A stretch of 41,896 nucleotides of DNA. It comes from Bacilli bacterium. Lineage in GTDB: Bacteria; Bacillota_I; Bacilli_A; RF39; UBA660. Both the position numbers and the translations under genes were made by a program. The DNA lies in NCBI GenBank assembly GCA_017886705.1, contig JAGHJJ010000085.1, forward strand, positions 1 through 41,896, written 5' to 3'. Positions 1 to 41,896 of the stretch are shown in pieces. How positions within the stretch are numbered: the stretch's first letter is position 1; every line of letters starts with the position of its first letter. The notes beneath the pieces were generated by a model. That model did not search any database and was not told the origin of the DNA. It worked only from the letters and a program-made list of their open reading frames with translations.

Positions 1-2
1 AG

Positions 3-137
3 AATGAGAAAGTAAAAGACTTAAGTGTTAGAAGTTGGATATGTCCAGAATGTGGAAGTTATCATGATAGAGATTATAATGCCAGTTATAATATTATGTT
101 TGAAGGATTAAAGAAATATATGATGGAGTTAAAGTAG
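3..137 (+). CDS. tnpB: TnpB (IS200/IS605-family RNA-guided endonuclease), C-terminal fragment, 5' truncated by window edge
   Basis: Frame 3 reads [44 protein letters not shown]: Zn-ribbon CPEC plus RuvC-III DRDxNA motif typical of TnpB. Not in the ORF track. Confidence 0.9.
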
Positions 138-159
138 GAAAAGAAAGAAACAAAAGAAA

Positions 160-264
160 AACTACGGTAGCGACTATCGGATGTTAAGCCTGTGGAGAAG
201 TAAGGTTACCTAGTCAGTGAAGCAGGAAACTTGGAAGGTGACGACCAAGGCGAATTAAGTTTAC
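160..264 (+). ncRNA. Probable TnpB omegaRNA (reRNA) scaffold / IS right end
   Basis: Directly after tnpB: ACGGTAGCGACTATCG hairpin, GCCTGTGGAG...GAAGCAGGAA pairing block and CTTGG...CCAAG hairpin, all typical of IS200/IS605-type 3' ends. Exact end uncertain. Confidence 0.65.
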
Positions 265-275
265 TTAATTCTTTT
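252..275. terminator. Inverted repeat between convergent tnpB and 284..1024
   Basis: GAATTAAGT-TT-ACTTAATTC perfect inverted repeat followed by TTTT on +. Confidence 0.45.
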
Positions 276-283
276 GTTCTGCC

Positions 284-1024
284 TTAATGAAAGATTCGTA
301 AATAGAGTACAAGTATTCCTGTAGCGATAGTAATGATATACCAGCTATAAACAGCAAAGTGAAAAAATTGTTCTCGTCTAGGGTCAGGCAGAAAGACATC
401 ATTGGGATTGTTAGGGTTAATAAATAGTTTAAGTTTATCTCCAACAGAAAAAGGACTTCTTGAATAAATTTCACTTGATTCCATAATCTTGTATTTTTTA
501 TTATTAAAGGTAAACTCTAACTTAGGTATATAAATAGGTACTACGGAAGAGACAGATGATTTATGTACTTTTAAAATAGTTGCTTCTACTTCTTGTGTAC
601 AATTTTTGATTTTATTTGCTATATATTTTCTTCTTTCTATATATCCGAGCCCTGGTAATAAGAATAATAATGCAATTAATATACCTAGTATATAAGATTT
701 TCCTAAGTCTAGTTGAAATAAATCATATATAGCTAATATAAATATTAAGATACACACAACTATTAAGTCGTAGACTAAAAGACTATGCTTTTTTTCTTTT
801 GCTGCCGATATCATTCCGATTAAAAAAAGATGTGAAAATATTAATATACTTACTGTGTGATTAATTGTCGCAAAACAACAAAATGCTCCCATCATTATTC
901 CGAAATATAAATAGATAAAACAGACTTTTATACTTTTCCATCCTGTGAGATGTTCCTTCTTTTTTTGTAATAAATAACATATGATAGACACAATTAAAAA
1001 AATAGCTCCCGCAATATAATTCAT
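284..1024 (-). CDS. Multi-pass membrane protein with C-terminal DUF3592-like beta domain
   Basis: About 5 N-terminal TM segments, then EATI...YIPKLEFTFNNKKY...VGDKLKLFINPNNP, then a final TM; RBS AGGAGG upstream. Confidence 0.7.
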   Translation of the reverse strand: MNYIAGAIFLIVSIICYLLQKKKEHLTGWKSIKVCFIYLYFGIMMGAFCCFATINHTVSILIFSHLFLIGMISAAKEKKHSLLVYDLIVVCILIFILAIYDLFQLDLGKSYILGILIALLFLLPGLGYIERRKYIANKIKNCTQEVEATILKVHKSSVSSVVPIYIPKLEFTFNNKKYKIMESSEIYSRSPFSVGDKLKLFINPNNPNDVFLPDPRREQFFHFAVYSWYIITIATGILVLYLRIFH

Positions 1025-1140
1025 AATACCCTCCTATTATTTGTTACTATTATATTATTTTAATTGTATCATTCAAAGGAAGCTTTGTCTATTTCTTTCT
1101 TTAGTCTTGTTAGATTTTAAAAATTATTATATAATGTTAT

Positions 1141-2058
1141 ATGATAGGGTGTGGTAGTTTGATAAAAGTAAAAAGTCAAGAAACAAGAAGACTGATATCA
1201 TTTGTTATGCTTACAATTGGTTCCATAATTGCGGCTTATGCTTTAGAAAGTTTTTTAATACCCAATACTATTTTAGATGGTGGAGTAACTGGTATTTCCA
1301 TTATTGTATCTAAAATAACCAATTTACCAGTAAGTATATTAGTTTTAATATTAAATATTCCTTTTGTCTATATTGGATATAAAAACTTAGGTAGAGGATT
1401 TTTGATTCGAGCAGTATATAGTATGGTACTATTTTCTGTTTCGCTATCAGTATTTAGGTATTATGAACCACTAACAGAACAGATGCTTTTAGCAACAGTA
1501 TTTGGTGGAATTTTACTAGGACTTGGTGTAGGACTTGTTATTCATTTTGGAGGATGTGTGGATGGTACAGAATCTGTTGCTTTAGTAATTAGTAAAAAAA
1601 CTACTTTGTCTGTAGGACAAGTTGTATTAGTTTTTAATTTAGTAATTTATTCAGTTGCTGGAATGATTTTTGGAATTGACCGTGCAATGTATTCTCTACT
1701 TACTTATTTTATTACATTTAAGGTAATAGATTTTGTGTCTGAGGGCTTTGAACAAGTGAAGGCTGCATTAATTGTTACAGAAAAGGGTACAGATATGGCT
1801 AAAGAGATTTATAAAAGACTTGGTCGTACTGTAACAACAATTCGTGGAAAAGGATTAATTAGTGGAGATAAAGAAGTGATGTATTGTGTACTTACTAGAA
1901 TGGAAATTTATGAACTTAGACATATTGCAGAGGAGATGGATGAGAGTGCTTTTATTACTATATTGGAAGTATCGGATATTATAGGGCAACATATTAAATC
2001 TACTCAACGATTATCACATAAGAAAATACGTTATCAAAGAAAGGAAGAAAAAGTATGA
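1141..2058 (+). CDS. YitT family membrane protein (DUF161/DUF2179)
   Basis: LDGGVTGISII, GG(C)xDGTE, RTVTTIRGKG, DESAFI motifs; real start may be TTG at 1159. Confidence 0.9.
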   Translation: MIGCGSLIKVKSQETRRLISFVMLTIGSIIAAYALESFLIPNTILDGGVTGISIIVSKITNLPVSILVLILNIPFVYIGYKNLGRGFLIRAVYSMVLFSVSLSVFRYYEPLTEQMLLATVFGGILLGLGVGLVIHFGGCVDGTESVALVISKKTTLSVGQVVLVFNLVIYSVAGMIFGIDRAMYSLLTYFITFKVIDFVSEGFEQVKAALIVTEKGTDMAKEIYKRLGRTVTTIRGKGLISGDKEVMYCVLTRMEIYELRHIAEEMDESAFITILEVSDIIGQHIKSTQRLSHKKIRYQRKEEKV

Positions 2059-3182
2059 ATCAAGAACAAAATCAACAATCGTCTAATGTAACAAATAGTC
2101 AAAATACGATACCTAATGTGGATGTGTCATCTGGCGTTAATACTACTATTCCATCAACAACCTCTCTTCCAACAACACCATTAACTCCTCAAACAGAACA
2201 ACCAGTAAATACATTAGTAGGTAGTCCTGGTGTTATAGTTGCACCAGTAAGTAATGAGCCAACGGATGCTTCTAGTGCTGATAAAGGAAGAGTAAATGGC
2301 GTTGTTCGTGATGCGACAGAGGTTCCTCAAACATTATCTCAAACGACAAGAATTAATCCTACTGTGGTTGCTCCAAAAGTAAATGTTACATCTGATTCTA
2401 CCGTGCCTTTGGTTACAGAAAATACATTACCGAATCAGTTAGAACTTCCACCAAAAAAATCTCGTAAAGCTAAAGTTGTTATTATTTTGCTAATTTTAAT
2501 AATTGCTGGTTTAGGATTTTATATTTATCAAGATTATACAAAAGATTTAGCTAGGGGAGAATGCAGTCTTTTGGTAGCCAGTGATAATACTCTTAGAGAA
2601 TTAGATCTTAATTCTTCTATTGTGCAAGAATTATATGACAAAGTAAAAACAACAATTAGAGAAGATGTTGCATATCATAACTTTGATGATACTTTTAAAT
2701 TATATTTAGCTTATCGCCAGATTCCGAATTCAGATATTTATGACTCTCATTGCAATTTATTTGATAATAGTTCTATGAGTAATTTTTCTTGTGATGATAC
2801 CCTTTCTTTTGTTCCTAAAGCATTTAAAGTTGAAACGCTAGAAAGGGAAGTTAAAAAGCTATTTGGTGAAAGTGTTACTATAGAAAATCAAAATATCGTG
2901 CTTGGAAATAGTTGCTTTGCCGGGTTTCAATATATTCCAGAACGAGGGGAATATGTACAAGGATATTGTGGTCAAGTACCTACTACTACTTATAATGCTG
3001 ATAAAGAGTTGATTTCTGCAACCGTTCAGGGAGATACAATTATCCTAAAAGAAAATGTCAGATATTATAGTGCAGAAGGAATTTCTGGTAATCAATTACA
3101 AAATGGAGTTTATGTTCATACATTTAAATTAGATAATAACTATCATTATGCTTATGTAGATAGAACTGTTGAAGCTGCTTAA
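2055..3182 (+). CDS. Hypothetical bitopic membrane protein (T/P/Q-rich low-complexity N-terminus, single TM, Cys-containing C-terminal domain)
   Basis: 375-aa ORF overlapping the yitT stop by 4 nt; KKSRK followed by a hydrophobic helix. Confidence 0.75.
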   Translation: MNQEQNQQSSNVTNSQNTIPNVDVSSGVNTTIPSTTSLPTTPLTPQTEQPVNTLVGSPGVIVAPVSNEPTDASSADKGRVNGVVRDATEVPQTLSQTTRINPTVVAPKVNVTSDSTVPLVTENTLPNQLELPPKKSRKAKVVIILLILIIAGLGFYIYQDYTKDLARGECSLLVASDNTLRELDLNSSIVQELYDKVKTTIREDVAYHNFDDTFKLYLAYRQIPNSDIYDSHCNLFDNSSMSNFSCDDTLSFVPKAFKVETLEREVKKLFGESVTIENQNIVLGNSCFAGFQYIPERGEYVQGYCGQVPTTTYNADKELISATVQGDTIILKENVRYYSAEGISGNQLQNGVYVHTFKLDNNYHYAYVDRTVEAA

Positions 3183-3212
3183 AAAATATGTTATATTAGA
3201 AAAGGTGATAGA

Positions 3213-3737
3213 ATGGAAATACTAAAAATTGTGACTGGAATGTTAGATGAAAATTGTTATGTTTTAAAAAATAATGGAACTTGTTTAGTAGTGGATCCAG
3301 GAGATGATTATATAAAAATAAAAGAGATGATTGGAGAAGATAAAGTGTTAGGAATATTATTAACACATTCTCACTTTGATCATGTTGGAGCTCTTCGTCA
3401 TTTTTTAACCAAAAGAAGTATTAAGATTTTTAAAAAGAGTAGTGTCGAAGAGAAAGAATATCAAATTGGAGATTTTTCATTTGAAACTATTTTTACTCCA
3501 GGACATTCTAAAGATTCTATTAGTTTTTATTTTAAAGAAGAAAAAGTAATGTTTGTTGGAGATTTTGTCTTTAAAGATTCGGTTGGTAGATATGATTTGC
3601 CTGGAGGAAGCGAACAAGAACTAAAAGAAAGTTTAGCAAAATTAAAAACTTATCCCGCAGATGTTGCTTTATATCCAGGGCATTATGAAACCACAACTCT
3701 GGGTGAGGAAATGGAAAATAATCCATATTTGAGATAG
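3213..3737 (+). CDS. MBL-fold metallo-hydrolase (glyoxalase II/YqgX-like)
   Basis: THSHFDH, TPGHS, GD, YPGH metal-ligand motifs; NPYL C-terminus. Confidence 0.9.
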   Translation: MEILKIVTGMLDENCYVLKNNGTCLVVDPGDDYIKIKEMIGEDKVLGILLTHSHFDHVGALRHFLTKRSIKIFKKSSVEEKEYQIGDFSFETIFTPGHSKDSISFYFKEEKVMFVGDFVFKDSVGRYDLPGGSEQELKESLAKLKTYPADVALYPGHYETTTLGEEMENNPYLR

Positions 3738-3747
3738 GAGCAAGCTT

Positions 3748-4062
3748 ATGTATATAGATGTAGTTGTCTTAGTTATTTTAATTGTATTAGTAATAATGTT
3801 CTTTAAGAGATTTTCATCTTTTGTTTTCTTCATGGCGATAGTAGATATTTTATTAAGAATATTAACATTTATAAAAAATAATATTGGTCTTCCAGATGTT
3901 AGTGCTTTAATTGGTAAATATGTTCCAGCAAGTATCCCGGCGATTATAGATAAATATTGTAATGGAATCATTAATACAATATTACAATGGGCCTTCGTAA
4001 TATTAATGTGTATCTTTTTAGGATATATTACTAAAATATTTATTAAAAAGAAAAAAATTTAA
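3748..4062 (+). CDS. Small membrane protein
   Basis: RBS AGGAG, three hydrophobic segments, basic tail. Confidence 0.75.
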   Translation: MYIDVVVLVILIVLVIMFFKRFSSFVFFMAIVDILLRILTFIKNNIGLPDVSALIGKYVPASIPAIIDKYCNGIINTILQWAFVILMCIFLGYITKIFIKKKKI

Positions 4063-4125
4063 TAATAAACAAAGAAATGACAAGTTTAGCCATTTCTTTT
4101 TTTTATACTTACTTTGGTGATGGGA

Positions 4126-4896
4126 ATGAAAGTTTATTTAGATTTAGTCTTTTTCATTAACTTTTTCTTTGATTTCATAATTTTATTTGCTACTAAAATA
4201 GCATTAAAAGAAGTAGTTCCTTTTTGGAGATTAATACTTGGTAGTTTAGCTGCTAGTAGTTCCATATTTCTTTTATTCCTGTCGCTTACTAATTTAGAAT
4301 TATTTTTACTTAAAGTACTTATAAGCATTGTAATCATTTTAACTACTTTTGGAAGGAGGAATTTTTTATCAGACATCATATATTTTTATTTAATTAGTAT
4401 CATATTGGGTGGCTTTCTATATTTGTTTGATATTAGTTTTAGTTACAAAAACCAAGGTGTGATTTTTTTTGGAGCAGGACTTGGATTAAATTTATTAGTA
4501 ATCATTATACTTGCACCGATTTTTCTATATTTTTATATTAAACAAGAAAAGAAAAACAAGGTTGAGCAGTCAATTACTCACTCTGTAGAAATTTATATTG
4601 ATGAAAAAGTATATCATCTAAAAGGAATGTTAGATACAGGAAATAGATTAAAAGATCCTTGTACTGGTAAGAGTGTAATATTAATTAATGCTACTGTAGA
4701 TATTCCCATGCCAAGATTTTTCTATGTACCGTATAAAGCATTAAATACAGAAGGAGTAATCCCTTGTTGTAAAGTAGAAAGAGTAATTGTAGATAATAGA
4801 GTTTTTTCTAAATGTTTAATAGGGATTAGTAAAGATGAGTTTTTGTTAGGAGGAGTAGATTGTATTTTACCAAATAAGTTTAAGGAGGAATTATGA
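4126..4896 (+). CDS. spoIIGA: Pro-sigmaE processing aspartic peptidase SpoIIGA
   Basis: VYLDLVFFINFFFD N-terminus, 5 TM segments, catalytic LDTGNxLxDP; directly upstream of sigE. Start chosen at ATG after GGTGA. Confidence 0.9.
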   Translation: MKVYLDLVFFINFFFDFIILFATKIALKEVVPFWRLILGSLAASSSIFLLFLSLTNLELFLLKVLISIVIILTTFGRRNFLSDIIYFYLISIILGGFLYLFDISFSYKNQGVIFFGAGLGLNLLVIIILAPIFLYFYIKQEKKNKVEQSITHSVEIYIDEKVYHLKGMLDTGNRLKDPCTGKSVILINATVDIPMPRFFYVPYKALNTEGVIPCCKVERVIVDNRVFSKCLIGISKDEFLLGGVDCILPNKFKEEL

Positions 4897-5585
4897 AAAA
4901 AATATTAAATTGGATTAAAAGTTTATTTTCAAGAGTATATAGTATTTTTTATGTTGGATCTACTGATATGCTTCCAGAACCATTATCCAAAGAGATGGAA
5001 GAGTATTATGTAGAAAAGATGCAAAGAGGAGATTTAGCTGCGAAAGATAAATTGATAGAACATAATTTACGACTTGTTGTTTTTCTTGCTAAAAAATATG
5101 AAAATACAGGAGTAGATTTAGAAGATTTAGTAAGTATTGGTACAATTGGATTAATCAAAGGAATTCAAACATTTCAAAGTGGTAAAAATATAAAGTTAGC
5201 AACTTATGCTTCTAGATGTATTGATAATGAGATATTGATGCATCTTAGAAAGAATAAAAAGACCAAAACTGAAGTTAGTATTGATGCTTCTTTATCTTTT
5301 GATGGAGAGGGAAATGAATTACATTTAGAAGATGTTTTAGGAACCGATCCTGATATTGTTACGAAGAGTATTGAAGAAGAAAATGATAAAAAGGTAATGT
5401 TAGAAGAAGTTATGAAGTTAAAGCCCAGAGATCGTGATATTATTGTTCTTAGATATGGACTTTTAGGTAATGATGAGCTTACACAAAAAGAAGTGGCTGA
5501 AAAATTAGGAATATCACAATCCTATATTTCTAGAATTGAAAAAAAGGTAATTAAAAGATTACGTACTGTAGTTAGTAATTTTTAG
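4893..5585 (+). CDS. sigE: RNA polymerase sporulation sigma factor SigE (pro-sigmaE)
   Basis: Pro-sequence, LIEHNLRLVV, DLVSIGTIGLIK, KLATYASRCIDNEILM, TQKEVA..LGISQSYISRIEK; overlaps spoIIGA. Confidence 0.92.
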   Translation: MKKILNWIKSLFSRVYSIFYVGSTDMLPEPLSKEMEEYYVEKMQRGDLAAKDKLIEHNLRLVVFLAKKYENTGVDLEDLVSIGTIGLIKGIQTFQSGKNIKLATYASRCIDNEILMHLRKNKKTKTEVSIDASLSFDGEGNELHLEDVLGTDPDIVTKSIEEENDKKVMLEEVMKLKPRDRDIIVLRYGLLGNDELTQKEVAEKLGISQSYISRIEKKVIKRLRTVVSNF

Positions 5586-5592
5586 TTTTAGA

Positions 5593-5621
5593 TTTACTTC
5601 TTTTTTTCTTTGTGTTATACT
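5593..5621 (+). promoter_or_regulatory. SigA-type promoter for adhesin 1
   Basis: TTTACT-17 bp-TATACT with TG extended -10; same hexamers recur at 8204..8232. Confidence 0.55.
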
Positions 5622-5641
5622 CATTTTAGTAAGGTAAGAAG

Positions 5642-8083
5642 GTGAGTAATATGTTTAGTAATTTAAAAAAATATTGGCGACAAGGTGATAAAATTAGTAA
5701 ATACTTGACAGTTGTTGCTGTATTTTTATTAGTTTTTTCATTAGTGTTTGTAAGTATCGCTGGCAATAGTTTTGCAGCTAGCATACCACCAGATGAATTA
5801 ACTGCAGCATTAGGTGGAGATGTAACTGATGATCGTGTGGAATTGTTTCCGGAACTAACAGGCTCAGAAAGAATAGCGCTAGTTCCTTTTGTTGCAACTG
5901 ACAGCACAGGAAAGCAATACCATATGTATTGTTTAGAAAAAGAAAAAGATTGGTATGAAGATACAGTAATTACTAAAACTGGTACATTAGATGCTGGATA
6001 TGCCTATATTGTGCAAAATGGTTATCCAGCTAAGTCTCTTACAGGAGATGGAAATAGTGATTCATTTTTAACTCAAGTAGCGGTATGGTTATACCAAGAC
6101 CGAGTTGCTGGAGTTTCTGATGATACTACAGGAGTATTAACGTCTAACCAAAAAAGTGTAATCTTAAATAGCAAATATGCATCAATTATTAAATCTTTAG
6201 TGGACGGGGCAATCAATGCTAAAAATAATTATCAAAATGTGAAACCAGAATTTTCAATTTCTTCAAGTAGTTTTCATTTGGATTCTACAGGAAATTATTT
6301 AATAACAGATGAGATTTCAGTTTCTGCTAATGTGAATTTTTCTTCATATCAAGTAGCAGTAGATATGAATGGTGCTGAAATATTAAACAAGTCGAATCAG
6401 CCTGTTACGGGTAAAATATCTAGTAATGAAAAATTTAAAATTCGTATTCCATTATCTAAATTGACAACTGCTGATTTAGATATTAAGGTTACAGTAATTT
6501 TGGATTATACACAATATGAAGCTTATCAGTATTCTCCTCCTACAACAGAGACGGGAATGCAAAAGTCATTTGCAGCAGTTATCAATGCTGTTTCTAAACA
6601 GGCAACATTAGATCAAACAATACCTATTCCAACCGGTAGTTTAACAATAGAAAAAGTAAGATCAGATAATAATCAAGCTTTAGCTGGTGCTAAAATAGAA
6701 GTGCGTAGAGCTATCAATAATGAATTGGTTCAAACATTTACGACAGGAACAAATCCTAAAACAATTACTAACTTATTACCTGGAAAATATACGATTACAG
6801 AAACGAGTGCTCCAGAAGGATTTTTAATTGATGAGAAAACTGTTTCAGTAACTATTAACACCAATGCATTAAATCCTACAGTGAAGTTAACTAATTCACC
6901 ATTATCTTTTAGAGTCAGGAAAGTAGATAAAACAACAGGGCAAGCAGTTGCTGGTGCTGTAATTAAAATTGTTAATTCTAGTGGAGTGGAAGTTTATAGA
7001 TTTACTTCAACTACAGATTATACTACAATTCCAGAATTAACTGCTGGTAGCTATCAAGCAATTGAAGTTAGTCCGCCAGCAGGTTATTATTTAAACTCAG
7101 CGCCAGTTTCTTTCACCGTTTCTGAGAGTAATACATCTCAAAATATTGAGATACAAAATACAAAGACATCTGTGAAATTAGGTAAAGTGGATGCAACTAC
7201 TGGTAAATATATTGCAGGAGCAGAGCTAAAACTATCTAGAGAAGACGGAAATATGGAACCTATCACTTTTGTAAGTGAAGATAAAGCAAAGATTTTTGAG
7301 GGACTATCTATAGGAAAATACATCTTAGAAGAAACAAGTGTTCCAGAAGGATATGTTACAAGTAATTCAAAAATTTCATTTGAAATTTCATCAGATGGGA
7401 AAATGAAAAACATTTCTTTAAAATCCGAATACGCCAACATCTCTATTCAAAACAAAAAACTGGTAATTGATACAAATAAAGTAGCAGGATATCAATTCCA
7501 GTTATTCACAGTAGGTGGTGATTTAGTAGATACCTATGATATTAAAGAGACAGTATTTACTTCTGACACTTTAGAAGATGGATCTTATATTTTAAAACAA
7601 ACAAAGGTACCAGAAGGAATATTAATGAACTCTAATCCATATTATTTCACAATTTCTGATGATGCTTCAGATAATACGGTATATTTTGCTAACGATTATA
7701 CCAAAGTACATTTCGAAAAGAAAGAAATGGTTGGTGGAGAAAATCTTGCAGGAGCAGAACTAGTATTAAGAGATGAAGAAGGAAATGTAGTAGAACAATG
7801 GACTACTACAACGTCTGCAAAGGTAATTGAGAAATTAAAACCAGGTAATTATACATTAAGCGAGCTAAAAGCACCTGATGGCTATCAGTTAAACACTTCA
7901 CTTTTAACTATACAAGTAAAAGATACGAGTGACATTCAAGTATTTACTATGTATAATGATTTAAAAGTAGAAGTTCCAAATACATCTCGAAACTCAGTTT
8001 TATATTTCTTTATAGGTACAATATTAGTCTTTGCTGGTTTAAGTGCCTTTGGATATGTTTATTTAAAAAGAAAAAAAGCTTAA
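5642..8083 (+). CDS. Sortase-anchored surface adhesin: thioester (TED/TQxA) domain plus 5 SpaA/CnaB-type repeats
   Basis: Signal peptide; YCLEKEK thioester Cys motif; TQVAVW; MQK candidate Gln; repeated K.D...GA..L...G.Y...E..AP.GY units; C-terminal VPNTS, TM, KRKKA. Confidence 0.88.
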   Translation: MSNMFSNLKKYWRQGDKISKYLTVVAVFLLVFSLVFVSIAGNSFAASIPPDELTAALGGDVTDDRVELFPELTGSERIALVPFVATDSTGKQYHMYCLEKEKDWYEDTVITKTGTLDAGYAYIVQNGYPAKSLTGDGNSDSFLTQVAVWLYQDRVAGVSDDTTGVLTSNQKSVILNSKYASIIKSLVDGAINAKNNYQNVKPEFSISSSSFHLDSTGNYLITDEISVSANVNFSSYQVAVDMNGAEILNKSNQPVTGKISSNEKFKIRIPLSKLTTADLDIKVTVILDYTQYEAYQYSPPTTETGMQKSFAAVINAVSKQATLDQTIPIPTGSLTIEKVRSDNNQALAGAKIEVRRAINNELVQTFTTGTNPKTITNLLPGKYTITETSAPEGFLIDEKTVSVTINTNALNPTVKLTNSPLSFRVRKVDKTTGQAVAGAVIKIVNSSGVEVYRFTSTTDYTTIPELTAGSYQAIEVSPPAGYYLNSAPVSFTVSESNTSQNIEIQNTKTSVKLGKVDATTGKYIAGAELKLSREDGNMEPITFVSEDKAKIFEGLSIGKYILEETSVPEGYVTSNSKISFEISSDGKMKNISLKSEYANISIQNKKLVIDTNKVAGYQFQLFTVGGDLVDTYDIKETVFTSDTLEDGSYILKQTKVPEGILMNSNPYYFTISDDASDNTVYFANDYTKVHFEKKEMVGGENLAGAELVLRDEEGNVVEQWTTTTSAKVIEKLKPGNYTLSELKAPDGYQLNTSLLTIQVKDTSDIQVFTMYNDLKVEVPNTSRNSVLYFFIGTILVFAGLSAFGYVYLKRKKA

Positions 8084-8091
8084 ATGGGGAG

Positions 8092-8116
8092 AAAACTATC
8101 TTTTAAAGATAGTTTT
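8092..8116 (+). terminator. Rho-independent terminator
   Basis: AAAACTATCTTT-T-AAAGATAGTTTT hairpin after the adhesin 1 stop. Confidence 0.7.
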
Positions 8117-8203
8117 TGATTATAAGGGAAGGAAAGTAAAATTTTAAAAAGTAAGTAAGATTAATTATATGAGTAAGTAATTTTTGTTTTTTCCTTTATC
8201 TCA

Positions 8204-8232
8204 TTTACTTGCTTTTTTTATTATGCTATACT
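8204..8232 (+). promoter_or_regulatory. SigA-type promoter for adhesin 2
   Basis: TTTACT-17 bp-TATACT with TG extended -10. Confidence 0.55.
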
Positions 8233-8275
8233 GTACATTATAGAGTAAGTTAATAAGGTATGGTGAATTTGATAT

Positions 8276-11200
8276 ATGTTGCAAAAAGTTAAAGAATGGT
8301 GGTTTTATGATAAAAAGGCAAATAAAATACTCATTGTTTTTTCCGCTTTTTTGATTGCTTTTTCTATCTTTTTAGGATGTGCTATTGGTTCTAGTATGGC
8401 TGCTAATGTGCCAAAAAAATTAATAACTACTCGAGAAGATTTTGAATCAGGTGCGACTGTTGGTTTAATTACTGGTATTTATTTATCAGGAAAATTTCTT
8501 GCTACGGATACTACAACAGGGACGCAATATGTAATGTATTGTTTAGAAAAAGAAAAAGAGTGGTATGTTGATAGTGAAATGACAAATAATAATGAAAGTT
8601 TGGATGCAGGGTATGCGTATATTATTAAAAACGGATATCCTAATAAGGAGTTTACTAAAAATAGTGATTATGATTTTTATTTAACGCAAGTTGCAATATG
8701 GTGGTATCAAGATCGTATTGCAGGAGTAGATGATACGGAAGATGGCATTTTGACTGCTGCTCAAAAACAAGAAATAAAGACAGGACAATATTCAGCTATT
8801 TTCGTTCCTTTGGTAGATAAGGCTGTTGATATTACTAATAACTATCGTAAAATTGAACCTAAGTTTTCAGTTTCGACAAGTAGTTTTAAATTGGATTCTA
8901 CAGGGAAATATTTAGAAACTAGTTATATTTCTGTCACTGCTAATGTAGATTTTACAAGTTATAGTGTAGCGCTAGATATGGCTGGTGCTCAAGTAATTAA
9001 CGAACAAGGATTGACAACCCAGGGTTCAATTCCAAGTAATCAGAAATTTAAAATACGAATACCAGTCAGTAGTTTATCATCAAGTGATTTGGATTTAAAA
9101 GTATCAGTAATTTTAGATTATGAAGTGGATACTGCGTATCAATTTCATCCACCTGCAGATCAACAAGATATGCAAAAGGCTGTACCTTCTTTGGTAATGG
9201 CAATGTCAAAACAGTATACTGCTTCTACAACTGTAAGAATTCCAACGGGAAGTATTACAATAGAAAAAGTAAACGCAACAACAGATGCTCCTTTAGCTGG
9301 CGCAAAAATAGAATTAGTTAGAAATAGTGATAATCAAGTTATAGAAACTTTCACAACTACAACAACTGCCAAAACAATTTCTGGATTATTACCAGGAAAA
9401 TACACAATATGTGAAATCGACGCTCCTGCTGGATTTGTGGCATCTTCAAATAGTCCATCAGTTACACTAAATACAACAAATATGAATCAAACAGTACGTC
9501 TGGAAAACACACCATTAGATTTTAAAATTCGTAAAATAGATGAAGAAACAAAGCAACCAGTAGCCGGAGCAGAAATTGTAATTTTAAATGAAGATAGTGA
9601 GGAAGTATTCCGCTTTACATCAACCAGTGGTTATACAGATATACCAGCATTAGAAGTAGGAAAATATACAGCCGTAGAAGAAAAAGCTCCCTCTGGATAT
9701 TATCTAAACAAAACACCGGTATCGTTTGAAATAAAAGATACAGATACATCTAAATCAATTGATGTACCAAACAAAAAGAATGAAATAGAAATATTAAAAA
9801 CAGATGCTGATACGGGTAGTCCTTTAGCAGGTGCAAAATTAAGAGTAGTAAATACAGCAAATAATGAAACAGTAGAAGAGTGGACAACAACTACAACAGC
9901 TCATGTAATTAGAGGACTTGCAGCAGGAAATTACAGAGTAGAAGAAGTAAGTGCCCCATCAGGATATGTCTTAAATACCAATTCTATGTCATTTACGGTC
10001 TCAAATACGCAAACAGAAAAAATCACAATAACATTCCCTAACACGAAGAGCCAAATCATGATTTCTAAAGTAAATGAAGCAGGAGAATTAATTGCTGGCG
10101 CAAAGCTTGCAATCTATAATTCATCCAACCAGAAAGTGCAAGAATTTACATCTAAAACAACACCAACAATTATCGATAAACTAGCAGCAGGTAATTATAC
10201 ATTGCGTGAAGAACAAGCTCCATCTGGCTATACGCTAAATACAGAACCAGTACCATTCGAAGTAACAGATAGCGCAATAAATTTGCAAATTTCTATGAAA
10301 AACGTTCAAAACGAAATTTTAATTGGTAAAGTAGACGCTGATACAAAAGCTTATATCTCAGGAGCAGAGCTAAGGTTAGTAAGTGAATCAGGAGCAGAAA
10401 TTCGCAAATGGACAAGTACGAACTCTCTATATTCCATTAAGGGTCTAGCAGCAGGTACATACTACTTAGAAGAAACGAAAGCCCCTACTGGATATATTAG
10501 AAATACGGAGCGTATAGAGATCGTAGTAAATGAAAATACTACAACCGTAACTTATACTATGGAGAATCAAAGTATTTCAGTTCGTATTGGAAAAATTGAC
10601 AAAGACACTAAACAACTAGTAGCTGGTGCAACCTTAGAACTTTTAGATGAAAATAGAGATGTTATATCTACTTGGCAAACATCAACTGATTATCAATTAT
10701 TTAATGATTTAAAAGAAGGAAAATACTATGTAAGAGAAAAAACAGCTCCAGCTGGTTACATCTTGAATAATGAAACAGTAGAATTTACAATAGATGCAAC
10801 TCACACATCATTCGTAGTAGAACTAGAAAATGAACAAACAACGGTTAAATTAGGAAAAATTGATGCACAAACAGGTGATTATCTTCCAGGTGCAACATTA
10901 CAATTATCTCGTGAAGATGGCAGTATGGATCCAATTACTTTCGTAAGTGAAGATAAAGCCACTGAGTTTAAAGGTCTAGCTAGCGGAAGTTATGTTCTAG
11001 AAGAAATAAGTGCTCCAGCTGGTTATATCGAAACAAATTCTAAAATTACTTTTGAAGTAGATTCTACTGGAAAGGCAAAAAATATTTCCTTAAAGAGCGA
11101 TTATATTACAGTATCAGTCCAGGATAAAAAACTACAAATAGATACCAAAGGCGTAGCTGGATATGAATTCGAATTACTTAACGCTAATGGAGAATTACTA

Positions 11201-11752
11201 GATACTTATGAGGTAGGGGAAGAAGTATTCACATCTAATGCTCTAGAAAATGGTAATTACTTATTAAAACAGACAAAAGTTCCAGAAGGAATGGTATTAA
11301 ACTCTAATTTATATTCTTTCACAATTTCTGATACGCAAACTTCAGATGTAGTATATTTTGCCAATGATTATATTCGTGTAAATTTTGAAAAAAAAGAAAT
11401 GATAGGTGGTAAAAATCTAGCAGGGGCTCATTTCATTTTACGGAATGAACAAGGTGATATTGTAGAAGAGTGGACATCGACTGATACTGCAAAAACAATT
11501 GAAAAATTAACTCCAGGTCAATACACATTAAGTGAAGTACAAGCACCGGATGGTTATGTTTTAAATAAATCAGCACTTACATTCGAAGTAGCGAAGACAG
11601 GGGATATTCAAGTTGTTACCATGTTTGATGCTTTAGAAGTAAAAGTTCCTAACACATCACAAAATTCTTTATTATATCTATTTATAGGTACAATTACTAT
11701 CATGACAGGTTTAAGTATCTTTGGATATACTTACTATAAAAAGAAAGCCTAA
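8276..11752 (+). CDS. Sortase-anchored surface adhesin: thioester domain plus 9 SpaA/CnaB-type repeats (paralog of 5642..8083)
   Basis: YCLEKEKEWY, TQVAIW, MQK; nine ~86-aa repeats; VPNTS-TM-KKKA. Confidence 0.88.
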   Translation: MLQKVKEWWFYDKKANKILIVFSAFLIAFSIFLGCAIGSSMAANVPKKLITTREDFESGATVGLITGIYLSGKFLATDTTTGTQYVMYCLEKEKEWYVDSEMTNNNESLDAGYAYIIKNGYPNKEFTKNSDYDFYLTQVAIWWYQDRIAGVDDTEDGILTAAQKQEIKTGQYSAIFVPLVDKAVDITNNYRKIEPKFSVSTSSFKLDSTGKYLETSYISVTANVDFTSYSVALDMAGAQVINEQGLTTQGSIPSNQKFKIRIPVSSLSSSDLDLKVSVILDYEVDTAYQFHPPADQQDMQKAVPSLVMAMSKQYTASTTVRIPTGSITIEKVNATTDAPLAGAKIELVRNSDNQVIETFTTTTTAKTISGLLPGKYTICEIDAPAGFVASSNSPSVTLNTTNMNQTVRLENTPLDFKIRKIDEETKQPVAGAEIVILNEDSEEVFRFTSTSGYTDIPALEVGKYTAVEEKAPSGYYLNKTPVSFEIKDTDTSKSIDVPNKKNEIEILKTDADTGSPLAGAKLRVVNTANNETVEEWTTTTTAHVIRGLAAGNYRVEEVSAPSGYVLNTNSMSFTVSNTQTEKITITFPNTKSQIMISKVNEAGELIAGAKLAIYNSSNQKVQEFTSKTTPTIIDKLAAGNYTLREEQAPSGYTLNTEPVPFEVTDSAINLQISMKNVQNEILIGKVDADTKAYISGAELRLVSESGAEIRKWTSTNSLYSIKGLAAGTYYLEETKAPTGYIRNTERIEIVVNENTTTVTYTMENQSISVRIGKIDKDTKQLVAGATLELLDENRDVISTWQTSTDYQLFNDLKEGKYYVREKTAPAGYILNNETVEFTIDATHTSFVVELENEQTTVKLGKIDAQTGDYLPGATLQLSREDGSMDPITFVSEDKATEFKGLASGSYVLEEISAPAGYIETNSKITFEVDSTGKAKNISLKSDYITVSVQDKKLQIDTKGVAGYEFELLNANGELLDTYEVGEEVFTSNALENGNYLLKQTKVPEGMVLNSNLYSFTISDTQTSDVVYFANDYIRVNFEKKEMIGGKNLAGAHFILRNEQGDIVEEWTSTDTAKTIEKLTPGQYTLSEVQAPDGYVLNKSALTFEVAKTGDIQVVTMFDALEVKVPNTSQNSLLYLFIGTITIMTGLSIFGYTYYKKKA

Positions 11753-11759
11753 TAAATAA

Positions 11760-12332
11760 ATGAGTAGATTATGCTTTCTATATGGAACTGTTCATGCTGG
11801 AAAAACAAAAAGTGCTTATGCAATAAAAAATCGTTTTTGGAAATATCATCTATCTACCATGATTATGGCTCCAACGACCACACATCAAGATGATATTTCT
11901 AATTACGACTATTTAATCGGAAAAGAGGAAAATATATTCTTAACAATAAAAAGACAATTTAACTCTCATCGATTAATATTAATAGACGATGCACACCTAC
12001 TGAATGAAGTACAAGTTGATCAACTACTACAAGTAGCAATTTCACAAAATATAGCCATTATCTGTTTTGGGTTAAGAACAGATTTTCGTACTGGTGAATT
12101 TCCTGGTGCCAAACGACTATTAGAAATAGCTCAAGTAGTAAAAGAAATACCTACGAAGTGTACCTGTGGTAATAAAGCATTATTTAATGTAAGAAAAGAA
12201 AATGGTAAAACCACATTTTCAGGAACACAAATAAAAAAGGGACAAATAATTACTTATGAAGCATTATGTCCCAAGTGTTATTATCATAAAGTAATGCAAT
12301 ATAAAAAACTAAAAGAAAGTGGAATATTATAA
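11760..12332 (+). CDS. tdk: Thymidine kinase family protein (divergent)
   Basis: GTVHAGKT P-loop, LIDDAH (canonical IDEAQ), GLRTDFR..FPGA, CTC...CPKC Zn site. Confidence 0.8.
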   Translation: MSRLCFLYGTVHAGKTKSAYAIKNRFWKYHLSTMIMAPTTTHQDDISNYDYLIGKEENIFLTIKRQFNSHRLILIDDAHLLNEVQVDQLLQVAISQNIAIICFGLRTDFRTGEFPGAKRLLEIAQVVKEIPTKCTCGNKALFNVRKENGKTTFSGTQIKKGQIITYEALCPKCYYHKVMQYKKLKESGIL

Positions 12333-12354
12333 AGCAAGCTTTAAGCTTGTTTTT
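12331..12354 (+). terminator. Rho-independent terminator
   Basis: CAAGCTT-T-AAGCTTG stem plus T tract. Confidence 0.7.
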
Positions 12355-12385
12355 ATATTACAATTACTGGTAGGAGGATGTAAGT

Positions 12386-12751
12386 ATGTATAACATAGAA
12401 GTATTTGAGCAATTAATAAAATCTAATTTATTTTCTTGTTTGTAATCATTAAATTTTAGTGGTATAGAGTCAAGTTTAATTCAAGGATATTTTATGAATC
12501 ATAAAAGAAAACAAGAAGCTCATACTTTTCCAATTTATATAGGAAACGATGGAAATTATTGTTTGTTAGACTATACATTGAAACAGCAAAGGAAAAATAT
12601 TTTACCTGGAGACATTAATTTTGAAGATGGATTTAGTTTTGAAAATCCAGTATTATTAACATATTCAGACGGTCATAAAGAAGAAGCATCACTTATCTAT
12701 AAAATATCTCCTCAGAAATTAATGACATCAGCAAAAGGAATAGGGAAATAA
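12386..12751 (+). pseudogene. Hypothetical gene interrupted by in-frame TAA (12443..12445)
   Basis: Strong RBS AGGAGG precedes ATG 12386, which is in frame with track ORF 12494..12751; a single stop separates them. Confidence 0.65.
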
Positions 12752-12932
12752 AGGATTCAAAATTAATATAAATTATATGATTTTAGTTAATACCTGAATT
12801 AACAATTTCAACCATTATTTGAGTTAGAATAACTGTTTTACCGCTTCTTCTCATTCCATATATTATTTTTATTAAGGATTTAGTATGATAAAAAGCCCGA
12901 GTTTTAGATAAATATTTTTCTCTAATCAACAT
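12752..12932 (-). pseudogene. N-terminal remnant of AAA_14/DUF4143-type ATP-binding protein
   Basis: Reads MLIREKYLSKTRAFYHTKSLIKIIYGMRRSGKTVILTQIMVEIVNSGIN*NHIIYINFES: Walker A GxRRxGK and IYINFE motifs, an internal stop, then truncation. Confidence 0.8.
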
Positions 12933-12997
12933 CAAAATTACCTCATTTACAGTATACTATTATATGTAATTTTCATATGTTTTTAATCATATTAAAA

Positions 12998-13038
12998 CTC
13001 GAACAATAGAAGTTTGAGTACTAATTAATCTGGTACCG
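12998..13038 (-). repeat. att-like site A (CGGTACCA-N12-CTCAAAC...GTTCGAG on minus strand)
   Basis: Same ACCA-12 nt-CTCRAA architecture as the sites at 14000..14043 and 36406..36477. Confidence 0.55.
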
Positions 13039-13116
13039 TTGAGAATGTTATCTACAACTTTTACTAAAGGTAATTGATATTAGAATCAATAACTAAATAT
13101 ATTTTAATAAAAGAAG

Positions 13117-13147
13117 AAAAATAGCAACTACATATAGTGCTGTTTTT
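13117..13147 (-). terminator. Terminator of 13146..13832
   Basis: AAAAATAGCAACTA-CATA-TAGTGCTGTTTTT bulged hairpin with A/T tracts on both sides. Confidence 0.6.
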
Positions 13148-13832
13148 ATCGTGTCATTCTTTTTTTATAAACATGACCTTGTGCGTCATCATTTGATTCG
13201 AGGCTTTGAATTTTTCTATTAATTTTATTTAATAATTCATTATCCGAACTATTTGATTGTTGCATTAATTCATCTAGTTGAGTTTTTATTTTTCTCTTTT
13301 TATCGATTTCATTCTTTACTGCATAAGGAATATATGGCAAAATAATACATTTGCCATCCTCTGTTATTTCTGAAACTTGACCTGTATTTTCATCATAAGC
13401 ATATTCTAAAAAAGGTCTTGCTACTTGCTTTTTAGACTTTTCCAATAAAGCTATTAAGTAACCAGGATTTAGATTGTTTTTTTTACAACAATCATCTATA
13501 TTAATTGATTCAGAAATAATTAGATATGCTAAATTAGACTCGAAAATTTCTAACTCATGAACACTATTTTCTAATTCTTGATGTTTCATTTCTAATTTTG
13601 ATGCAATATTAATTTTCTTTTCTACTTTAAAAAAATGCGCAATCGATAAAACCGAAGACATTCTACTATATTTTCTTTTTGCTTTTCTTAAATTAACCTG
13701 AAGGTCATTTAATCTACTATTATTAAATTCTTCAATATTTTTGTTTAAGAAATATCTTTGAGCCAATTCGCTATTTGTTAAAAGATTGAGAAAATGATTA
13801 TTTTTTTTAATCCTAATATACATATAAATCAA
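13146..13832 (-). CDS. Orphan hypothetical protein (coiled-coil-rich), cassette cargo
   Basis: 228-aa ORF, RBS AGGGAG before TTG, own terminator; no recognisable motif. Confidence 0.7.
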   Translation of the reverse strand: MIYMYIRIKKNNHFLNLLTNSELAQRYFLNKNIEEFNNSRLNDLQVNLRKAKRKYSRMSSVLSIAHFFKVEKKINIASKLEMKHQELENSVHELEIFESNLAYLIISESINIDDCCKKNNLNPGYLIALLEKSKKQVARPFLEYAYDENTGQVSEITEDGKCIILPYIPYAVKNEIDKKRKIKTQLDELMQQSNSSDNELLNKINRKIQSLESNDDAQGHVYKKRMTR

Positions 13833-13999
13833 TCTCCCTTTTTTGTATATTTTATATTGACATTTACACCATATTATAAGTAATTACAGTATACATTGTC
13901 AATATCATTGTATTCTTTGAAATTTATATTTGATGAAAGACATAAATCATAAACATCAACCTTTCTTCTAGGTTGATTCCTATATCAAAAGTTTGTGCT

Positions 14000-14043
14000 T
14001 TTTGAGCAGATTTCCCTATGGTGCCAAAAGACAGAATTGAACT
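14000..14043 (-). repeat. att-like site D: copy of tRNA-Thr 3' end plus N12-CTCAAAA
   Basis: 14019..14043 matches the reverse complement of 35696..35720 at 24/25 nt. Confidence 0.8.
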
Positions 14044-14091
14044 ATACAAGTAACATAGGAGATATCTTTTTAAAAAAATATTAAAAAGATG

Positions 14092-14127
14092 TTGACAAAT
14101 ATATTAGTTATTAATATAATGTTAATA
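14092..14127 (+). promoter_or_regulatory. Consensus SigA promoter overlapped by palindromic operator (probable NrtR box)
   Basis: TTGACA-17-TATAAT; GTTATTAA-TATAATG-TTAATAAC palindrome centred on the -10. Confidence 0.85.
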
Positions 14128-14163
14128 ACAAGTGAAGAAACTTGTGATTTTAATACTATATGA

Positions 14164-14182
14164 TATTAATAAAATATTAATA
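14164..14182 (+). promoter_or_regulatory. Second operator TATTAA-N7-TTAATA before pncA RBS
   Basis: TATTAA TAAAATA TTAATA directly before AGAGGAG. Confidence 0.7.
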
Positions 14183-14197
14183 AGAGGAGAGAAAAAT

Positions 14198-14791
14198 ATG
14201 AATAAAATTAAAAAATTAGAAGTTTATGAAAGTATGTTAATTATTGTTGATATAGTAAATGGTTTTGTAGAGGAGGGAAGTCTACATGATAAAAAAATAG
14301 GAAGAATAATTCCAAGACAAATTGAACTAATTAAAGAAGCACATGCTAAAGGTTCACTAGTTATCTTTGTAAAAGATGCTCATAATGAAGACGCAGTAGA
14401 ATTTAGACGTTTTGGCAATACGAAACATTGCGTAAAGGGAACGAAAGAAGCAGAGCTTGTAGATCAGTTAAAGCCTTTTGAGGAAATGGATGATACGATT
14501 TCAGTCGAAAAGAATAGTACAAGTTTTATGGAATCCCCTGATTTTAGAACGGTTGCAGCTAGTGCGAATAACATTAAAAAAGTAGAATTAGCCGGTTGCT
14601 GTACAGATATTTGTGTTTTTAATGGAGCGATGGGACTTGCTAATTACTATGACCAGTGGAATCGAGCAGTAGATATAACGGCACATGAAGATGCTATCGC
14701 AACATTTGATGAAGAACACCGTCGTGAATATGTACAATCAGCGAAACTACTTATGAGGCTACAAGGAATAAACATAGTAAGTAAGAAATGA
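14198..14791 (+). CDS. pncA: Nicotinamidase (isochorismatase/cysteine hydrolase family)
   Basis: VDIVNGF, DAH, HCV, EK, GCCTDICV catalytic and metal motifs; upstream of pncB. Start at ATG 14198 after RBS. Confidence 0.85.
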   Translation: MNKIKKLEVYESMLIIVDIVNGFVEEGSLHDKKIGRIIPRQIELIKEAHAKGSLVIFVKDAHNEDAVEFRRFGNTKHCVKGTKEAELVDQLKPFEEMDDTISVEKNSTSFMESPDFRTVAASANNIKKVELAGCCTDICVFNGAMGLANYYDQWNRAVDITAHEDAIATFDEEHRREYVQSAKLLMRLQGINIVSKK

Positions 14792-14813
14792 TAATTATTT
14801 TTTTAAAACAAGA

Positions 14814-14832
14814 TATTAACAAAAGATTAAAA
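14814..14832 (+). promoter_or_regulatory. Operator copy before pncB
   Basis: TATTAA CAAAAGA TTAAAA immediately before RBS AAGGAG. Confidence 0.6.
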
Positions 14833-14849
14833 AGAAAAGGAGAATAACT

Positions 14850-16322
14850 ATGTATAATAAAACATTAATGACAGATTTTTATGAGTTAACAATGGCCGGG
14901 ACATATTTCAATGAAGGAAAGAAAGAGGAGCAAGTATATTTTGATATTTTCTTTCGTAAGAATCCTTTTGAAGGTGGATACACAATCAGTGGAGGATTAG
15001 ATGAGACTATAAATTATATTAAAAACTTCTATTTTGGAAAAGAAGAGTTAGATTACTTAAGAAAATTAGGAAAATTCAACGAAGATTTTTTAAATTATTT
15101 AAGTACTTTAAAATTTGAAGGAGATATTTATGCTGTACCTGATGGAACAGTAGTATTTCCAAATGAACCAGTATTAACAGTAAAAGCCGATGCCGTAACA
15201 GCTCAAATATTAGAAACAGCATTACTTGCTAATTTCAATCATGGATCTTTAGTAACAACAGCAGCAAAAAGAATTACGAATGAAGCCAAAGGTATTCCAG
15301 TAATGGAGTTTGGAGCAAGACGTGCTAGAGGAATTGATTCCGCAATAGAAGCAAGTAAATGTGCATATATCGGAGGATGTGTAGGAACATCTAATACTTA
15401 TGCCGGTATGAAATATGATATCCCCGTCATGGGAACTATGGCTCACTCATTGGTAACAGAAAGTGAAGATGAATATGATGCCTTTTTAAAATATGCAAAA
15501 AGTAATCCTGATAACTGTGTCTTCCTAGTTGATACATACGATACTTTACATAGTGGTATTCCTAATGCCATCAGAGTCGCAAATGAATACCTAACACCAA
15601 ATGGATATCCCTTTAAAGGAATACGAATTGATAGTGGAGACTTAGCATATTTATCAAAAGAAGCAAGAAAAATGTTAGATGAAGCAGGATATAAGGATAC
15701 AGGAATTTGTTTATCAAACGGATTAAATGAGTATACGATCAGAGATTTAATTACCCAAGGAGCAAAGATTAATTCGATTGGTGCCGGAGATAACATTGCT
15801 GCTCCTAAAGAAAGAGTAGGAGGAGTTTATAAACTAGTAGCAGTAGAGGAAAATAAGGAAGCTAAACCAAGAATTAAAGTAAGTAATGACAGTATTAAAA
15901 CAATTAATCCTGGATATAAAAAGGTATATCGCTTCTATGACAAAGATACTGGATATGCGCTAGGAGATGTTATTACATTAAATGAAGAAGAAATTAGTAA
16001 AAATCACTATACACTAGTTCATCCAGTAGAGACATGGAAGAGGACAGAATTAGAAAATTATAATGTAAGAAGTCTATTAGTACCAGTATTTAAAAATGGA
16101 GAATTAGTATACCAAGATCCAAGTTTACAAGAAAAACAAGAATATTGTGAAAAAGAATTTGAAACACTATATCCAGAAGTAACAAGAATTGATAAGCCTC
16201 ATGAATATTACGTAGACTTATCAGACAAATTAAGAACCCTAAAACAAGAACTAATTGAATTTCATCAAAATGAAATAGCTGAAAAAGGAAAGGAATACGC
16301 CAAATGTGCAAAGAGAAGTTAG
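14850..16322 (+). CDS. pncB: Nicotinate phosphoribosyltransferase
   Basis: TDFYELTM, FFRKNPF, EFGARRA, GTMAHS, LVDTYD, RIDSGDL, GGVYKLV. Confidence 0.95.
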   Translation: MYNKTLMTDFYELTMAGTYFNEGKKEEQVYFDIFFRKNPFEGGYTISGGLDETINYIKNFYFGKEELDYLRKLGKFNEDFLNYLSTLKFEGDIYAVPDGTVVFPNEPVLTVKADAVTAQILETALLANFNHGSLVTTAAKRITNEAKGIPVMEFGARRARGIDSAIEASKCAYIGGCVGTSNTYAGMKYDIPVMGTMAHSLVTESEDEYDAFLKYAKSNPDNCVFLVDTYDTLHSGIPNAIRVANEYLTPNGYPFKGIRIDSGDLAYLSKEARKMLDEAGYKDTGICLSNGLNEYTIRDLITQGAKINSIGAGDNIAAPKERVGGVYKLVAVEENKEAKPRIKVSNDSIKTINPGYKKVYRFYDKDTGYALGDVITLNEEEISKNHYTLVHPVETWKRTELENYNVRSLLVPVFKNGELVYQDPSLQEKQEYCEKEFETLYPEVTRIDKPHEYYVDLSDKLRTLKQELIEFHQNEIAEKGKEYAKCAKRS

Positions 16323-16939
16323 AAGAATTAAATGACTATATAAAGGAATTACAGACTATTACAAAAGAAAGAAAAAAGGAAGAATTTATATATCAAGGAA
16401 CAGAACCCGTTCAAAGAAAAGGATTCATTAATGTAGAAAGTTATAATTGTAAACTACAAAATGGAATAATAATACCAAGAGAAAAAATAGTAAAAGGTAC
16501 AAACGATGGTAATGCCGCAATTATCTTACCAATCACAAAAGAAGGGAATACTTTATTAGTAGTACAACCAAGAGTATTTACAAAAGAAACAGTATGTGTA
16601 GAGTTGCCTGCTGGATATTTAGAAAAAGATGAAGATCCATTAACTGCAGGAAAAAGAGAATTAGAAGAAGAAACAGGATACGTTCCAGAAGAAATGAGAC
16701 TACTAGCTAGCTTTTATCAAGATCAAGGATGTAGTGCAGCTTATAATCATAGTATGTTAGCACTAGGTTGTAAAAAAATAAAAGAACAAAACTTAGATAA
16801 AGATGAAATCATTCGTTATTTTGAATGTAGTTTTGACGAAGCTGTAGAATTAGTAGAACGTGGATATATCACAGATATTCAATCTCAATTTACAATAGAA
16901 AAAGCAAAGTCATACGTATATCAAAAAATAAAAAAGTAA
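16304..16939 (+). CDS. Nudix hydrolase, ADP-ribose pyrophosphatase (NudF-like)
   Basis: ELPAG...E.P..A.KRELEEETGY Nudix box; LDKDE motif; NAD-cluster context. Confidence 0.85.
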   Translation: MCKEKLEELNDYIKELQTITKERKKEEFIYQGTEPVQRKGFINVESYNCKLQNGIIIPREKIVKGTNDGNAAIILPITKEGNTLLVVQPRVFTKETVCVELPAGYLEKDEDPLTAGKRELEEETGYVPEEMRLLASFYQDQGCSAAYNHSMLALGCKKIKEQNLDKDEIIRYFECSFDEAVELVERGYITDIQSQFTIEKAKSYVYQKIKK

Positions 16940-16997
16940 CATGAAATTTAGTAAAAAAGAAAAAATTTTGATACACTATAAAAAAGGAGTGATACAA

Positions 16998-18935
16998 GTG
17001 AAAGAATATGGATTTATTAGAGTAGGTGCCATAGTAAATAAATTGTCATTAGCTAATCCTATGAAAAATGCAGAAGAAATCATTAAGGAGATAAAAAAGG
17101 CAGTAACAAAAGGAGTATCGATTGTTACAACACCAGAACTTTCTTTAACAGGCTATACTTGTGGTGATTTATTCTTACAAGATCAATTGTTAATTGATAG
17201 CGAAAAATCCTTACAAAAGGTATTAGAGGAGACTAAAAAACTAGATATTATTTCCATAATAGGAATGCCAATTAGACATGATAATCAGCTGTTTAATTGT
17301 GCTGTAGTAATAGAAAAAGGGAAAATATTAGGTGTCATATCAAAGACTTATATTCCTAATTATCAAGAGTTTTATGAAGCTAGATGGTTTTCTTCTAGTA
17401 AAGAGTTAAAAACAAATGAGGTAGAATTATTAGGTCAATTAGTTCCTATCTCTACTAATTTATTATTTCAAGATAAAACACGAAAAGAGATTACTTTTGC
17501 TATTGATATTTGTGAAGATTTATGGACAGTAACTCCTCCAAGTGATTCTCATGCTTTACATGGCGCAACAATTATCTTTAATTTATCTAGTAGTAATGAA
17601 CTTATTGGAAAACAAGAGTATCGTAAGAGTTTAGTTGCTATGCAATCAGCTAAAACAATTTCTGCTTATATTTATGCATCTAGTGGAGTAATGGAGTCAA
17701 CCTCAGATTTAGTATTTGGTGGTGCTAGTATGATTTATGAAAATGGTTCTTGTTTAGCAGAAAATAAACGCTTTGAACTAGAAAGTAATCTAATTACTGC
17801 AGATATTGATGTTTTAAAATTAGCAAATGATCGTAGAAAAAATAAAAGTTTTATGCATATGGCACCAAGTCAAGAGTACAACGTAATAAAAATAGAGGTA
17901 GTAGATACCATAAAAGAATTACAAAGAGATTATAAAGAATATCCCTTTGTTCCAGCAAATGAACAAGAAAGAAATAACAGATGTGAAGAAATTATAGAAA
18001 TCCAGTCCAGTGCTCTAGCAAGAAGATTAATTCAACTTGGCAATCCAAAATGTGTCATAGGAATGTCTGGAGGACTAGACTCAACTCTTGCTTATCTTGT
18101 TATTGTAAAAGCTTTTGAAAAATTAAATAGAGATACAAAAGATATTATTGGTATTACGATGCCAGGATTTGGAACTACTGGTAGAACTTATCAGAATGCT
18201 ATAGATTTAGTAAAAGAGTATGGAGCAACACTAAAAGAAATTAGTATTAAAGATGCTTCTATTCTACATATGAAAGATATTGGCCTACCAGAAACGGATA
18301 GAAGTGTTACTTATGAAAATATTCAAGCTAGAGAACGTACTCAGATATTGATGGATGTTGCTAATATGGAAGGGGGATTAGTCATTGGTACTGGGGATTT
18401 ATCAGAACTAGCTTTGGGTTGGTGTACTTATAATGGGGATCATATGAGTATGTATGCAGTTAATACTTCTATTCCTAAGACTTTAGTTCGTTATTTAGTT
18501 GGTTGGGTAGCTGATAGGGCTGAAGGAAAGAAAAAAGAAGTTCTAAAAGATATACTAGATACACCAATTTCTCCAGAATTATTACCACCGGACGAAGCAG
18601 GAAATATTTTACAAAAAACGGAATCTAGTATCGGACCATATGTATTACATGACTTCTTTCTTTATCATTTCTTAAGATATGGAGCAACACCTAAAAAGAT
18701 ATATGTTCTAGCAAAATATACTTTTAAAAATAGTTTTACTAAGGAAGAGATAAAAAAATGGTTAAAAGTATTTATTAGACGTTTCTTTACTCAGCAATTT
18801 AAGAGAAACTGTATTCCTGATGGAGTAAAAGTAGGTAGTATTAGCTTATCTCCAAGAGGTGATTTGCGTATGCCAAGTGATGCTAGTTATGAGGCTTGGT
18901 TAAAAGAATTAGATGAGATAAAAGAAGAGGATTGA
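16998..18935 (+). CDS. nadE: Glutamine-dependent NAD+ synthetase
   Basis: Nitrilase domain (PELSLTGY, K..IPNY.EFYE.RWF, ICEDLW) plus synthetase domain (SGGLDST, ENIQARER, GTGDLSE, QQFKR). Start at GTG after AGGAG. Confidence 0.95.
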   Translation: MKEYGFIRVGAIVNKLSLANPMKNAEEIIKEIKKAVTKGVSIVTTPELSLTGYTCGDLFLQDQLLIDSEKSLQKVLEETKKLDIISIIGMPIRHDNQLFNCAVVIEKGKILGVISKTYIPNYQEFYEARWFSSSKELKTNEVELLGQLVPISTNLLFQDKTRKEITFAIDICEDLWTVTPPSDSHALHGATIIFNLSSSNELIGKQEYRKSLVAMQSAKTISAYIYASSGVMESTSDLVFGGASMIYENGSCLAENKRFELESNLITADIDVLKLANDRRKNKSFMHMAPSQEYNVIKIEVVDTIKELQRDYKEYPFVPANEQERNNRCEEIIEIQSSALARRLIQLGNPKCVIGMSGGLDSTLAYLVIVKAFEKLNRDTKDIIGITMPGFGTTGRTYQNAIDLVKEYGATLKEISIKDASILHMKDIGLPETDRSVTYENIQARERTQILMDVANMEGGLVIGTGDLSELALGWCTYNGDHMSMYAVNTSIPKTLVRYLVGWVADRAEGKKKEVLKDILDTPISPELLPPDEAGNILQKTESSIGPYVLHDFFLYHFLRYGATPKKIYVLAKYTFKNSFTKEEIKKWLKVFIRRFFTQQFKRNCIPDGVKVGSISLSPRGDLRMPSDASYEAWLKELDEIKEED

Positions 18936-18980
18936 AAGAGAAAACTGGTTGTTATATAATAACCAGCAGGAGGGTAATTA

Positions 18981-19481
18981 ATGAAGCAGTTAATAGAATT
19001 TGAAAATGGAGAAGTAAAAGATGCTAAGCTTACTTCCATGAGAGTACGTGATATTTTTGATGATTGTTTATTTAAAGAGGAAGAATTAGAAGAAGGAAAT
19101 CCTACAAAAGAATTTAATGTTGTAGAAGGCGTGATGATACAAGCTGTTTTTAATACGGAAAGACTAAATCAACATAAGCTAGAAATTGATGAAATGATTG
19201 ATGAGATTGCTAATATTGATAAAGGGCCACACTTTTTAAATATGTGTACTAGAAAAGATGGTAGTTTGTGGACTGGTGAACATTTTGTGGTAGATCAATT
19301 AATGGTTTTAGGGCTAGCTACGGAAAAATTAAAAGTACCATTAGATATTCCCAAGAAAGAATGGGGAGATTTCTTTCCATATGGAATGCCCTTTGTAATA
19401 AAGGACCAGCAGAAAACTAGTGTACCAGTAATAGGTGAAAATCCAAAAAACTATAAGACCGTGATGAAATTAATAAAGTAA
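18981..19481 (+). CDS. Conserved hypothetical protein (FLNxC..DG..WTG.H...QL..LG motif; family I associate with phages/MGEs)
   Basis: RBS GGAGGG; recognisable motif pattern, function unknown. Confidence 0.7.
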   Translation: MKQLIEFENGEVKDAKLTSMRVRDIFDDCLFKEEELEEGNPTKEFNVVEGVMIQAVFNTERLNQHKLEIDEMIDEIANIDKGPHFLNMCTRKDGSLWTGEHFVVDQLMVLGLATEKLKVPLDIPKKEWGDFFPYGMPFVIKDQQKTSVPVIGENPKNYKTVMKLIK

Positions 19482-19524
19482 AAAACAGTATAGAGGAGCA
19501 ATCCTCTTAAATTTAAATATATGA

Positions 19525-19543
19525 TATTAATAAAATGTTAATA
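19525..19543 (+). promoter_or_regulatory. Operator copy before radical SAM gene
   Basis: TATTAA TAAAATG TTAATA directly before AGGAGG. Confidence 0.75.
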
Positions 19544-19555
19544 AGGAGGATAAAT

Positions 19556-20608
19556 ATGAAAATAGTAAAGAACAAATTCGGGGAAGGAATACTTTACCAA
19601 GAAGAAGATTTAAAAGGAAAAATTTATGCAACAAGTGCAGCTTGTATGTCTGTGTGGAGTGATATGTTATCTTTTGCAAATAAATATAAAGATAGGTTTG
19701 TAAGTGAAATAGGGAATGCTGATAGTATCGTTGTATTAGGTTGTCAAGTAACAGATTTAGCAGTATTAAATGATCTAAATGTTGCAAACAAATTGCATGA
19801 AGAAACAGGAAAAGATATTTTCATGGGAGGATGTCTTGCTCAAAGAATGGATATACCATTACCAGAATATATCAAAAGATTAGATGTAGTTAGAGTAATA
19901 GGACAAGAATTAGATGACAGAAGTTTAGTTCATTATGAAAAACCCTTCTGGGTACCAGAGTTTGAAGAAAGTAAAGATAATTTAAAAGAAGGTAATCTAT
20001 TTAGAAATTATTATCCATTAAAGATTGGTGCAGGTTGCCATGGAAAGTGTAAATATTGTACCATTCGTCATACTAGAGGAGAAGGGTATGAAATGGTACC
20101 AGAAGAGCAAATTGAAGAATTTTTAAATCATGAACATGTGGTGTTAACATCTGATAGTCCTACTGTATCTCAAGTAAAAGCCTGGTGTAGGATTGCCAAA
20201 GAATGTAATAAGGAAATATCTATTAGAAATATTGAGCCACAGAACTTAATACAATGTAGAGAAGAACTATTAGAGTTAGCAGATAACCACTTATTAGATA
20301 TTGTTCACTGTCCCGTACAAAGTTTTGATTCAGAACTATTAAAAGCAATGAATAGAAGTGTTACTGCAACAAATCAAGCAGTAGACTTATTATATGAATT
20401 AAGAGAAAAAGAAGTTATTACGGCTACGAATATTATTATCGATTATATGACAGATGGAAAACTATATCCAAATCATGACATTGAGAAATTACAAGAAAAC
20501 TTTGATTATTATTCTTGGAATCCTTACTTTGATGGTAATTTTGATATGGATAGAGCAAAGCAACGATTTAAAAAATATATCACAAATGAAAAAGTAACTC
20601 AAAAATAA
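19556..20608 (+). CDS. Methylthiotransferase-like radical SAM protein (UPF0004-like N-domain plus radical SAM core, no TRAM)
   Basis: Three N-terminal Cys (AAC, LGCQV, GGCLAQ) as in MiaB/RimO/MtaB; KIGAGCHGKCKYCTIRHTRG CxxxCxxC; HCPVQS...LKAMNR. Confidence 0.8.
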   Translation: MKIVKNKFGEGILYQEEDLKGKIYATSAACMSVWSDMLSFANKYKDRFVSEIGNADSIVVLGCQVTDLAVLNDLNVANKLHEETGKDIFMGGCLAQRMDIPLPEYIKRLDVVRVIGQELDDRSLVHYEKPFWVPEFEESKDNLKEGNLFRNYYPLKIGAGCHGKCKYCTIRHTRGEGYEMVPEEQIEEFLNHEHVVLTSDSPTVSQVKAWCRIAKECNKEISIRNIEPQNLIQCREELLELADNHLLDIVHCPVQSFDSELLKAMNRSVTATNQAVDLLYELREKEVITATNIIIDYMTDGKLYPNHDIEKLQENFDYYSWNPYFDGNFDMDRAKQRFKKYITNEKVTQK

Positions 20609-20612
20609 TGAG

Positions 20613-21125
20613 TTACTTTTTCATTTGAATTTGATAAATTTTTACTTTTTCTACATGGTCTATTTGGTATAGGGAAGTATTCCTAGGAACCAGACCATCA
20701 TAGATTAGAATTCCTCCGTTTTTAATAGCAATACGTTGTGAGTAAATATTATCAGGTAGGGTAGATATTAAAATTCCTTCTTTCATAGCATAAGTATTTT
20801 GTTGCAATAGTTCTTTTAAAAGAGAAAGACTTTGTGTACCATATCCCTGATGTTGAAAAGAATCATAAACCGTATAATCTACATTTCCACCATAGAAAAA
20901 CTCATCATATAGTGTTGCTTGAAAACCAATTTCTCCGACCAATTCTAAAGTATCACATTTTACAACATCAAAAGAAAGAAAAGCAGAAGTAGCAATATTG
21001 GTATCAAAACTATTAGATAGTAATCCAATTTTATCATTGGTAATTACTGGTTGATATTCTTCTTTTGTAACCGTAGTAGGTCTACTAATAATGGTTTTAT
21101 TGATATAGTCATAAAAGTTTTGCAT
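20613..21125 (-). CDS. GNAT family N-acetyltransferase
   Basis: GNVDYTV...QHQGYGT acetyl-CoA motif A and N..SQRIA.KNGG motif. Confidence 0.85.
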   Translation of the reverse strand: MQNFYDYINKTIISRPTTVTKEEYQPVITNDKIGLLSNSFDTNIATSAFLSFDVVKCDTLELVGEIGFQATLYDEFFYGGNVDYTVYDSFQHQGYGTQSLSLLKELLQQNTYAMKEGILISTLPDNIYSQRIAIKNGGILIYDGLVPRNTSLYQIDHVEKVKIYQIQMKK

Positions 21126-21163
21126 ATCACATCTTCTTTCAAATAGGGTGTTCTTATTGTAAT

Positions 21164-22150
21164 TTATTTTTTTCTAAATTGCAAAGGCTTTTCTTCTTTT
21201 TGTATACTTAAGAATCTTTGATAATCATCCTCTGATATTTCTATAAGCAAAGGATGGTTAGGAGAATCTAGTTTTTCTACCAAATCATAGCCAAAAGAGA
21301 AAAAACTAGAAACACTTTCAAAACTTTTTTGATATTGCTGATTTACAAACCCATCTGGTTTAAAACAAATAGCAAACCTACTATTACCATCTTTTGTACT
21401 TTTACCCAGGTAGACTTCTTTAGTATTTTGCGACTGATTTGCATCTTGCGTTGTGTTAGAGGTAGATAAGTTTATTAAAGAAAAAGGAATCTCTTCTCTT
21501 TTTTTCTGATAAGCTTTTAATATTTTAGAGTCAACAGTTCCAATAGGTAAAAACTCTTCTTTAAAACTTGCTTCTTGTGTTTTTAGATTGATACTTTTGA
21601 TAACTCTAGAAATTTCTTCTCCATCAGGTAAAAAAACAGAAGAAAGATTAGATAGGAACGGTACGTTATCACGATACCATAGCCAGGAAAGATTTACAAA
21701 TACTAAAGATTTATTATCACTCAATTTCATGGTTAAGTCATAAGTGGAAAGAGAATCTGGATCTTTATGTTCTTTATCAAAATAACAAAAATCGACTTCC
21801 TGGTGAAAAGATAATGATTTCTTGTTGTCTAATGTTACCTTCATGATGCGTTTACTCATACATCGTCCTTTGGTATCATTTTCAACATATTTTAACAAGC
21901 TAGTAACACTATCATCTGTCTTTTTTATATCAAATTTCATATCTAGTTCAATATCATGACCGTTCTTTGTTTTACTATACTGTTGTGCTAATTCGATATT
22001 ATTACTAATTTCAGCAGTACGAAATAAAAACATTTCATAATAATAATTATGAACAAATTCCTTAGGTATACGCCAGTATAATTTTTTAAAGTCGTTGGAA
22101 AAAGCTAACATCTTATCTATTTTTACTTGTTGATATGACGTAAAACTCAT
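21164..22150 (-). CDS. Orphan hypothetical protein
   Basis: 328-aa ORF with RBS AAGGTG; no recognised motif. Confidence 0.7.
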   Translation of the reverse strand: MSFTSYQQVKIDKMLAFSNDFKKLYWRIPKEFVHNYYYEMFLFRTAEISNNIELAQQYSKTKNGHDIELDMKFDIKKTDDSVTSLLKYVENDTKGRCMSKRIMKVTLDNKKSLSFHQEVDFCYFDKEHKDPDSLSTYDLTMKLSDNKSLVFVNLSWLWYRDNVPFLSNLSSVFLPDGEEISRVIKSINLKTQEASFKEEFLPIGTVDSKILKAYQKKREEIPFSLINLSTSNTTQDANQSQNTKEVYLGKSTKDGNSRFAICFKPDGFVNQQYQKSFESVSSFFSFGYDLVEKLDSPNHPLLIEISEDDYQRFLSIQKEEKPLQFRKK

Positions 22151-22209
22151 ATTTTCACCTTCCTTTATAAAGTATCATAATATAATAAAGAAATTTTTGC
22201 AAAAAATAG

Positions 22210-22245
22210 TTGACAAATTTTATAGTTATTAATATAATGTTAATA
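22210..22245 (+). promoter_or_regulatory. Consensus SigA promoter overlapped by palindromic operator
   Basis: TTGACA-17-TATAAT; TAGTTATTAATATAATGTTAATAACA identical to the pncA promoter segment. Confidence 0.85.
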
Positions 22246-22280
22246 ACAGATAACAAATCTGATATTTTTGTAAAAATTGT

Positions 22281-22299
22281 TATTAACAAAAATATAATA
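22281..22299 (+). promoter_or_regulatory. Second operator copy before 22317 RBS
   Basis: TATTAA CAAAAAT ATAATA before GAAAGGAG. Confidence 0.6.
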
Positions 22300-22316
22300 A
22301 GAAAGGAGAAAGTAGT

Positions 22317-22721
22317 ATGGAAATGACAATTACAAAAGATAAAGTAGAGAGAATTTTAACGGATTATTATCGCACTAGAGAAGATATTAAAGGAACGGTA
22401 AAAATGAAAACAAAAAAAGAACAAGTTGGATACTACACAAGTGAGCATACTGCAGCAGTTACAACGATAGAACTTTCTGGAACTACAACACTTTTTGGTA
22501 CAGAAATACCAGTAAAAAGAGTGATACCGTTCGAAGAGTATGAAGGCATTTTTAAAAGCTTATTAGAAGAACAAGGTTATGAAGTAAATAAATTATGGAT
22601 TGATAATGGTGTAAATACAGAATGGACAGGTTGGGGACCAATGGAGTCTAGAGAGGAAAAGCCATATTGTAATGGAATAACAATAGATGTAGATAAACAA
22701 GTAAAAGAATACAGAAAATAA
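22317..22721 (+). CDS. Hypothetical protein heading the prs-nadD transcript
   Basis: RBS AAGGAG; 134 aa; no recognised motif. Confidence 0.75.
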   Translation: MEMTITKDKVERILTDYYRTREDIKGTVKMKTKKEQVGYYTSEHTAAVTTIELSGTTTLFGTEIPVKRVIPFEEYEGIFKSLLEEQGYEVNKLWIDNGVNTEWTGWGPMESREEKPYCNGITIDVDKQVKEYRK

Positions 22722-22741
22722 TTTATTTTTTTAATATTAGA

Positions 22742-22760
22742 TATTAACAATATATTAATA
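22742..22760 (+). promoter_or_regulatory. Operator copy before prs
   Basis: TATTAA CAATATA TTAATA before GAGAGGTG. Confidence 0.75.
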
Positions 22761-22775
22761 AGAGAGGTGAGAAAT

Positions 22776-23849
22776 ATGAATAATTTAAAGATAATTGTTT
22801 TAGATAACATGAGAGAAGTAGGAAATAATGTTAATTTAAAATTAAAAAAATTAAGAGGTGAAAATAGGGATTACTTATTAAAGATTACAGAAAGTAGATT
22901 TTCTAATGGGGAAGGTAAAGTAAAAATTGAGGATACTGTAAGAGAGAAAGATATTTATTTACTAGCAGATGTAGGAAATTATGGAATTACTTATAATATG
23001 CATGGGTTTACACATCATATGGCACCAGATGAACATTTTCAAGATATCAAAAGAACCATTTCAGCTATCTCTGGATATTCAGAAAAAGTAACTGTAATTA
23101 TGCCACTTTTATATCAATCAAGACAACATAAAAGGAAGGGAAGAGAGTCCGCAGACTGTGCTTTAGCACTACAAGAATTAGAACGATTAGGAGTAGACCA
23201 TATTATTACTTTTGATGCTCATGATCCTACAATTTCTAATGCCATTCCTAATTTACCATTTGAAAATATCTATCCAACCAATACCATTTTAGAGGATTTA
23301 TTAAAGAATGAAGATTTAAATGATATTTTAGTAATTAGTCCAGATTTAGGAGCGACAGAACGTGCTAGATACTTTGCTGAAATGTTAGATACTAATGTCG
23401 GAGCTTTTTATAAAAGACGAGATTTAACAAAAGTAGTGAATGGTAAAAATCCTATTATAGAACATACTTACATGGGACCAAGTGTAAAAGGGTGTGATGT
23501 TTTAGTAGTAGATGACATGATAGCAAGTGGTACTTCTATGTTGGAAGTAGGAGAAAAGTTAAAAAAAGATGGTGCTAATAAAGTGTATTTTATTGCAACT
23601 TTCTCCCTATTTACAGAAGGAATAGAAGAATTTGATAAAGCGTATCAAAATAATTATTTCGATAAACTATACACAACAAACCTATCTTACATTCCAGAAG
23701 AATATAGAAATAAAGAATGGCATCATACAGTAGATTGTTCCGAGAGTATTGCAGAGATTATCAATACTTTACATAATAAAGAATCGTTAAGACCGTTATT
23801 TAATGGAAAAGAGAAAATATTAACATTACGAAAGGAGAAAAAATTATGA
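22776..23849 (+). CDS. prs: Ribose-phosphate pyrophosphokinase (PRPP synthetase)
   Basis: RFSNGEG, SRQH.R.GRES, TFDAH, SPDLGA..RA, VVDDMIASGTS. Confidence 0.93.
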   Translation: MNNLKIIVLDNMREVGNNVNLKLKKLRGENRDYLLKITESRFSNGEGKVKIEDTVREKDIYLLADVGNYGITYNMHGFTHHMAPDEHFQDIKRTISAISGYSEKVTVIMPLLYQSRQHKRKGRESADCALALQELERLGVDHIITFDAHDPTISNAIPNLPFENIYPTNTILEDLLKNEDLNDILVISPDLGATERARYFAEMLDTNVGAFYKRRDLTKVVNGKNPIIEHTYMGPSVKGCDVLVVDDMIASGTSMLEVGEKLKKDGANKVYFIATFSLFTEGIEEFDKAYQNNYFDKLYTTNLSYIPEEYRNKEWHHTVDCSESIAEIINTLHNKESLRPLFNGKEKILTLRKEKKL

Positions 23850-24475
23850 AAATAGGAATATTCGGAGGAAGTTTTAATCCCCCTCATAAGATGCATAAAA
23901 ATATAGCCAAAGAATTAATTAAACACGGTTATGTCGATAAAGTTATCTTTGTACCTACAGGAACAAAATATGAATATAAAAACAACCTAGAATCAAATGC
24001 TACTAGGTATATGATGTTAACACTTATGATAGAAAATGAAAAAGATTTATCCCTAAGTAAGTACGAATTACAAGATAGGCCAGTCTACACATATGAGACT
24101 CTAGATCATTTTAAAAGAAGATATCCAGAAGATGACATTTACTTTATTTGTGGAACAGATAATTTAAGTTATATAGATCAATGGAAAAGAGGAGACTATA
24201 TCTTAAAAAACTATAAAATTTTAGTTATTAAAAGAACAACCGACGAATTAGAACCATTATTAGAAAAATATAAAAATTATCAAAAAAATATAATCGTCAC
24301 TTCTATCAAAGAAGAAACATTATCTTCTACTTATATTAGAGAAGAGATAAAGAAGAAAAAACAAGGTAATATCAAAAAATATCTAGATAAAAAAGTATAT
24401 CAATATATAAAAGAAAATCATTTATATGAAGAAAAGACGGAAAGAAAGTGTTTCTATGCTATTAAAAGTTATTAA
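23846..24475 (+). CDS. nadD: Nicotinate-nucleotide adenylyltransferase
   Basis: GIFGGSFNPPHKMH, YTYETL, FICGTD..W, LSSTYIR, YIKENHLY. Confidence 0.93.
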   Translation: MKIGIFGGSFNPPHKMHKNIAKELIKHGYVDKVIFVPTGTKYEYKNNLESNATRYMMLTLMIENEKDLSLSKYELQDRPVYTYETLDHFKRRYPEDDIYFICGTDNLSYIDQWKRGDYILKNYKILVIKRTTDELEPLLEKYKNYQKNIIVTSIKEETLSSTYIREEIKKKKQGNIKKYLDKKVYQYIKENHLYEEKTERKCFYAIKSY

Positions 24476-24582
24476 AAAACTCTAACTTTGACGAAATATA
24501 AGGTTATATCAAAAACAGAATTGAATAAGAAAATTTTGTTAAAATAACAAGTTTGTGTTAAAGTATAGCAAGAGGTGGTTTT

Positions 24583-25332
24583 ATGTTAGGATCAATTATT
24601 GGTCATATTCTAGGAGAAAATTATGGAAGAGAAGGTAGAAGTGTTAAAGATACAAAGGATATTGTTAATTTATTATCTGGTGATAACTTAATCCAAAACA
24701 AAAAGAAAATATCTGAAATTTGTGCTATTTACGATGCTATTATCAATGGAGATAGTAACTATAGTGATTATTTAGAAAAAAGTGATAGTAAAAGTGATGA
24801 TAGTATAGCAGCAATGCGTGTTACTCCTGTTGGTTTTTGCTTTGATCAATTTGAACAAATAGAAGATGAAGCAAAAGAGGCAACGATTCCTACACATGAT
24901 ACAGATGATGCAAAAAAAGCTAGTAAAGCCGTTGCACTTAGTATTTATTTGTTAAGGATTGGCATGCCAAAAAGACGATTAGAAGATTATATGAAACTAA
25001 AATATTATTCTATGAATTATGAACTTGAGGAGTTACAAGAAGATTCTTTTTCTAAAAATGATAAAGAGACAGTACCATATGCTATGGTTTGCTTTTTTAA
25101 ATCAAATTCATTTGAAAATGCGATTGCAAACGCCTTATCGATAGGCGGAGATAGTAGTACTATCACTAGTATTACAGCATCCCTTGCCGAAGCTTATTAT
25201 GGAATTCCAGAAAAAGTAGTAGAAAAATCAAGAGAAATATTGGACGATGGTACTTATAATTTATTAAAAGATAAATATTTTAGTTCCAAAGTGTACAGAA
25301 TAAGAACAGATAATAGAGGACAATATGATTAA
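24583..25332 (+). CDS. ADP-ribosylglycohydrolase (ARH/DraG) family protein, catalytically degenerate
   Basis: MLGSIIG.I.G, AAMRVTP, PTH, ETVP.A, SIGGDSST..I..SLAEAYYGIP; several Mg-binding Asp residues lost. Confidence 0.85.
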   Translation: MLGSIIGHILGENYGREGRSVKDTKDIVNLLSGDNLIQNKKKISEICAIYDAIINGDSNYSDYLEKSDSKSDDSIAAMRVTPVGFCFDQFEQIEDEAKEATIPTHDTDDAKKASKAVALSIYLLRIGMPKRRLEDYMKLKYYSMNYELEELQEDSFSKNDKETVPYAMVCFFKSNSFENAIANALSIGGDSSTITSITASLAEAYYGIPEKVVEKSREILDDGTYNLLKDKYFSSKVYRIRTDNRGQYD

Positions 25333-25894
25333 AAAAATAGCTATTAATCCAGACTGGTTTTACCATCGTATACAATTAGAAAAATTAGAAGATATTCTAA
25401 ATACTGGAGCTATTCTTTCTAGAAGACAACAGGGATATCGGAAAATGGATCATACTACTTGGAATGGACTAGATTATATTTCTTTAGCAAAAAGAGAAGA
25501 ATCGGTATGGAATAGTTCCTATAGAAGATTTATTTCTTCCTCCTATGCTTTTATTTTAGCTGGAATTCCAGTAAATAATACGAAGTATATAGAAGATTAT
25601 AATTATGAATTATGGCGTAAATTATCGAAATTGTTTCCCAGTCAGCGCTTCTCACCTTATGAAGATGAGTATCAAGTAAAAGATAAAATAAGTCTAGATA
25701 CTGTAATTGGAATTAAAATACCAGATAAAGAAAAAGACTTTTCTTCGGTGGAGTTTTATAAAGAAAAAGATTGTGCTATTGATATTGTTTTAAATAAGTT
25801 AGGAAGTAATTTAGAAAGTGTTCCTTTTATTGATATTAATGAAGGATTACAAATAGATAGATGTGATATAAAAAAATATATGAAAAATAGATAA
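25325..25894 (+). CDS. Hypothetical protein, putative ADP-ribosyltransferase fold
   Basis: FYH....L..IL.TG.ILSR, YISL strand and EDEYQV...I....IGI pattern resemble DarT/ART-like folds; overlaps the ARH gene by 8 nt. Confidence 0.5.
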   Translation: MIKKIAINPDWFYHRIQLEKLEDILNTGAILSRRQQGYRKMDHTTWNGLDYISLAKREESVWNSSYRRFISSSYAFILAGIPVNNTKYIEDYNYELWRKLSKLFPSQRFSPYEDEYQVKDKISLDTVIGIKIPDKEKDFSSVEFYKEKDCAIDIVLNKLGSNLESVPFIDINEGLQIDRCDIKKYMKNR

Positions 25895-25905
25895 GGAGAA
25901 TAAAA

Positions 25906-26382
25906 ATGGATTTTAAAGAAATTATACATATTTTACAAGAAAGAAGAAAAACAATTTCTACGATGGAGTCTTGTACTGGTGGTGGAGTTGCGAATGCCAT
26001 TACTAATTGTGAAGGCGCTAGTGAAATATTAAAGTTTAGTGCAGTAACGTATTCTAATGAATATAAAATTAAACAGGGCGTATCAAGTGAAGTAATTGAT
26101 AAATATACAGTCTATAGTATGGAAACAGCAGATGAGATGAGTAAAAAAATTACAGAGTATGCAAATAGTGATTATGGAGTAGGGATTACTGGACAATTAA
26201 ATAGACAAGATCCAGCCAATCCTGTAGGAGAGGATAATGTTGTCTACATTAGTATTTATGATAGAGAAAATAATAAGTACTATAGAGAAACCATGGAAGT
26301 TCATAAGGAAAGTAGAAAATTAAATAAAGATCATGTCATTGATAAAATCATTGAAATGTTGGAAACTATATTAAAAAAATGA
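25906..26382 (+). CDS. pncC: NMN deamidase (CinA C-terminal domain)
   Basis: ESCTGG, GAS, VTYSN..K, GITG motifs of stand-alone CinA/PncC. Confidence 0.85.
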   Translation: MDFKEIIHILQERRKTISTMESCTGGGVANAITNCEGASEILKFSAVTYSNEYKIKQGVSSEVIDKYTVYSMETADEMSKKITEYANSDYGVGITGQLNRQDPANPVGEDNVVYISIYDRENNKYYRETMEVHKESRKLNKDHVIDKIIEMLETILKK

Positions 26383-26405
26383 TAAAATATTAATGAGGTG
26401 AAAAC

Positions 26406-27155
26406 ATGAAAGAATCTACTTTAGCAAAAGTAAGAGAAGAGTATAAGAAAGTAGTAAATGAAACTAACCAGCTTTTGTCTTATAAACAAGAATTAAAATC
26501 TTTAGAACAGGATGAGAATGTAAAAAGATATCTAGAACTCCTAGAATTAGTAGATAGAGATTATGAAGCACCATCAATAGAGAAGATGATTGCTGCTGCT
26601 TATCTAAATGCCAATATAGAGAATAGTGATAGTAATCATATTATGGTATATGTCGGAACCTATCATAGAGATACTGATATGTATCGGGATAATGATACCA
26701 TAACACAAGATGATAGTAAGGCTAGTTATAAAGCATATTTAGATTTAGAAACACAAGCGGCTTATAATATTGCTATAGAAGAAGTAAGAGAATTCGAAAA
26801 AGAACACTTGACAATATATCTTCCAGTAGAAGGAGTTAGTCAAAACGATTATATGGCCAAATATTTTGAACTGCAAATATGGTTTCGTAAACAATTAATG
26901 ACACATTCTCAAAAAGAAGTGATAGGAAAATTACAAGAGAATATGGATATAAAATATCAAAAACTATCCTCAGCATGTCAAAACAATCCAACACTGCAAT
27001 TACAAGTTGGAAAACCTGCTAAACCAGTATCTTTTGACGTAGACCAATTTGTAACAACACATCCTGAGGCTGGTTTTTTAGAAGAGTTTTGTCTATCTCC
27101 TGAAAATAGAGCTAAAGTAAAACAATATAGAAATAAGCATAGTGAAAATCACTAG
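26406..27155 (+). CDS. Orphan hypothetical protein
   Basis: 249-aa ORF with RBS GAGGTG; N-terminal coiled coil. Confidence 0.7.
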   Translation: MKESTLAKVREEYKKVVNETNQLLSYKQELKSLEQDENVKRYLELLELVDRDYEAPSIEKMIAAAYLNANIENSDSNHIMVYVGTYHRDTDMYRDNDTITQDDSKASYKAYLDLETQAAYNIAIEEVREFEKEHLTIYLPVEGVSQNDYMAKYFELQIWFRKQLMTHSQKEVIGKLQENMDIKYQKLSSACQNNPTLQLQVGKPAKPVSFDVDQFVTTHPEAGFLEEFCLSPENRAKVKQYRNKHSENH

Positions 27156-27204
27156 CTTTTTTCTTGAATTATGTTATAATCAAAGTATAAATAAGAGGTG
27201 TGAT

Positions 27205-28035
27205 ATGAAAAAAGAATATAAAACTGAAGAAGAATTCTTAAAAGACTATGATCCAAAAGCTTTTGATCAATTATCTATGACATCAGATATCTTATTAATT
27301 AGTGTATCTGATCAAGAACAGACAAATTACCGTAAAACAAGTAAAAAAATGATGAGTATTCTACTAGTAAAAAGAGATGATTATCCCTATAAAGATAAAT
27401 GGTGCTTACCTGGAGGCTTCCTAAATCCTAAAACAGAAACATTAGAAGAGTGCGCTAAAAGAGTATTAAAGAGGGAAACCAATTTATCAAATATTTACTT
27501 AGAACAATTATATACCTATGATGCGATTGATAGAGACCCTAGAACCAGAGTAGTCTCTACTGCCTATATTGCTTTAATAGATAAAAATAAATTAACGGAA
27601 ATGATTAATCTTAATGCATCCTGGTTTGATATTGTTTTATTAGAAGAAAAAAATAATATTGTAGACATCACTTTAGATAATGGAAAAGACACCATTCAAC
27701 TTTCTATAAAGAAAGAACTACGTGAGAAAACAACCGATCGTTATCGTTTTATGGCAATAAAAAATGAAAGTTTAGCCTTTGATCATGCTCTGGTTATTCT
27801 AGCGGGAATTGAAAGAATAAGAAATAAAATTAATTATACTGATATTGTCTTTAATATGATGCCAGACTATTTTACTTTAGGAGAATTACAACAAGTCTAT
27901 GAAGTAATATTAAATAAAAAACTACTTGATCCTGCTTTCAGAAGAATTATTGCCAATAAAGTAGTAAAAACAAAGAAAATGAAAACTGGAGAAGGACATC
28001 GTCCATCGGCCTTATTTAAATATAAAGGAAAGTAA
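27205..28035 (+). CDS. nrtR: NrtR (Nudix-related transcriptional regulator, ADP-ribose sensing)
   Basis: W.LPGGF, degenerate Nudix box (RVLKRET), EQLYT...RDPR.RVVSTAY, LAFDH, FTL.ELQ.VYE, FRR, HRPS.LF wHTH. Confidence 0.9.
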   Translation: MKKEYKTEEEFLKDYDPKAFDQLSMTSDILLISVSDQEQTNYRKTSKKMMSILLVKRDDYPYKDKWCLPGGFLNPKTETLEECAKRVLKRETNLSNIYLEQLYTYDAIDRDPRTRVVSTAYIALIDKNKLTEMINLNASWFDIVLLEEKNNIVDITLDNGKDTIQLSIKKELREKTTDRYRFMAIKNESLAFDHALVILAGIERIRNKINYTDIVFNMMPDYFTLGELQQVYEVILNKKLLDPAFRRIIANKVVKTKKMKTGEGHRPSALFKYKGK

Positions 28036-28036
28036 T

Positions 28037-28828
28037 ATGAAGAGTGTTAAATTATTTGTAAATGATAATGAAACTTCTAAAAATGTTTCAAAAATAGTAA
28101 AAGAAAAACTAGAAAGTGCTAATTTTCAGGTAGTAGAAGATAATTATGACCTAGCTATTGCGATTGGTGGAGATGGTTCTTTCTTAAGAATGATAAAATC
28201 TTCAAACTTTAATGAAAATTGTCTCTATATTGGTATTAATGCCGGAACATTAGGCTTTGCGCAAGAAGTAAATGTAGAAGAGATTGATAAGTTTATCTTA
28301 GATTTAGAAAATAATAATTATAAAGTAGAAAATATTGGTATTCAAGAAATTGAAATTAAAACACCAGATACTATTTCTAAACAATTATCATTAAATGAAA
28401 TGATAGTAAGAGATATGGAATTAAATACTGCTAATCTAAAGGTTTTAGTAGAAGATGTGTTATTAGAAGATTTTGTAGGGGATGGACTGCTTCTAGCAAC
28501 TTCTTTTGGTTCTACTGCATATAACTTAAGTTTTGGAGGAAGTATTGTCTATAATACTTTTCATACATTGCAACTAACACCGATTGCTCCATTAAATAAT
28601 AAGTCCTATAGAAATTTATTAAACTCGGTAATCCTACCAGATAATAAAGAAATAGTAATAAAACCATGCAATCGTACCAAAAACTTATTAATTACTGTGG
28701 ATGGAGATAATAACTTCTATAAGAATGTAGATTATGTATCGTCTAAAGTAAGTGGTAGAGAAATTCAAATACTAAGAATGAAAGATTATAATTTTATTAA
28801 AAAGATTAATGATAAGTTTTTAAAATAG
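28037..28828 (+). CDS. nadK: NAD kinase
   Basis: GGDG, GTLGF, LNE, GDG...T..GSTAYNLS.GG. Confidence 0.92.
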   Translation: MKSVKLFVNDNETSKNVSKIVKEKLESANFQVVEDNYDLAIAIGGDGSFLRMIKSSNFNENCLYIGINAGTLGFAQEVNVEEIDKFILDLENNNYKVENIGIQEIEIKTPDTISKQLSLNEMIVRDMELNTANLKVLVEDVLLEDFVGDGLLLATSFGSTAYNLSFGGSIVYNTFHTLQLTPIAPLNNKSYRNLLNSVILPDNKEIVIKPCNRTKNLLITVDGDNNFYKNVDYVSSKVSGREIQILRMKDYNFIKKINDKFLK

Positions 28829-28852
28829 GAACATACTACTACTGGTGATAGT

Positions 28853-29788
28853 ATGAAAATAAGACTGGGTTATGCCTGTATTAGTGAAACGATAGAAGGA
28901 ACATCTTCTAGTACTTATTCCTATACGAAATATAAAGAAGAAAAAGATAATAAAAAATTAGAGAGTATTATTTTCTCTAATCTTTTTCATTTACAACAAC
29001 TATTACTCTATAATAATAAAAATAATATTCATTTTTTTAGACTAAGTTCTAATATTATCCCGCTTGCAACTAAAAAAGAAGTAAAATTTGACTACTTTAC
29101 TCCTTATCAAAGAAATTATCAAAAATTAGCAGAGTTAATCAAAGAAAAAAATATGAGAGTAGATTTTCATCCTAGTGAATATTGCATCATTAACAGTACT
29201 AGAAAAGAAGTAGTAGAGGCAAGTTTTGAAATATTAAAATATCATTATAGATTACTTACTTATTTAAAAATAGATAAGCCTCTTTTAGTATTACATATAG
29301 GAAGTAAAGAATTTGGAAAAGAAAAATCTATCACTAGATTTGTTCATAATTTTTATAAACTACCAAAAGAAATACAAAATGTAATTGCTATTGAAAACGA
29401 TGATAAATCTTATCATATTGAAGATTGCCTAACTTTATCTAAATTAATAGATAGACCAGTAATATTTGATTATCATCATCACTGTTGTAATACAGTATCA
29501 ACTAATCTAGAAGATATACTACCAAAAGTAATTGCTACTTGGCAACAAACTCCTAAAATGCATTTTTCTTCACCAAAAAGCAAGTTAAAAAAAGAAATAA
29601 GATCTCACCATGATTATATTGATAGTGATGAGTTTATCAAGTTTCTTGGCTATGTAAAAAACTTAGGAAAGGATATCGATATTATGATAGAAGCTAAGAA
29701 AAAAGATGAAGCGATGTTTCGCCTAATTAGAGAATTAAAATATAAAACAGAAATAAAGTTTTTAGATGATACTAGTTTTATGTTATAA
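28853..29788 (+). CDS. uvsE: UV DNA damage endonuclease
   Basis: RLGYAC, FFRLSS, HP, H.G, ENDD, FDYHH, KMH.S, H.D.I, IMIEAK.KD. Confidence 0.92.
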   Translation: MKIRLGYACISETIEGTSSSTYSYTKYKEEKDNKKLESIIFSNLFHLQQLLLYNNKNNIHFFRLSSNIIPLATKKEVKFDYFTPYQRNYQKLAELIKEKNMRVDFHPSEYCIINSTRKEVVEASFEILKYHYRLLTYLKIDKPLLVLHIGSKEFGKEKSITRFVHNFYKLPKEIQNVIAIENDDKSYHIEDCLTLSKLIDRPVIFDYHHHCCNTVSTNLEDILPKVIATWQQTPKMHFSSPKSKLKKEIRSHHDYIDSDEFIKFLGYVKNLGKDIDIMIEAKKKDEAMFRLIRELKYKTEIKFLDDTSFML

Positions 29789-29809
29789 TAAGTAGCAGGA
29801 TGTGATAGC

Positions 29810-30526
29810 ATGAATAAAAAAATAGGTGTTCTAGATTCTGGTATAGGAGGTACTACGGTATTAAATAAAATAGTAGAGCTACTTCCTAATGAAGAATATA
29901 TCTATTATGCCGACACCAAAAACAATCCCTATGGAGAAAAAAGTGAAGAAGAACTTTATAAGATTGTGAAAGAAATCGTTACTTTTTTAATAAATAAAAA
30001 GAATTGTAAAATCATTGTTCTAGCATGTAATACCGCAACGACAAAATGTATGAAAAAATTACAGAAAGAATTTCCGGATATGTTATTTGTAGGAACGGTA
30101 CCTGCGGTAAAAGTTGCTTGTGATAATCACTATAAACATACTCTAGTACTAGCAACACCCGCAACCATTGACTCGGAAAGAATGGCTGAGTTAGTCAAAG
30201 ATAATAAAAAAGATGATCAAGAAATGATACTATATCCTTGTCCAGGATTAGCAGATGCCATAGAAAAAGAAAGAAAAGATAAAATAATACAAATATTAAA
30301 AAAAATAAAACAAGAAATGCAAGATAAAAAAATAGACTCTATTGTCTTAGGTTGTACGCATTATCCATTAATTAAAGATCAAATAAAAGAATATTTTCCT
30401 AATGTGATGCTATTAGATGGCTCTTTCGGAGTAGCACAAGAAGTAAAACGACAATTAGAAAGTCATAATTTACTAAGCCAAACAAGCACTGGTAACATAG
30501 AATATATAGATTCAGAAGGAATTTAA
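29810..30526 (+). CDS. murI: Glutamate racemase
   Basis: DSGIGG, PYG.K, ACNTAT, LGCTHY. Confidence 0.95.
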   Translation: MNKKIGVLDSGIGGTTVLNKIVELLPNEEYIYYADTKNNPYGEKSEEELYKIVKEIVTFLINKKNCKIIVLACNTATTKCMKKLQKEFPDMLFVGTVPAVKVACDNHYKHTLVLATPATIDSERMAELVKDNKKDDQEMILYPCPGLADAIEKERKDKIIQILKKIKQEMQDKKIDSIVLGCTHYPLIKDQIKEYFPNVMLLDGSFGVAQEVKRQLESHNLLSQTSTGNIEYIDSEGI

Positions 30527-30540
30527 CTTCCTTCTTTTTT
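30514..30540 (+). terminator. Rho-independent terminator
   Basis: AGAAGGAA-TTTAAC-TTCCTTCT plus T tract. Confidence 0.7.
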
Positions 30541-30573
30541 TCTTTTATTGTATAATGATAATAGGGTGATAGT

Positions 30574-31167
30574 ATGAATAACTTGTTTTATAGGATAGTA
30601 CGTCTTATAGTAAGATTTTTATTCTTATCCTTGTTTCGACCTAGGATAAAAGGAATTGAGAATATTCCTAAGAATGAAAATTACATCTTAGCTGGAAATC
30701 ATACAAAATGGTTAGATCCCGTAATGTTAGTAGCTATCGTAAAAGATGAGATTCACTTTCTTGCGAAAGACTCTTTATTCAAAGGAATAACAAAACCTAT
30801 TGTTAAAGGTATGGGAGCAATTTCAGTAAATAGAAAGATTCATGATCATCAAGCCTTAGAAAATGCCATAGATGCTTTAAGAAAAGGCGCTGTAATAGGA
30901 ATATTTCCCGAAGGAACAATCAATAGAGAGAAAAAAGAGCCTACGTTACCTTTTAAAATAGGAGCAGTAAAAATGGCAAATACAACAAATACTAAAATTA
31001 TACCATTTGTAATTACTGGTAAATATAAAGTATTTTCATCTACCATCACAATAGAATTTTTAAAACCAAGGACTATCTCTAATAATTTAGATTTAGAAAA
31101 TGAAAAATTAAGAGACGAAATAAATAAAAAATTGGAGGAAAAATATGAATGTAGTCAATCTAATTAG
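30574..31167 (+). CDS. plsC: 1-acyl-sn-glycerol-3-phosphate acyltransferase (copy 1)
   Basis: NHTKWLD (HX4D), FLAK, IFPEGT. Confidence 0.88.
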   Translation: MNNLFYRIVRLIVRFLFLSLFRPRIKGIENIPKNENYILAGNHTKWLDPVMLVAIVKDEIHFLAKDSLFKGITKPIVKGMGAISVNRKIHDHQALENAIDALRKGAVIGIFPEGTINREKKEPTLPFKIGAVKMANTTNTKIIPFVITGKYKVFSSTITIEFLKPRTISNNLDLENEKLRDEINKKLEEKYECSQSN

Positions 31168-32887
31168 ACAGAAAATGATGAAGACACCTTGGACAAAATA
31201 TTATAAAAAAGAAGATAGAAAAATAAAAATAGAAGATATTTCTATTTATCAAATGTTAGCAAAAAATAATATTTCAAGAGATAAGAATATCGCAATTAAT
31301 TATTATGGAACGCTAATTACTTATAAAGAACTTTTTCATAAAATTAATCAAGCTGCGAATGCTTTTCGTAGTCAAGGAATTAGAAGAGGGGATATTGTTA
31401 CAATTTGTATGCCAAACACTCCGGAAGCACTAATTTCTTTTTATGCACTTAATAAAATTGGTGCAATTGCGAATATGATTCATCCCTTATCTGGAGAGCA
31501 AGAAATAAAAGAATATTTAACATCTACTCATAGTGTTATGTTAATTATGATTGATATTTGCTATGAAAAGGTGAAAAATGTAATAAAAGAAACAGATGTA
31601 TATAAGACGATTGTGACATCAGCAAGTGACTCCATGGGATTTTTATTAAGTTTTGGATATCAAGTAACACAGGGATACAAGATAAAAAAACCAAAACGTA
31701 GTGAAGAGTATGTCTATTGGAAAGATTTCATTAGAAAAGGTCTAAATTACCGAGAAACGGGAGAGACTGCTACTGGTAAAGATACACCAGCTGTCATATT
31801 ACATAGTGGTGGAACGACAGGGAATCCTAAAGGTATTGTGTTATCTAATGGAAACTTTAATGCTTTATCTATGCAAGCAAAAATTGCTTTTAATGAAGTT
31901 CGTCCTGGTGAAAAAGTACTAGCAATCATGCCTATTTTTCATGGATTTGGTTTAGGTGTATCTATCAATGCTCCTTTAGTGTTAGGGTGTGAAGTCATAT
32001 TAATACCACAGTTTAATGCTAAAAAGTTTGATAAATTATTAGAAAAATATAAACCTAATGTTTTATTCGGAGTTCCCACTCTTTTTGAAGCTTTAATTAA
32101 TACAAAAAATGAACGTTTGGATTTAAGTATGGTAAGATATGTCATTAGTGGAGGAGATAGCTTGTCTAGTTCTCTAGAAAGAAGAATTAATGTTTTCTTA
32201 GCGAGTCATAAAGCAAGAGTAGAGATTTCTCAAGGATATGGAATGACAGAGTCTTTAGCAGCCGTAGCACTTGCTTTTGGAAAAGCTAATAAACCTGGTA
32301 GTATTGGAATACCTTTTCCTAGTAATTATATAAAAATAGTAAAACCTAGGACCCAGGAAGAAGTACCATATGGAGAAGATGGAGAAATTTGTATTTCTGG
32401 ACCAACAGTGATGTTAGGATATTTAGACAATGAAAAAGAAACTAATGAGATGCTACAAATTCATAAAGATGGTCTTGTTTGGTTACATACTGGTGATATG
32501 GGAATGATGGATGAGGATGGAGTAGTGTTTTACCGTCAGAGAATAAAGAGAATGATTATCTCTAGTGGTTATAATATTTATCCAGCTCATGTAGAACAAG
32601 TAATAGAAGAACATCCGGCTGTATTAAAATGTACTGTAGTAGGTATTCCACATCCATATAAGATGGAAGTTCCTAAAGCTTATATTGTATTAAAAAATGG
32701 ATATAGCCCATTAGGTGTTAGAAAAAGTATTAGAGAACAGTGTAAAAAGAATTTGGCTGCCTATGCGATTCCATATGAATTTGAATATCGAAAAAGTCTT
32801 CCTAAAACATTAATTGGTAAAGTAGACTTTAAAAAATTACAAGAAGAAAATAGCGAGCATAGAAAGAGTGTTAGAGATGGAAAATAA
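31145..32887 (+). CDS. Long-chain fatty acid-CoA ligase (class I adenylate-forming)
   Basis: HSGGTTGNPKG, GYGMTE, WLHTGD, R.K.MII.SGYN, PKT.IGK. Confidence 0.88.
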   Translation: MNVVNLIRQKMMKTPWTKYYKKEDRKIKIEDISIYQMLAKNNISRDKNIAINYYGTLITYKELFHKINQAANAFRSQGIRRGDIVTICMPNTPEALISFYALNKIGAIANMIHPLSGEQEIKEYLTSTHSVMLIMIDICYEKVKNVIKETDVYKTIVTSASDSMGFLLSFGYQVTQGYKIKKPKRSEEYVYWKDFIRKGLNYRETGETATGKDTPAVILHSGGTTGNPKGIVLSNGNFNALSMQAKIAFNEVRPGEKVLAIMPIFHGFGLGVSINAPLVLGCEVILIPQFNAKKFDKLLEKYKPNVLFGVPTLFEALINTKNERLDLSMVRYVISGGDSLSSSLERRINVFLASHKARVEISQGYGMTESLAAVALAFGKANKPGSIGIPFPSNYIKIVKPRTQEEVPYGEDGEICISGPTVMLGYLDNEKETNEMLQIHKDGLVWLHTGDMGMMDEDGVVFYRQRIKRMIISSGYNIYPAHVEQVIEEHPAVLKCTVVGIPHPYKMEVPKAYIVLKNGYSPLGVRKSIREQCKKNLAAYAIPYEFEYRKSLPKTLIGKVDFKKLQEENSEHRKSVRDGK

Positions 32888-33476
32888 AGATAAAATGTAT
32901 TTTTACCGTTTCCTAAAACCAATATTAACACCTATCTTTAAATGGTATTATCATCCCAAAATTATTGGAAGAGAAAATATTCCTAAAACAGGTCCTATTA
33001 TCATTGTTGCTAATCACAAACATTTATATGATCAGTGTCTAGCAATTATTTCTACCAAAAGACCGATTCATTATATGGCAAAAAAAGAATATTTTGATGG
33101 GAAAATGGCTTGGTTTTTCAAACTAGCAGGATGTATTTCTGTAGATAGAAGTAAAAAAGATGAACATGCAACAGATCAAGCATTAGAAGTCTTAGAAAAA
33201 GGGTTTGCTTTAGGATTATTTCCAGAAGGAACTAGAAACAGAACGAAAGAACTTTTATTACCATTTAAATTTGGAGCAGTTTCTATGGCAAAGAAAACCA
33301 ATGCTTTGATTGTTCCTTTCGCAATTACTGGAGACTATAAGTTTCGAAGTAAAAACTTAACTGCAAGATTCGGAAAGCCATTTAAAGTAGAAGGAGATTT
33401 AGAACAAGCAAATAAGAAGTTAGAAGCAACTATCAAAGACTTAATGCTTGAAAATCTAAAAAATAGTGGTAAATAG
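32877..33476 (+). CDS. plsC: 1-acyl-sn-glycerol-3-phosphate acyltransferase (copy 2)
   Basis: NHKHLYD, YMAKKE, LFPEGTRN. Confidence 0.88.
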   Translation: MENKDKMYFYRFLKPILTPIFKWYYHPKIIGRENIPKTGPIIIVANHKHLYDQCLAIISTKRPIHYMAKKEYFDGKMAWFFKLAGCISVDRSKKDEHATDQALEVLEKGFALGLFPEGTRNRTKELLLPFKFGAVSMAKKTNALIVPFAITGDYKFRSKNLTARFGKPFKVEGDLEQANKKLEATIKDLMLENLKNSGK

Positions 33477-33542
33477 TGTCAAATAAAGAAAGTTATCACC
33501 ATGATACCTTTCTTTTTATGTTATTATTATACTGGTGATAGC

Positions 33543-34409
33543 ATGAATGAAAACATAATAAAAAATGACTTCGGATCAGAAGATACTTATAAATTGTATC
33601 GTACTGTATATGAAATTATTCATCCAACAATCTCTAAGAAAAACATATCTAATTATAAGATTATGATACAAGAAGATTTAGTGCCATTACGAATCTTTTA
33701 TCCTAAAAAAATATCTACCATTACTAGAGTGATTCTTTATATTCACGGTAAAAGATGGATGATTAATGGTTTTTATTCATATAAAGAGGTATGTGAAAGA
33801 CTAGTCCAAGAAATGGACACATTAGTAATTGCTATTGACTATGAAAATGATTCTTATCAAAAAGTTGTAGACAAAAGTTATCAAACAATCAAATATTTAA
33901 AAGAAGGATTAAATAGAATAGGTATTCAAAATATTATTACTATAGGGGATGCTCTTGGTGCTAGTATTTTAAGTAATGTAGTTTTAATGGATAAATCTAT
34001 CATAGAAAAAGGAATTTTGTTATATCCAGCCTTGGATTTTAATTTTAACATAGAGTATTCATCCTTTGCTCAAAATAATAAATTAGATTTATTGACAATT
34101 CCTCATCTACGGATGTATTGTAATAAGTATGTTGATTTAAAAAATTATCATTCTGTTATGGAAGAGGAAAGCTATAAAGATTGGCCTGATATCTTGATAA
34201 TTACTGGGGACTTAGATCCATTGCGGGATGAAATAGAGGAATTTAGTAAAAGATTACGAAAGGACAATAGAAAATCAAAATATATCAATATTAAGTTTGC
34301 TTCGCATGGATTTTTAAATAGTAAAGATGAGGAAGCCAAAGAAGAATGCTTTAAAGATATGAAAAATTTTATAATAACTAAGAGAAAGGTAGTCATACCT
34401 GAAAATTAA
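33543..34409 (+). CDS. Alpha/beta hydrolase, HSL/Aes-like family, nucleophile Ser absent
   Basis: LRIFYP, HGKRW (for HGGGW), GDALG (for GDSAG), DPLRDE, HGF. Confidence 0.8.
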   Translation: MNENIIKNDFGSEDTYKLYRTVYEIIHPTISKKNISNYKIMIQEDLVPLRIFYPKKISTITRVILYIHGKRWMINGFYSYKEVCERLVQEMDTLVIAIDYENDSYQKVVDKSYQTIKYLKEGLNRIGIQNIITIGDALGASILSNVVLMDKSIIEKGILLYPALDFNFNIEYSSFAQNNKLDLLTIPHLRMYCNKYVDLKNYHSVMEEESYKDWPDILIITGDLDPLRDEIEEFSKRLRKDNRKSKYINIKFASHGFLNSKDEEAKEECFKDMKNFIITKRKVVIPEN

Positions 34410-34433
34410 TGGTATACTGTATTGGTGATAAAT

Positions 34434-34973
34434 ATGGAAAGAAGAAGAACAAAAAAAGATATTGTAAAAATGTTACTTAGAAATAATGAATTAGAAGAAC
34501 AAGATGAAGAAGAATTATTAAATCTATTAATCGATCAACCAATCGCAATCGATGTTGATAAACAGGAAGAAGCTAAAATGACAAAAGGAGATAAAATTGC
34601 GGATAAACTAAGTGAAGTTGCGGGTAGCTGGACATTTATTATTTTATTTGTTGTATTTTTGTTAGGATGGATTGGTCTAAATACGGTATTGTTATCAGGA
34701 GAAGATGCAATTGATCCTTATCCATTTATTTTGTTAAATTTGGTTTTATCATGTATTGCTGCACTACAAGCGCCAATTATTATGATGAGTCAAAATCGTC
34801 AAGCAGAAAAAGATAGCTTGCGAAACCAAAATGATTATCGTACAGATTTAAAAAGTGAATTGATACTAGAATCTTTACATGATCAAATGAATACGATATT
34901 AAAAAATCAGAGACAAATATTAAAGTATATCAAAAATCAGGAGGAACAAGATGAGGAAAAACAAACTAAGTAA
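34434..34973 (+). CDS. DUF1003 membrane protein
   Basis: AD....GSWTFI, DPYPFILLNL.LS..AA.QAPIIMMSQNRQ..KD. Confidence 0.9.
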   Translation: MERRRTKKDIVKMLLRNNELEEQDEEELLNLLIDQPIAIDVDKQEEAKMTKGDKIADKLSEVAGSWTFIILFVVFLLGWIGLNTVLLSGEDAIDPYPFILLNLVLSCIAALQAPIIMMSQNRQAEKDSLRNQNDYRTDLKSELILESLHDQMNTILKNQRQILKYIKNQEEQDEEKQTK

Positions 34974-35514
34974 GTTAGTACTAATATTAATGATGGTGGT
35001 ATTGCTAACTGGTTGTGGCAGTGATAAAAGTAGTACTACTGCGAATAATACCACTGGAAGTAGTAATAATAGTAGTAATGAAAGTACTGTACCTAATTCA
35101 AGTGTATCAGAAAGTGATACTGCTGGAATGGAAAAATTAACTTGCTCTAGAGAAGCAAGTGCAGGTAGTGGAGTAGATGTCAATCTAGATTATGAAATCT
35201 ATTATCAAGGAGAGTATATTCAAATACTTCATTCTACAGAACAAGTAGTAACAGATGACCAAGATACCCTAGATGAGTATGAAGATGCTTATAAAGGAAT
35301 TTATAAACATTATGAAGGATTAAAGTATTATGATAATACAGTAACTAGAACCAATAATTCTGTAACAAGTGATACTGTGATTAATTATGGTAAGATAGAT
35401 ACAGATAAGTTACTAGCTATCGAAGGTGAAGAAGATAATGTCATTAAAGATGGAAAAGTAAAATTAGATGACTGGTTAGATTTTGCAGAGCAATTCGGAA
35501 CGAAATGTGAGTAG
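34951..35514 (+). CDS. Lipoprotein (YehR/DUF1307-like)
   Basis: Lipobox LTGC, S/N/T-rich linker, beta-rich domain ending in G.KCE. Confidence 0.7.
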   Translation: MRKNKLSKLVLILMMVVLLTGCGSDKSSTTANNTTGSSNNSSNESTVPNSSVSESDTAGMEKLTCSREASAGSGVDVNLDYEIYYQGEYIQILHSTEQVVTDDQDTLDEYEDAYKGIYKHYEGLKYYDNTVTRTNNSVTSDTVINYGKIDTDKLLAIEGEEDNVIKDGKVKLDDWLDFAEQFGTKCE

Positions 35515-35524
35515 TTCCTAATAC

Positions 35525-35599
35525 GTTCAAGTAGTTCAACGGATAGAATCTCTTCCTCCGACGGAGATGATACGGGTTCGATTCCCGTCTTGAACACCA
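35525..35599 (+). tRNA. tRNA-Arg (anticodon CCG)
   Basis: Acceptor GTTCAAG/CTTGAAC, anticodon arm TCTTC-CTCCGAC-GGAGA, T arm ACGGG-TTCGATT-CCCGT, encoded CCA, A20 present. Confidence 0.92.
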
Positions 35600-35646
35600 T
35601 ATTGTTATTGAATTAGTATTCATATTATGATAGAATACTTTTATCT

Positions 35647-35720
35647 GCCGATATAGTTTAGTGGTAAAACAGATCCTTGGTAAGGATCAGCGGACAGTTC
35701 AATTCTGTCTTTCGGCACCA
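35647..35720 (+). tRNA. tRNA-Thr (anticodon GGT)
   Basis: Acceptor GCCGATA/TTTCGGC (one T-T mismatch), GATCC-TTGGTAA-GGATC, GACAG-TTCAATT-CTGTC, ACCA. Confidence 0.92.
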
Positions 35721-35826
35721 GATTTTGATGTCAAACTTATACTTTTCAATTTTTCATAATAGTTGATTAGTTTGAGTTTTATTATTTAAAATAATATAAT
35801 TTTTAGACTTTTTAGGGGGAGTAAAA

Positions 35827-36381
35827 ATGTTTGTACCACATAGCCCAGATATGGTTTATGATGTAGAAAGACATTCTGATAGATGTGTTTGTGGATGTTC
35901 TGCACTTGCCACTTGTCATGATTATAATAGTGTTAATTGTGGTTACTGTGAGAGCTGTGCTAAAAAGAGAACAGATTTTGTTACTGATATTACAGGTGTA
36001 ATATCAGTTGGTGAAGAAAATAGTTTTGAATATGCAATATTGGCTACAATTGAAAATATAAGGCAAAATATATTTAAAGAGAGATTTTATTATATGGTTG
36101 ATAACTATTTTGGACAACATCAAAATGATAGTGAATTTACTGAGCCATATGATGATGCGTCCTTTATAGCAAAAGTATATAGAGAAAAAAATAGTATGAT
36201 GCAAACTTTTATATCTAGTATTGTACTACATAATGAAAATAAATTTTCTAAATCAAATAAGATTAATAGAATACTTTCTTATTATAAATCTGAATTAGAA
36301 GCCACAATAGAAAAAGATGAGGATATTTTAGAAAAATGGACCTCTAAGGCTGGAGGTTATTCATATAAAAAAGCAAAATAA
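35827..36381 (+). CDS. Orphan protein with Cys-rich N-terminus, cassette cargo
   Basis: RBS AGGGGGAG; CVCGC..C.......CGYCESC cluster; flanked by tRNA-Thr and its 3'-half copy. Confidence 0.75.
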   Translation: MFVPHSPDMVYDVERHSDRCVCGCSALATCHDYNSVNCGYCESCAKKRTDFVTDITGVISVGEENSFEYAILATIENIRQNIFKERFYYMVDNYFGQHQNDSEFTEPYDDASFIAKVYREKNSMMQTFISSIVLHNENKFSKSNKINRILSYYKSELEATIEKDEDILEKWTSKAGGYSYKKAK

Positions 36382-36405
36382 TATGTTATTATCCGCCCTT
36401 CCTTT

Positions 36406-36477
36406 CCTCGATAAAGATTAGCGGTAAGTTCAATTCTTACTTCCGGCACCAGATTGATAATTGCTCGAACGTACGAG
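36406..36477 (+). repeat. att-like site C: diverged tRNA-Thr 3' half plus N12-CTCGAAC
   Basis: 36406..36455 aligns ungapped to 35675..35724 at 41/50 nt with a compensated T-stem (GTAAG/CTTAC). Confidence 0.8.
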
Positions 36478-36530
36478 TTATAATATATAGAGAACTTGTA
36501 ATAAGTTCTTTTTTATGATATTATTAGTAT

Positions 36531-36650
36531 GTAAGCAAGAAAACTTGCATAAAATAAAAAAGAGGAACATTCAATTCTGCAAGTGAATGTCGCCTCTAAA
36601 AAAATTAGTGTTGACACTCAATCAGAGATGAGAGAGTGTCATATTTTTAT
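36531..36650 (+). ncRNA. Putative antisense antitoxin RNA
   Basis: TTGTAA-17-TATTAT promoter with TG extension (36496..36524); ends at TGACACTC...GAGTGTCA hairpin plus T-rich tail; antisense to the 3' end of the peptide transcript. Confidence 0.5.
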
Positions 36651-36731
36651 TGCTATTACCAATAAGGTAAGGAGTAATAAAATGATAGCAATAAGACGAA
36701 GGACTTTTATTATAAAAGTTCTTTTTTTTAT
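36639..36731 (-). CDS. Putative type I toxin-like hydrophobic peptide (30 aa; ATA at start position)
   Basis: (I/M)KKRTFIIKVLRLIAIILLLLTLLVIAIKI* after RBS AAGAAGGGA; promoter TTGTTT-17-TATAAT upstream; 5' and 3' UTRs complementary. Confidence 0.55.
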   Translation of the reverse strand: MKKRTFIIKVLRLIAIILLLLTLLVIAIKI

Positions 36732-37165
36732 TTCTATCCCTTCTTTCTCAAGATTGGAGGACGACACTCACATCAAATGTTCCTGTTAGAATTATATAAT
36801 AAATGGATTCATAAAACAAGCAAACAAGAAATGCTTTTGATAAAATTTCATTAGTCGAACTAGAGATAGTTTGTTTTTATATGCCTGAAAGAAACCAGAC
36901 AGTTATACAAATAATAAAGAAAAAATAATCAAAATATTAGTGTACACATATTGTTTTCCTTTAGTTTCTATTATATCAGAAAAGACTGATACAATAAGGC
37001 TTAAACTAGTGTTAAAAAGATGTATTGCTACAAAATGCAGAAGTCATTTTATAATACTTTTAATGTATAAAAGAAGCGACTTTGTGTTAGAGATTTAGTA
37101 TAATAATTATAAAGAATTTAACTATAAATCATATATTTAAATTAATTATTTTCAGGAGGTTTTAA

Positions 37166-37639
37166 ATGTCAAATATTACAGTTAAAGAAAAAGAAATTGA
37201 AGAAGCTAGTGATAGTGTAGAAAACATGATCTACGAAATAAATAATATTCAAGTAATGTTGGATTCGGAATTAGCTAGATTATATCAATGTAAAAATGGT
37301 ACAAAAGAAATAAATCAGGCAGTTAAAAATAATCCATTAAAGTTTCCTAAAAGATTTTCTTGGATTTTAAATGATACTGAATTAGAAGAATTGCGGTCAA
37401 AAAATTTGACCACAAATTATAGTAAAATGTCTAGAAGTAATCCCCGTGTATTTACAGAACAAGGTGTAATGATGTTAGCTACTATTTTAAAATCTGAGGT
37501 TGCAGTAGAAGTAAGTGTTAACATTATGGATGCTTTTGTAAAATTGAGAAAATATGTTTCAAATAGTTTAATGAATAGTGAAATGTTAATAAACCACGAG
37601 AATAGAATACTAAAACTAGAAACTGCTTTCAACTGCTAA
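37166..37639 (+). CDS. ORF6N domain protein, probably C-terminally truncated
   Basis: IYEI....VMLDS.LA.LY....K.INQAVK.N..KFP..F, P.VFTEQGV.MLAT.LKS..A..V...IM.AFV.LR. Confidence 0.85.
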   Translation: MSNITVKEKEIEEASDSVENMIYEINNIQVMLDSELARLYQCKNGTKEINQAVKNNPLKFPKRFSWILNDTELEELRSKNLTTNYSKMSRSNPRVFTEQGVMMLATILKSEVAVEVSVNIMDAFVKLRKYVSNSLMNSEMLINHENRILKLETAFNC

Positions 37640-37809
37640 ATTTTCTTATAGACATGAGAAAAAACACTTTAATTTATCACAATAAACATGATTGAATTTT
37701 GCCAAATTAGAATTATAAATGTTTTTTCTATATCTAAAAACAACTGTATTTGATATTGTATTAAAGAAATCTGTAATATATAATGATTATATAAGAGTAG
37801 GTGAGTAAG

Positions 37810-38616
37810 ATGAGAGAGTTGGTAAGTAAGAAAAAGGTATTGATAATTAGTTTTCTATTAATTGTTCTAATGATTTACTATATCGGGACTTATTATTCAG
37901 ATGGTCTATATCATAACAACTTAAATTGTGGTGCTTATATATTTTATACTTTAAATTCTTTTTTACCATTTTATTTATTACTCGCTTTTTTATCGAATAA
38001 TCTTGTAACTAGCAACTTTTATCAAAATAAATATAGCAAATTTCAAAATATGATTATTCCCAGAACAGGATTTAGAAAAAGAATATTATATGAAATGAAA
38101 ACGGTATTATTCTCATCCATTATCGTAAGACTTATGATTCATATCTTTACTTTAATAGTTATTCATTTATTCTTTTCCGAGATTCATTTTCAAGGATTTG
38201 AATCCAGTGCTTTTGTTGCATTAAATACCAATGCTACGATATCCTTATTATTATATATTGTCTATTCTACAATAGGGTTTGCTATATTTTCTCTATTTCT
38301 TTATAGTCTAATTTATTTTATAAAAAACAAATATATCTATAATGTAAGTGGGATTATTATCTTGGTTGTATTAGCGGTCTCTATGGCTCTTATTGGCAAT
38401 GCATTGTATGCCAACCAGTTAAATGTAAAATTATTTAATCCATTATTAGAGGCTATAAATACTTTATCTTTAATTCTTCCTGGTTTAGAAACATCCACTG
38501 CTATTACATCCATAAGAGAAACTAATTTATATTTTGGATATACCTGTATTATGTTTTTAATTTATAGTTGTATTTTATGTTTTATTGGCTGTAGTTGGAC
38601 AAGAAAAAAAGGCTAG
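37810..38616 (+). CDS. ABC transporter permease-like membrane protein
   Basis: About 6 TM segments; adjacent to ABC ATPase. Confidence 0.7.
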   Translation: MRELVSKKKVLIISFLLIVLMIYYIGTYYSDGLYHNNLNCGAYIFYTLNSFLPFYLLLAFLSNNLVTSNFYQNKYSKFQNMIIPRTGFRKRILYEMKTVLFSSIIVRLMIHIFTLIVIHLFFSEIHFQGFESSAFVALNTNATISLLLYIVYSTIGFAIFSLFLYSLIYFIKNKYIYNVSGIIILVVLAVSMALIGNALYANQLNVKLFNPLLEAINTLSLILPGLETSTAITSIRETNLYFGYTCIMFLIYSCILCFIGCSWTRKKG

Positions 38617-38638
38617 AAACAAGAGGAGGAAAATTTTT

Positions 38639-39244
38639 ATGTTAGAAATAAAAAATATAAGTAAAAAATTTGGTAAACATATCATTTTTCAAGATGTTTC
38701 TTTAACACTAAAAGAAGGAGAGTTAATTCATTTTTATGGTCCAAATGGTAGTGGAAAATCCACTTTATTTAAAATAATTACGGATATTACTTCTCCGGAT
38801 AAGGGACAAATAAAGATAGAAAAAGGAAAAAGAATAGGAGCTCTAATTGAAAACCCGGGATTTATTGAAAATGAAACTATTTTATACAATTTAAAGTATT
38901 TGTATTCTTTGTCAAATACATATGATGAGAAAGTAGAAAAACATATTGAAACTTTATGCCAAAGTTTTCATTTGGATTTATATAACCAAGATAAAATGAA
39001 AAACTATTCAGTTGGAATGAGACAGAAAGTTGCTATTATTCAATCTATCATGGAAAACCAAGACATTATTTTATTAGATGAACCAACCAGAGGATTAGAT
39101 GAAGCCGGAGTAGAGGAATTTTACAAACTCATAAAAGAATATAATAAGGAAAAAGATAAAATTATCGTAATAGCTTCACACGAATCATTAAAGTTACCTT
39201 TTGATAGAAAATTAGTAATTAAGGATTATCATATATATGATTAA
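38639..39244 (+). CDS. ABC transporter ATP-binding protein
   Basis: GPNGSGKS, IENPGF, YSVGMRQK, LLDEP, ASH. Confidence 0.92.
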   Translation: MLEIKNISKKFGKHIIFQDVSLTLKEGELIHFYGPNGSGKSTLFKIITDITSPDKGQIKIEKGKRIGALIENPGFIENETILYNLKYLYSLSNTYDEKVEKHIETLCQSFHLDLYNQDKMKNYSVGMRQKVAIIQSIMENQDIILLDEPTRGLDEAGVEEFYKLIKEYNKEKDKIIVIASHESLKLPFDRKLVIKDYHIYD

Positions 39245-39722
39245 AAAGATATTAAAGAATAGCAGTAATTACTTTTTCCTCATCTTATTTAATCTAGCTT
39301 TATTTTTAATTTATCAAGACACAAATAATTACTTGACTGTTAAATATATTACCACTAATAAGTCCATGGATATCATGATTAGTATTATTTTTACGTTTCT
39401 TTTGTTTAAGCTATATTTTGATAGTTATTATTATATTGTTATAAATAGATATAATATTATTACTAGAATAGGAAGAAAAAATTACAACTTATTAATTTTA
39501 AAACAACTTTTAATTCCATCAATAATATTTTTTATTATAAATTTCTTAACAGATTATATTCTAATTGGAAAGATTAATATAATTTACATAATGATAAATA
39601 TTTTATTTGCTATAGCTTGTGTAATCACATTGCCAAAAAAGAAAGAATACAATAATGAATTCTTAATAGTTTTAATACTTTTTATTCTTATAAAAGTAGT
39701 TTATTTCAAATTTTTTATTTAA
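39237..39722 (+). CDS. Membrane protein, probable second permease subunit
   Basis: Hydrophobic, IITRIG motif similar to IIPRTG in 37810; overlaps the ATPase stop. Confidence 0.65.
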   Translation: MIKKILKNSSNYFFLILFNLALFLIYQDTNNYLTVKYITTNKSMDIMISIIFTFLLFKLYFDSYYYIVINRYNIITRIGRKNYNLLILKQLLIPSIIFFIINFLTDYILIGKINIIYIMINILFAIACVITLPKKKEYNNEFLIVLILFILIKVVYFKFFI

Positions 39723-39857
39723 AACACAACAAGGATTTATCATTATACAAAAGAATAAATGTAAAGAAATGAGATTAGCTTTATATTTTTAATTTGATGA
39801 TATAAAATGATTAATTAGTGATATAATAGATTACTAACAAAGCAGGAGGTAGTAACT

Positions 39858-40673
39858 ATGAAATTAAGCTTAAATGACGTGGCATTTGAACCAACAAGAA
39901 GGTGTAATTTAGTATGTCATCATTGTATGCGTGGCCCTGGACAAAATATGGATATGAGTCCAAAATTTATTGATGCTTTTTTTGAAAGAAATGATATTGA
40001 ATATATTAATCACATTTGTTTTAGCGGAGGAGAGCCTACATTAAATCCAGAAATTATTACATATACCATAGAAAAAATAATAAATGAAAAGAAAGCAGTA
40101 GGTTCTGTTTCAACTGTAACAAACGGACAAATATTCAGTAAAGAGATTGTAGATGCATTTAATCACTTTAATCAATATCGTAATAGACAATCAATAGATG
40201 AAATACCTAAAAAGTATCAAGCTTGTTCAGAAGATACTATAAGAAAGTTAATTAAAGATAATACTGATAATCATGCTCGTATAACGTTTTCAAAAGATCA
40301 ATATCATAAAGAGGTTCCATCTAAAATAGAAGAATTATATCTACGAGAAAGCCAGGGCTTAAAAATTACATCTACTCCATATCTTGAACAAGAAAAAATA
40401 TATAAAACGGGAAATGCTACCTTTGGTAGGGACTTTGATTATCAATTAGATCAATTGCGATATTATGAAGAAAAGGATAGTTATGTTGTTTTTGATTTGC
40501 TTTATTTAACAGCATCAGGTTATATCACAACAGAGGGTATGGGAACTTATCAAGATATGGATCAAATTAATACAGGACATGTATCAAATGTTACTATACC
40601 AGAAATACTTGTAGATTATGGAACACCAATTTTTAAAACAAAAAAATTAACTAGAGACGATATAAAAAGATAA
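39858..40673 (+). CDS. Radical SAM protein
   Basis: EPTRRCNLVCHHCMRG (CxxxCxxC), FSGGEP, TNG, S.DQYH. Confidence 0.88.
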   Translation: MKLSLNDVAFEPTRRCNLVCHHCMRGPGQNMDMSPKFIDAFFERNDIEYINHICFSGGEPTLNPEIITYTIEKIINEKKAVGSVSTVTNGQIFSKEIVDAFNHFNQYRNRQSIDEIPKKYQACSEDTIRKLIKDNTDNHARITFSKDQYHKEVPSKIEELYLRESQGLKITSTPYLEQEKIYKTGNATFGRDFDYQLDQLRYYEEKDSYVVFDLLYLTASGYITTEGMGTYQDMDQINTGHVSNVTIPEILVDYGTPIFKTKKLTRDDIKR

Positions 40674-40766
40674 AGCAAAATGGTAACTTTTAATCAACAA
40701 ACTCTATAATTAAATAGTATATGTAAAATAATATGTTTAGCTTAAAAATAAAAAAGCATGATGAAA

Positions 40767-41603
40767 TTAATTGTTTTTATCATGCTTTTTCAATATTTTA
40801 CCAGATTTATTTTCATTATTATTTTTAACAGGTTCTAAAATAATATCTGCATAATGATTTGCTAAAGGTAAATAGGGATTTAATCCTACAAAATCTATGT
40901 TTCGAAAAGAAGGAAAATATTTTCTATCAAAATGTCTTCCATGAATCAATCCTTTATCATCAGCCTTATCAAAACAGACATTAAACCATTGAGTAATATC
41001 CTCCTCCTTTTCATCTTCATCAGATAACCGGATATATTCCTGGCAAAATCTTTCTCTAAGAACAGGTACAGAATTAAAATATTTATCTTTTTGTTCTATA
41101 ATAGCAATCGTAGAAATTAGCGTATTATAAAAATCTAATTTTTTCTGATTCCCGGTTAAAATATAACTCTCATCATACATAGTAGGTAACACACGCTCGC
41201 CACATGACTTATACCATACACTAGCCTTAGAAGGAGTAGTATAAATAACAGAATCTTTTACACCAAAACCAGCAAGACGAATATCTGGAATAAATTTGTG
41301 AGTAATTTGTGCTAGTTCTTCGTTAAGTCTATCATGTCCGCCAATACAAGTATCTTGACTAAAACAATTTCCTTGTGTTGTATCAAGACACTCTACATCA
41401 TGAGCAATATCTTTAGCCAATGCTAAATACATATTTCTCCAATCTACTTCTGTATATCCATAAAAAATGTTGATAAACAAATTTTCATTATAGTCCCGAG
41501 AGTTGTGAATTATAATATCTCTTACTTTTTCTTTGATAGAATTAGTCCACCAGTAAGCAGTTACTTCAATTGGACTTAACTCTATCTTTTTTCTTGTTTC
41601 CAT
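40767..41603 (-). CDS. Orphan hypothetical protein
   Basis: 278-aa ORF with RBS GAGGTG; no recognised motif. Confidence 0.7.
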   Translation of the reverse strand: METRKKIELSPIEVTAYWWTNSIKEKVRDIIIHNSRDYNENLFINIFYGYTEVDWRNMYLALAKDIAHDVECLDTTQGNCFSQDTCIGGHDRLNEELAQITHKFIPDIRLAGFGVKDSVIYTTPSKASVWYKSCGERVLPTMYDESYILTGNQKKLDFYNTLISTIAIIEQKDKYFNSVPVLRERFCQEYIRLSDEDEKEEDITQWFNVCFDKADDKGLIHGRHFDRKYFPSFRNIDFVGLNPYLPLANHYADIILEPVKNNNENKSGKILKKHDKNN

Positions 41604-41896
41604 CTATAAACACCTCTTTTGTTTTAATAGTATTATACTATATCCTTAACATTTTTCAATAGAAATAAATGTATGAAATTTGTATTATATAAAATTGATG
41701 CTATGATAAAAAATGGAAAAGAGAAAATGATATTATGCTTGATTATTAAAAGTATTGGAAATGGTAAAAAACGTTGAATCAATCTAAAGTGCACAAATAA
41801 GTGCAATTTAAAGTTAAATGTGTATTTTTAAAAGAAAATGCACATTTTTTGATGTTTTTTTAGTAAAATAATTGCTGAAAATCAAAAAAAATGATA

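Follow-up and report, generated by a model that had tools for sequence, protein, structure and literature searches.

Recombinase-free gene cassettes stacked at tRNA CCA ends in a Bacilli genome and their probable link to a family of large serine recombinase elements

Features of the locus

The window, that is, the whole 41,896-nucleotide stretch of contig JAGHJJ010000085.1 analyzed here, contains four sites, A to D, at each of which a CCA end of tRNA type is followed by a short spacer and a CTCRAA-like word (Table 1). Around these sites lie two arrays of cassettes that lack large serine recombinase (LSR) genes, one behind a live tRNA-Thr and the other behind a remnant of tRNA-Thr, site D.

Table 1. 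Coordinates of the joints, anchors, cassettes and modules in the window
Feature	Position	Strand	Description
Further element, remains	12783-13030	-	left end GATTAATTAGTA-CTCAAAC..GTTCGAG at 12998-13030
AAA_14-type ATPase fragment	12783-12935	-	N-terminal, 50 aa; in remains of further element
Site A		-	CCA end at 13031, then gattaattagta-CTCAAAC...GTTCGAG
Cassette 3	13031-14018	-	988 bp; left end TAGGGAAATCTG-CTCAAAA; right end, site A
Type-A right end of cassette 3	13031-13100	-	terminates ..CTCAACGGTACCA
Orphan ORF of cassette 3	13146-13832	-	228 aa
Site D	14019-14042	-	CCA end at 14019, then tagggaaatctg-CTCAAAA
tRNA-Arg	35525-35599		real tRNA
tRNA-Thr(GGT)	35647-35720	+	live anchor of array 1; left att arm, its last bases ..CGGCACCA
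Site B		+	CCA end at 35720, then gattttgat-GTCAAAC...GTTTGAG
Cassette 1	35721-36451	+	731 bp; left end GATTTTGAT-GTCAAAC...GTTTGAG; right end, site C
Orphan ORF of cassette 1	35827-36381	+	184 aa, Cys-rich N-terminus
Site C	36416-36451	+	CCA end at 36451, then gattgataattg-CTCGAAC; right end of cassette 1
M_X	36452-36850	+	truncated copy of 481-bp miniature element; left end GATTGATAATTG-CTCGAAC kept, right end missing
M_X ORF	36682-36789	+	35 aa
ORF6N (KilA-N-like) gene	37166-37639	+	within variable stretch behind tRNA-Thr
M_ABC	37777-39720	+	three genes: 37801-38616; ABC ATPase, 38585-39244; 39237-39722

The coordinates and sequences of the four sites are as the original prediction had read them, and its further statements also proved correct that the spacer is exactly 12 nt at A, C and D (9 nt at B) and that the 731-bp and 988-bp intervals hold one ORF apiece, in tRNA sense. 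Site C is a copy of the final 36 nt of tRNA-Thr, comprising the variable loop, T arm, acceptor strand and CCA, and the changes in its T stem relative to tRNA-Thr are compensating; it was not called a tRNA by Rfam, even at E ≤ 1. Site D, the anchor of array 2, is a copy of the final 24 nt with one mismatch, in which the stretch from the T loop to CCA is present and the 5' half is absent, and its position beside an isochorismatase-family gene is conserved in three other genomes of the genus (G013, G006 and G008). Site A has only CGGYACCAGATT in common with tRNA-Thr. The 23-24-nt word at the 3' end of tRNA-Thr occurs three times in the 1.64-Mb genome, each time on the window contig, and the reversed-pattern control occurs nowhere in it. 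In 12 genus genomes, the alignment to the window ended precisely at 35720.

Cassettes 1 and 3, M_X and a further cassette on contig C91 of this genome are bounded by att joints and contain at most one small ORF each and no recombinase. The ORF of cassette 1 has no relative in Pfam, NCBIfam or Atlas, and the cassette was not found in the 20 other genus genomes compared with the window. Cassette 3 is found at the identical place in G013 and G006, and G008 has different DNA behind site D; judged by sequence, its left end is a decayed form of the left end of LSR elements, TAGGGAAATCCG-CTCGAAC. For the further element next to cassette 3, no right end was found ahead of the thymidine kinase gene. 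Among the modules of array 1, the ORF6N gene has a 78%-identical copy in G006, 62 bp past the tRNA-Thr of that genome, and M_ABC, which has no right end in the window, is present at 92-96% identity in three other genus genomes and starts about 185 bp past a CCA joint in G017 and G012.

Contrary to the original prediction, for which a test of enrichment had been suggested, the bare motif ACCA-N12-CTCRAA occurs at background frequency: base composition predicts 4.1 matches on the two strands of the genome, and 4 are present. A, C and D account for three of these, and the fourth (1406-1427, minus strand) has no tRNA-like context, so the signal resides in the full architecture and not in the short motif. 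The spacing is also native to this genome: the terminator helix of 10 of its tRNAs begins 10-13 nt past CCA, so that the 12 nt may have to do with the tRNA trailer and not with contacts made by a protein. Taken to its end, this would mean that there is no mobile system at all, that the 12 nt and the hairpin are an RNA-level tRNA trailer and terminator, and that the hypervariability arises by homologous recombination; the left ends do look like native trailers (ATATGATA..). Such a reading leaves unexplained the pseudo-tRNA right ends, the linkage to LSR genes, the precise empty and filled sites and the identical cassettes at unrelated anchors described below, and we consider it to have next to no chance of being correct.

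Large serine recombinases beside CCA joints

As the original prediction had noted for the neighborhood of the arrays, no LSR gene is present in the window or elsewhere on its contig. In the genome, which is 77% complete, a single serine recombinase was found, a 410-aa protein on contig C24 with 25% identity to the LSR family discussed here; it has no such CCA joint adjoining, and both observations count against the explanation that we prefer. Contig C71, on the other hand, has a Mob_Pre-like relaxase gene at its start and a right end of the family type (..GCTCCA) with a terminator behind it, and looks like the right part of an LSR element, the LSR side of which is cut off by the contig start.

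A serine recombinase adjoining the same motif, which had been anticipated, is found in relatives. Five genus genomes contain 32 places with a Resolvase domain, and the upstream DNA was looked at for 23 of them. G012 and G008 each have an LSR gene that follows tRNA-Thr at a distance of 0.6 kb and points the same way. Among the remaining 20 upstream stretches retrieved, 7 contain a same-strand tRNA (Gly, His or Cys). The element of G008 is 6.4 kb long and encodes a Mob_Pre relaxase and an LSR of 622 aa with the domains PF00239, PF07508 and PF13408 (Resolvase, Recombinase and Zn_ribbon_recom); the G012 LSR has 582 aa and the first two of these domains (PF00239 and PF07508). The N-terminus of the former reads ..GLYIRVSTEDQ, which we take to be the catalytic serine nucleophile motif. 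The nearest solved chain is the catalytic domain of the TP901-1 integrase (E 9e-20), and the nearest NCBIfam families, XisF and CcrB/C/A, match far under their cut-offs.

Linkage was then counted among the 80 best relatives of the G008 LSR in public genomes. A joint consisting of CCA, 12 nt and YYCGRAC lies 525-2266 nt upstream of the LSR gene in 71 of them: an intact same-strand tRNA ends 525-1335 nt upstream in 53, and in another 18, what precedes the CCA joint is a cut tRNA or a right end of pseudo-tRNA type. The type-A end known from window site A also precedes two relatives, L077 and L096. The joint is absent in nine, seven of which have less than 300 nt of upstream DNA. The spacer is 12 nt in 71 of 71 joints. 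The class of left end tracks the five terminal nucleotides of the anchor (CACCA 30, CTCCA 30, TACCA 10 and CCCCA 1), and the anchors belong to no fewer than 13 tRNA species; the tRNA 3' end thus serves as a platform, as had been proposed, but not that of tRNA-Thr specifically. In G014, two LSR elements stand in tandem behind tRNA-Thr.

In LSR sites generally, the distal arm motifs of attP would be expected about 16-24 bp from the crossover, and those of attB about 5 bp closer to it. The two kinds of arm seen here differ in geometry. In the pseudo-tRNA arms, the GTT motif is 4 nt farther from CCA than in true T loops, whereas TCGAAC in the left ends stands at the tRNA-arm (attB-type) distance, against the prediction of a symmetric attP that it should be 4-5 bp farther out. 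For the LI integrase, the zinc-ribbon motif is described as lying 5 bp farther out in attP than in attB (PMC3783163).

Presence and absence at the joints

Genus genomes diverge exactly at the CCA joints, where strain differences had been expected to break. In G006, M_X sits precisely between ..CTCAACGGCACCA and GATTAATTAGTAC.., a site that is empty in the window (site A) and in G013. M_X is present at no fewer than 7 different anchors, abutting a real tRNA-Arg(CCT) in G003, and it is 85-96% identical to the window copy in genomes in which the tRNA-Thr flank is only 71-89% identical. Likewise, the cassette on contig C91, which is 729 bp long, carries one gene and no recombinase and lies behind tRNA-Leu(CAA), is missing at two corresponding places (G006:C49 and G013:C55), where the same terminator follows the tRNA directly. 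It recurs with 100% identity over 734 bp at a different anchor in G013:C10, although G013 is 7% contaminated, so that this identical cassette could stem from a co-binned strain. With two anchors and two empty sites for the one and at least seven anchors for the other, the notion of recombinase-less cassettes as mobile units has held up.

An LSR element has also been caught at site C itself, in a strain nearly identical to that of the window. A contig from run X6 (chicken gut), with 0 differences to window positions 35691-36452, continues into the left end of an LSR element of the G008 type, and a second contig comes from the right end of that element and enters the window sequence at 36446. 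The insertion point is between 36451 and 36452, exactly at site C, which a contig from X19 spans without interruption.

The two ends of M_X and of the C91 cassette have no more in common than CACCA or GGCACCA, with GATTAAT in addition at one site, which bears on whether the arrays could be classical tRNA islands of tyrosine integrases, with C and D as the displaced tRNA 3' repeats usual for these. Both copies (36 nt and 24 nt) begin in the variable/T-loop region, a frequent crossover place of these enzymes, and tRNA 3' ends are among the targets that are given for IMEs with tyrosine integrases in the parts of a review available to us (PMC5704250). Apart from the shortness of the shared ends, however, Phage_integrase (PF00589) was not found on the window contig, its 6 matches in the genome being on C31, C24, C97, C35 (two) and C103, and the gene adjoining the joint is an LSR in the large majority of the relatives surveyed. 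Moreover, at the G006 insertion of M_X, the sequence up to CACCA resembles the host in the left copy and the element in the right one, which excludes a T-loop crossover. An origin as tyrosine-integrase islands is thus highly improbable.

Single-strand transposition units of the IS200/IS605 type, or non-autonomous derivatives thereof, would insert 3' of the pentanucleotide CACCA and have subterminal hairpins at a fixed distance. In keeping with this, insertion here is directly 3' of a short word that recurs at the right tip of the element, the hairpin stands at a constant 12 nt from the left end, there is no target duplication, and one Y1_Tnp gene is present in this genome (C38). The ends of the C38 element, however, are unrelated and lack CCA-N12-TCGAAC, and Y1_Tnp (PF01797) is below the cut-off in 4 of 5 genomes searched, even though G006, G012 and G008 hold cassettes. 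Furthermore, CACCA is expected about every 2 kb, yet the insertions are at tRNA ends or their mimics, and the joints go with LSR genes, so that this origin merits hardly any credence.

Proposed mechanism

We therefore favor, with a probability of about 0.8, the explanation that sites A to D are att joints of an LSR-driven family of integrative elements that insert at the CCA ends of tRNAs, the LSR-less cassettes being moved in trans. Autonomous members would be small mobilizable elements, arranged in the order left end, ORF of about 94 aa, LSR, Mob_Pre relaxase, cargo and right end, and would insert precisely at the terminal CCA of tRNA genes or tRNA look-alikes. Exchange would take place within the last 5-7 bases (GCACCA in the window), perhaps at nt 72/73 or at the CC of CCA, and would thus leave the tRNA intact and make no long repeat. 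The left end would consist of 12 nt and then a small hairpin containing TCGAAC, and the right end of a tRNA-like arm (consensus AAAAGTT.TA.A ... GCACCA), replaced at C and D by an outright copy of the tRNA-Thr 3' end; the hairpin and the T-loop GTTCRA may be the distal contacts of the zinc-ribbon domain. Because the right end is tRNA-like, it would become the next target, and elements would pile up, giving cassette 1, truncated M_X and further modules behind the live tRNA-Thr, and cassette 3 and a decayed element behind remnant D.

The LSR of a co-resident element, acting in trans, would move the cassettes that lack one, and genome comparisons suggest that those of the window were probably moved in this way. 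The original idea that the sites are scars of cassettes moved by a trans-acting recombinase is accordingly strengthened by the LSR linkage and by the LSR element at site C, while its trans step leans on comparisons between genomes.

Some features sit uneasily with this mechanism. An exchange confined to CCA does not yield tRNA copies as long as C and D. Canonical LSRs recombine attP with attB only; for an array to build up, elements have to enter joints of a hybrid (attL-like) or attP-like kind, for which an unusually tolerant enzyme would be needed. In addition, the left ends of the window cassettes show partial decay (CTCAAAA, GTCAAAC and the 9-nt spacer at B), so that some may no longer be substrates.

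This decay also lends itself to another account, in which nothing changes for the joints and their LSR origin, but the window cassettes are dead, CIME-like deletion remnants of formerly autonomous elements, immobile even in trans, and variation comes from vertical decay and homologous exchange of whole arrays. The degenerate left ends at B and D, the missing right end of M_X and the identical place of cassette 3 in G013 and G006 agree with it, as does a weak lead in Atlas (0.85) from the cassette 1 ORF to 'mobilization protein' clusters, such as the remnant of a mobilizable element might show. Dead remnants would hardly be expected, however, to include a 729-bp cassette that is fully identical at two anchors with two precise empty sites, or an M_X that is spread over its many anchors and far better conserved than the core flanks; nor does cassette 1 suit them, being unique to this lineage and fitting exactly between CCA and the next joint. 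We regard this account as unlikely, though it deserves more weight than the others considered.

Comparison with known systems

The LSR elements resemble the serine-recombinase IMEs of the Tn4451 family and of streptococci, which are likewise small and site-specific, with one LSR, a Mob_Pre/MobV relaxase and very short end repeats (PMC5704250). According to the available parts of that review, dispensable protein genes are what those IMEs insert into, and only tyrosine integrases are given there with tRNA 3' ends as targets (PMC5704250); here, by contrast, many tRNA genes are targeted at their CCA ends and remain intact. The cassettes, for their part, are comparable to CIMEs and their accretion, as described in part for ICESt1/CIME of Streptococcus thermophilus: att-flanked units that have lost the genes for integration and transfer, stand in tandem with autonomous relatives, or share a site with them, and are movable by the recombinase of the latter (PMC5704250). 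ICESt1 and its CIMEs differ in their tyrosine recombinases and in being kilobases long, while the units here depend on an LSR, measure 0.5-1 kb and recur at different anchors. Autonomous relatives at the same site or in tandem are seen in X6 at site C and in G014, and for an origin by deletion the cassette 3 left end matches the LSR-element class, whereas the lead from the cassette 1 ORF is weak.

SCC and SCCmec (CcrAB, CcrC) are also LSR-driven cassettes stacked at one site, including units without ccr. These ccr-less units are mobilized in trans. Unlike the elements here, SCC has a single target, the rlmH 3' end, a size of 10-60 kb and a two-protein or CcrC recombinase. The ssrA islands of Dehalococcoides (DsiB) share a Ccr-like LSR, a tRNA-like target (tmRNA) and tandem islands downstream, and, in the parts of the report available, some islands of this type lack an integration module and are proposed by the authors to be cis-mobilizable (PMC3146451). 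Their insertion is in the T loop of one gene, with a 20-bp direct repeat and the integrase reading toward attL (PMC3146451), in contrast to the CCA joint, many tRNAs, tRNA-mimic right ends and miniature cassettes described here. In the literature consulted, part of which was available as excerpts, no description was found of a CCA target common to many tRNAs, of right ends that copy a tRNA end, or of cassettes of 0.5-1 kb.

The original description of the system as integron-like holds as an analogy and no further: a resident integrase of the platform, attI and attC are all lacking, and it is autonomous mobilizable elements that carry the recombinase. The likeness is functional: small, mostly single-ORF cassettes without a recombinase stand in one orientation behind an anchor and are reshuffled between genomes, but without an IntI tyrosine recombinase or an attI/Pc platform. 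It is tempting to speculate, and we do so tentatively, that a whole family of gut Bacilli has such a system at its tRNA ends, in which mobile LSRs exchange DNA within the terminal tRNA bases, each inserted unit supplies a portable tRNA-end mimic as the next landing site, and miniature single-ORF cassettes of 0.5-1 kb, with nothing besides but a left and a right end, are taken up, stacked and passed between species in trans. If true, this would be a system integron-like in its working yet built from different parts, for which any tRNA with the right acceptor-end bases is usable. The difference in parts extends to the sites themselves, the integron attC being a folded site of 57-141 bp with its crossover at G/TTRRRY, whereas the boundary here is at CCA, 12 nt ahead of a hairpin of 15-21 nt.

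Joints and cassettes in the window

The observation behind the original prediction is confirmed, and its interpretation, that small non-autonomous cassettes were stacked at tRNA-Thr by a site-specific recombinase acting in trans, is supported. The window constitutes one entire contig (C5) of a 1.64-Mb metagenome-assembled genome (G000; 29% G+C, 123 contigs, 77% complete), and the four CCA joints, A to D, are present as first described (see table). At gathering thresholds Rfam recovers two tRNAs only, leaving site C and the neighbouring miniature element M_X unmatched even at E ≤ 1 (35600-37200). The 12-nt spacer ahead of CTCRAA holds at A, C, and D but is 9 nt at B, the end of the real tRNA-Thr. 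While the 3' word of tRNA-Thr occurs three times in the genome, always in the window contig, against none for the reversed-pattern control, the expected enrichment of bare ACCA-N12-CTCRAA did not materialize (4 matches vs 4.1 expected in the genome). Class-wide, the count of CACCA-N12/13-TCRAAC in 401 genomes barely exceeds the reversed-pattern control and is uninformative because the pattern is too short.

Coordinates of tRNAs, joints, cassettes, and anchors
Feature	Position	Strand	Description
tRNA-Arg(CCG)	35525-35599		ARAGORN and Rfam
tRNA-Thr(GGT)	35647-35720		ARAGORN and Rfam; end is site B
Cassette 1, B to C	35721-36451		731 bp
Site C	CCA end 36451		last 36 nt of tRNA-Thr copied, T-stem changes compensating
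Past site C			399-bp stretch with 35-aa ORF; ORF6N gene; three-gene ABC module; radical-SAM gene; one further ORF
Site D	CCA end 14019	minus	last 24 nt of tRNA-Thr copied, one mismatch
Cassette 3, D to A	14018 down to 13031		988 bp
Site A	CCA end 13031	minus	only CGGYACCAGATT in common with the tRNA
Past site A			50-aa AAA_14 ATPase fragment
C91 cassette (L178), outside the window	G000 contig C91, 12349-13164		insert 729 bp
M_X anchor, window			site C
M_X anchor, G003			real tRNA-Arg(CCT)
M_X anchor, G002			tRNA-3'-half-like sequence
M_X anchor, G012, G006, G009			pseudo-tRNA ends

As anticipated, the B-C and D-A intervals each carry a single ORF, in the tRNA sense and with no family match. 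No function was obtained from Pfam, NCBIfam, or Atlas for the ORF of cassette 3, and these resources gave weak leads only for that of cassette 1 (DUF6061 under its cut-off; Atlas score 0.85), which has a relative of 29% identity in one of 70 other family genomes, sampled at one genome per genus.

The tRNA-Thr joint and site D across the genus

DNA upstream of tRNA-Thr is matched in all 20 other genus genomes, and differences between genomes break at the joint, as had been proposed for strains: the alignment ends at window position 35720 exactly in 12 of the 20, and in three more it extends 1-26 nt further because the following DNA begins alike. After the tRNA-Thr CCA, nearly all genomes have 12 nt, a small TCGAAC hairpin, and then a terminator-like hairpin, all variable in sequence; one genome (G016) has a plain terminator only. 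The downstream DNA is a mosaic of modules across the genus. For example, copies of the ABC module (37777-39720) in G012, G017, and G006 show 92-96% identity, with flanks at 73-89%, and the module starts 187 bp past the tRNA-Thr CCA in G017 and 185 bp past another CCA joint in G012.

In G008, the interval from the thymidine kinase gene to the isochorismatase-family gene (L044, contig C12) contains 8.6 kb of array behind remnant D, compared with 1.6 kb in the window. Given that the joints in this G008 array differ, D is a shared anchor with species-specific content.

Cassettes moving as precise units

Two of the 25 tRNAs in G000 carry element-type trailers: the tRNA-Thr of the window and, on contig C91, tRNA-Leu(CAA). 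Behind the latter come TTGGGAAATTA-GTCGAAC, a 115-aa ORF, a type-A right end (a tRNA-like arm of the kind at site A) ending ..CCTCAATGGCACCA, and a plain native terminator. In two relatives (G006:C49 and G013:C55), tRNA-Leu(CAA) is directly followed by the same terminator, which makes them precisely empty sites. A copy of the C91 cassette, 100% identical over 734 bp, resides in G013:C10 with another left end downstream and behind a different anchor, a tRNA-3'-half-like sequence that receives no ARAGORN tRNA call and is absent from the G000 assembly. G013 is 7% contaminated and this copy may come from a co-binned strain; the anchor differs regardless. The claim that single-gene cassettes behave as precise units is thus borne out by a 729-bp cassette, two empty sites, and an identical copy elsewhere. 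From these sequences we infer that such cassettes may be moved in trans by a large serine recombinase (LSR).

M_X, a miniature element

Window positions 36452-36850 represent the left four-fifths of a 481-bp unit, M_X, copies of which, 85-96% identical to that of the window, are found in G006, G012, G002, G009 (as a tandem pair), G018, and G003, with weaker copies in G024. All begin immediately 3' of ...CACCA, and complete copies terminate in AGTGATTG..hairpin..AAGTTGTAGATAACTTTCCCAATGGCACCA, the type-A right end that also closes the D-to-A cassette at site A. M_X of G006 sits precisely between ..CTCAACGGCACCA and GATTAATTAGTACTCGAAC, a position uninterrupted in both the window and G013. Up to CACCA, the left copy resembles the host and the right copy M_X, which places the exchange at CACCA or immediately beyond it, outside the T-loop-like part. 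Searching by BLAST with the type-A right end (70 nt) found it in at least 13 of 21 genomes, although the weakest matches may be noise; these counts are lower bounds because the copy on C91 of G000 was missed.

Among copies, the 35-aa ORF of M_X shows synonymous changes and a 3-nt insertion that preserves the frame, a pattern suggesting that it is probably translated. The unit also contains (window 36560-36790) a TTGACA-type promoter-like site within an inverted repeat, GACACTC..GAGAGTGTC, and a strong Shine-Dalgarno sequence; the ORF ends in KCSC and encloses a terminator-like hairpin. M_X frequently adjoins the ABC module; the radical-SAM gene occupies 39858-40673. It is tempting to speculate that M_X and its neighbours form a small peptide system, bacteriocin or RiPP-like.

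Large serine recombinases beside the joints

In line with the original prediction, the window carries no recombinase gene. Elsewhere in G000, tyrosine recombinases give six matches, none of them on the window contig, and there is one serine recombinase, of 410 aa (C24), which adjoins no such joint. In five genus relatives, 32 Resolvase-domain places were found. Two are LSR genes (582 and 622 aa, in G012 and G008) located 0.6 kb downstream of tRNA-Thr in the tRNA orientation. Upstream DNA was taken for 21 further genes in 20 stretches, with nine entries omitted (three ORFs of 203-233 aa, two G008:C74 fragments, two G006:C6 genes with scores duplicating G008:C1, one gene at a contig start, and G006:C9:15659). 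Of the 20 stretches, seven include a same-strand tRNA (Gly-TCC twice, His twice, Cys, Cys with Gly-GCC, and Gly-CCC), and four of these seven match the regular expression CCA-12/13 nt-[CT]TCGAAC.

The G008 element is an integrative mobilizable element. It spans 6.4 kb, from the tRNA-Thr CCA to ..ACTCGCACCA, and encodes the LSR, a Mob_Pre relaxase, two cargo genes, and, upstream of the LSR, a 94-aa ORF that is a candidate directionality factor. The LSR is composed of Resolvase, Recombinase, and Zn_ribbon_recom domains, with an N-terminus of ..YIRVSTEDQ. In NCBIfam, the LSRs are nearest to XisF and CcrB/C/A, far under the cut-offs of those families, and the nearest solved chain is the catalytic domain of TP901-1 integrase. 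Contig C71 of G000 (1-3901) begins with a Mob_Pre-like relaxase gene of 70.7% nucleotide identity to that of G008 and carries, at 3901, a family-type right end, ..GCTCCA, with a terminator behind it; this probably corresponds to the right portion of an LSR element truncated on the recombinase side by the contig start.

Public genomes (one per species) yielded 467 relatives of the G008 LSR, of which the best 80, 72-100% identical, were examined. Their hosts are gut metagenome bins named uncultured Bacilli, Tenericutes, or Mycoplasmatota, together with others such as Candidatus Onthousia, Coprobacillus sp. CAG:605, and Clostridium sp. CAG:433. Among these best 80 of 467, an intact same-strand tRNA end lies 525-1335 nt ahead of the LSR start in 53: Gly-TCC (14), Thr-GGT (8), Thr-CGT (7), Met (7), Gly-GCC (5), Leu-GAG (3), Leu-CAA (3), and Phe, Gly-CCC, Cys, His, Arg-CCT, and Leu-TAG (one each). 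In eighteen of the remaining 27, the joint follows either a tRNA truncated by the end of the contig or a pseudo-tRNA right end, which at two loci (L077 and L096) is the type-A end of window site A. The other nine lack a joint, seven of them having less than 300 nt of upstream DNA. The serine recombinase sought beside the motif therefore exists in relatives, with a joint at 71 of 80 LSR genes. In all 71 joints, the distance from CCA to YYCGRAC is exactly 12 nt, and the class of left end invariably tracks the final five anchor bases (CACCA 30, CTCCA 30, TACCA 10, CCCCA 1). It follows that one LSR lineage serves several tRNA species with common last bases. At site D, the left end reads TAGGGAAATCTG-CTCAAAA, a decayed form of the TAGGGAAATCCG-CTCGAAC class.

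Tyrosine integrases classically target the 3' ends of tRNAs. Such an enzyme was considered and rejected here: its matches in G000 lie on other contigs, the exchange in G006 did not occur in the T-loop-like part, and it is LSRs that lie beside the joints. An IS200/IS605-type mechanism, first favoured, was dropped owing to the LSR-tRNA linkage and the unrelated ends of the C38 element; this element of G000 (C38 180-536) carries an IS200-type Y1 transposase gene and has GC-rich hairpin ends unrelated to the cassettes.

Insertion at site C in metagenomes

For the region 35300-37300, no less than half of the sampled words occur in each of 20 sequencing runs; the 23 runs with matches come from 12 studies, chiefly chicken gut metagenomes. 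Contigs of four runs were placed on window 33000-41896. In run X6, a 1081-nt contig equals window 35691-36452 with zero differences and then passes into TAGGCAATCTGTCCAGAC..., and a second contig joins the window at 36446, arriving from ...CGAAAAAAGTTTGAAACTACTTGATTACTC. Since these flanking sequences are the left and right ends of a G008-type LSR element, a near-identical strain carries such an element exactly between ..CCGGCACCA and GATTGATAATTG, and site C is thus a used attachment site. In run X19, a 272-nt contig spans site C unbroken. In addition, G014 bears a tandem pair of LSR elements behind tRNA-Thr. The contigs of the four runs contain no joint skipping 35721-36451 and no right-end-to-left-end circle joint, which is uninformative either way because contigs drop rare forms. 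Two joints, from 37733 back to 35780 (X13) and from 39548 back to 37958 (X19), have 9 and 25 other letters between their sides and are not at CCA sites; they could be rearranged arrays of other strains.

Proposed mechanism and site geometry

With the joints, the LSR linkage, precise presence and absence, and the insertion at C established, a mechanism can be proposed in which the LSR of an autonomous element would recombine a circular element or cassette, through the joint between its right and left ends, with the 3' end of a tRNA or a mimic of one, strand exchange taking place within GCACCA. Joint profiles were built from 54 tRNA arms, 20 pseudo-tRNA arms, and 50 left ends, all of them distinct. 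The consensus is GGTTCGAATCC for tRNA arms, AAAAGTT.TA.A, 4 nt more distant from CCA, for pseudo-tRNA arms, and ....GAAATCTG.TCGAACTTTT for left ends. TCGAAC is the reverse complement of the T-loop GTTCGA, and the two are symmetric about the CC of CCA, while pseudo-tRNA arm and left end are symmetric about nt 72/73. For LI integrase, the zinc-ribbon motif occupies attP positions 16-24 and lies 5 bp nearer the centre in attB (PMC3783163), a scheme that the geometry here fits loosely only. A central dinucleotide at nt 72/73 would directly account for the strict dependence of left-end class on the final five bases; with CC in that role, the protein would have to read neighbouring bases.

Canonical LSRs do not allow hybrid joints as targets, and their rules leave unexplained the use of joints between tRNA and left end or between right end and left end. 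Nor does the proposed mechanism account for C and D as long tRNA copies. In 10 operon-ending tRNAs of G000, the terminator helix begins 10-13 nt past the encoded CCA, the start being that of the main helix in the structures, as the first paired base of the MFE fold proved a poor measure; this spacing may matter for 3' processing. Element left ends copy the native spacing, and their hairpin could either serve as a site for protein or take the place of the native trailer.

Relation to known systems

The notion of integron-like gene capture stands as an analogy only, with IntI, attI, and attC all absent. The closest parallels are SCC composite islands, serine-recombinase IMEs, CIMEs and accretion (PMC5704250), and the ssrA islands of Dehalococcoides (PMC3146451). 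The latter are described there as having a Ccr-like LSR, T-loop insertion with a 20-bp repeat, tandem arrangement, and some members without an integration module (PMC3146451). Our literature search found no paper on LSR integration at the CCA end of a tRNA gene. The word 'tRNA' is absent from the main text of an LSR survey in both versions, the supplementary attB tables of which may list tRNA targets (PMC10083194).

An LSR family acting on the encoded CCA end would represent a distinct solution, one lineage using several tRNAs with common nt 72-73. Right ends that imitate tRNA ends would explain both how arrays could keep growing indefinitely and the gathering of orphan genes behind tRNAs in these small genomes. 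If they move precisely, the 0.5-1 kb units that lack a recombinase would rank as the smallest mobile units dependent on an LSR; we know of none smaller. Should this be true, LSR site rules, tolerance of hybrid sites, and directionality become testable with short substrates.

Other features of the window

The 21 kb from D to the tRNAs resembles ordinary core genes, such as those for the isochorismatase-family protein and NAPRTase. Immediately left of array 2, the array behind D, is the gene (8276-11752) for a surface protein of the pilin or adhesin type; its 1158 aa include a thioester domain and nine prealbumin-fold repeats of the SpaA type. A stretch preceding the isochorismatase-family gene (14071-14215) recurs at 22186-22337, 19518-19572, and 22729-22783 with 74-85% identity and gives no Rfam match at gathering thresholds. 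Other genes, both on this contig and in relatives, have copies of it upstream, and it may be a shared leader or operator.

Follow-up and report, generated by a model that had tools for sequence, protein, structure and literature searches.

Nine named genes of NAD metabolism, all on the + strand, lie between positions 14092 and 28828 of a 41,896-nt stretch of DNA (the window) from Bacilli bacterium GCA_017886705.1, and eight non-pathway open reading frames (ORFs) are found among them. A preliminary description of this DNA had reported such a cluster with eight embedded genes; each pathway gene was confirmed in place and on the + strand, and all eight embedded ORFs are there.

Pathway genes, promoters and candidate operators

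The cluster begins with a pncA-like nicotinamidase gene of the isochorismatase family (14198-14791; Pfam 85.6 bits). Its ORF (14132-14791) opens at GTG 14132; the true start is likely ATG 14198, which stands behind an AGGAG motif and downstream of promoter P1, and relatives align from residue 22-29. It is followed by pncB, encoding nicotinate phosphoribosyltransferase (14850-16322; 616 bits to NCBIfam NF006695, cut-off 469), by an ADP-ribose pyrophosphatase-like Nudix hydrolase gene with an intact Nudix box (16304-16939), the closest solved relatives of which are ADP-ribose pyrophosphatases and NudF (E 6e-19), and by nadE for glutamine-dependent NAD synthetase (16941-18935; 895 bits). Further downstream are prs, encoding a PRPP synthetase of PRK06827 type (22767-23849; 459 bits, cut-off 327), nadD for NaMN adenylyltransferase (23846-24475), pncC for NMN deamidase (CinA domain; 25906-26382) and nadK for NAD kinase (28037-28828). 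The regulator gene nrtR (27142-28035) encodes a degenerate Nudix domain and an NrtR winged helix (NrtR_WHD, 57.6 bits), and its likely start is ATG 27205, because relatives align from residue 21-22. The conserved downstream neighbours uvdE and a Glu/Asp racemase gene (murI) occupy 28853-30526 on the + strand. On paper, the encoded enzymes lead from Nam through NA, NaMN and NaAD to NAD and NADP, from NMN to NaMN, and from ADP-ribose (ADPR) through ribose-5-P to PRPP. On this level the loop is complete, as had been described. Its proposed oversight by an ADPR sensor is borne out to the extent that an NrtR-type regulator is present, the effector published for this family being ADP-ribose (PMC2330246).

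Two sigma-70-type promoters, P1 (14092-14120, +) and P2 (22210-22238, +), match TTGACA-17-TATAAT at 12/12 positions and are the only such matches on the + strand; the first base of P1 is also the coordinate from which the preliminary description counted the region. Both coincide with a perfect 23-bp palindrome, GTTATTAA-N7-TTAATAAC, a candidate NrtR operator that overlaps the -10 element (14107-14129 at P1 and 22225-22247 at P2) and occurs at the same place upstream of pncA in relatives. Weaker copies with two mismatches lie between P1 and the pncA start (14162-14184), directly upstream of the radical SAM gene (19523-19545; the box is also 7-10 nt upstream of this gene in the G003 and G013 loci), upstream of u22317 (22279-22301) and 5 nt upstream of prs (22740-22762). 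With two perfect and four two-mismatch palindromes, the cluster holds six of the 12 sites found genome-wide at up to two mismatches, and a reversed-pattern control gave seven such sites genome-wide. At up to three mismatches, nine sites are present in the window, as against a mean of 2.8 in shuffled sequences, where 0 of 100 shuffles reached nine. In relatives and other genera, pncA and prs/u22317 are preceded by tandem boxes at distances of about 70 and 16 nt.

The perfect palindromes overlapping both promoters point to two operons, which we assign to NrtR. Their core, TTAA-N7-TTAA, differs from the GT-N7-AC operator given for most NrtR groups (Rodionov et al., 2008; PMC2330246), and it is therefore position and recurrence that speak for NrtR. 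We infer that NrtR would bind the palindrome over the -10 elements of P1 and P2, with the four two-mismatch copies as further sites, and that ADP-ribose from NAD cleavage would lift the repression, by analogy with characterised NrtR proteins. Operon 1 would comprise pncA-pncB-nudix-nadE, then u18981 and the radical SAM gene, and end at a 19-pair terminator-like hairpin (20583-20627) located where the radical SAM and GNAT genes converge. Operon 2 would comprise u22317-prs-nadD, an ADP-ribosylglycohydrolase-like (ARH-like) gene, a gene for an ADP-ribosyltransferase-fold (ART-fold) protein, pncC, u26406, nrtR and nadK; uvdE and murI probably belong to it as well, up to a terminator-like hairpin at 30514-30535. 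Contigs from four metatranscriptome runs of one study cover the cluster, and one RNA-library contig of 5.8 kb spans 14120-19949; such contigs prove neither transcription nor transcript ends.

Copy number, gene order and role of the cluster

When 20 cluster proteins were searched against their own genome (tblastn), no second copy of any NAD enzyme was found, including the prs, nadD and nadE for which duplicates had been proposed as a check; this genome is 77% complete, so that the term 'sole copy' leans on relatives. NrtR is the only cluster protein found twice, its other copy lying on contig C61 at 29% identity. The genes pncB, nadE, prs, nadD, pncC and nadK are sole copies here and in near-complete relatives, G013 excepted, and the cluster thus contains the only NAD genes found. 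NadD-type proteins gave one match per genome, and large NadE and PncB one each in four of five genomes, the exception to both being G013, which carries a second NadE and a second PncB. NadA was absent from all five genomes searched, while the control search was positive in 12 of 14, and a de novo NAD route was not found in the genomes searched.

Among 18 genus genomes, the Prs domain PF13793 gave at most one match per genome, always of the same divergent type. It was matched in 13 of them (12 at E near 1e-16 to 1e-18 and one weak short match at E 1e-5), and of 12 genomes belonging to other families in the class, 10 have a classical Prs (E 1e-34 to 1e-54). The five genomes lacking a Prs match include G012, which is 95% complete and still has PncB, and this fits uneasily with a PncB that needs Prs. 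Prs is itself the sole PF00156 match in G000, G014, G016 and G018, and G012 has none. Prs appears to serve PncB alone, as the searches gave no further PF00156 phosphoribosyltransferase.

The neighbourhood is conserved, which had been suggested as a further check. The order pncA-pncB-nudix-nadE-[slot]-u22317-prs-nadD-[slot]-pncC-[slot]-nrtR-nadK-[slot]-uvdE-racemase is kept in seven of the eight genus loci that were fetched around Prs, with varying slot content, and the same gene frame is seen in more distant MAG contigs. Clustering is therefore not due to chance, since the order recurs across relatives, and the locus is syntenic and vertically inherited, its chromosomal gene order being conserved across the genus and beyond. 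Sole NAD gene copies together with a conserved chromosomal gene order indicate a housekeeping NAD route and not an added counter-NADase module. The locus is of an ordinary kind, a repressor-controlled salvage locus, and is the only NAD-making cluster of its genome. We consider it likely that a small-genome, niacin-auxotrophic lineage of gut Bacilli draws its housekeeping NAD(P) supply from this region, organised as two NrtR-repressed operons.

The preliminary description had instead proposed a dedicated module that recovers NAD after attack by NADases or ADP-ribosylating toxins, an analogue of phage NAD reconstitution in which the orphan genes are extra counter-attack parts. The loop does close on both products of NAD cleavage, regulators of this family respond in vitro to ADP-ribose (PMC2330246), ARH-like and ART-fold genes are embedded, u18981 falls in a phage protein family, and the slots turn over rapidly, as in conflict loci. 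However, the cluster holds the only NAD genes found, no de novo route accompanies it in the genomes searched, its chromosomal synteny is conserved across genera, PADLOC detected no defence family at a meaningful score in the locus, no mobile-element genes were found in or beside the cluster, and Prs and PncB have the look of canonical enzymes and not of an Adps/Namat pair. The same answer to NAD cleavage would be expected of every cell that has an NrtR regulon, so nothing marks this cluster as a counter-measure. A dedicated recovery module is very unlikely; what stands of that interpretation is the complete loop, the NrtR-type regulator and the conserved context of some embedded genes.

Embedded genes

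The embedded genes differ in how they are conserved. Radical SAM, ART-fold and u22317 proteins recur in NAD clusters of distant lineages, far beyond the genus, and keep this context, while u18981, GNAT, u21164 and u26406 do not and differ in presence between species of one genus. Throughout, the context loci were retrieved with the genes in question, and show where homologues are located, not how frequent these genes are in NAD clusters. The most likely role of the three recurring, uncharacterised families is within NAD or ADP-ribose metabolism, as components under shared regulation. Present also in the NAD clusters of distant microbes, they may mark an unknown NAD chemistry.

The radical SAM gene (19556-20608, +; ORF 19535-20608) encodes a TRAM-less MiaB/RimO-like enzyme of 350 aa from ATG 19556. 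It shares with the methylthiotransferases MiaB, MtaB and RimO (TIGR00089) an N-terminal UPF0004-like domain, three invariant Cys in the N-terminal part and a CxxxCxxC core, but it has no TRAM domain, falls far under the family cut-offs (72 vs 251 bits) and has NAD genes, not translation genes, as neighbours. Among 80 metagenome loci retrieved with an alignment of the enzyme, tblastn detected NrtR in 21, NadD in 19, NadE in 12 and PncB in 10. All 10 loci of 63-78% identity with enough flank (L040-L047 minus the 2-kb L047, plus L050, L052 and L053) have the gene inside NAD clusters. The top Pfam families among 142 immediate neighbours in 58 distant loci were NUDIX (12), NAD_synthase (7), PnuC (6), isochorismatase (6) and CTP_transf_like (6); among 140 control ORFs more than 5 kb off on the same contigs, NUDIX, NAD_synthase, PnuC and CTP_transf_like all fell outside the 25 commonest families. 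The gene is present in only four of nine genus loci and absent, at E 1e-40 or better, from 300 genomes of the class and 399 of the phylum, and hence is dispensable for NAD synthesis as such. The enzyme would modify an NAD-pathway nucleotide or protein, not tRNA.

The first gene behind the P2 operator, u22317 (22317-22721, +), encodes 134 aa with two alpha plus beta-hairpin repeats. Relatives of 27-33% identity stand 36-73 nt behind a box with no or one mismatch in L041-L044, which belong to other lineages.

For the ARH-like gene (24583-25332, +), the earlier description needs a correction: the ADP-ribosylglycohydrolase profile is matched over its C-terminal half alone. The N-terminal Asp motifs are absent and GGDTD reads GGDSS, so the protein, judged by its sequence, is probably degenerate and inactive. 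Its stop overlaps by 8 nt the start of u25325 (25325-25894, +), previously called ART-like; no sequence family supports that label in family profile searches, but the predicted fold does. For the AF2 model (pLDDT 81), Foldseek gave DarT as the best match (E 4.7e-4, probability 1.0), and VIA gave Z 7.8 for DarT, over 133 aligned residues at rmsd 4.1, and Z 6.9 for Tpt1. Almost all of the best structural matches are ADP-ribosyltransferase folds, namely DarT, Tpt1/KptA, CteC, the A1 subunits of cholera and heat-labile toxin, pierisin and scabin. These scores are middling (TM 0.43, Z below 8) and suggest an ART fold at the level of a predicted model. H14, Y51 and E115 are conserved: in 60 diverse family members E115 is invariant, and H14, Y51, S53, R108 and S110 each show conservation of 90% or more. 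The protein would be an NAD-consuming ADP-ribosyl transferase, the product of which an intact ARH, where strains keep one, would reverse. DarT is a DNA ADP-ribosyltransferase toxin and Tpt1/KptA an RNA 2'-phosphotransferase. Profile comparison by hhalign (probability 9.6%) produced a single aligned segment, in which the Glu motif of DarT falls on the invariant Glu of u25325. In contrast to these best structural matches, u25325 and the 60 family members have no Pfam DarT or Tpt1 match, a DarG-type macrodomain neighbour is missing, and the gene keeps its position in a metabolic operon: 17 of the 22 retrieved loci have it between nadD and pncC, from 93% down to 36-38% identity and mostly with no adjoining ARH or macrodomain.

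The variable genes are u18981 (18981-19481, +), a member of phage family phrog_26039 with no assigned function, found in six of nine genus loci spanning the slot; a GNAT (Acetyltransf_3) acetyltransferase gene (20613-21125, -), in five of nine genus loci; and u21164 (21164-22150, -) and u26406 (26406-27155, +), both of no family and each in four of nine. Together with the pnuC-nadR cassettes of relatives, this species-variable cargo occupies three or four fixed insertion slots.

The slot genes (ART-fold with ARH, GNAT with u21164, u18981 and u26406) could alternatively be NAD-linked conflict or toxin-immunity cargo, carried in a highly expressed, ADPR-induced operon with no role in NAD supply. 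Such cargo would explain presence and absence differing between species of one genus, the phage relatives of u18981, an ART/ARH overlap like that of a coupled pair, and an ART-fold protein structurally closest to DarT, a toxin, and to secreted ART toxins; in G006, moreover, Prs is 94% identical while the identity of the adjacent u22317 is only 37%. Yet the ARH looks inactive here, PADLOC gave no matches, and the ART-fold gene, fixed in its place and usually free of ARH or macrodomain, fits vertical inheritance with the operon and not a mobile toxin-antitoxin pair. We regard this explanation as rather unlikely.

Relation to NrtR regulons and phage NAD reconstitution

The cluster resembles the NrtR regulons described in PMC2330246 in that Preiss-Handler salvage genes share a cluster with a Nudix-related repressor and tandem palindromic operators stand at promoters. 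Both prs and ADP-ribosylglycohydrolase genes are regulon members elsewhere according to that source; in Shewanella, Prs is a second copy, whereas the Prs described here is the only one. The present locus further differs in that every step is encoded in one place, those of nadK, pncC, prs and the ADPR pyrophosphatase among them, and in that its regulon extends to a radical SAM enzyme, the ART-fold protein and a leader protein; the word 'radical' is absent from the main text of PMC2330246.

Divergent Prs and PncB might also be thought to form an Adps/Namat-like pair as in NARP1, converting ADPR to ADPR-PP and ADPR-PP plus Nam to NAD. The Prs subfamily is indeed divergent and the only PF00156 protein found in the genome, Adps is PRPS-like, and Namat belongs to the superfamily of PncB (PMC13586617). 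However, PncB passes the nicotinate phosphoribosyltransferase equivalog model well above its cut-off, the cluster encodes PncA, NadD and NadE, three enzymes that only the nicotinate route requires, and a Nudix ADPR pyrophosphatase is available to make ribose-5-P. Alignment of Prs with the PRPS of E. coli and of humans extends to residue 346 of 360, so the protein includes the C-terminal region that Adps lacks, as described in PMC13586617. This pair is extremely improbable here. [quoted passage not shown]

Gene content and copy number of the NAD cluster

The NAD genes at 14092-28828 have the look of a counter-defence island, yet they form a housekeeping NrtR regulon that is the cell's only NAD supply. 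All pathway genes named in the preliminary description were recovered within this interval by Pfam and NCBIfam profiles, and the eight non-pathway ORFs embedded among them are real open frames. PncB scores 616 bits on the NaPRT equivalog model, NadE is glutamine-dependent (895 bits) and Prs belongs to the PRK06827 subfamily (459 bits). NadD, a PncC/CinA domain, NrtR and NadK were also identified, and the nearest solved relatives of the stand-alone Nudix hydrolase are ADP-ribose pyrophosphatases. The PncA-like isochorismatase matches PF00857 with 85.6 bits and the NCBIfam PncA equivalog with 18.9 bits against a cut-off of 174; it is tentatively assigned as PncA because of its conserved position before pncB. 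PADLOC hits in the cluster, two to the ARH-like protein (E about 0.003) and one to the Nudix hydrolase (8e-5), were read as noise.

The window is the entire contig C5 of an assembly of 1.64 Mb (123 contigs, 28.9% G+C), rated 77% complete and 2.7% contaminated. Upstream of the cluster lie genes for SpoIIGA, sigma-E, two SpaA/thioester adhesins and thymidine kinase, and downstream those for UvdE, Glu/Asp racemase, acyltransferases and an acyl-CoA ligase-like protein. The SpoIIGA and sigma-E genes and the two SpaA/thioester-domain surface proteins, of 813 and 1158 aa, occupy 4114-11752 in this 1.6-Mb genome. In addition, an orphan 228-aa ORF on the reverse strand (13146-13832), divergent from pncA, has a 12-of-12 promoter match at 13902-13873; no family scored above cut-off, and a 94% identical copy sits beside pncA in one genus genome (G006).

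Contigs assembled from RNA libraries (four runs of one study) span the eight embedded ORFs, although assembled contigs cannot prove transcription; all four runs were kept as contigs, so that transcript starts, strand and level are unreadable. RNA contigs beginning at 14120-14175, just past the first promoter, give a weak hint of starts there. One base at 16922, which lies 17 nt before the Nudix stop and adjoins the nadE start, is absent from the RNA-library contigs in three runs (X1-X3), and may be a strain variant that alters the Nudix C-terminus or fuses the Nudix and nadE frames.

In a tblastn search with all 20 cluster proteins, no NAD enzyme turned up twice in the own genome. NrtR alone has a paralogue there, 29% identical, at C61:3029-3595. 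Because the assembly is incomplete, the copy-number question was repeated in relatives. No genome had more than one match to the Prs N-domain family: 13 of 18 genus genomes had a match, 12 of them of the same divergent type as here (E near 1e-16 to 1e-18) and one weak and short. In other families of the class, classical Prs (E 1e-34 to 1e-54) was present in 10 of the 12 genomes searched. NadA was found in none of five genus genomes, four of them 92-94% complete, and the control was positive in 12/14 reference genomes. NadD-type proteins gave one match per genome, the remaining matches being CoaD-sized or 393-aa proteins. A single large NadE was present in four of the five genomes, as was a single PncB; a second NadE and a second PncB occur in G013, a genome of 2.1 Mb with 7% contamination. 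One genus genome, G012 (95% complete, in 7 contigs), carries PncB and NadE but no detectable Prs.

With single copies in the own genome and in relatives, these are the only NAD genes found, and the proposal of an NAD-recovery module against NADase or ADP-ribosylating attack, analogous to phage NARP, is not supported. The core result is a correction, from an apparent counter-defence island to the sole NAD supply of the cell. Such a cluster is typical of host-dependent small genomes in which all steps of a cofactor pathway are gathered under a single repressor. Prs is the only protein with the PF00156 phosphoribosyltransferase domain in the own genome and in G014, G016 and G018, so PRPP production seems to serve mainly PncB, which explains the placement of prs within the NAD regulon. 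Salvage of purine and pyrimidine bases via PRPP seems absent from these four genomes, where no other PF00156 protein was found.

NrtR, its candidate operators and the two operons

NrtR combines an N-terminal NUDIX domain with the C-terminal winged-helix, DNA-binding type PF21906 NrtR_WHD (57.6 bits, cut-off 27) and reaches 147 bits on NF050029, under the equivalog cut-off of 400. The consensus Nudix box is REUxEExGU. In NrtR the box is degenerate (RVLKRETNL), and in the stand-alone Nudix hydrolase it is intact (RELEEETGY), which, as expected, would fit a non-catalytic sensor in the first case and an enzyme in the second.

Only two 12-of-12 matches to a sigma-70-type promoter occur on the forward strand of 13000-31500, at 14092-14120, ahead of the operon that starts with pncA, and at 22210-22238, ahead of the operon that starts with u22317 (unnamed embedded ORFs are named by start coordinate). 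In both, the -10 box is overlapped by a perfect copy of the palindrome GTTATTAA-N7-TTAATAAC. Weaker copies, with two mismatches, lie at 14162, at 19523 directly before the radical SAM gene, at 22279 and at 22740 before prs. The cluster thereby holds 6 of the 12 sites genome-wide with at most two mismatches, and a reversed-pattern control gave 7 sites; the palindrome sites outside the cluster, each with two mismatches, are at C2:8415, C3:962, C8:3470, C13:3966, C26:1626 and C74:615. A hairpin of 19 pairs at 20583-20627 closes operon 1, and one at 30514-30535 probably closes operon 2.

Palindromic operator-like boxes upstream of NAD genes are kept across relatives. In other genera, pncA and prs are each preceded by tandem boxes, at distances of about 70 and 16-18 nt, while in this genus the tandem pair precedes u22317 and an additional box stands before prs, so that u22317 looks as if it had been inserted behind the prs promoter. 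The radical SAM gene also has its own box in the loci of two other genus genomes (G003 and G013). In a published study, NrtR recognises palindromic sites of 21 bp at NAD genes and ADP-ribose frees it from them in vitro; a GT-N7-AC core is given for most NrtR groups, with divergent motifs in some Firmicutes groups (PMC2330246). The GT-N7-AC core is absent from the present palindrome, whose core is TTAA-N7-TTAA. From where the palindrome lies, how it recurs and how the family is known from publications to behave, we infer that it is the NrtR operator. NrtR would then occupy both promoters until ADP-ribose from NAD-consuming reactions lifts it off, and the derepressed operons would boost salvage (PncA, PncB, NadD and NadE), recycling (PncC for NMN, the Nudix hydrolase plus Prs for ADPR) and NADP formation through NadK.

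Insertion slots and the embedded proteins

All but one of the eight genus loci retrieved around Prs share a common frame, in the order pncA-pncB-nudix-nadE-(slot 1)-u22317-prs-nadD-(slot 2)-pncC-(slot 3)-nrtR-nadK-(slot 4)-uvdE-racemase; in the eighth (G016), Prs stands alone. The frame recurs in MAG contigs titled uncultured Bacilli, Tenericutes or Mycoplasmatota, and Candidatus Onthousia; records of relatives likewise carry the titles Bacilli, Tenericutes or Mycoplasmatota. Slot content varies from species to species. When duplicate contigs are counted once and each slot is scored in those genus loci that cover it, slot 1 holds u18981 in 6/9, the radical SAM gene in 4/9, GNAT in 5/9, u21164 in 4/9 and u22317 in 8/9; slot 2 holds the ARH-like gene in 5/10 and u25325 in 7/10; and slot 3 holds u26406 in 4/9. 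The preliminary description had treated the embedded genes as undescribed components of the locus. Conservation in this context holds for the radical SAM gene, u25325 and u22317, and fails for u18981, GNAT, u21164 and u26406, which vary between species.

In three relatives, slot 2 carries an added 3-kb cassette of four genes between nadD and the ARH-like gene or u25325 (L004:3857-6865, L005:4200-7211, L008:6851-9859), from which the window is free. Its products are PnuC (162 bits), a NadR-like protein with CTP_transf_like and AAA_28 domains, a small protein (128 aa) whose Cys/Tyr-rich C-terminus has Cys as its last residue, and a radical SAM enzyme of 304 aa that matches Radical_SAM and Fer4_12. 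Slot 4 is empty in the window; a DUF7666 protein of 167-180 aa (L002:13659-14162, L005:761-1276, L008:3280-3789, L043:14822-15364) lies there between nadK and uvdE in several relatives, and comes after nadK in a more distant contig. The locus is also a clean case of fixed insertion slots within an essential operon.

Conservation of the radical SAM enzyme (19556-20608) extends from gut Bacilli to small-genome microbes of environmental origin, and to some contigs that look phage-like. Six cysteines are invariant in 20 sequences, three N-terminal (C30, C63, C93) and three in the CxxxCxxC motif (C161, C165, C168). Among its 456 homologue clusters, the best 120 are 65-96% identical, and all of these are 343-364 aa save one fragment. 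No match at E 1e-40 or better was found in 300 class or 399 phylum genomes, so the wide metagenomic spread lies mostly beyond the sampled relatives. Searches of PDB sequences gave nothing at E 0.01 or better, and single-protein patterns found none in viral contigs.

A metagenome scan with the radical SAM alignment returned 80 loci, and wherever those of 63-78% identity had enough flank, the gene lay inside an NAD cluster, as in the orders pncA-pncB-nudix-nadE-rSAM-nadD-pncC-nrtR-nadK and nadE-u22317like-rSAM-prs-ARH-nadD-pncC-nrtR-nadK (rSAM being the radical SAM gene). By tblastn with proteins of the window as queries, NrtR was present in 21 of the 80 loci, NadD in 19, NadE in 12 and PncB in 10, many of the contigs being only 1-4 kb. 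Further, a Pfam scan covered 142 immediate neighbours of 58 distant loci (56% identity or less). NUDIX (12), NAD_synthase (7), PnuC, isochorismatase and CTP_transf_like (6 each) were commonest, followed by AAA_28 and QRPTase_N (3 each), ARH and NrtR_WHD (2 each). In a control of 140 ORFs more than 5 kb distant on the same contigs, Fer4_12 (4), ABC_tran, CBS and HNH_3 (3 each) were found, and NUDIX, NAD_synthase, PnuC and CTP_transf_like were not among the 25 commonest families. The literature search found no paper tying radical SAM enzymes to NrtR or to nadD/pncB gene neighbourhoods.

Some radical SAM contigs look phage-like, with HNH, NUMOD4, NrdD, Thg1 and RNA ligase genes. Some of the distant radical SAM loci L056-L118 carry RNA-repair genes by the NAD genes (RNA ligase, T4 Rnl2 C-domain, HAD_SAK_2, RlaP) together with phage-like genes, and NAD salvage may be linked with RNA repair on large phages. 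Additional, mutually distant radical SAM enzymes occur in NAD clusters of related low-GC contigs (L024:3970-5217; L043:944-2221 and 12248-13135; L044:4749-7435; L046:4757-5599). On L043, an operator-like box at 12211 lies 14 nt upstream of one of these genes, and an FMN-reductase-like gene and an extra NMNAT-like gene adjoin them.

No sequence family was found for u25325 in Pfam, NCBIfam, PHROG or PADLOC. A profile search returned 277 representatives at E 0.001 or better. Among 60 diverse members, E115 never varies, and conservation is at least 90% at H14, Y51, S53, R108 and S110; no Pfam ART family is matched by any of the 60. The AF2 model (pLDDT 81, pTM 0.82) has matches led by DarT, Tpt1/KptA, CteC, cholera/heat-labile toxin A1, pierisin and scabin. 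DarT is the top Foldseek match (E 4.7e-4) and has a VIA Z of 7.8 (rmsd 4.1, 133 residues, TM 0.43), followed by Tpt1 at 6.9. The structural scores of this predicted model are middling and the match list is coherent. That u25325 is DarT itself was rejected: PF14487 is absent from it, from the 60 family members and from a six-frame translation of the own genome, and hhalign against four DarT sequences gave 9.6% probability, with the Glu motif alone aligned. With coherent fold matches but so low a profile probability, u25325 is best called a putative member of an unnamed ART-fold family. A phmmer search of PDB sequences gave nothing meaningful (best E 0.11), and tblastn found no match in 50,697 phage records. 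Atlas matches are to unnamed clusters, several with viral members (score 0.94), and their low shared-feature count makes them a lead only.

In genomic context, u25325 lies between nadD and pncC in 17 of 22 genome loci retrieved with it, down to 36-38% identity; one other locus has pncC alone adjoining, and four are in other contexts. Its neighbour is the ARH-like protein in 5/10 genus loci. The ART-fold protein would consume NAD as a transferase, and its by-products would re-enter the loop. Together with an intact ARH it would run an ADP-ribosylation cycle, and the products of this cycle, nicotinamide and ADP-ribose, would supply the loop and set the NrtR signal. N- and C-terminal acidic metal-binding motifs of ADP-ribosylglycohydrolases are GDxxG, FTDDT and GGDTDT. 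These are present in ARH relatives of 293 aa; the window copy covers only positions 118-281 of the 287 in the PF03747 profile and has IIGHILG, nothing and GGDSST in their place, which suggests that it is decaying or inactive. ARH genes recur in the NAD clusters of relatives and in radical SAM loci, and an ARH gene is published as a neighbour of NrtR in Streptomyces (PMC2330246).

The leader protein u22317 has only 15 close homologue clusters. Its confident model predicts two alpha plus beta-hairpin repeats; Foldseek found no PDB match at E 0.001 or better, and the best Z in a VIA-wide search was 5.2, under the tool's stated noise level. Relatives of 27-33% identity occur in four loci retrieved with the radical SAM gene (L041-L044), where they are the first gene, 36-73 nt behind an operator-like box with 0-1 mismatches, and L031 is arranged likewise. 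Among the variable ORFs, u18981 is a member of the phage family phrog_26039, whose neighbours in two phage contexts are all hypothetical. Neither u26406 nor u21164 matched a Pfam, NCBIfam, PHROG or PADLOC family, and u26406 had no usable Atlas match.

NAD biosynthesis is, to our knowledge, regarded as fully mapped. An analysis of NAD-utilising systems reportedly made by de Souza and Aravind in 2012 may bear on the present components. New here are three conserved components: the radical SAM enzyme, the ART-fold protein and the leader protein. The occurrence of the radical SAM gene beside nadE, nadD, Nudix/NrtR and pnuC in dozens of unrelated contigs suggests steps or controls outside the textbooks, as does the fixed position of the ART-fold protein between nadD and pncC. 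The radical SAM enzyme would modify a nucleotide, enzyme or other protein of the NAD pathway, possibly by sulfur insertion. We hold it conceivable, though somewhat doubtful, that all three are genuine parts of NAD/ADP-ribose metabolism under NrtR, acting through radical modification of an NAD-pathway target and an ADP-ribosylation cycle. The lasting value of the locus lies in these three conserved unknowns, of which the radical SAM and ART-fold proteins are small and amenable to standard assays.

Relation to known systems

The radical SAM enzyme shares the UPF0004 three-Cys arrangement and CxxxCxxC with MiaB, RimO and MtaB. It differs in that Pfam detects no TRAM domain and in that family scores stay under their cut-offs: UPF0004 (PF00919) is weak at 22 bits against 27, TIGR00089 reaches 72 bits against 251 and the MiaB/RimO/MtaB equivalogs 40-60 bits against 314-357, beside 55 bits on PF04055. 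DarT has an adjacent DarG macrodomain, whereas u25325 has no macrodomain neighbour and the cluster contains no DarG-type macrodomain.

A NARP-like system of Adps plus Namat was considered and rejected on sequence grounds, as PncB passes the NaPRT equivalog and Prs appears to keep its C-terminal region. The Adps of NARP1 is a PRPS-like enzyme that acts on ADPR and is without the C-terminal alpha11-alpha12 region (PMC13586617), whereas the Prs of the cluster can be aligned to canonical PRPS up to residue 346 of 360. Also, NARP1 is phage- or mobile-borne, while the present cluster is chromosomal and syntenic among sporulation, adhesin and lipid genes, with no phage genes found near it within the window. 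Unlike in the prs-nadV arrangement of Shewanella, Prs is here the only copy. Compared with the published example of an NrtR locus, the cluster is the more complete one.

Follow-up and report, generated by a model that had tools for sequence, protein, structure and literature searches.

A TRAM-less methylthiotransferase-like radical SAM protein encoded under apparent NAD-regulon control in a Bacilli genome, with a small and mainly viral family

Within the window (the whole analysed stretch of 41,896 nucleotides), genes of NAD metabolism form an island of the order pncA-pncB-nudix-nadE, rSAM, prs-nadD-...-pncC-nrtR-nadK, where rSAM denotes a gene encoding a radical SAM protein of 350 aa, the subject of this study. 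A summary of the predicted genes, regulatory sites and protein features is presented in Table 1. Between nadE and prs lies a variable slot, occupied by unk166, GNAT, unk328 and unk134 in differing combinations, so the insertion of rSAM at this site could be partly opportunistic. Analysis of the rSAM protein, two of its relatives and seven neighbours with PADLOC yielded nothing except two marginal matches on the ADP-ribosylglycohydrolase. The AF2 model of the unk189 product was unusable (pLDDT 32.3).

Table 1. Genes, regulatory sites and protein features of the NAD island (positions refer to the window)
Feature	Position	Strand	Basis
Pair of perfect operators 5' of pncA, one over the -10 of a TTGACA-17-TATAAT promoter and the next directly at the RBS of ATG 14199	14109..14182		motif search, promoter read by eye
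pncA (probable true start 14199)	14132..	+	ORF reading
pncB	14850-16322	+	ORF reading
Nudix hydrolase, ADPR-type	16304-16939	+	ORF reading
nadE, Gln-dependent	16941-18935	+	ORF reading and homologous clusters, no family scan of window protein
unk166, part of variable slot, matches phage family phrog_26039	18981..19481	+	PHROGs
Short G+C hairpin between unk166 and operator	19492..19507		scored on minus strand
Operator TATTAATAAAATGTTAATA, perfect 19-bp palindrome TATTAA-N7-TTAATA, directly abuts rSAM RBS, presumed NrtR target	19525..19543		motif search
Shine-Dalgarno AGGAGG, 6 nt 5' of rSAM ATG	19544..19549	+	direct sequence reading
rSAM CDS, 350-aa TRAM-less MTTase-like radical SAM protein	19556..20608	+	ORF, family scans, structure match
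N-terminal MTTase (UPF0004)-type domain, ~residues 20-140	19613..19975	+	Pfam UPF0004 (E 1.5e-4), alignment to MiaB Cys, conservation
Auxiliary-cluster Cys codons C30, C63, C93	19643-19645, 19742-19744, 19832-19834	+	alignment to MiaB
Radical SAM cluster motif C161-x3-C165-x2-C168 (CHGKCKYC)	20036..20059	+	sequence, MiaB alignment, conservation
Family-specific C-terminal segment (FDYYSWNPYFDG...A..R helix) replacing linker and TRAM	20501..20584	+	alignments, conservation, model secondary structure, comparison with canonical MTTases
Terminator-like hairpin, 19-bp stem, across rSAM stop codon, between convergent rSAM and GNAT genes	20583..20627		hairpin scoring
GNAT, variable-slot gene	20613-21125	-	ORF and family scan
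unk328, variable-slot gene	21164-22150	-	ORF
Operator at 22227-22245, overlapping a perfect TTGACA-17-TATAAT promoter at 22210-22238	22210..22245		motif search
Operator with one mismatch at unk134 RBS	22281-22299		motif search
unk134, variable-slot gene	22317-22721	+	ORF
Operator 5' of prs	22742-22760		motif search
prs (probable start ATG 22776)	..23849	+	ORF reading
nadD	23846-24475	+	ORF reading and homologous clusters, no family scan of window protein
ADP-ribosylglycohydrolase (ARH)	24583-25332	+	ORF
unk189	25325-25894	+	ORF
pncC-like	25906-26382	+	name from ORF reading only
unk249	26406-27155	+	ORF
nrtR (Nudix and NrtR_WHD), 6.5 kb downstream of rSAM	27142-28035	+	family scan
nadK (NAD kinase)	28037-28828	+	ORF

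The translation start of rSAM is ATG 19556, and relatives share the same initiating Met in alignments. A longer ORF, opened by ATG 19535 within the operator, is unlikely to be used. Contigs from four metatranscriptome-labelled runs (one study) cover rSAM, and join it to unk166 in some cases and to NadE in others. They were not taken as a sign of expression: contigs cannot show transcription, carry-over of DNA is possible, and genes of the opposite strand are covered as well.

The operator of rSAM is a perfect palindrome that abuts AGGAGG, as the first-pass annotation had claimed. Five perfect TATTAA-N7-TTAATA sites were found in the window versus 0.09 expected, a number reached in 0 of 100 shuffles. 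The whole 1.64-Mb assembly contains nine, and 8.7 kb of the NAD island account for five of these. The operator-plus-RBS module of rSAM recurs at pncA (14164), unk134 (22281, one mismatch) and prs (22742). Orthologs carry a site (at most one mismatch) 30-37 bp 5' of the ATG in 5 of 23 related loci, and are otherwise placed 3' of tandem sites preceding prs-nadD-rSAM.

In the NrtR regulon, as set out in the parts of its description considered here, nrtR is clustered with pncA, pncB, nadD, nadE and prs, palindromes of ~21 bp precede the operons, most NrtR groups have sites with a GT-N7-AC core, and ADP-ribose is the NrtR effector (Rodionov et al. 2008, PMC2330246). Those parts mention neither a radical SAM member nor MiaB. 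The palindrome at rSAM is devoid of the GT-N7-AC core. The candidate operator is shared with NAD genes and the genome contains an nrtR gene, the two features by which a gene is assigned to this regulon, and NrtR is presumed, from these sequence features, to bind the rSAM palindrome. The proposed NAD-regulon control of rSAM is thus supported by the shared operator-plus-RBS module, by the nearby nrtR and by the placement of rSAM in NAD operons of cellular loci (see below).

The rSAM protein was recognized by the Pfam profiles Radical_SAM (E 1e-14; 55.5 bits, above the cut-off of 29.5) and UPF0004 (E 1.5e-4; 22.1 bits, under the cut-off of 27). Its profile matches MiaB chains with an E value of 1.8e-11, the HxPxQS and MxR motifs being aligned as well, and in this alignment C30, C63 and C93 correspond to the three auxiliary-cluster Cys of MiaB, and C161, C165 and C168 to its CxxxCxxC motif. 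Among 103 family members from the loci, five of these six Cys are invariant and C168 is present in 102, which confirms the ligand set noticed in the first inspection of the sequence. The protein very probably holds two [4Fe-4S] clusters. Four remote relatives (P0172, P0185, P0194 and P0200) have the N-terminal Cys and lack CxxxCxxC. Of the features that define the MTTase superfamily, the rSAM protein has the three-Cys N-terminal domain and the CxxxCxxC motif in a partial TIM barrel, and lacks TRAM.

Direct alignment with canonical MTTases revealed four replaced motifs: (i) AACMSV in place of LGCxKN, (ii) LGCQVTD in place of NTCxF, (iii) ATNIIIDY in place of TTxIVGFPGE and (iv) SWNPYFDG in place of F/YSxEEGT. 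The departure from the MiaB, MtaB and RimO motifs reported earlier is therefore real.

The AF2 model of the protein (pLDDT 95.2) superposes by residues 20-350 on residues 17-382 of MiaB, ending ahead of the TRAM domain of the latter. Its closest structural matches are MiaB 7mjx (Z 21.7; 282 residues, 3.3 A), the integrative model 9a6d of MtaB (Z 21.6) and RimO (Z 20.3), versus Z 16.4 for the next unrelated enzyme; RimO 4jc0 was the top Foldseek match (E 1e-13). The protein gave no Pfam TRAM match, and the model terminates in a helix (residues 331-343). Canonical MTTases are longer by ~95 C-terminal residues in direct alignment, and all close relatives of the rSAM protein have 343-351 aa. The absence of TRAM from this 350-aa protein, as originally described, is borne out by the profile search, the model and the equally short relatives.

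No longer fused forms of the family were found, the search being weak evidence, and the 110-aa C-terminal extension of one relative (P0121) had no match among the sequences compared. In isoelectric point and net charge the family is not separable from canonical MTTases, so these values say nothing on RNA binding.

Identification of the protein as MiaB, MtaB or RimO was rejected, because it falls in a separate clade and its NCBIfam scores (bits, with cut-offs in parentheses) are far too low: TIGR00089, 72.4 (251); TIGR01578, 60.5 (314.7); TIGR01125 (RimO), 45.7 (356.95); TIGR01579 (MtaB), 42.7 (357.05); TIGR01574 (MiaB), 40.5 (355.3). In an unrooted tree, built by a quick search under a PMSF model, 43 rows of the family split with an SH-aLRT of 100 from 8 MiaB, 8 MtaB and 8 other MTTases, the last an untyped group with seemingly RimO-like motifs. 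The rSAM protein does not nest within MiaB or MtaB, and the initial view of a separate TRAM-less MTTase-like subfamily holds. We conclude that it belongs to the MTTase superfamily, as part of a TRAM-less clade of its own that is carried mostly by viruses.

The family is small and mainly viral. Only 336 matches at E<=1e-3 were obtained among 1.84 billion representatives; the members have ~330-390 aa, and canonical MTTases surface only at ~1e-8. The ESM Atlas cluster of the family is 74% viral. In 400 genomes of the same phylum, a profile search retrieved rSAM of the window itself and otherwise nothing other than canonical MTTases (420-480 aa). The genome that contains the window also encodes its own MiaB (544 bits, cut-off 355) and MtaB (437 bits, cut-off 357), so rSAM is no replacement for either. 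No description of the family was found in the literature searched on NrtR, NAD salvage, phage NAD pathways and TRAM-lacking MTTases.

Within the genus, rSAM is a dispensable accessory of the NAD operon: among 20 genomes it is present in 4 and NrtR in 15, and one genome has nothing in the slot that separates unk166 from GNAT. The gene has a dN/dS of 0.07-0.21 (13 pairs). In 16 of 18 loci no other protein of the operon is as well conserved as its product (median identity of 72% versus 42-64% for the others). One rSAM ortholog (L009) contains an in-frame TAA at codon 117.

The link to NAD genes was then traced in homologous loci. In the Bacilli-type loci (>=67% identity), NAD genes are located next to rSAM in 24/24 genome and 13/13 metagenome loci, in two gene orders, with rSAM placed after NadE or after NadD. 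A second cellular lineage, ~45% identical, looks archaeal, its contigs carrying RFC subunits, RuBisCO and PurF. There the order is PncB-like, PncA, NadE, rSAM, NadD(-Nudix), PnuC, NadR-like, and the genes overlap or abut. Phage-type clusters have the order PncA, Prs-like, NadV-like, NadE ... rSAM and are devoid of an NMNAT gene; no single neighbour is common to all rSAM clusters. One locus (L099) has phage genes in common with an IMG/VR contig. Any NAD-related gene is present in 20 of the 77 distant loci (12 of the 45 with >=8 kb of flank), and in 13 distant loci such a gene lies within 150 bp of rSAM on the same strand. The NAD adjacency is seen in no fewer than four separate regions of the family tree, in which it either arose or was retained.

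The viral copies present another picture. A tree rooted on canonical MTTases places the Bacilli clade inside phage and environmental diversity. Viral relatives were recovered from viral contigs by an alignment-based scan, the single-protein scan being empty. Within 10 kb of rSAM, NAD genes were absent from all 11 IMG/VR viral loci; over whole viral records, NadE was found in 0/11, CTP_transf_like in 2/11 and the NAPRTase family in 1/5. One of these records, a 72-kb contig rated 100% complete and searched for NadE and CTP_transf_like, contains neither. A link between homologs and NAD genes, as the earlier proposal requires, holds for all Bacilli-type loci examined and the archaeal-looking lineage, and fails for most viral copies. 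PHROGs contain no family for the rSAM protein. Among isolate phages of INPHARED, the window protein as query had a single match (26%), an untyped ORF of 453 aa, and two phage relatives as queries gave nothing.

In phage-like loci, rSAM lies inside or beside tRNA arrays in 6 of 47, and some tRNA gene is present in 14 of 47. The gene is inside the arrays of L117 (17 tRNAs and tmRNA), L138 (8), L137 (9) and L120 (4), and directly adjoins a tRNA gene in L071 and L130. RtcB is encoded nearby in four loci (L063, L069, L118 and L130) and Thg1-like proteins in four (L061, L098, L112 and L149), and an RNA ligase gene is adjacent in L070. The tRNA arrays at rSAM loci also contain many unrelated small ORFs. 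A MiaA gene and a stand-alone TRAM gene were each found in 0/11 viral records.

To our knowledge, the characterised MTTases all modify either tRNA (at A37) or the ribosomal protein S12, and we know of none that acts on a small molecule. MiaB (tRNA ms2i6A37), the best structural match, has the three-Cys cluster domain and radical SAM core in common with the rSAM protein, which differs by the absence of TRAM, the replacement of GFPGE and YSxRxGT, its separate clade and its NAD-operon context. MtaB (tRNA ms2t6A37) has the same two-domain core, and differs from the rSAM protein in having TRAM and in clade. RimO (S12 Asp88) has the same scaffold, whereas the rSAM protein has no TRAM and no ribosomal context. 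Since RimO modifies S12, the MTTase scaffold can take a non-RNA substrate. In gene composition, some rSAM loci resemble the phage NAD reconstitution pathways NARP1 and NARP3: some phage-type rSAM relatives occur beside Prs-like and NadV-like genes (candidate counterparts of Adps and Namat), and some cellular ones beside PnuC and NadR-like genes. The main text of the NARP pathway papers searched has no mention of radical, MiaB, methylthio, NadE or PncA, and does not list rSAM as a component.

What is new here is that the family is small and mostly viral, that it is placed in NAD operons of cells, and that it has a tRNA/RNA-repair context in phages. The compact TRAM-less family, strong purifying selection, NAD-regulon control, archaeal-looking NAD operons and large uncultivated phages together point to an undescribed reaction. 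Tentatively, we favour the reading that rSAM encodes a radical enzyme of the MTTase type whose substrate is an NAD-pathway nucleotide. In the NAD salvage island of this gut Bacilli genome, rSAM would form an independent transcription unit, with the operator on its RBS and the hairpin after its stop codon. Given the NrtR-type operator on the RBS, its expression should rise when NAD breakdown is sensed (ADP-ribose). The radical SAM cluster would generate a 5'-deoxyadenosyl radical, and the N-terminal cluster may present sulfide or methylthiolate, as those of MiaB and RimO do. Lacking the TRAM RNA/protein-binding module, the enzyme would act on a nucleotide from the NAD recycling network, most likely one of the dinucleotides of the constant neighbours NadE and NadD (NaAD, NAD) or ADP-ribose, and the product would be a thiolated or methylthiolated derivative. 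On this view rSAM would be passed between phages and cells as an accessory function and would not serve as a core salvage step. Against the proposal count the many distant and viral loci devoid of NAD genes, the tRNA and RNA-repair context of phage copies, the genomes of the genus whose NAD operon does without rSAM, the variable slot, the in-frame stop in L009 and the missing GT-N7-AC core.

A bolder version of this proposal, which as a whole we regard as unlikely, is that the protein is the first MTTase-type radical SAM enzyme to act on a small molecule. It would (methyl)thiolate NaAD, NAD or ADP-ribose, e.g. at the adenine C2 or the pyridine ring, and so give rise to a pool of modified dinucleotides or dispose of a breakdown product; in the struggle over immunity by NAD depletion, it would serve phages, and cells that had captured it, as a fourth NAD counter-measure beside NARP1-3.

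The main rival to an NAD-nucleotide substrate is tRNA. A tRNA/RNA MTTase of phage origin may add an ms2-type modification to A37 or a different adenosine in tRNAs of the phage or its host, for phage tRNA supply and repair or for counter-defence, the RNA being recognised by the core or a partner and the NAD-operon placement being secondary. This is possible, if doubtful. The nearest relatives in sequence and fold, MiaB and MtaB, are tRNA enzymes, and the proposal is kept alive by viral copies that mostly lack NAD genes around them and in some loci lie in or next to tRNA arrays or near genes for RtcB, Thg1-like proteins or RNA ligase. However, those arrays also contain many unrelated small ORFs, so adjacency may merely reflect a variable accessory region; the protein lacks TRAM, and the 11 viral records supply neither a separate TRAM nor MiaA. 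A MiaB and an MtaB are already encoded by the genome itself, and the strict, operonic and operator-controlled placement of rSAM among NAD genes in two cellular lineages unrelated to each other would be left unexplained. A RimO-like modifier that (methyl)thiolates a residue of a partner protein, e.g. NadE, NadD or a phage or host factor, would suit both the rank of RimO among the structural matches (first in Foldseek) and the tight adjacency to NadE or NadD, frequently through gene overlap. We consider it very unlikely, as no neighbour is universal, NMNAT is absent from the phage-type clusters, NAD genes are missing altogether from many phage loci and fused forms were not found, the last of which counts for little. 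Moreover, RimO binds S12 using its TRAM domain, which the rSAM protein lacks.

It is rather improbable that rSAM is a mobile accessory gene (a phage moron) unrelated to NAD or tRNA, which entered the Bacilli operon via the nadE-prs slot and gained the local operator-plus-RBS module there. Its patchy presence in the genus compared with NrtR, the variable combinations of unk166 (with its phage family match), GNAT, unk328 and unk134 in the same slot, and the largely viral surroundings of the Bacilli clade are all consistent with such an origin. Against it stand the recurrence of NAD adjacency across the tree with differing partner sets and translational coupling, the highest conservation in the operon and the failure of PADLOC to assign rSAM to a defence family. 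Chemistry other than (methyl)thiolation on an NAD-related substrate, with the N-terminal cluster serving in substrate binding or electron transfer, is suggested by core motifs unlike those of all characterised MTTases and by the four remote relatives that keep only the N-terminal Cys. The full MTTase ligand set and architecture are kept, though, and nothing positive speaks for another reaction, which makes this a highly improbable explanation.

If the substrate is an NAD-pathway nucleotide, the enzyme would represent new chemistry in NAD metabolism and a new player in the phage-host contest over NAD; if it is tRNA, the MTTase core would work without TRAM and phages would carry their own ms2 enzyme. 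Its small size, apparent solubility, high model confidence (pLDDT 95) and few candidate substrates make the protein directly testable in either case.

The radical SAM protein encoded by the gene under study (rSAM) contains a Radical_SAM domain (Pfam, E 1e-14) and, below the threshold, the N-terminal UPF0004 domain of methylthiotransferases (MTTases) (Pfam, E 1.5e-4, 22.1 bits vs 27). A ribosome binding site (RBS), AGGAGG, precedes its ATG, and the same Met is the start in the relatives. In an alignment to the family profile, C30, C63 and C93 match the three auxiliary-cluster cysteines of MiaB, while C161, C165 and C168 match its radical SAM motif. Among 103 relatives from the fetched loci, five of these six residues are kept in all 103 and C168 in 102, which bears out the three UPF0004-type Cys plus CxxxCxxC read in the first-pass annotation. 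An AlphaFold2 model (44-sequence alignment, pLDDT 95.2) gave its best structural match with MiaB (Z 21.7, 282 residues, 3.3 A), followed by a MtaB model (Z 21.6) and RimO (Z 20.3); the next, unrelated enzyme reached Z 16.4, and Foldseek ranked RimO first (E 1e-13). The protein is an MTTase-type scaffold with the full ligand set for two [4Fe-4S] clusters. The TRAM domain is missing: the model has no TRAM barrel, covers only MiaB residues 17-382 and ends in a helix, and canonical MTTases are ~95 residues longer in direct alignment. The annotated short length and lack of TRAM thus held, and the same alignment contained the reported motif changes.

Coordinates of the features discussed
Feature	Sequence	Position	Strand	Details
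Surface proteins	window	5642-11752		two, 813 and 1158 aa
pncA start region	window	14132-14230		listed GTG 14132, candidate ATG 14199
Variable slot (nadE-prs stretch)	window	18981-22721
Operator before rSAM	window	19525-19543
RBS of rSAM	window	19544-19549		AGGAGG
rSAM CDS	window	19556-20608	+	ORF translation, 350 aa
prs start region	window	22767-22790		listed GTG 22767, candidate ATG 22776
ADP-ribosylglycohydrolase and unk189	window	24583-25894		8-nt overlap
rSAM ortholog	L009	10001-11047		TAA at codon 117
RtcB gene with intein	L069	6696-8327
CTA-anticodon tRNA	L130	9077-9149		labelled tRNA-Pyl
CTA-anticodon tRNA	L138	5869-5943		labelled tRNA-Pyl

Searched exhaustively with HMMER, 1.84 billion representatives yielded only 336 proteins at E<=1e-3, 58 of which reach E<=1e-30. 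Family members of full length have ~330-390 aa, and ordinary MTTases (420-440 aa) enter the search only near 1e-8. In an unrooted, quick-search tree that included 8 MiaB, 8 MtaB and 8 other MTTases of the same class, a branch with an SH-aLRT of 100 sets the 43 family rows apart from these. The family is a distinct clade that does not nest in MiaB or MtaB, so the proposal of a new MTTase-like subfamily stands. A few remote relatives (25-31% identity) retain the N-terminal Cys and lack CxxxCxxC. Assignment to the MiaB/RimO family, MiaB, MtaB or RimO was rejected (40-72 bits vs NCBIfam cut-offs of 251-357); the genome encodes a genuine MiaB and a genuine MtaB of its own (544 and 437 bits, respectively). 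rSAM is a variant within a known enzyme kind, previously undescribed in the literature searched: the family was not found in work on NrtR with radical SAM or among the papers listed for radical SAM with phage NAD salvage, and the terms radical, MiaB and methylthio do not occur in the main text of either the NARP1 preprint or the NARP3 paper, both on phage NAD reconstitution pathways.

The contig is chromosomal (SpoIIGA, sigma-E, thymidine kinase and lipid genes are present) and originates from a 1.64-Mb MAG, 77% complete. Its NAD salvage island comprises pncA, pncB (NAPRTase, 616 bits vs 469), Nudix, nadE, unk166, rSAM, GNAT and unk328 (both on the minus strand), unk134, prs (459 bits vs 327), nadD, ADP-ribosylglycohydrolase, unk189, pncC-like, unk249, nrtR (Nudix plus NrtR_WHD) and NAD kinase, where the unk designations give the aa length of unnamed ORFs and the names nadE, nadD and pncC come from ORF reading and homologous clusters, not from a family scan. 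The palindrome TATTAA-N7-TTAATA occurs in five perfect copies in the window vs 0.09 expected (five were reached in 0/100 shuffles); the whole assembly has nine, five of them in the island, and two for a reversed-pattern control. Both pncA and unk134 have two operators, the first overlapping the -10 of a TTGACA-17-TATAAT promoter and the second directly adjoining the RBS; an operator adjoins the RBS of prs and of rSAM as well. The perfect operator annotated at the rSAM RBS is therefore real, and its design recurs at the three other genes. The rSAM leader (atatgaTATTAATAAAATGTTAATAAGGAGG) is nearly identical to that of pncA. Since hairpins flank rSAM (a small one upstream, and one with a 19-bp stem spanning the stop codon), it looks like a separate operator-controlled unit. 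The NrtR sites described in PMC2330246 are 21-bp palindromes with a GT-N7-AC core, the effector being ADP-ribose; the motif found here lacks this core, and its binding by NrtR is presumed. The GTG starts listed for pncA and prs are probably wrong, as the operator-plus-RBS modules point to downstream ATG codons.

All 24 species-representative genome loci contain rSAM inside the same NAD operon, after nadE or nadD, as do 13 metagenome loci (>=67% identity). Where the gene follows a gap, its upstream region carries a site (<=1 mismatch) at a distance of 30-37 bp in 5/23 loci; in the prs-nadD-rSAM arrangement tandem sites stand ahead of prs. The gene is thus embedded in cellular NAD operons under operator control. 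It was found in 4/20 other genomes of the genus vs NrtR in 15/20, the rest being recorded as not found because the MAGs are incomplete. NAD operons without rSAM exist, one having unk166 and GNAT adjacent with the rSAM position empty; rSAM is accessory. It also shows the highest conservation among the operon's proteins in 16/18 loci (median identity 72% vs 42-64%), and with a dN/dS of 0.07-0.21 (13 pairs) it is under purifying selection. The 91% identical ortholog in a Candidatus Faecimonas gallistercoris MAG (L009) carries an in-frame stop, which reflects either recent pseudogenization or faulty assembly.

The distribution of the family is mostly viral. An alignment-based scan of IMG/VR contigs of up to 276 kb identified 11 full-length relatives (35-55% identity), and the ESM Atlas cluster containing rSAM is 74% viral. 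No NAD genes lie within 10 kb of the relative in any of the 11, and NadE is absent from all 11 whole records, which hold a CTP_transf_like gene in 2/11 and a NAPRTase-family gene in 1/5. A metagenome scan that yielded 80 loci (ORFs clustered, cluster representatives scanned) placed many relatives of 42-55% identity in NAD clusters of differing composition. One type (L131, L133, L134, L136, L141, L144, L147, L154) has the order PncB-like, PncA, NH3-type NadE, rSAM, NadD (sometimes Nudix-fused), PnuC, NadR-like; its contigs are cellular and probably archaeal, because RFC small and large subunits, RuBisCO, PurF and ARH flank it. The other (L092, L095, L099, L101, L106) consists of PncA, a divergent Prs-like protein (70 bits), a NadV-like PRTase (451 bits vs 405), NH3-type NadE and rSAM, and L099 shares phage genes with one IMG/VR contig. 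The make-up of this phage-type cluster would be compatible with a deamidated form of NAD reconstitution from ADPR; its Prs-like/NadV-like pair may correspond to Adps/Namat. Some NAD-related gene accompanies 20 of 77 distant loci (core salvage gene in 17), or 12 of the 45 with >=8 kb of flank (core in 10); in 13 it lies <=150 bp away on the same strand. These loci spread over at least four separate parts of the tree, and with canonical MTTases as the root, the Bacilli clade branches from within phage and environmental diversity. The link of homologs to NAD genes holds for all Bacilli-type loci examined and both distant cluster types, and is not seen within 10 kb in the 11 IMG/VR loci.

Within the probably archaeal type, five loci (L131, L134, L141, L144, L154) have complete NAD salvage operons with PnuC and a NadR-like gene, and share a conserved unknown protein (cluster c4, ~270 aa) that matches neither Pfam nor NCBIfam; in L134 a RuBisCO large subunit gene lies nearby.

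We infer both the reaction and the substrate of rSAM. Our tentative preference is for a substrate among the nucleotides of NAD recycling, because rSAM is translationally coupled to NadE or NadD in some phages and in two cellular lineages unrelated to each other, the bacteria presumably place it under the NAD regulator, and the RNA/protein-binding module is absent. The main rival, a tRNA substrate, is somewhat unlikely; it draws on MTTase ancestry and on the tRNA and RNA-repair genes that surround the phage copies. The relative sits between tRNA genes in four phage-like loci (L117, with 17 tRNAs and tmRNA; L138; L137; L120) and adjoins one in L071 and L130; a tRNA gene is present in 14/47 loci scanned. 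RtcB, Thg1-like and metallophosphoesterase genes each occur nearby in four loci, and an RNA ligase gene adjoins it in one. Many unrelated small ORFs also lie within tRNA arrays, and neither a MiaA gene nor a separate TRAM gene was present in the 11 viral records.

The missing TRAM domain speaks against a protein substrate too, which is very doubtful. It is improbable that rSAM simply hitch-hikes as an accessory gene whose role is unrelated; its patchy occurrence speaks for this reading, its high conservation within the operon against it. A non-thiolating chemistry on an NAD-related substrate is also very doubtful. The observation behind the first-pass annotation is confirmed. Its interpretation is partly supported: the separate subfamily and the NAD link hold, and a small adenine-containing molecule or a partner protein would be a candidate substrate. 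The viral distribution, NAD linkage across domains and the rival tRNA setting sharpen this interpretation, and the function is testable.

In the phage-like loci, ARAGORN predicted CTA-anticodon tRNAs near or next to rSAM (L130, L138), which could act as amber suppressors; stop-codon recoding may occur in these phages. In L069, the RtcB RNA ligase gene, 1.7 kb upstream of the relative, is split by an intein (Intein_splicing, E 1.5e-13).

The nadE-prs stretch is a variable slot in same-genus operons, holding unk166 (phrog_26039), rSAM, GNAT, unk328 and unk134 in differing combinations; elsewhere unk134 is often immediately 5' of rSAM, prs or pncA. One contig from run X1 jumps from position 22789 back to 19599 across 29 other letters, and several loose contig ends fall at 19616 and 22764-22771, which suggests strain variants with the slot arranged differently. 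The ADP-ribosylglycohydrolase gene (Pfam, E 2.8e-17) overlaps unk189, a conserved ORF of unknown family also present in L007, L008, L011 and L177. From motifs we had suspected unk189 to be ADP-ribosyltransferase-like or Tpt1-like, a suspicion that went unsupported, as its AF2 model (pLDDT 32.3) was unusable. The window also encodes two large surface proteins with a thioester domain and 5-9 SpaA-type prealbumin-fold repeats, which look like adhesins or pilins.
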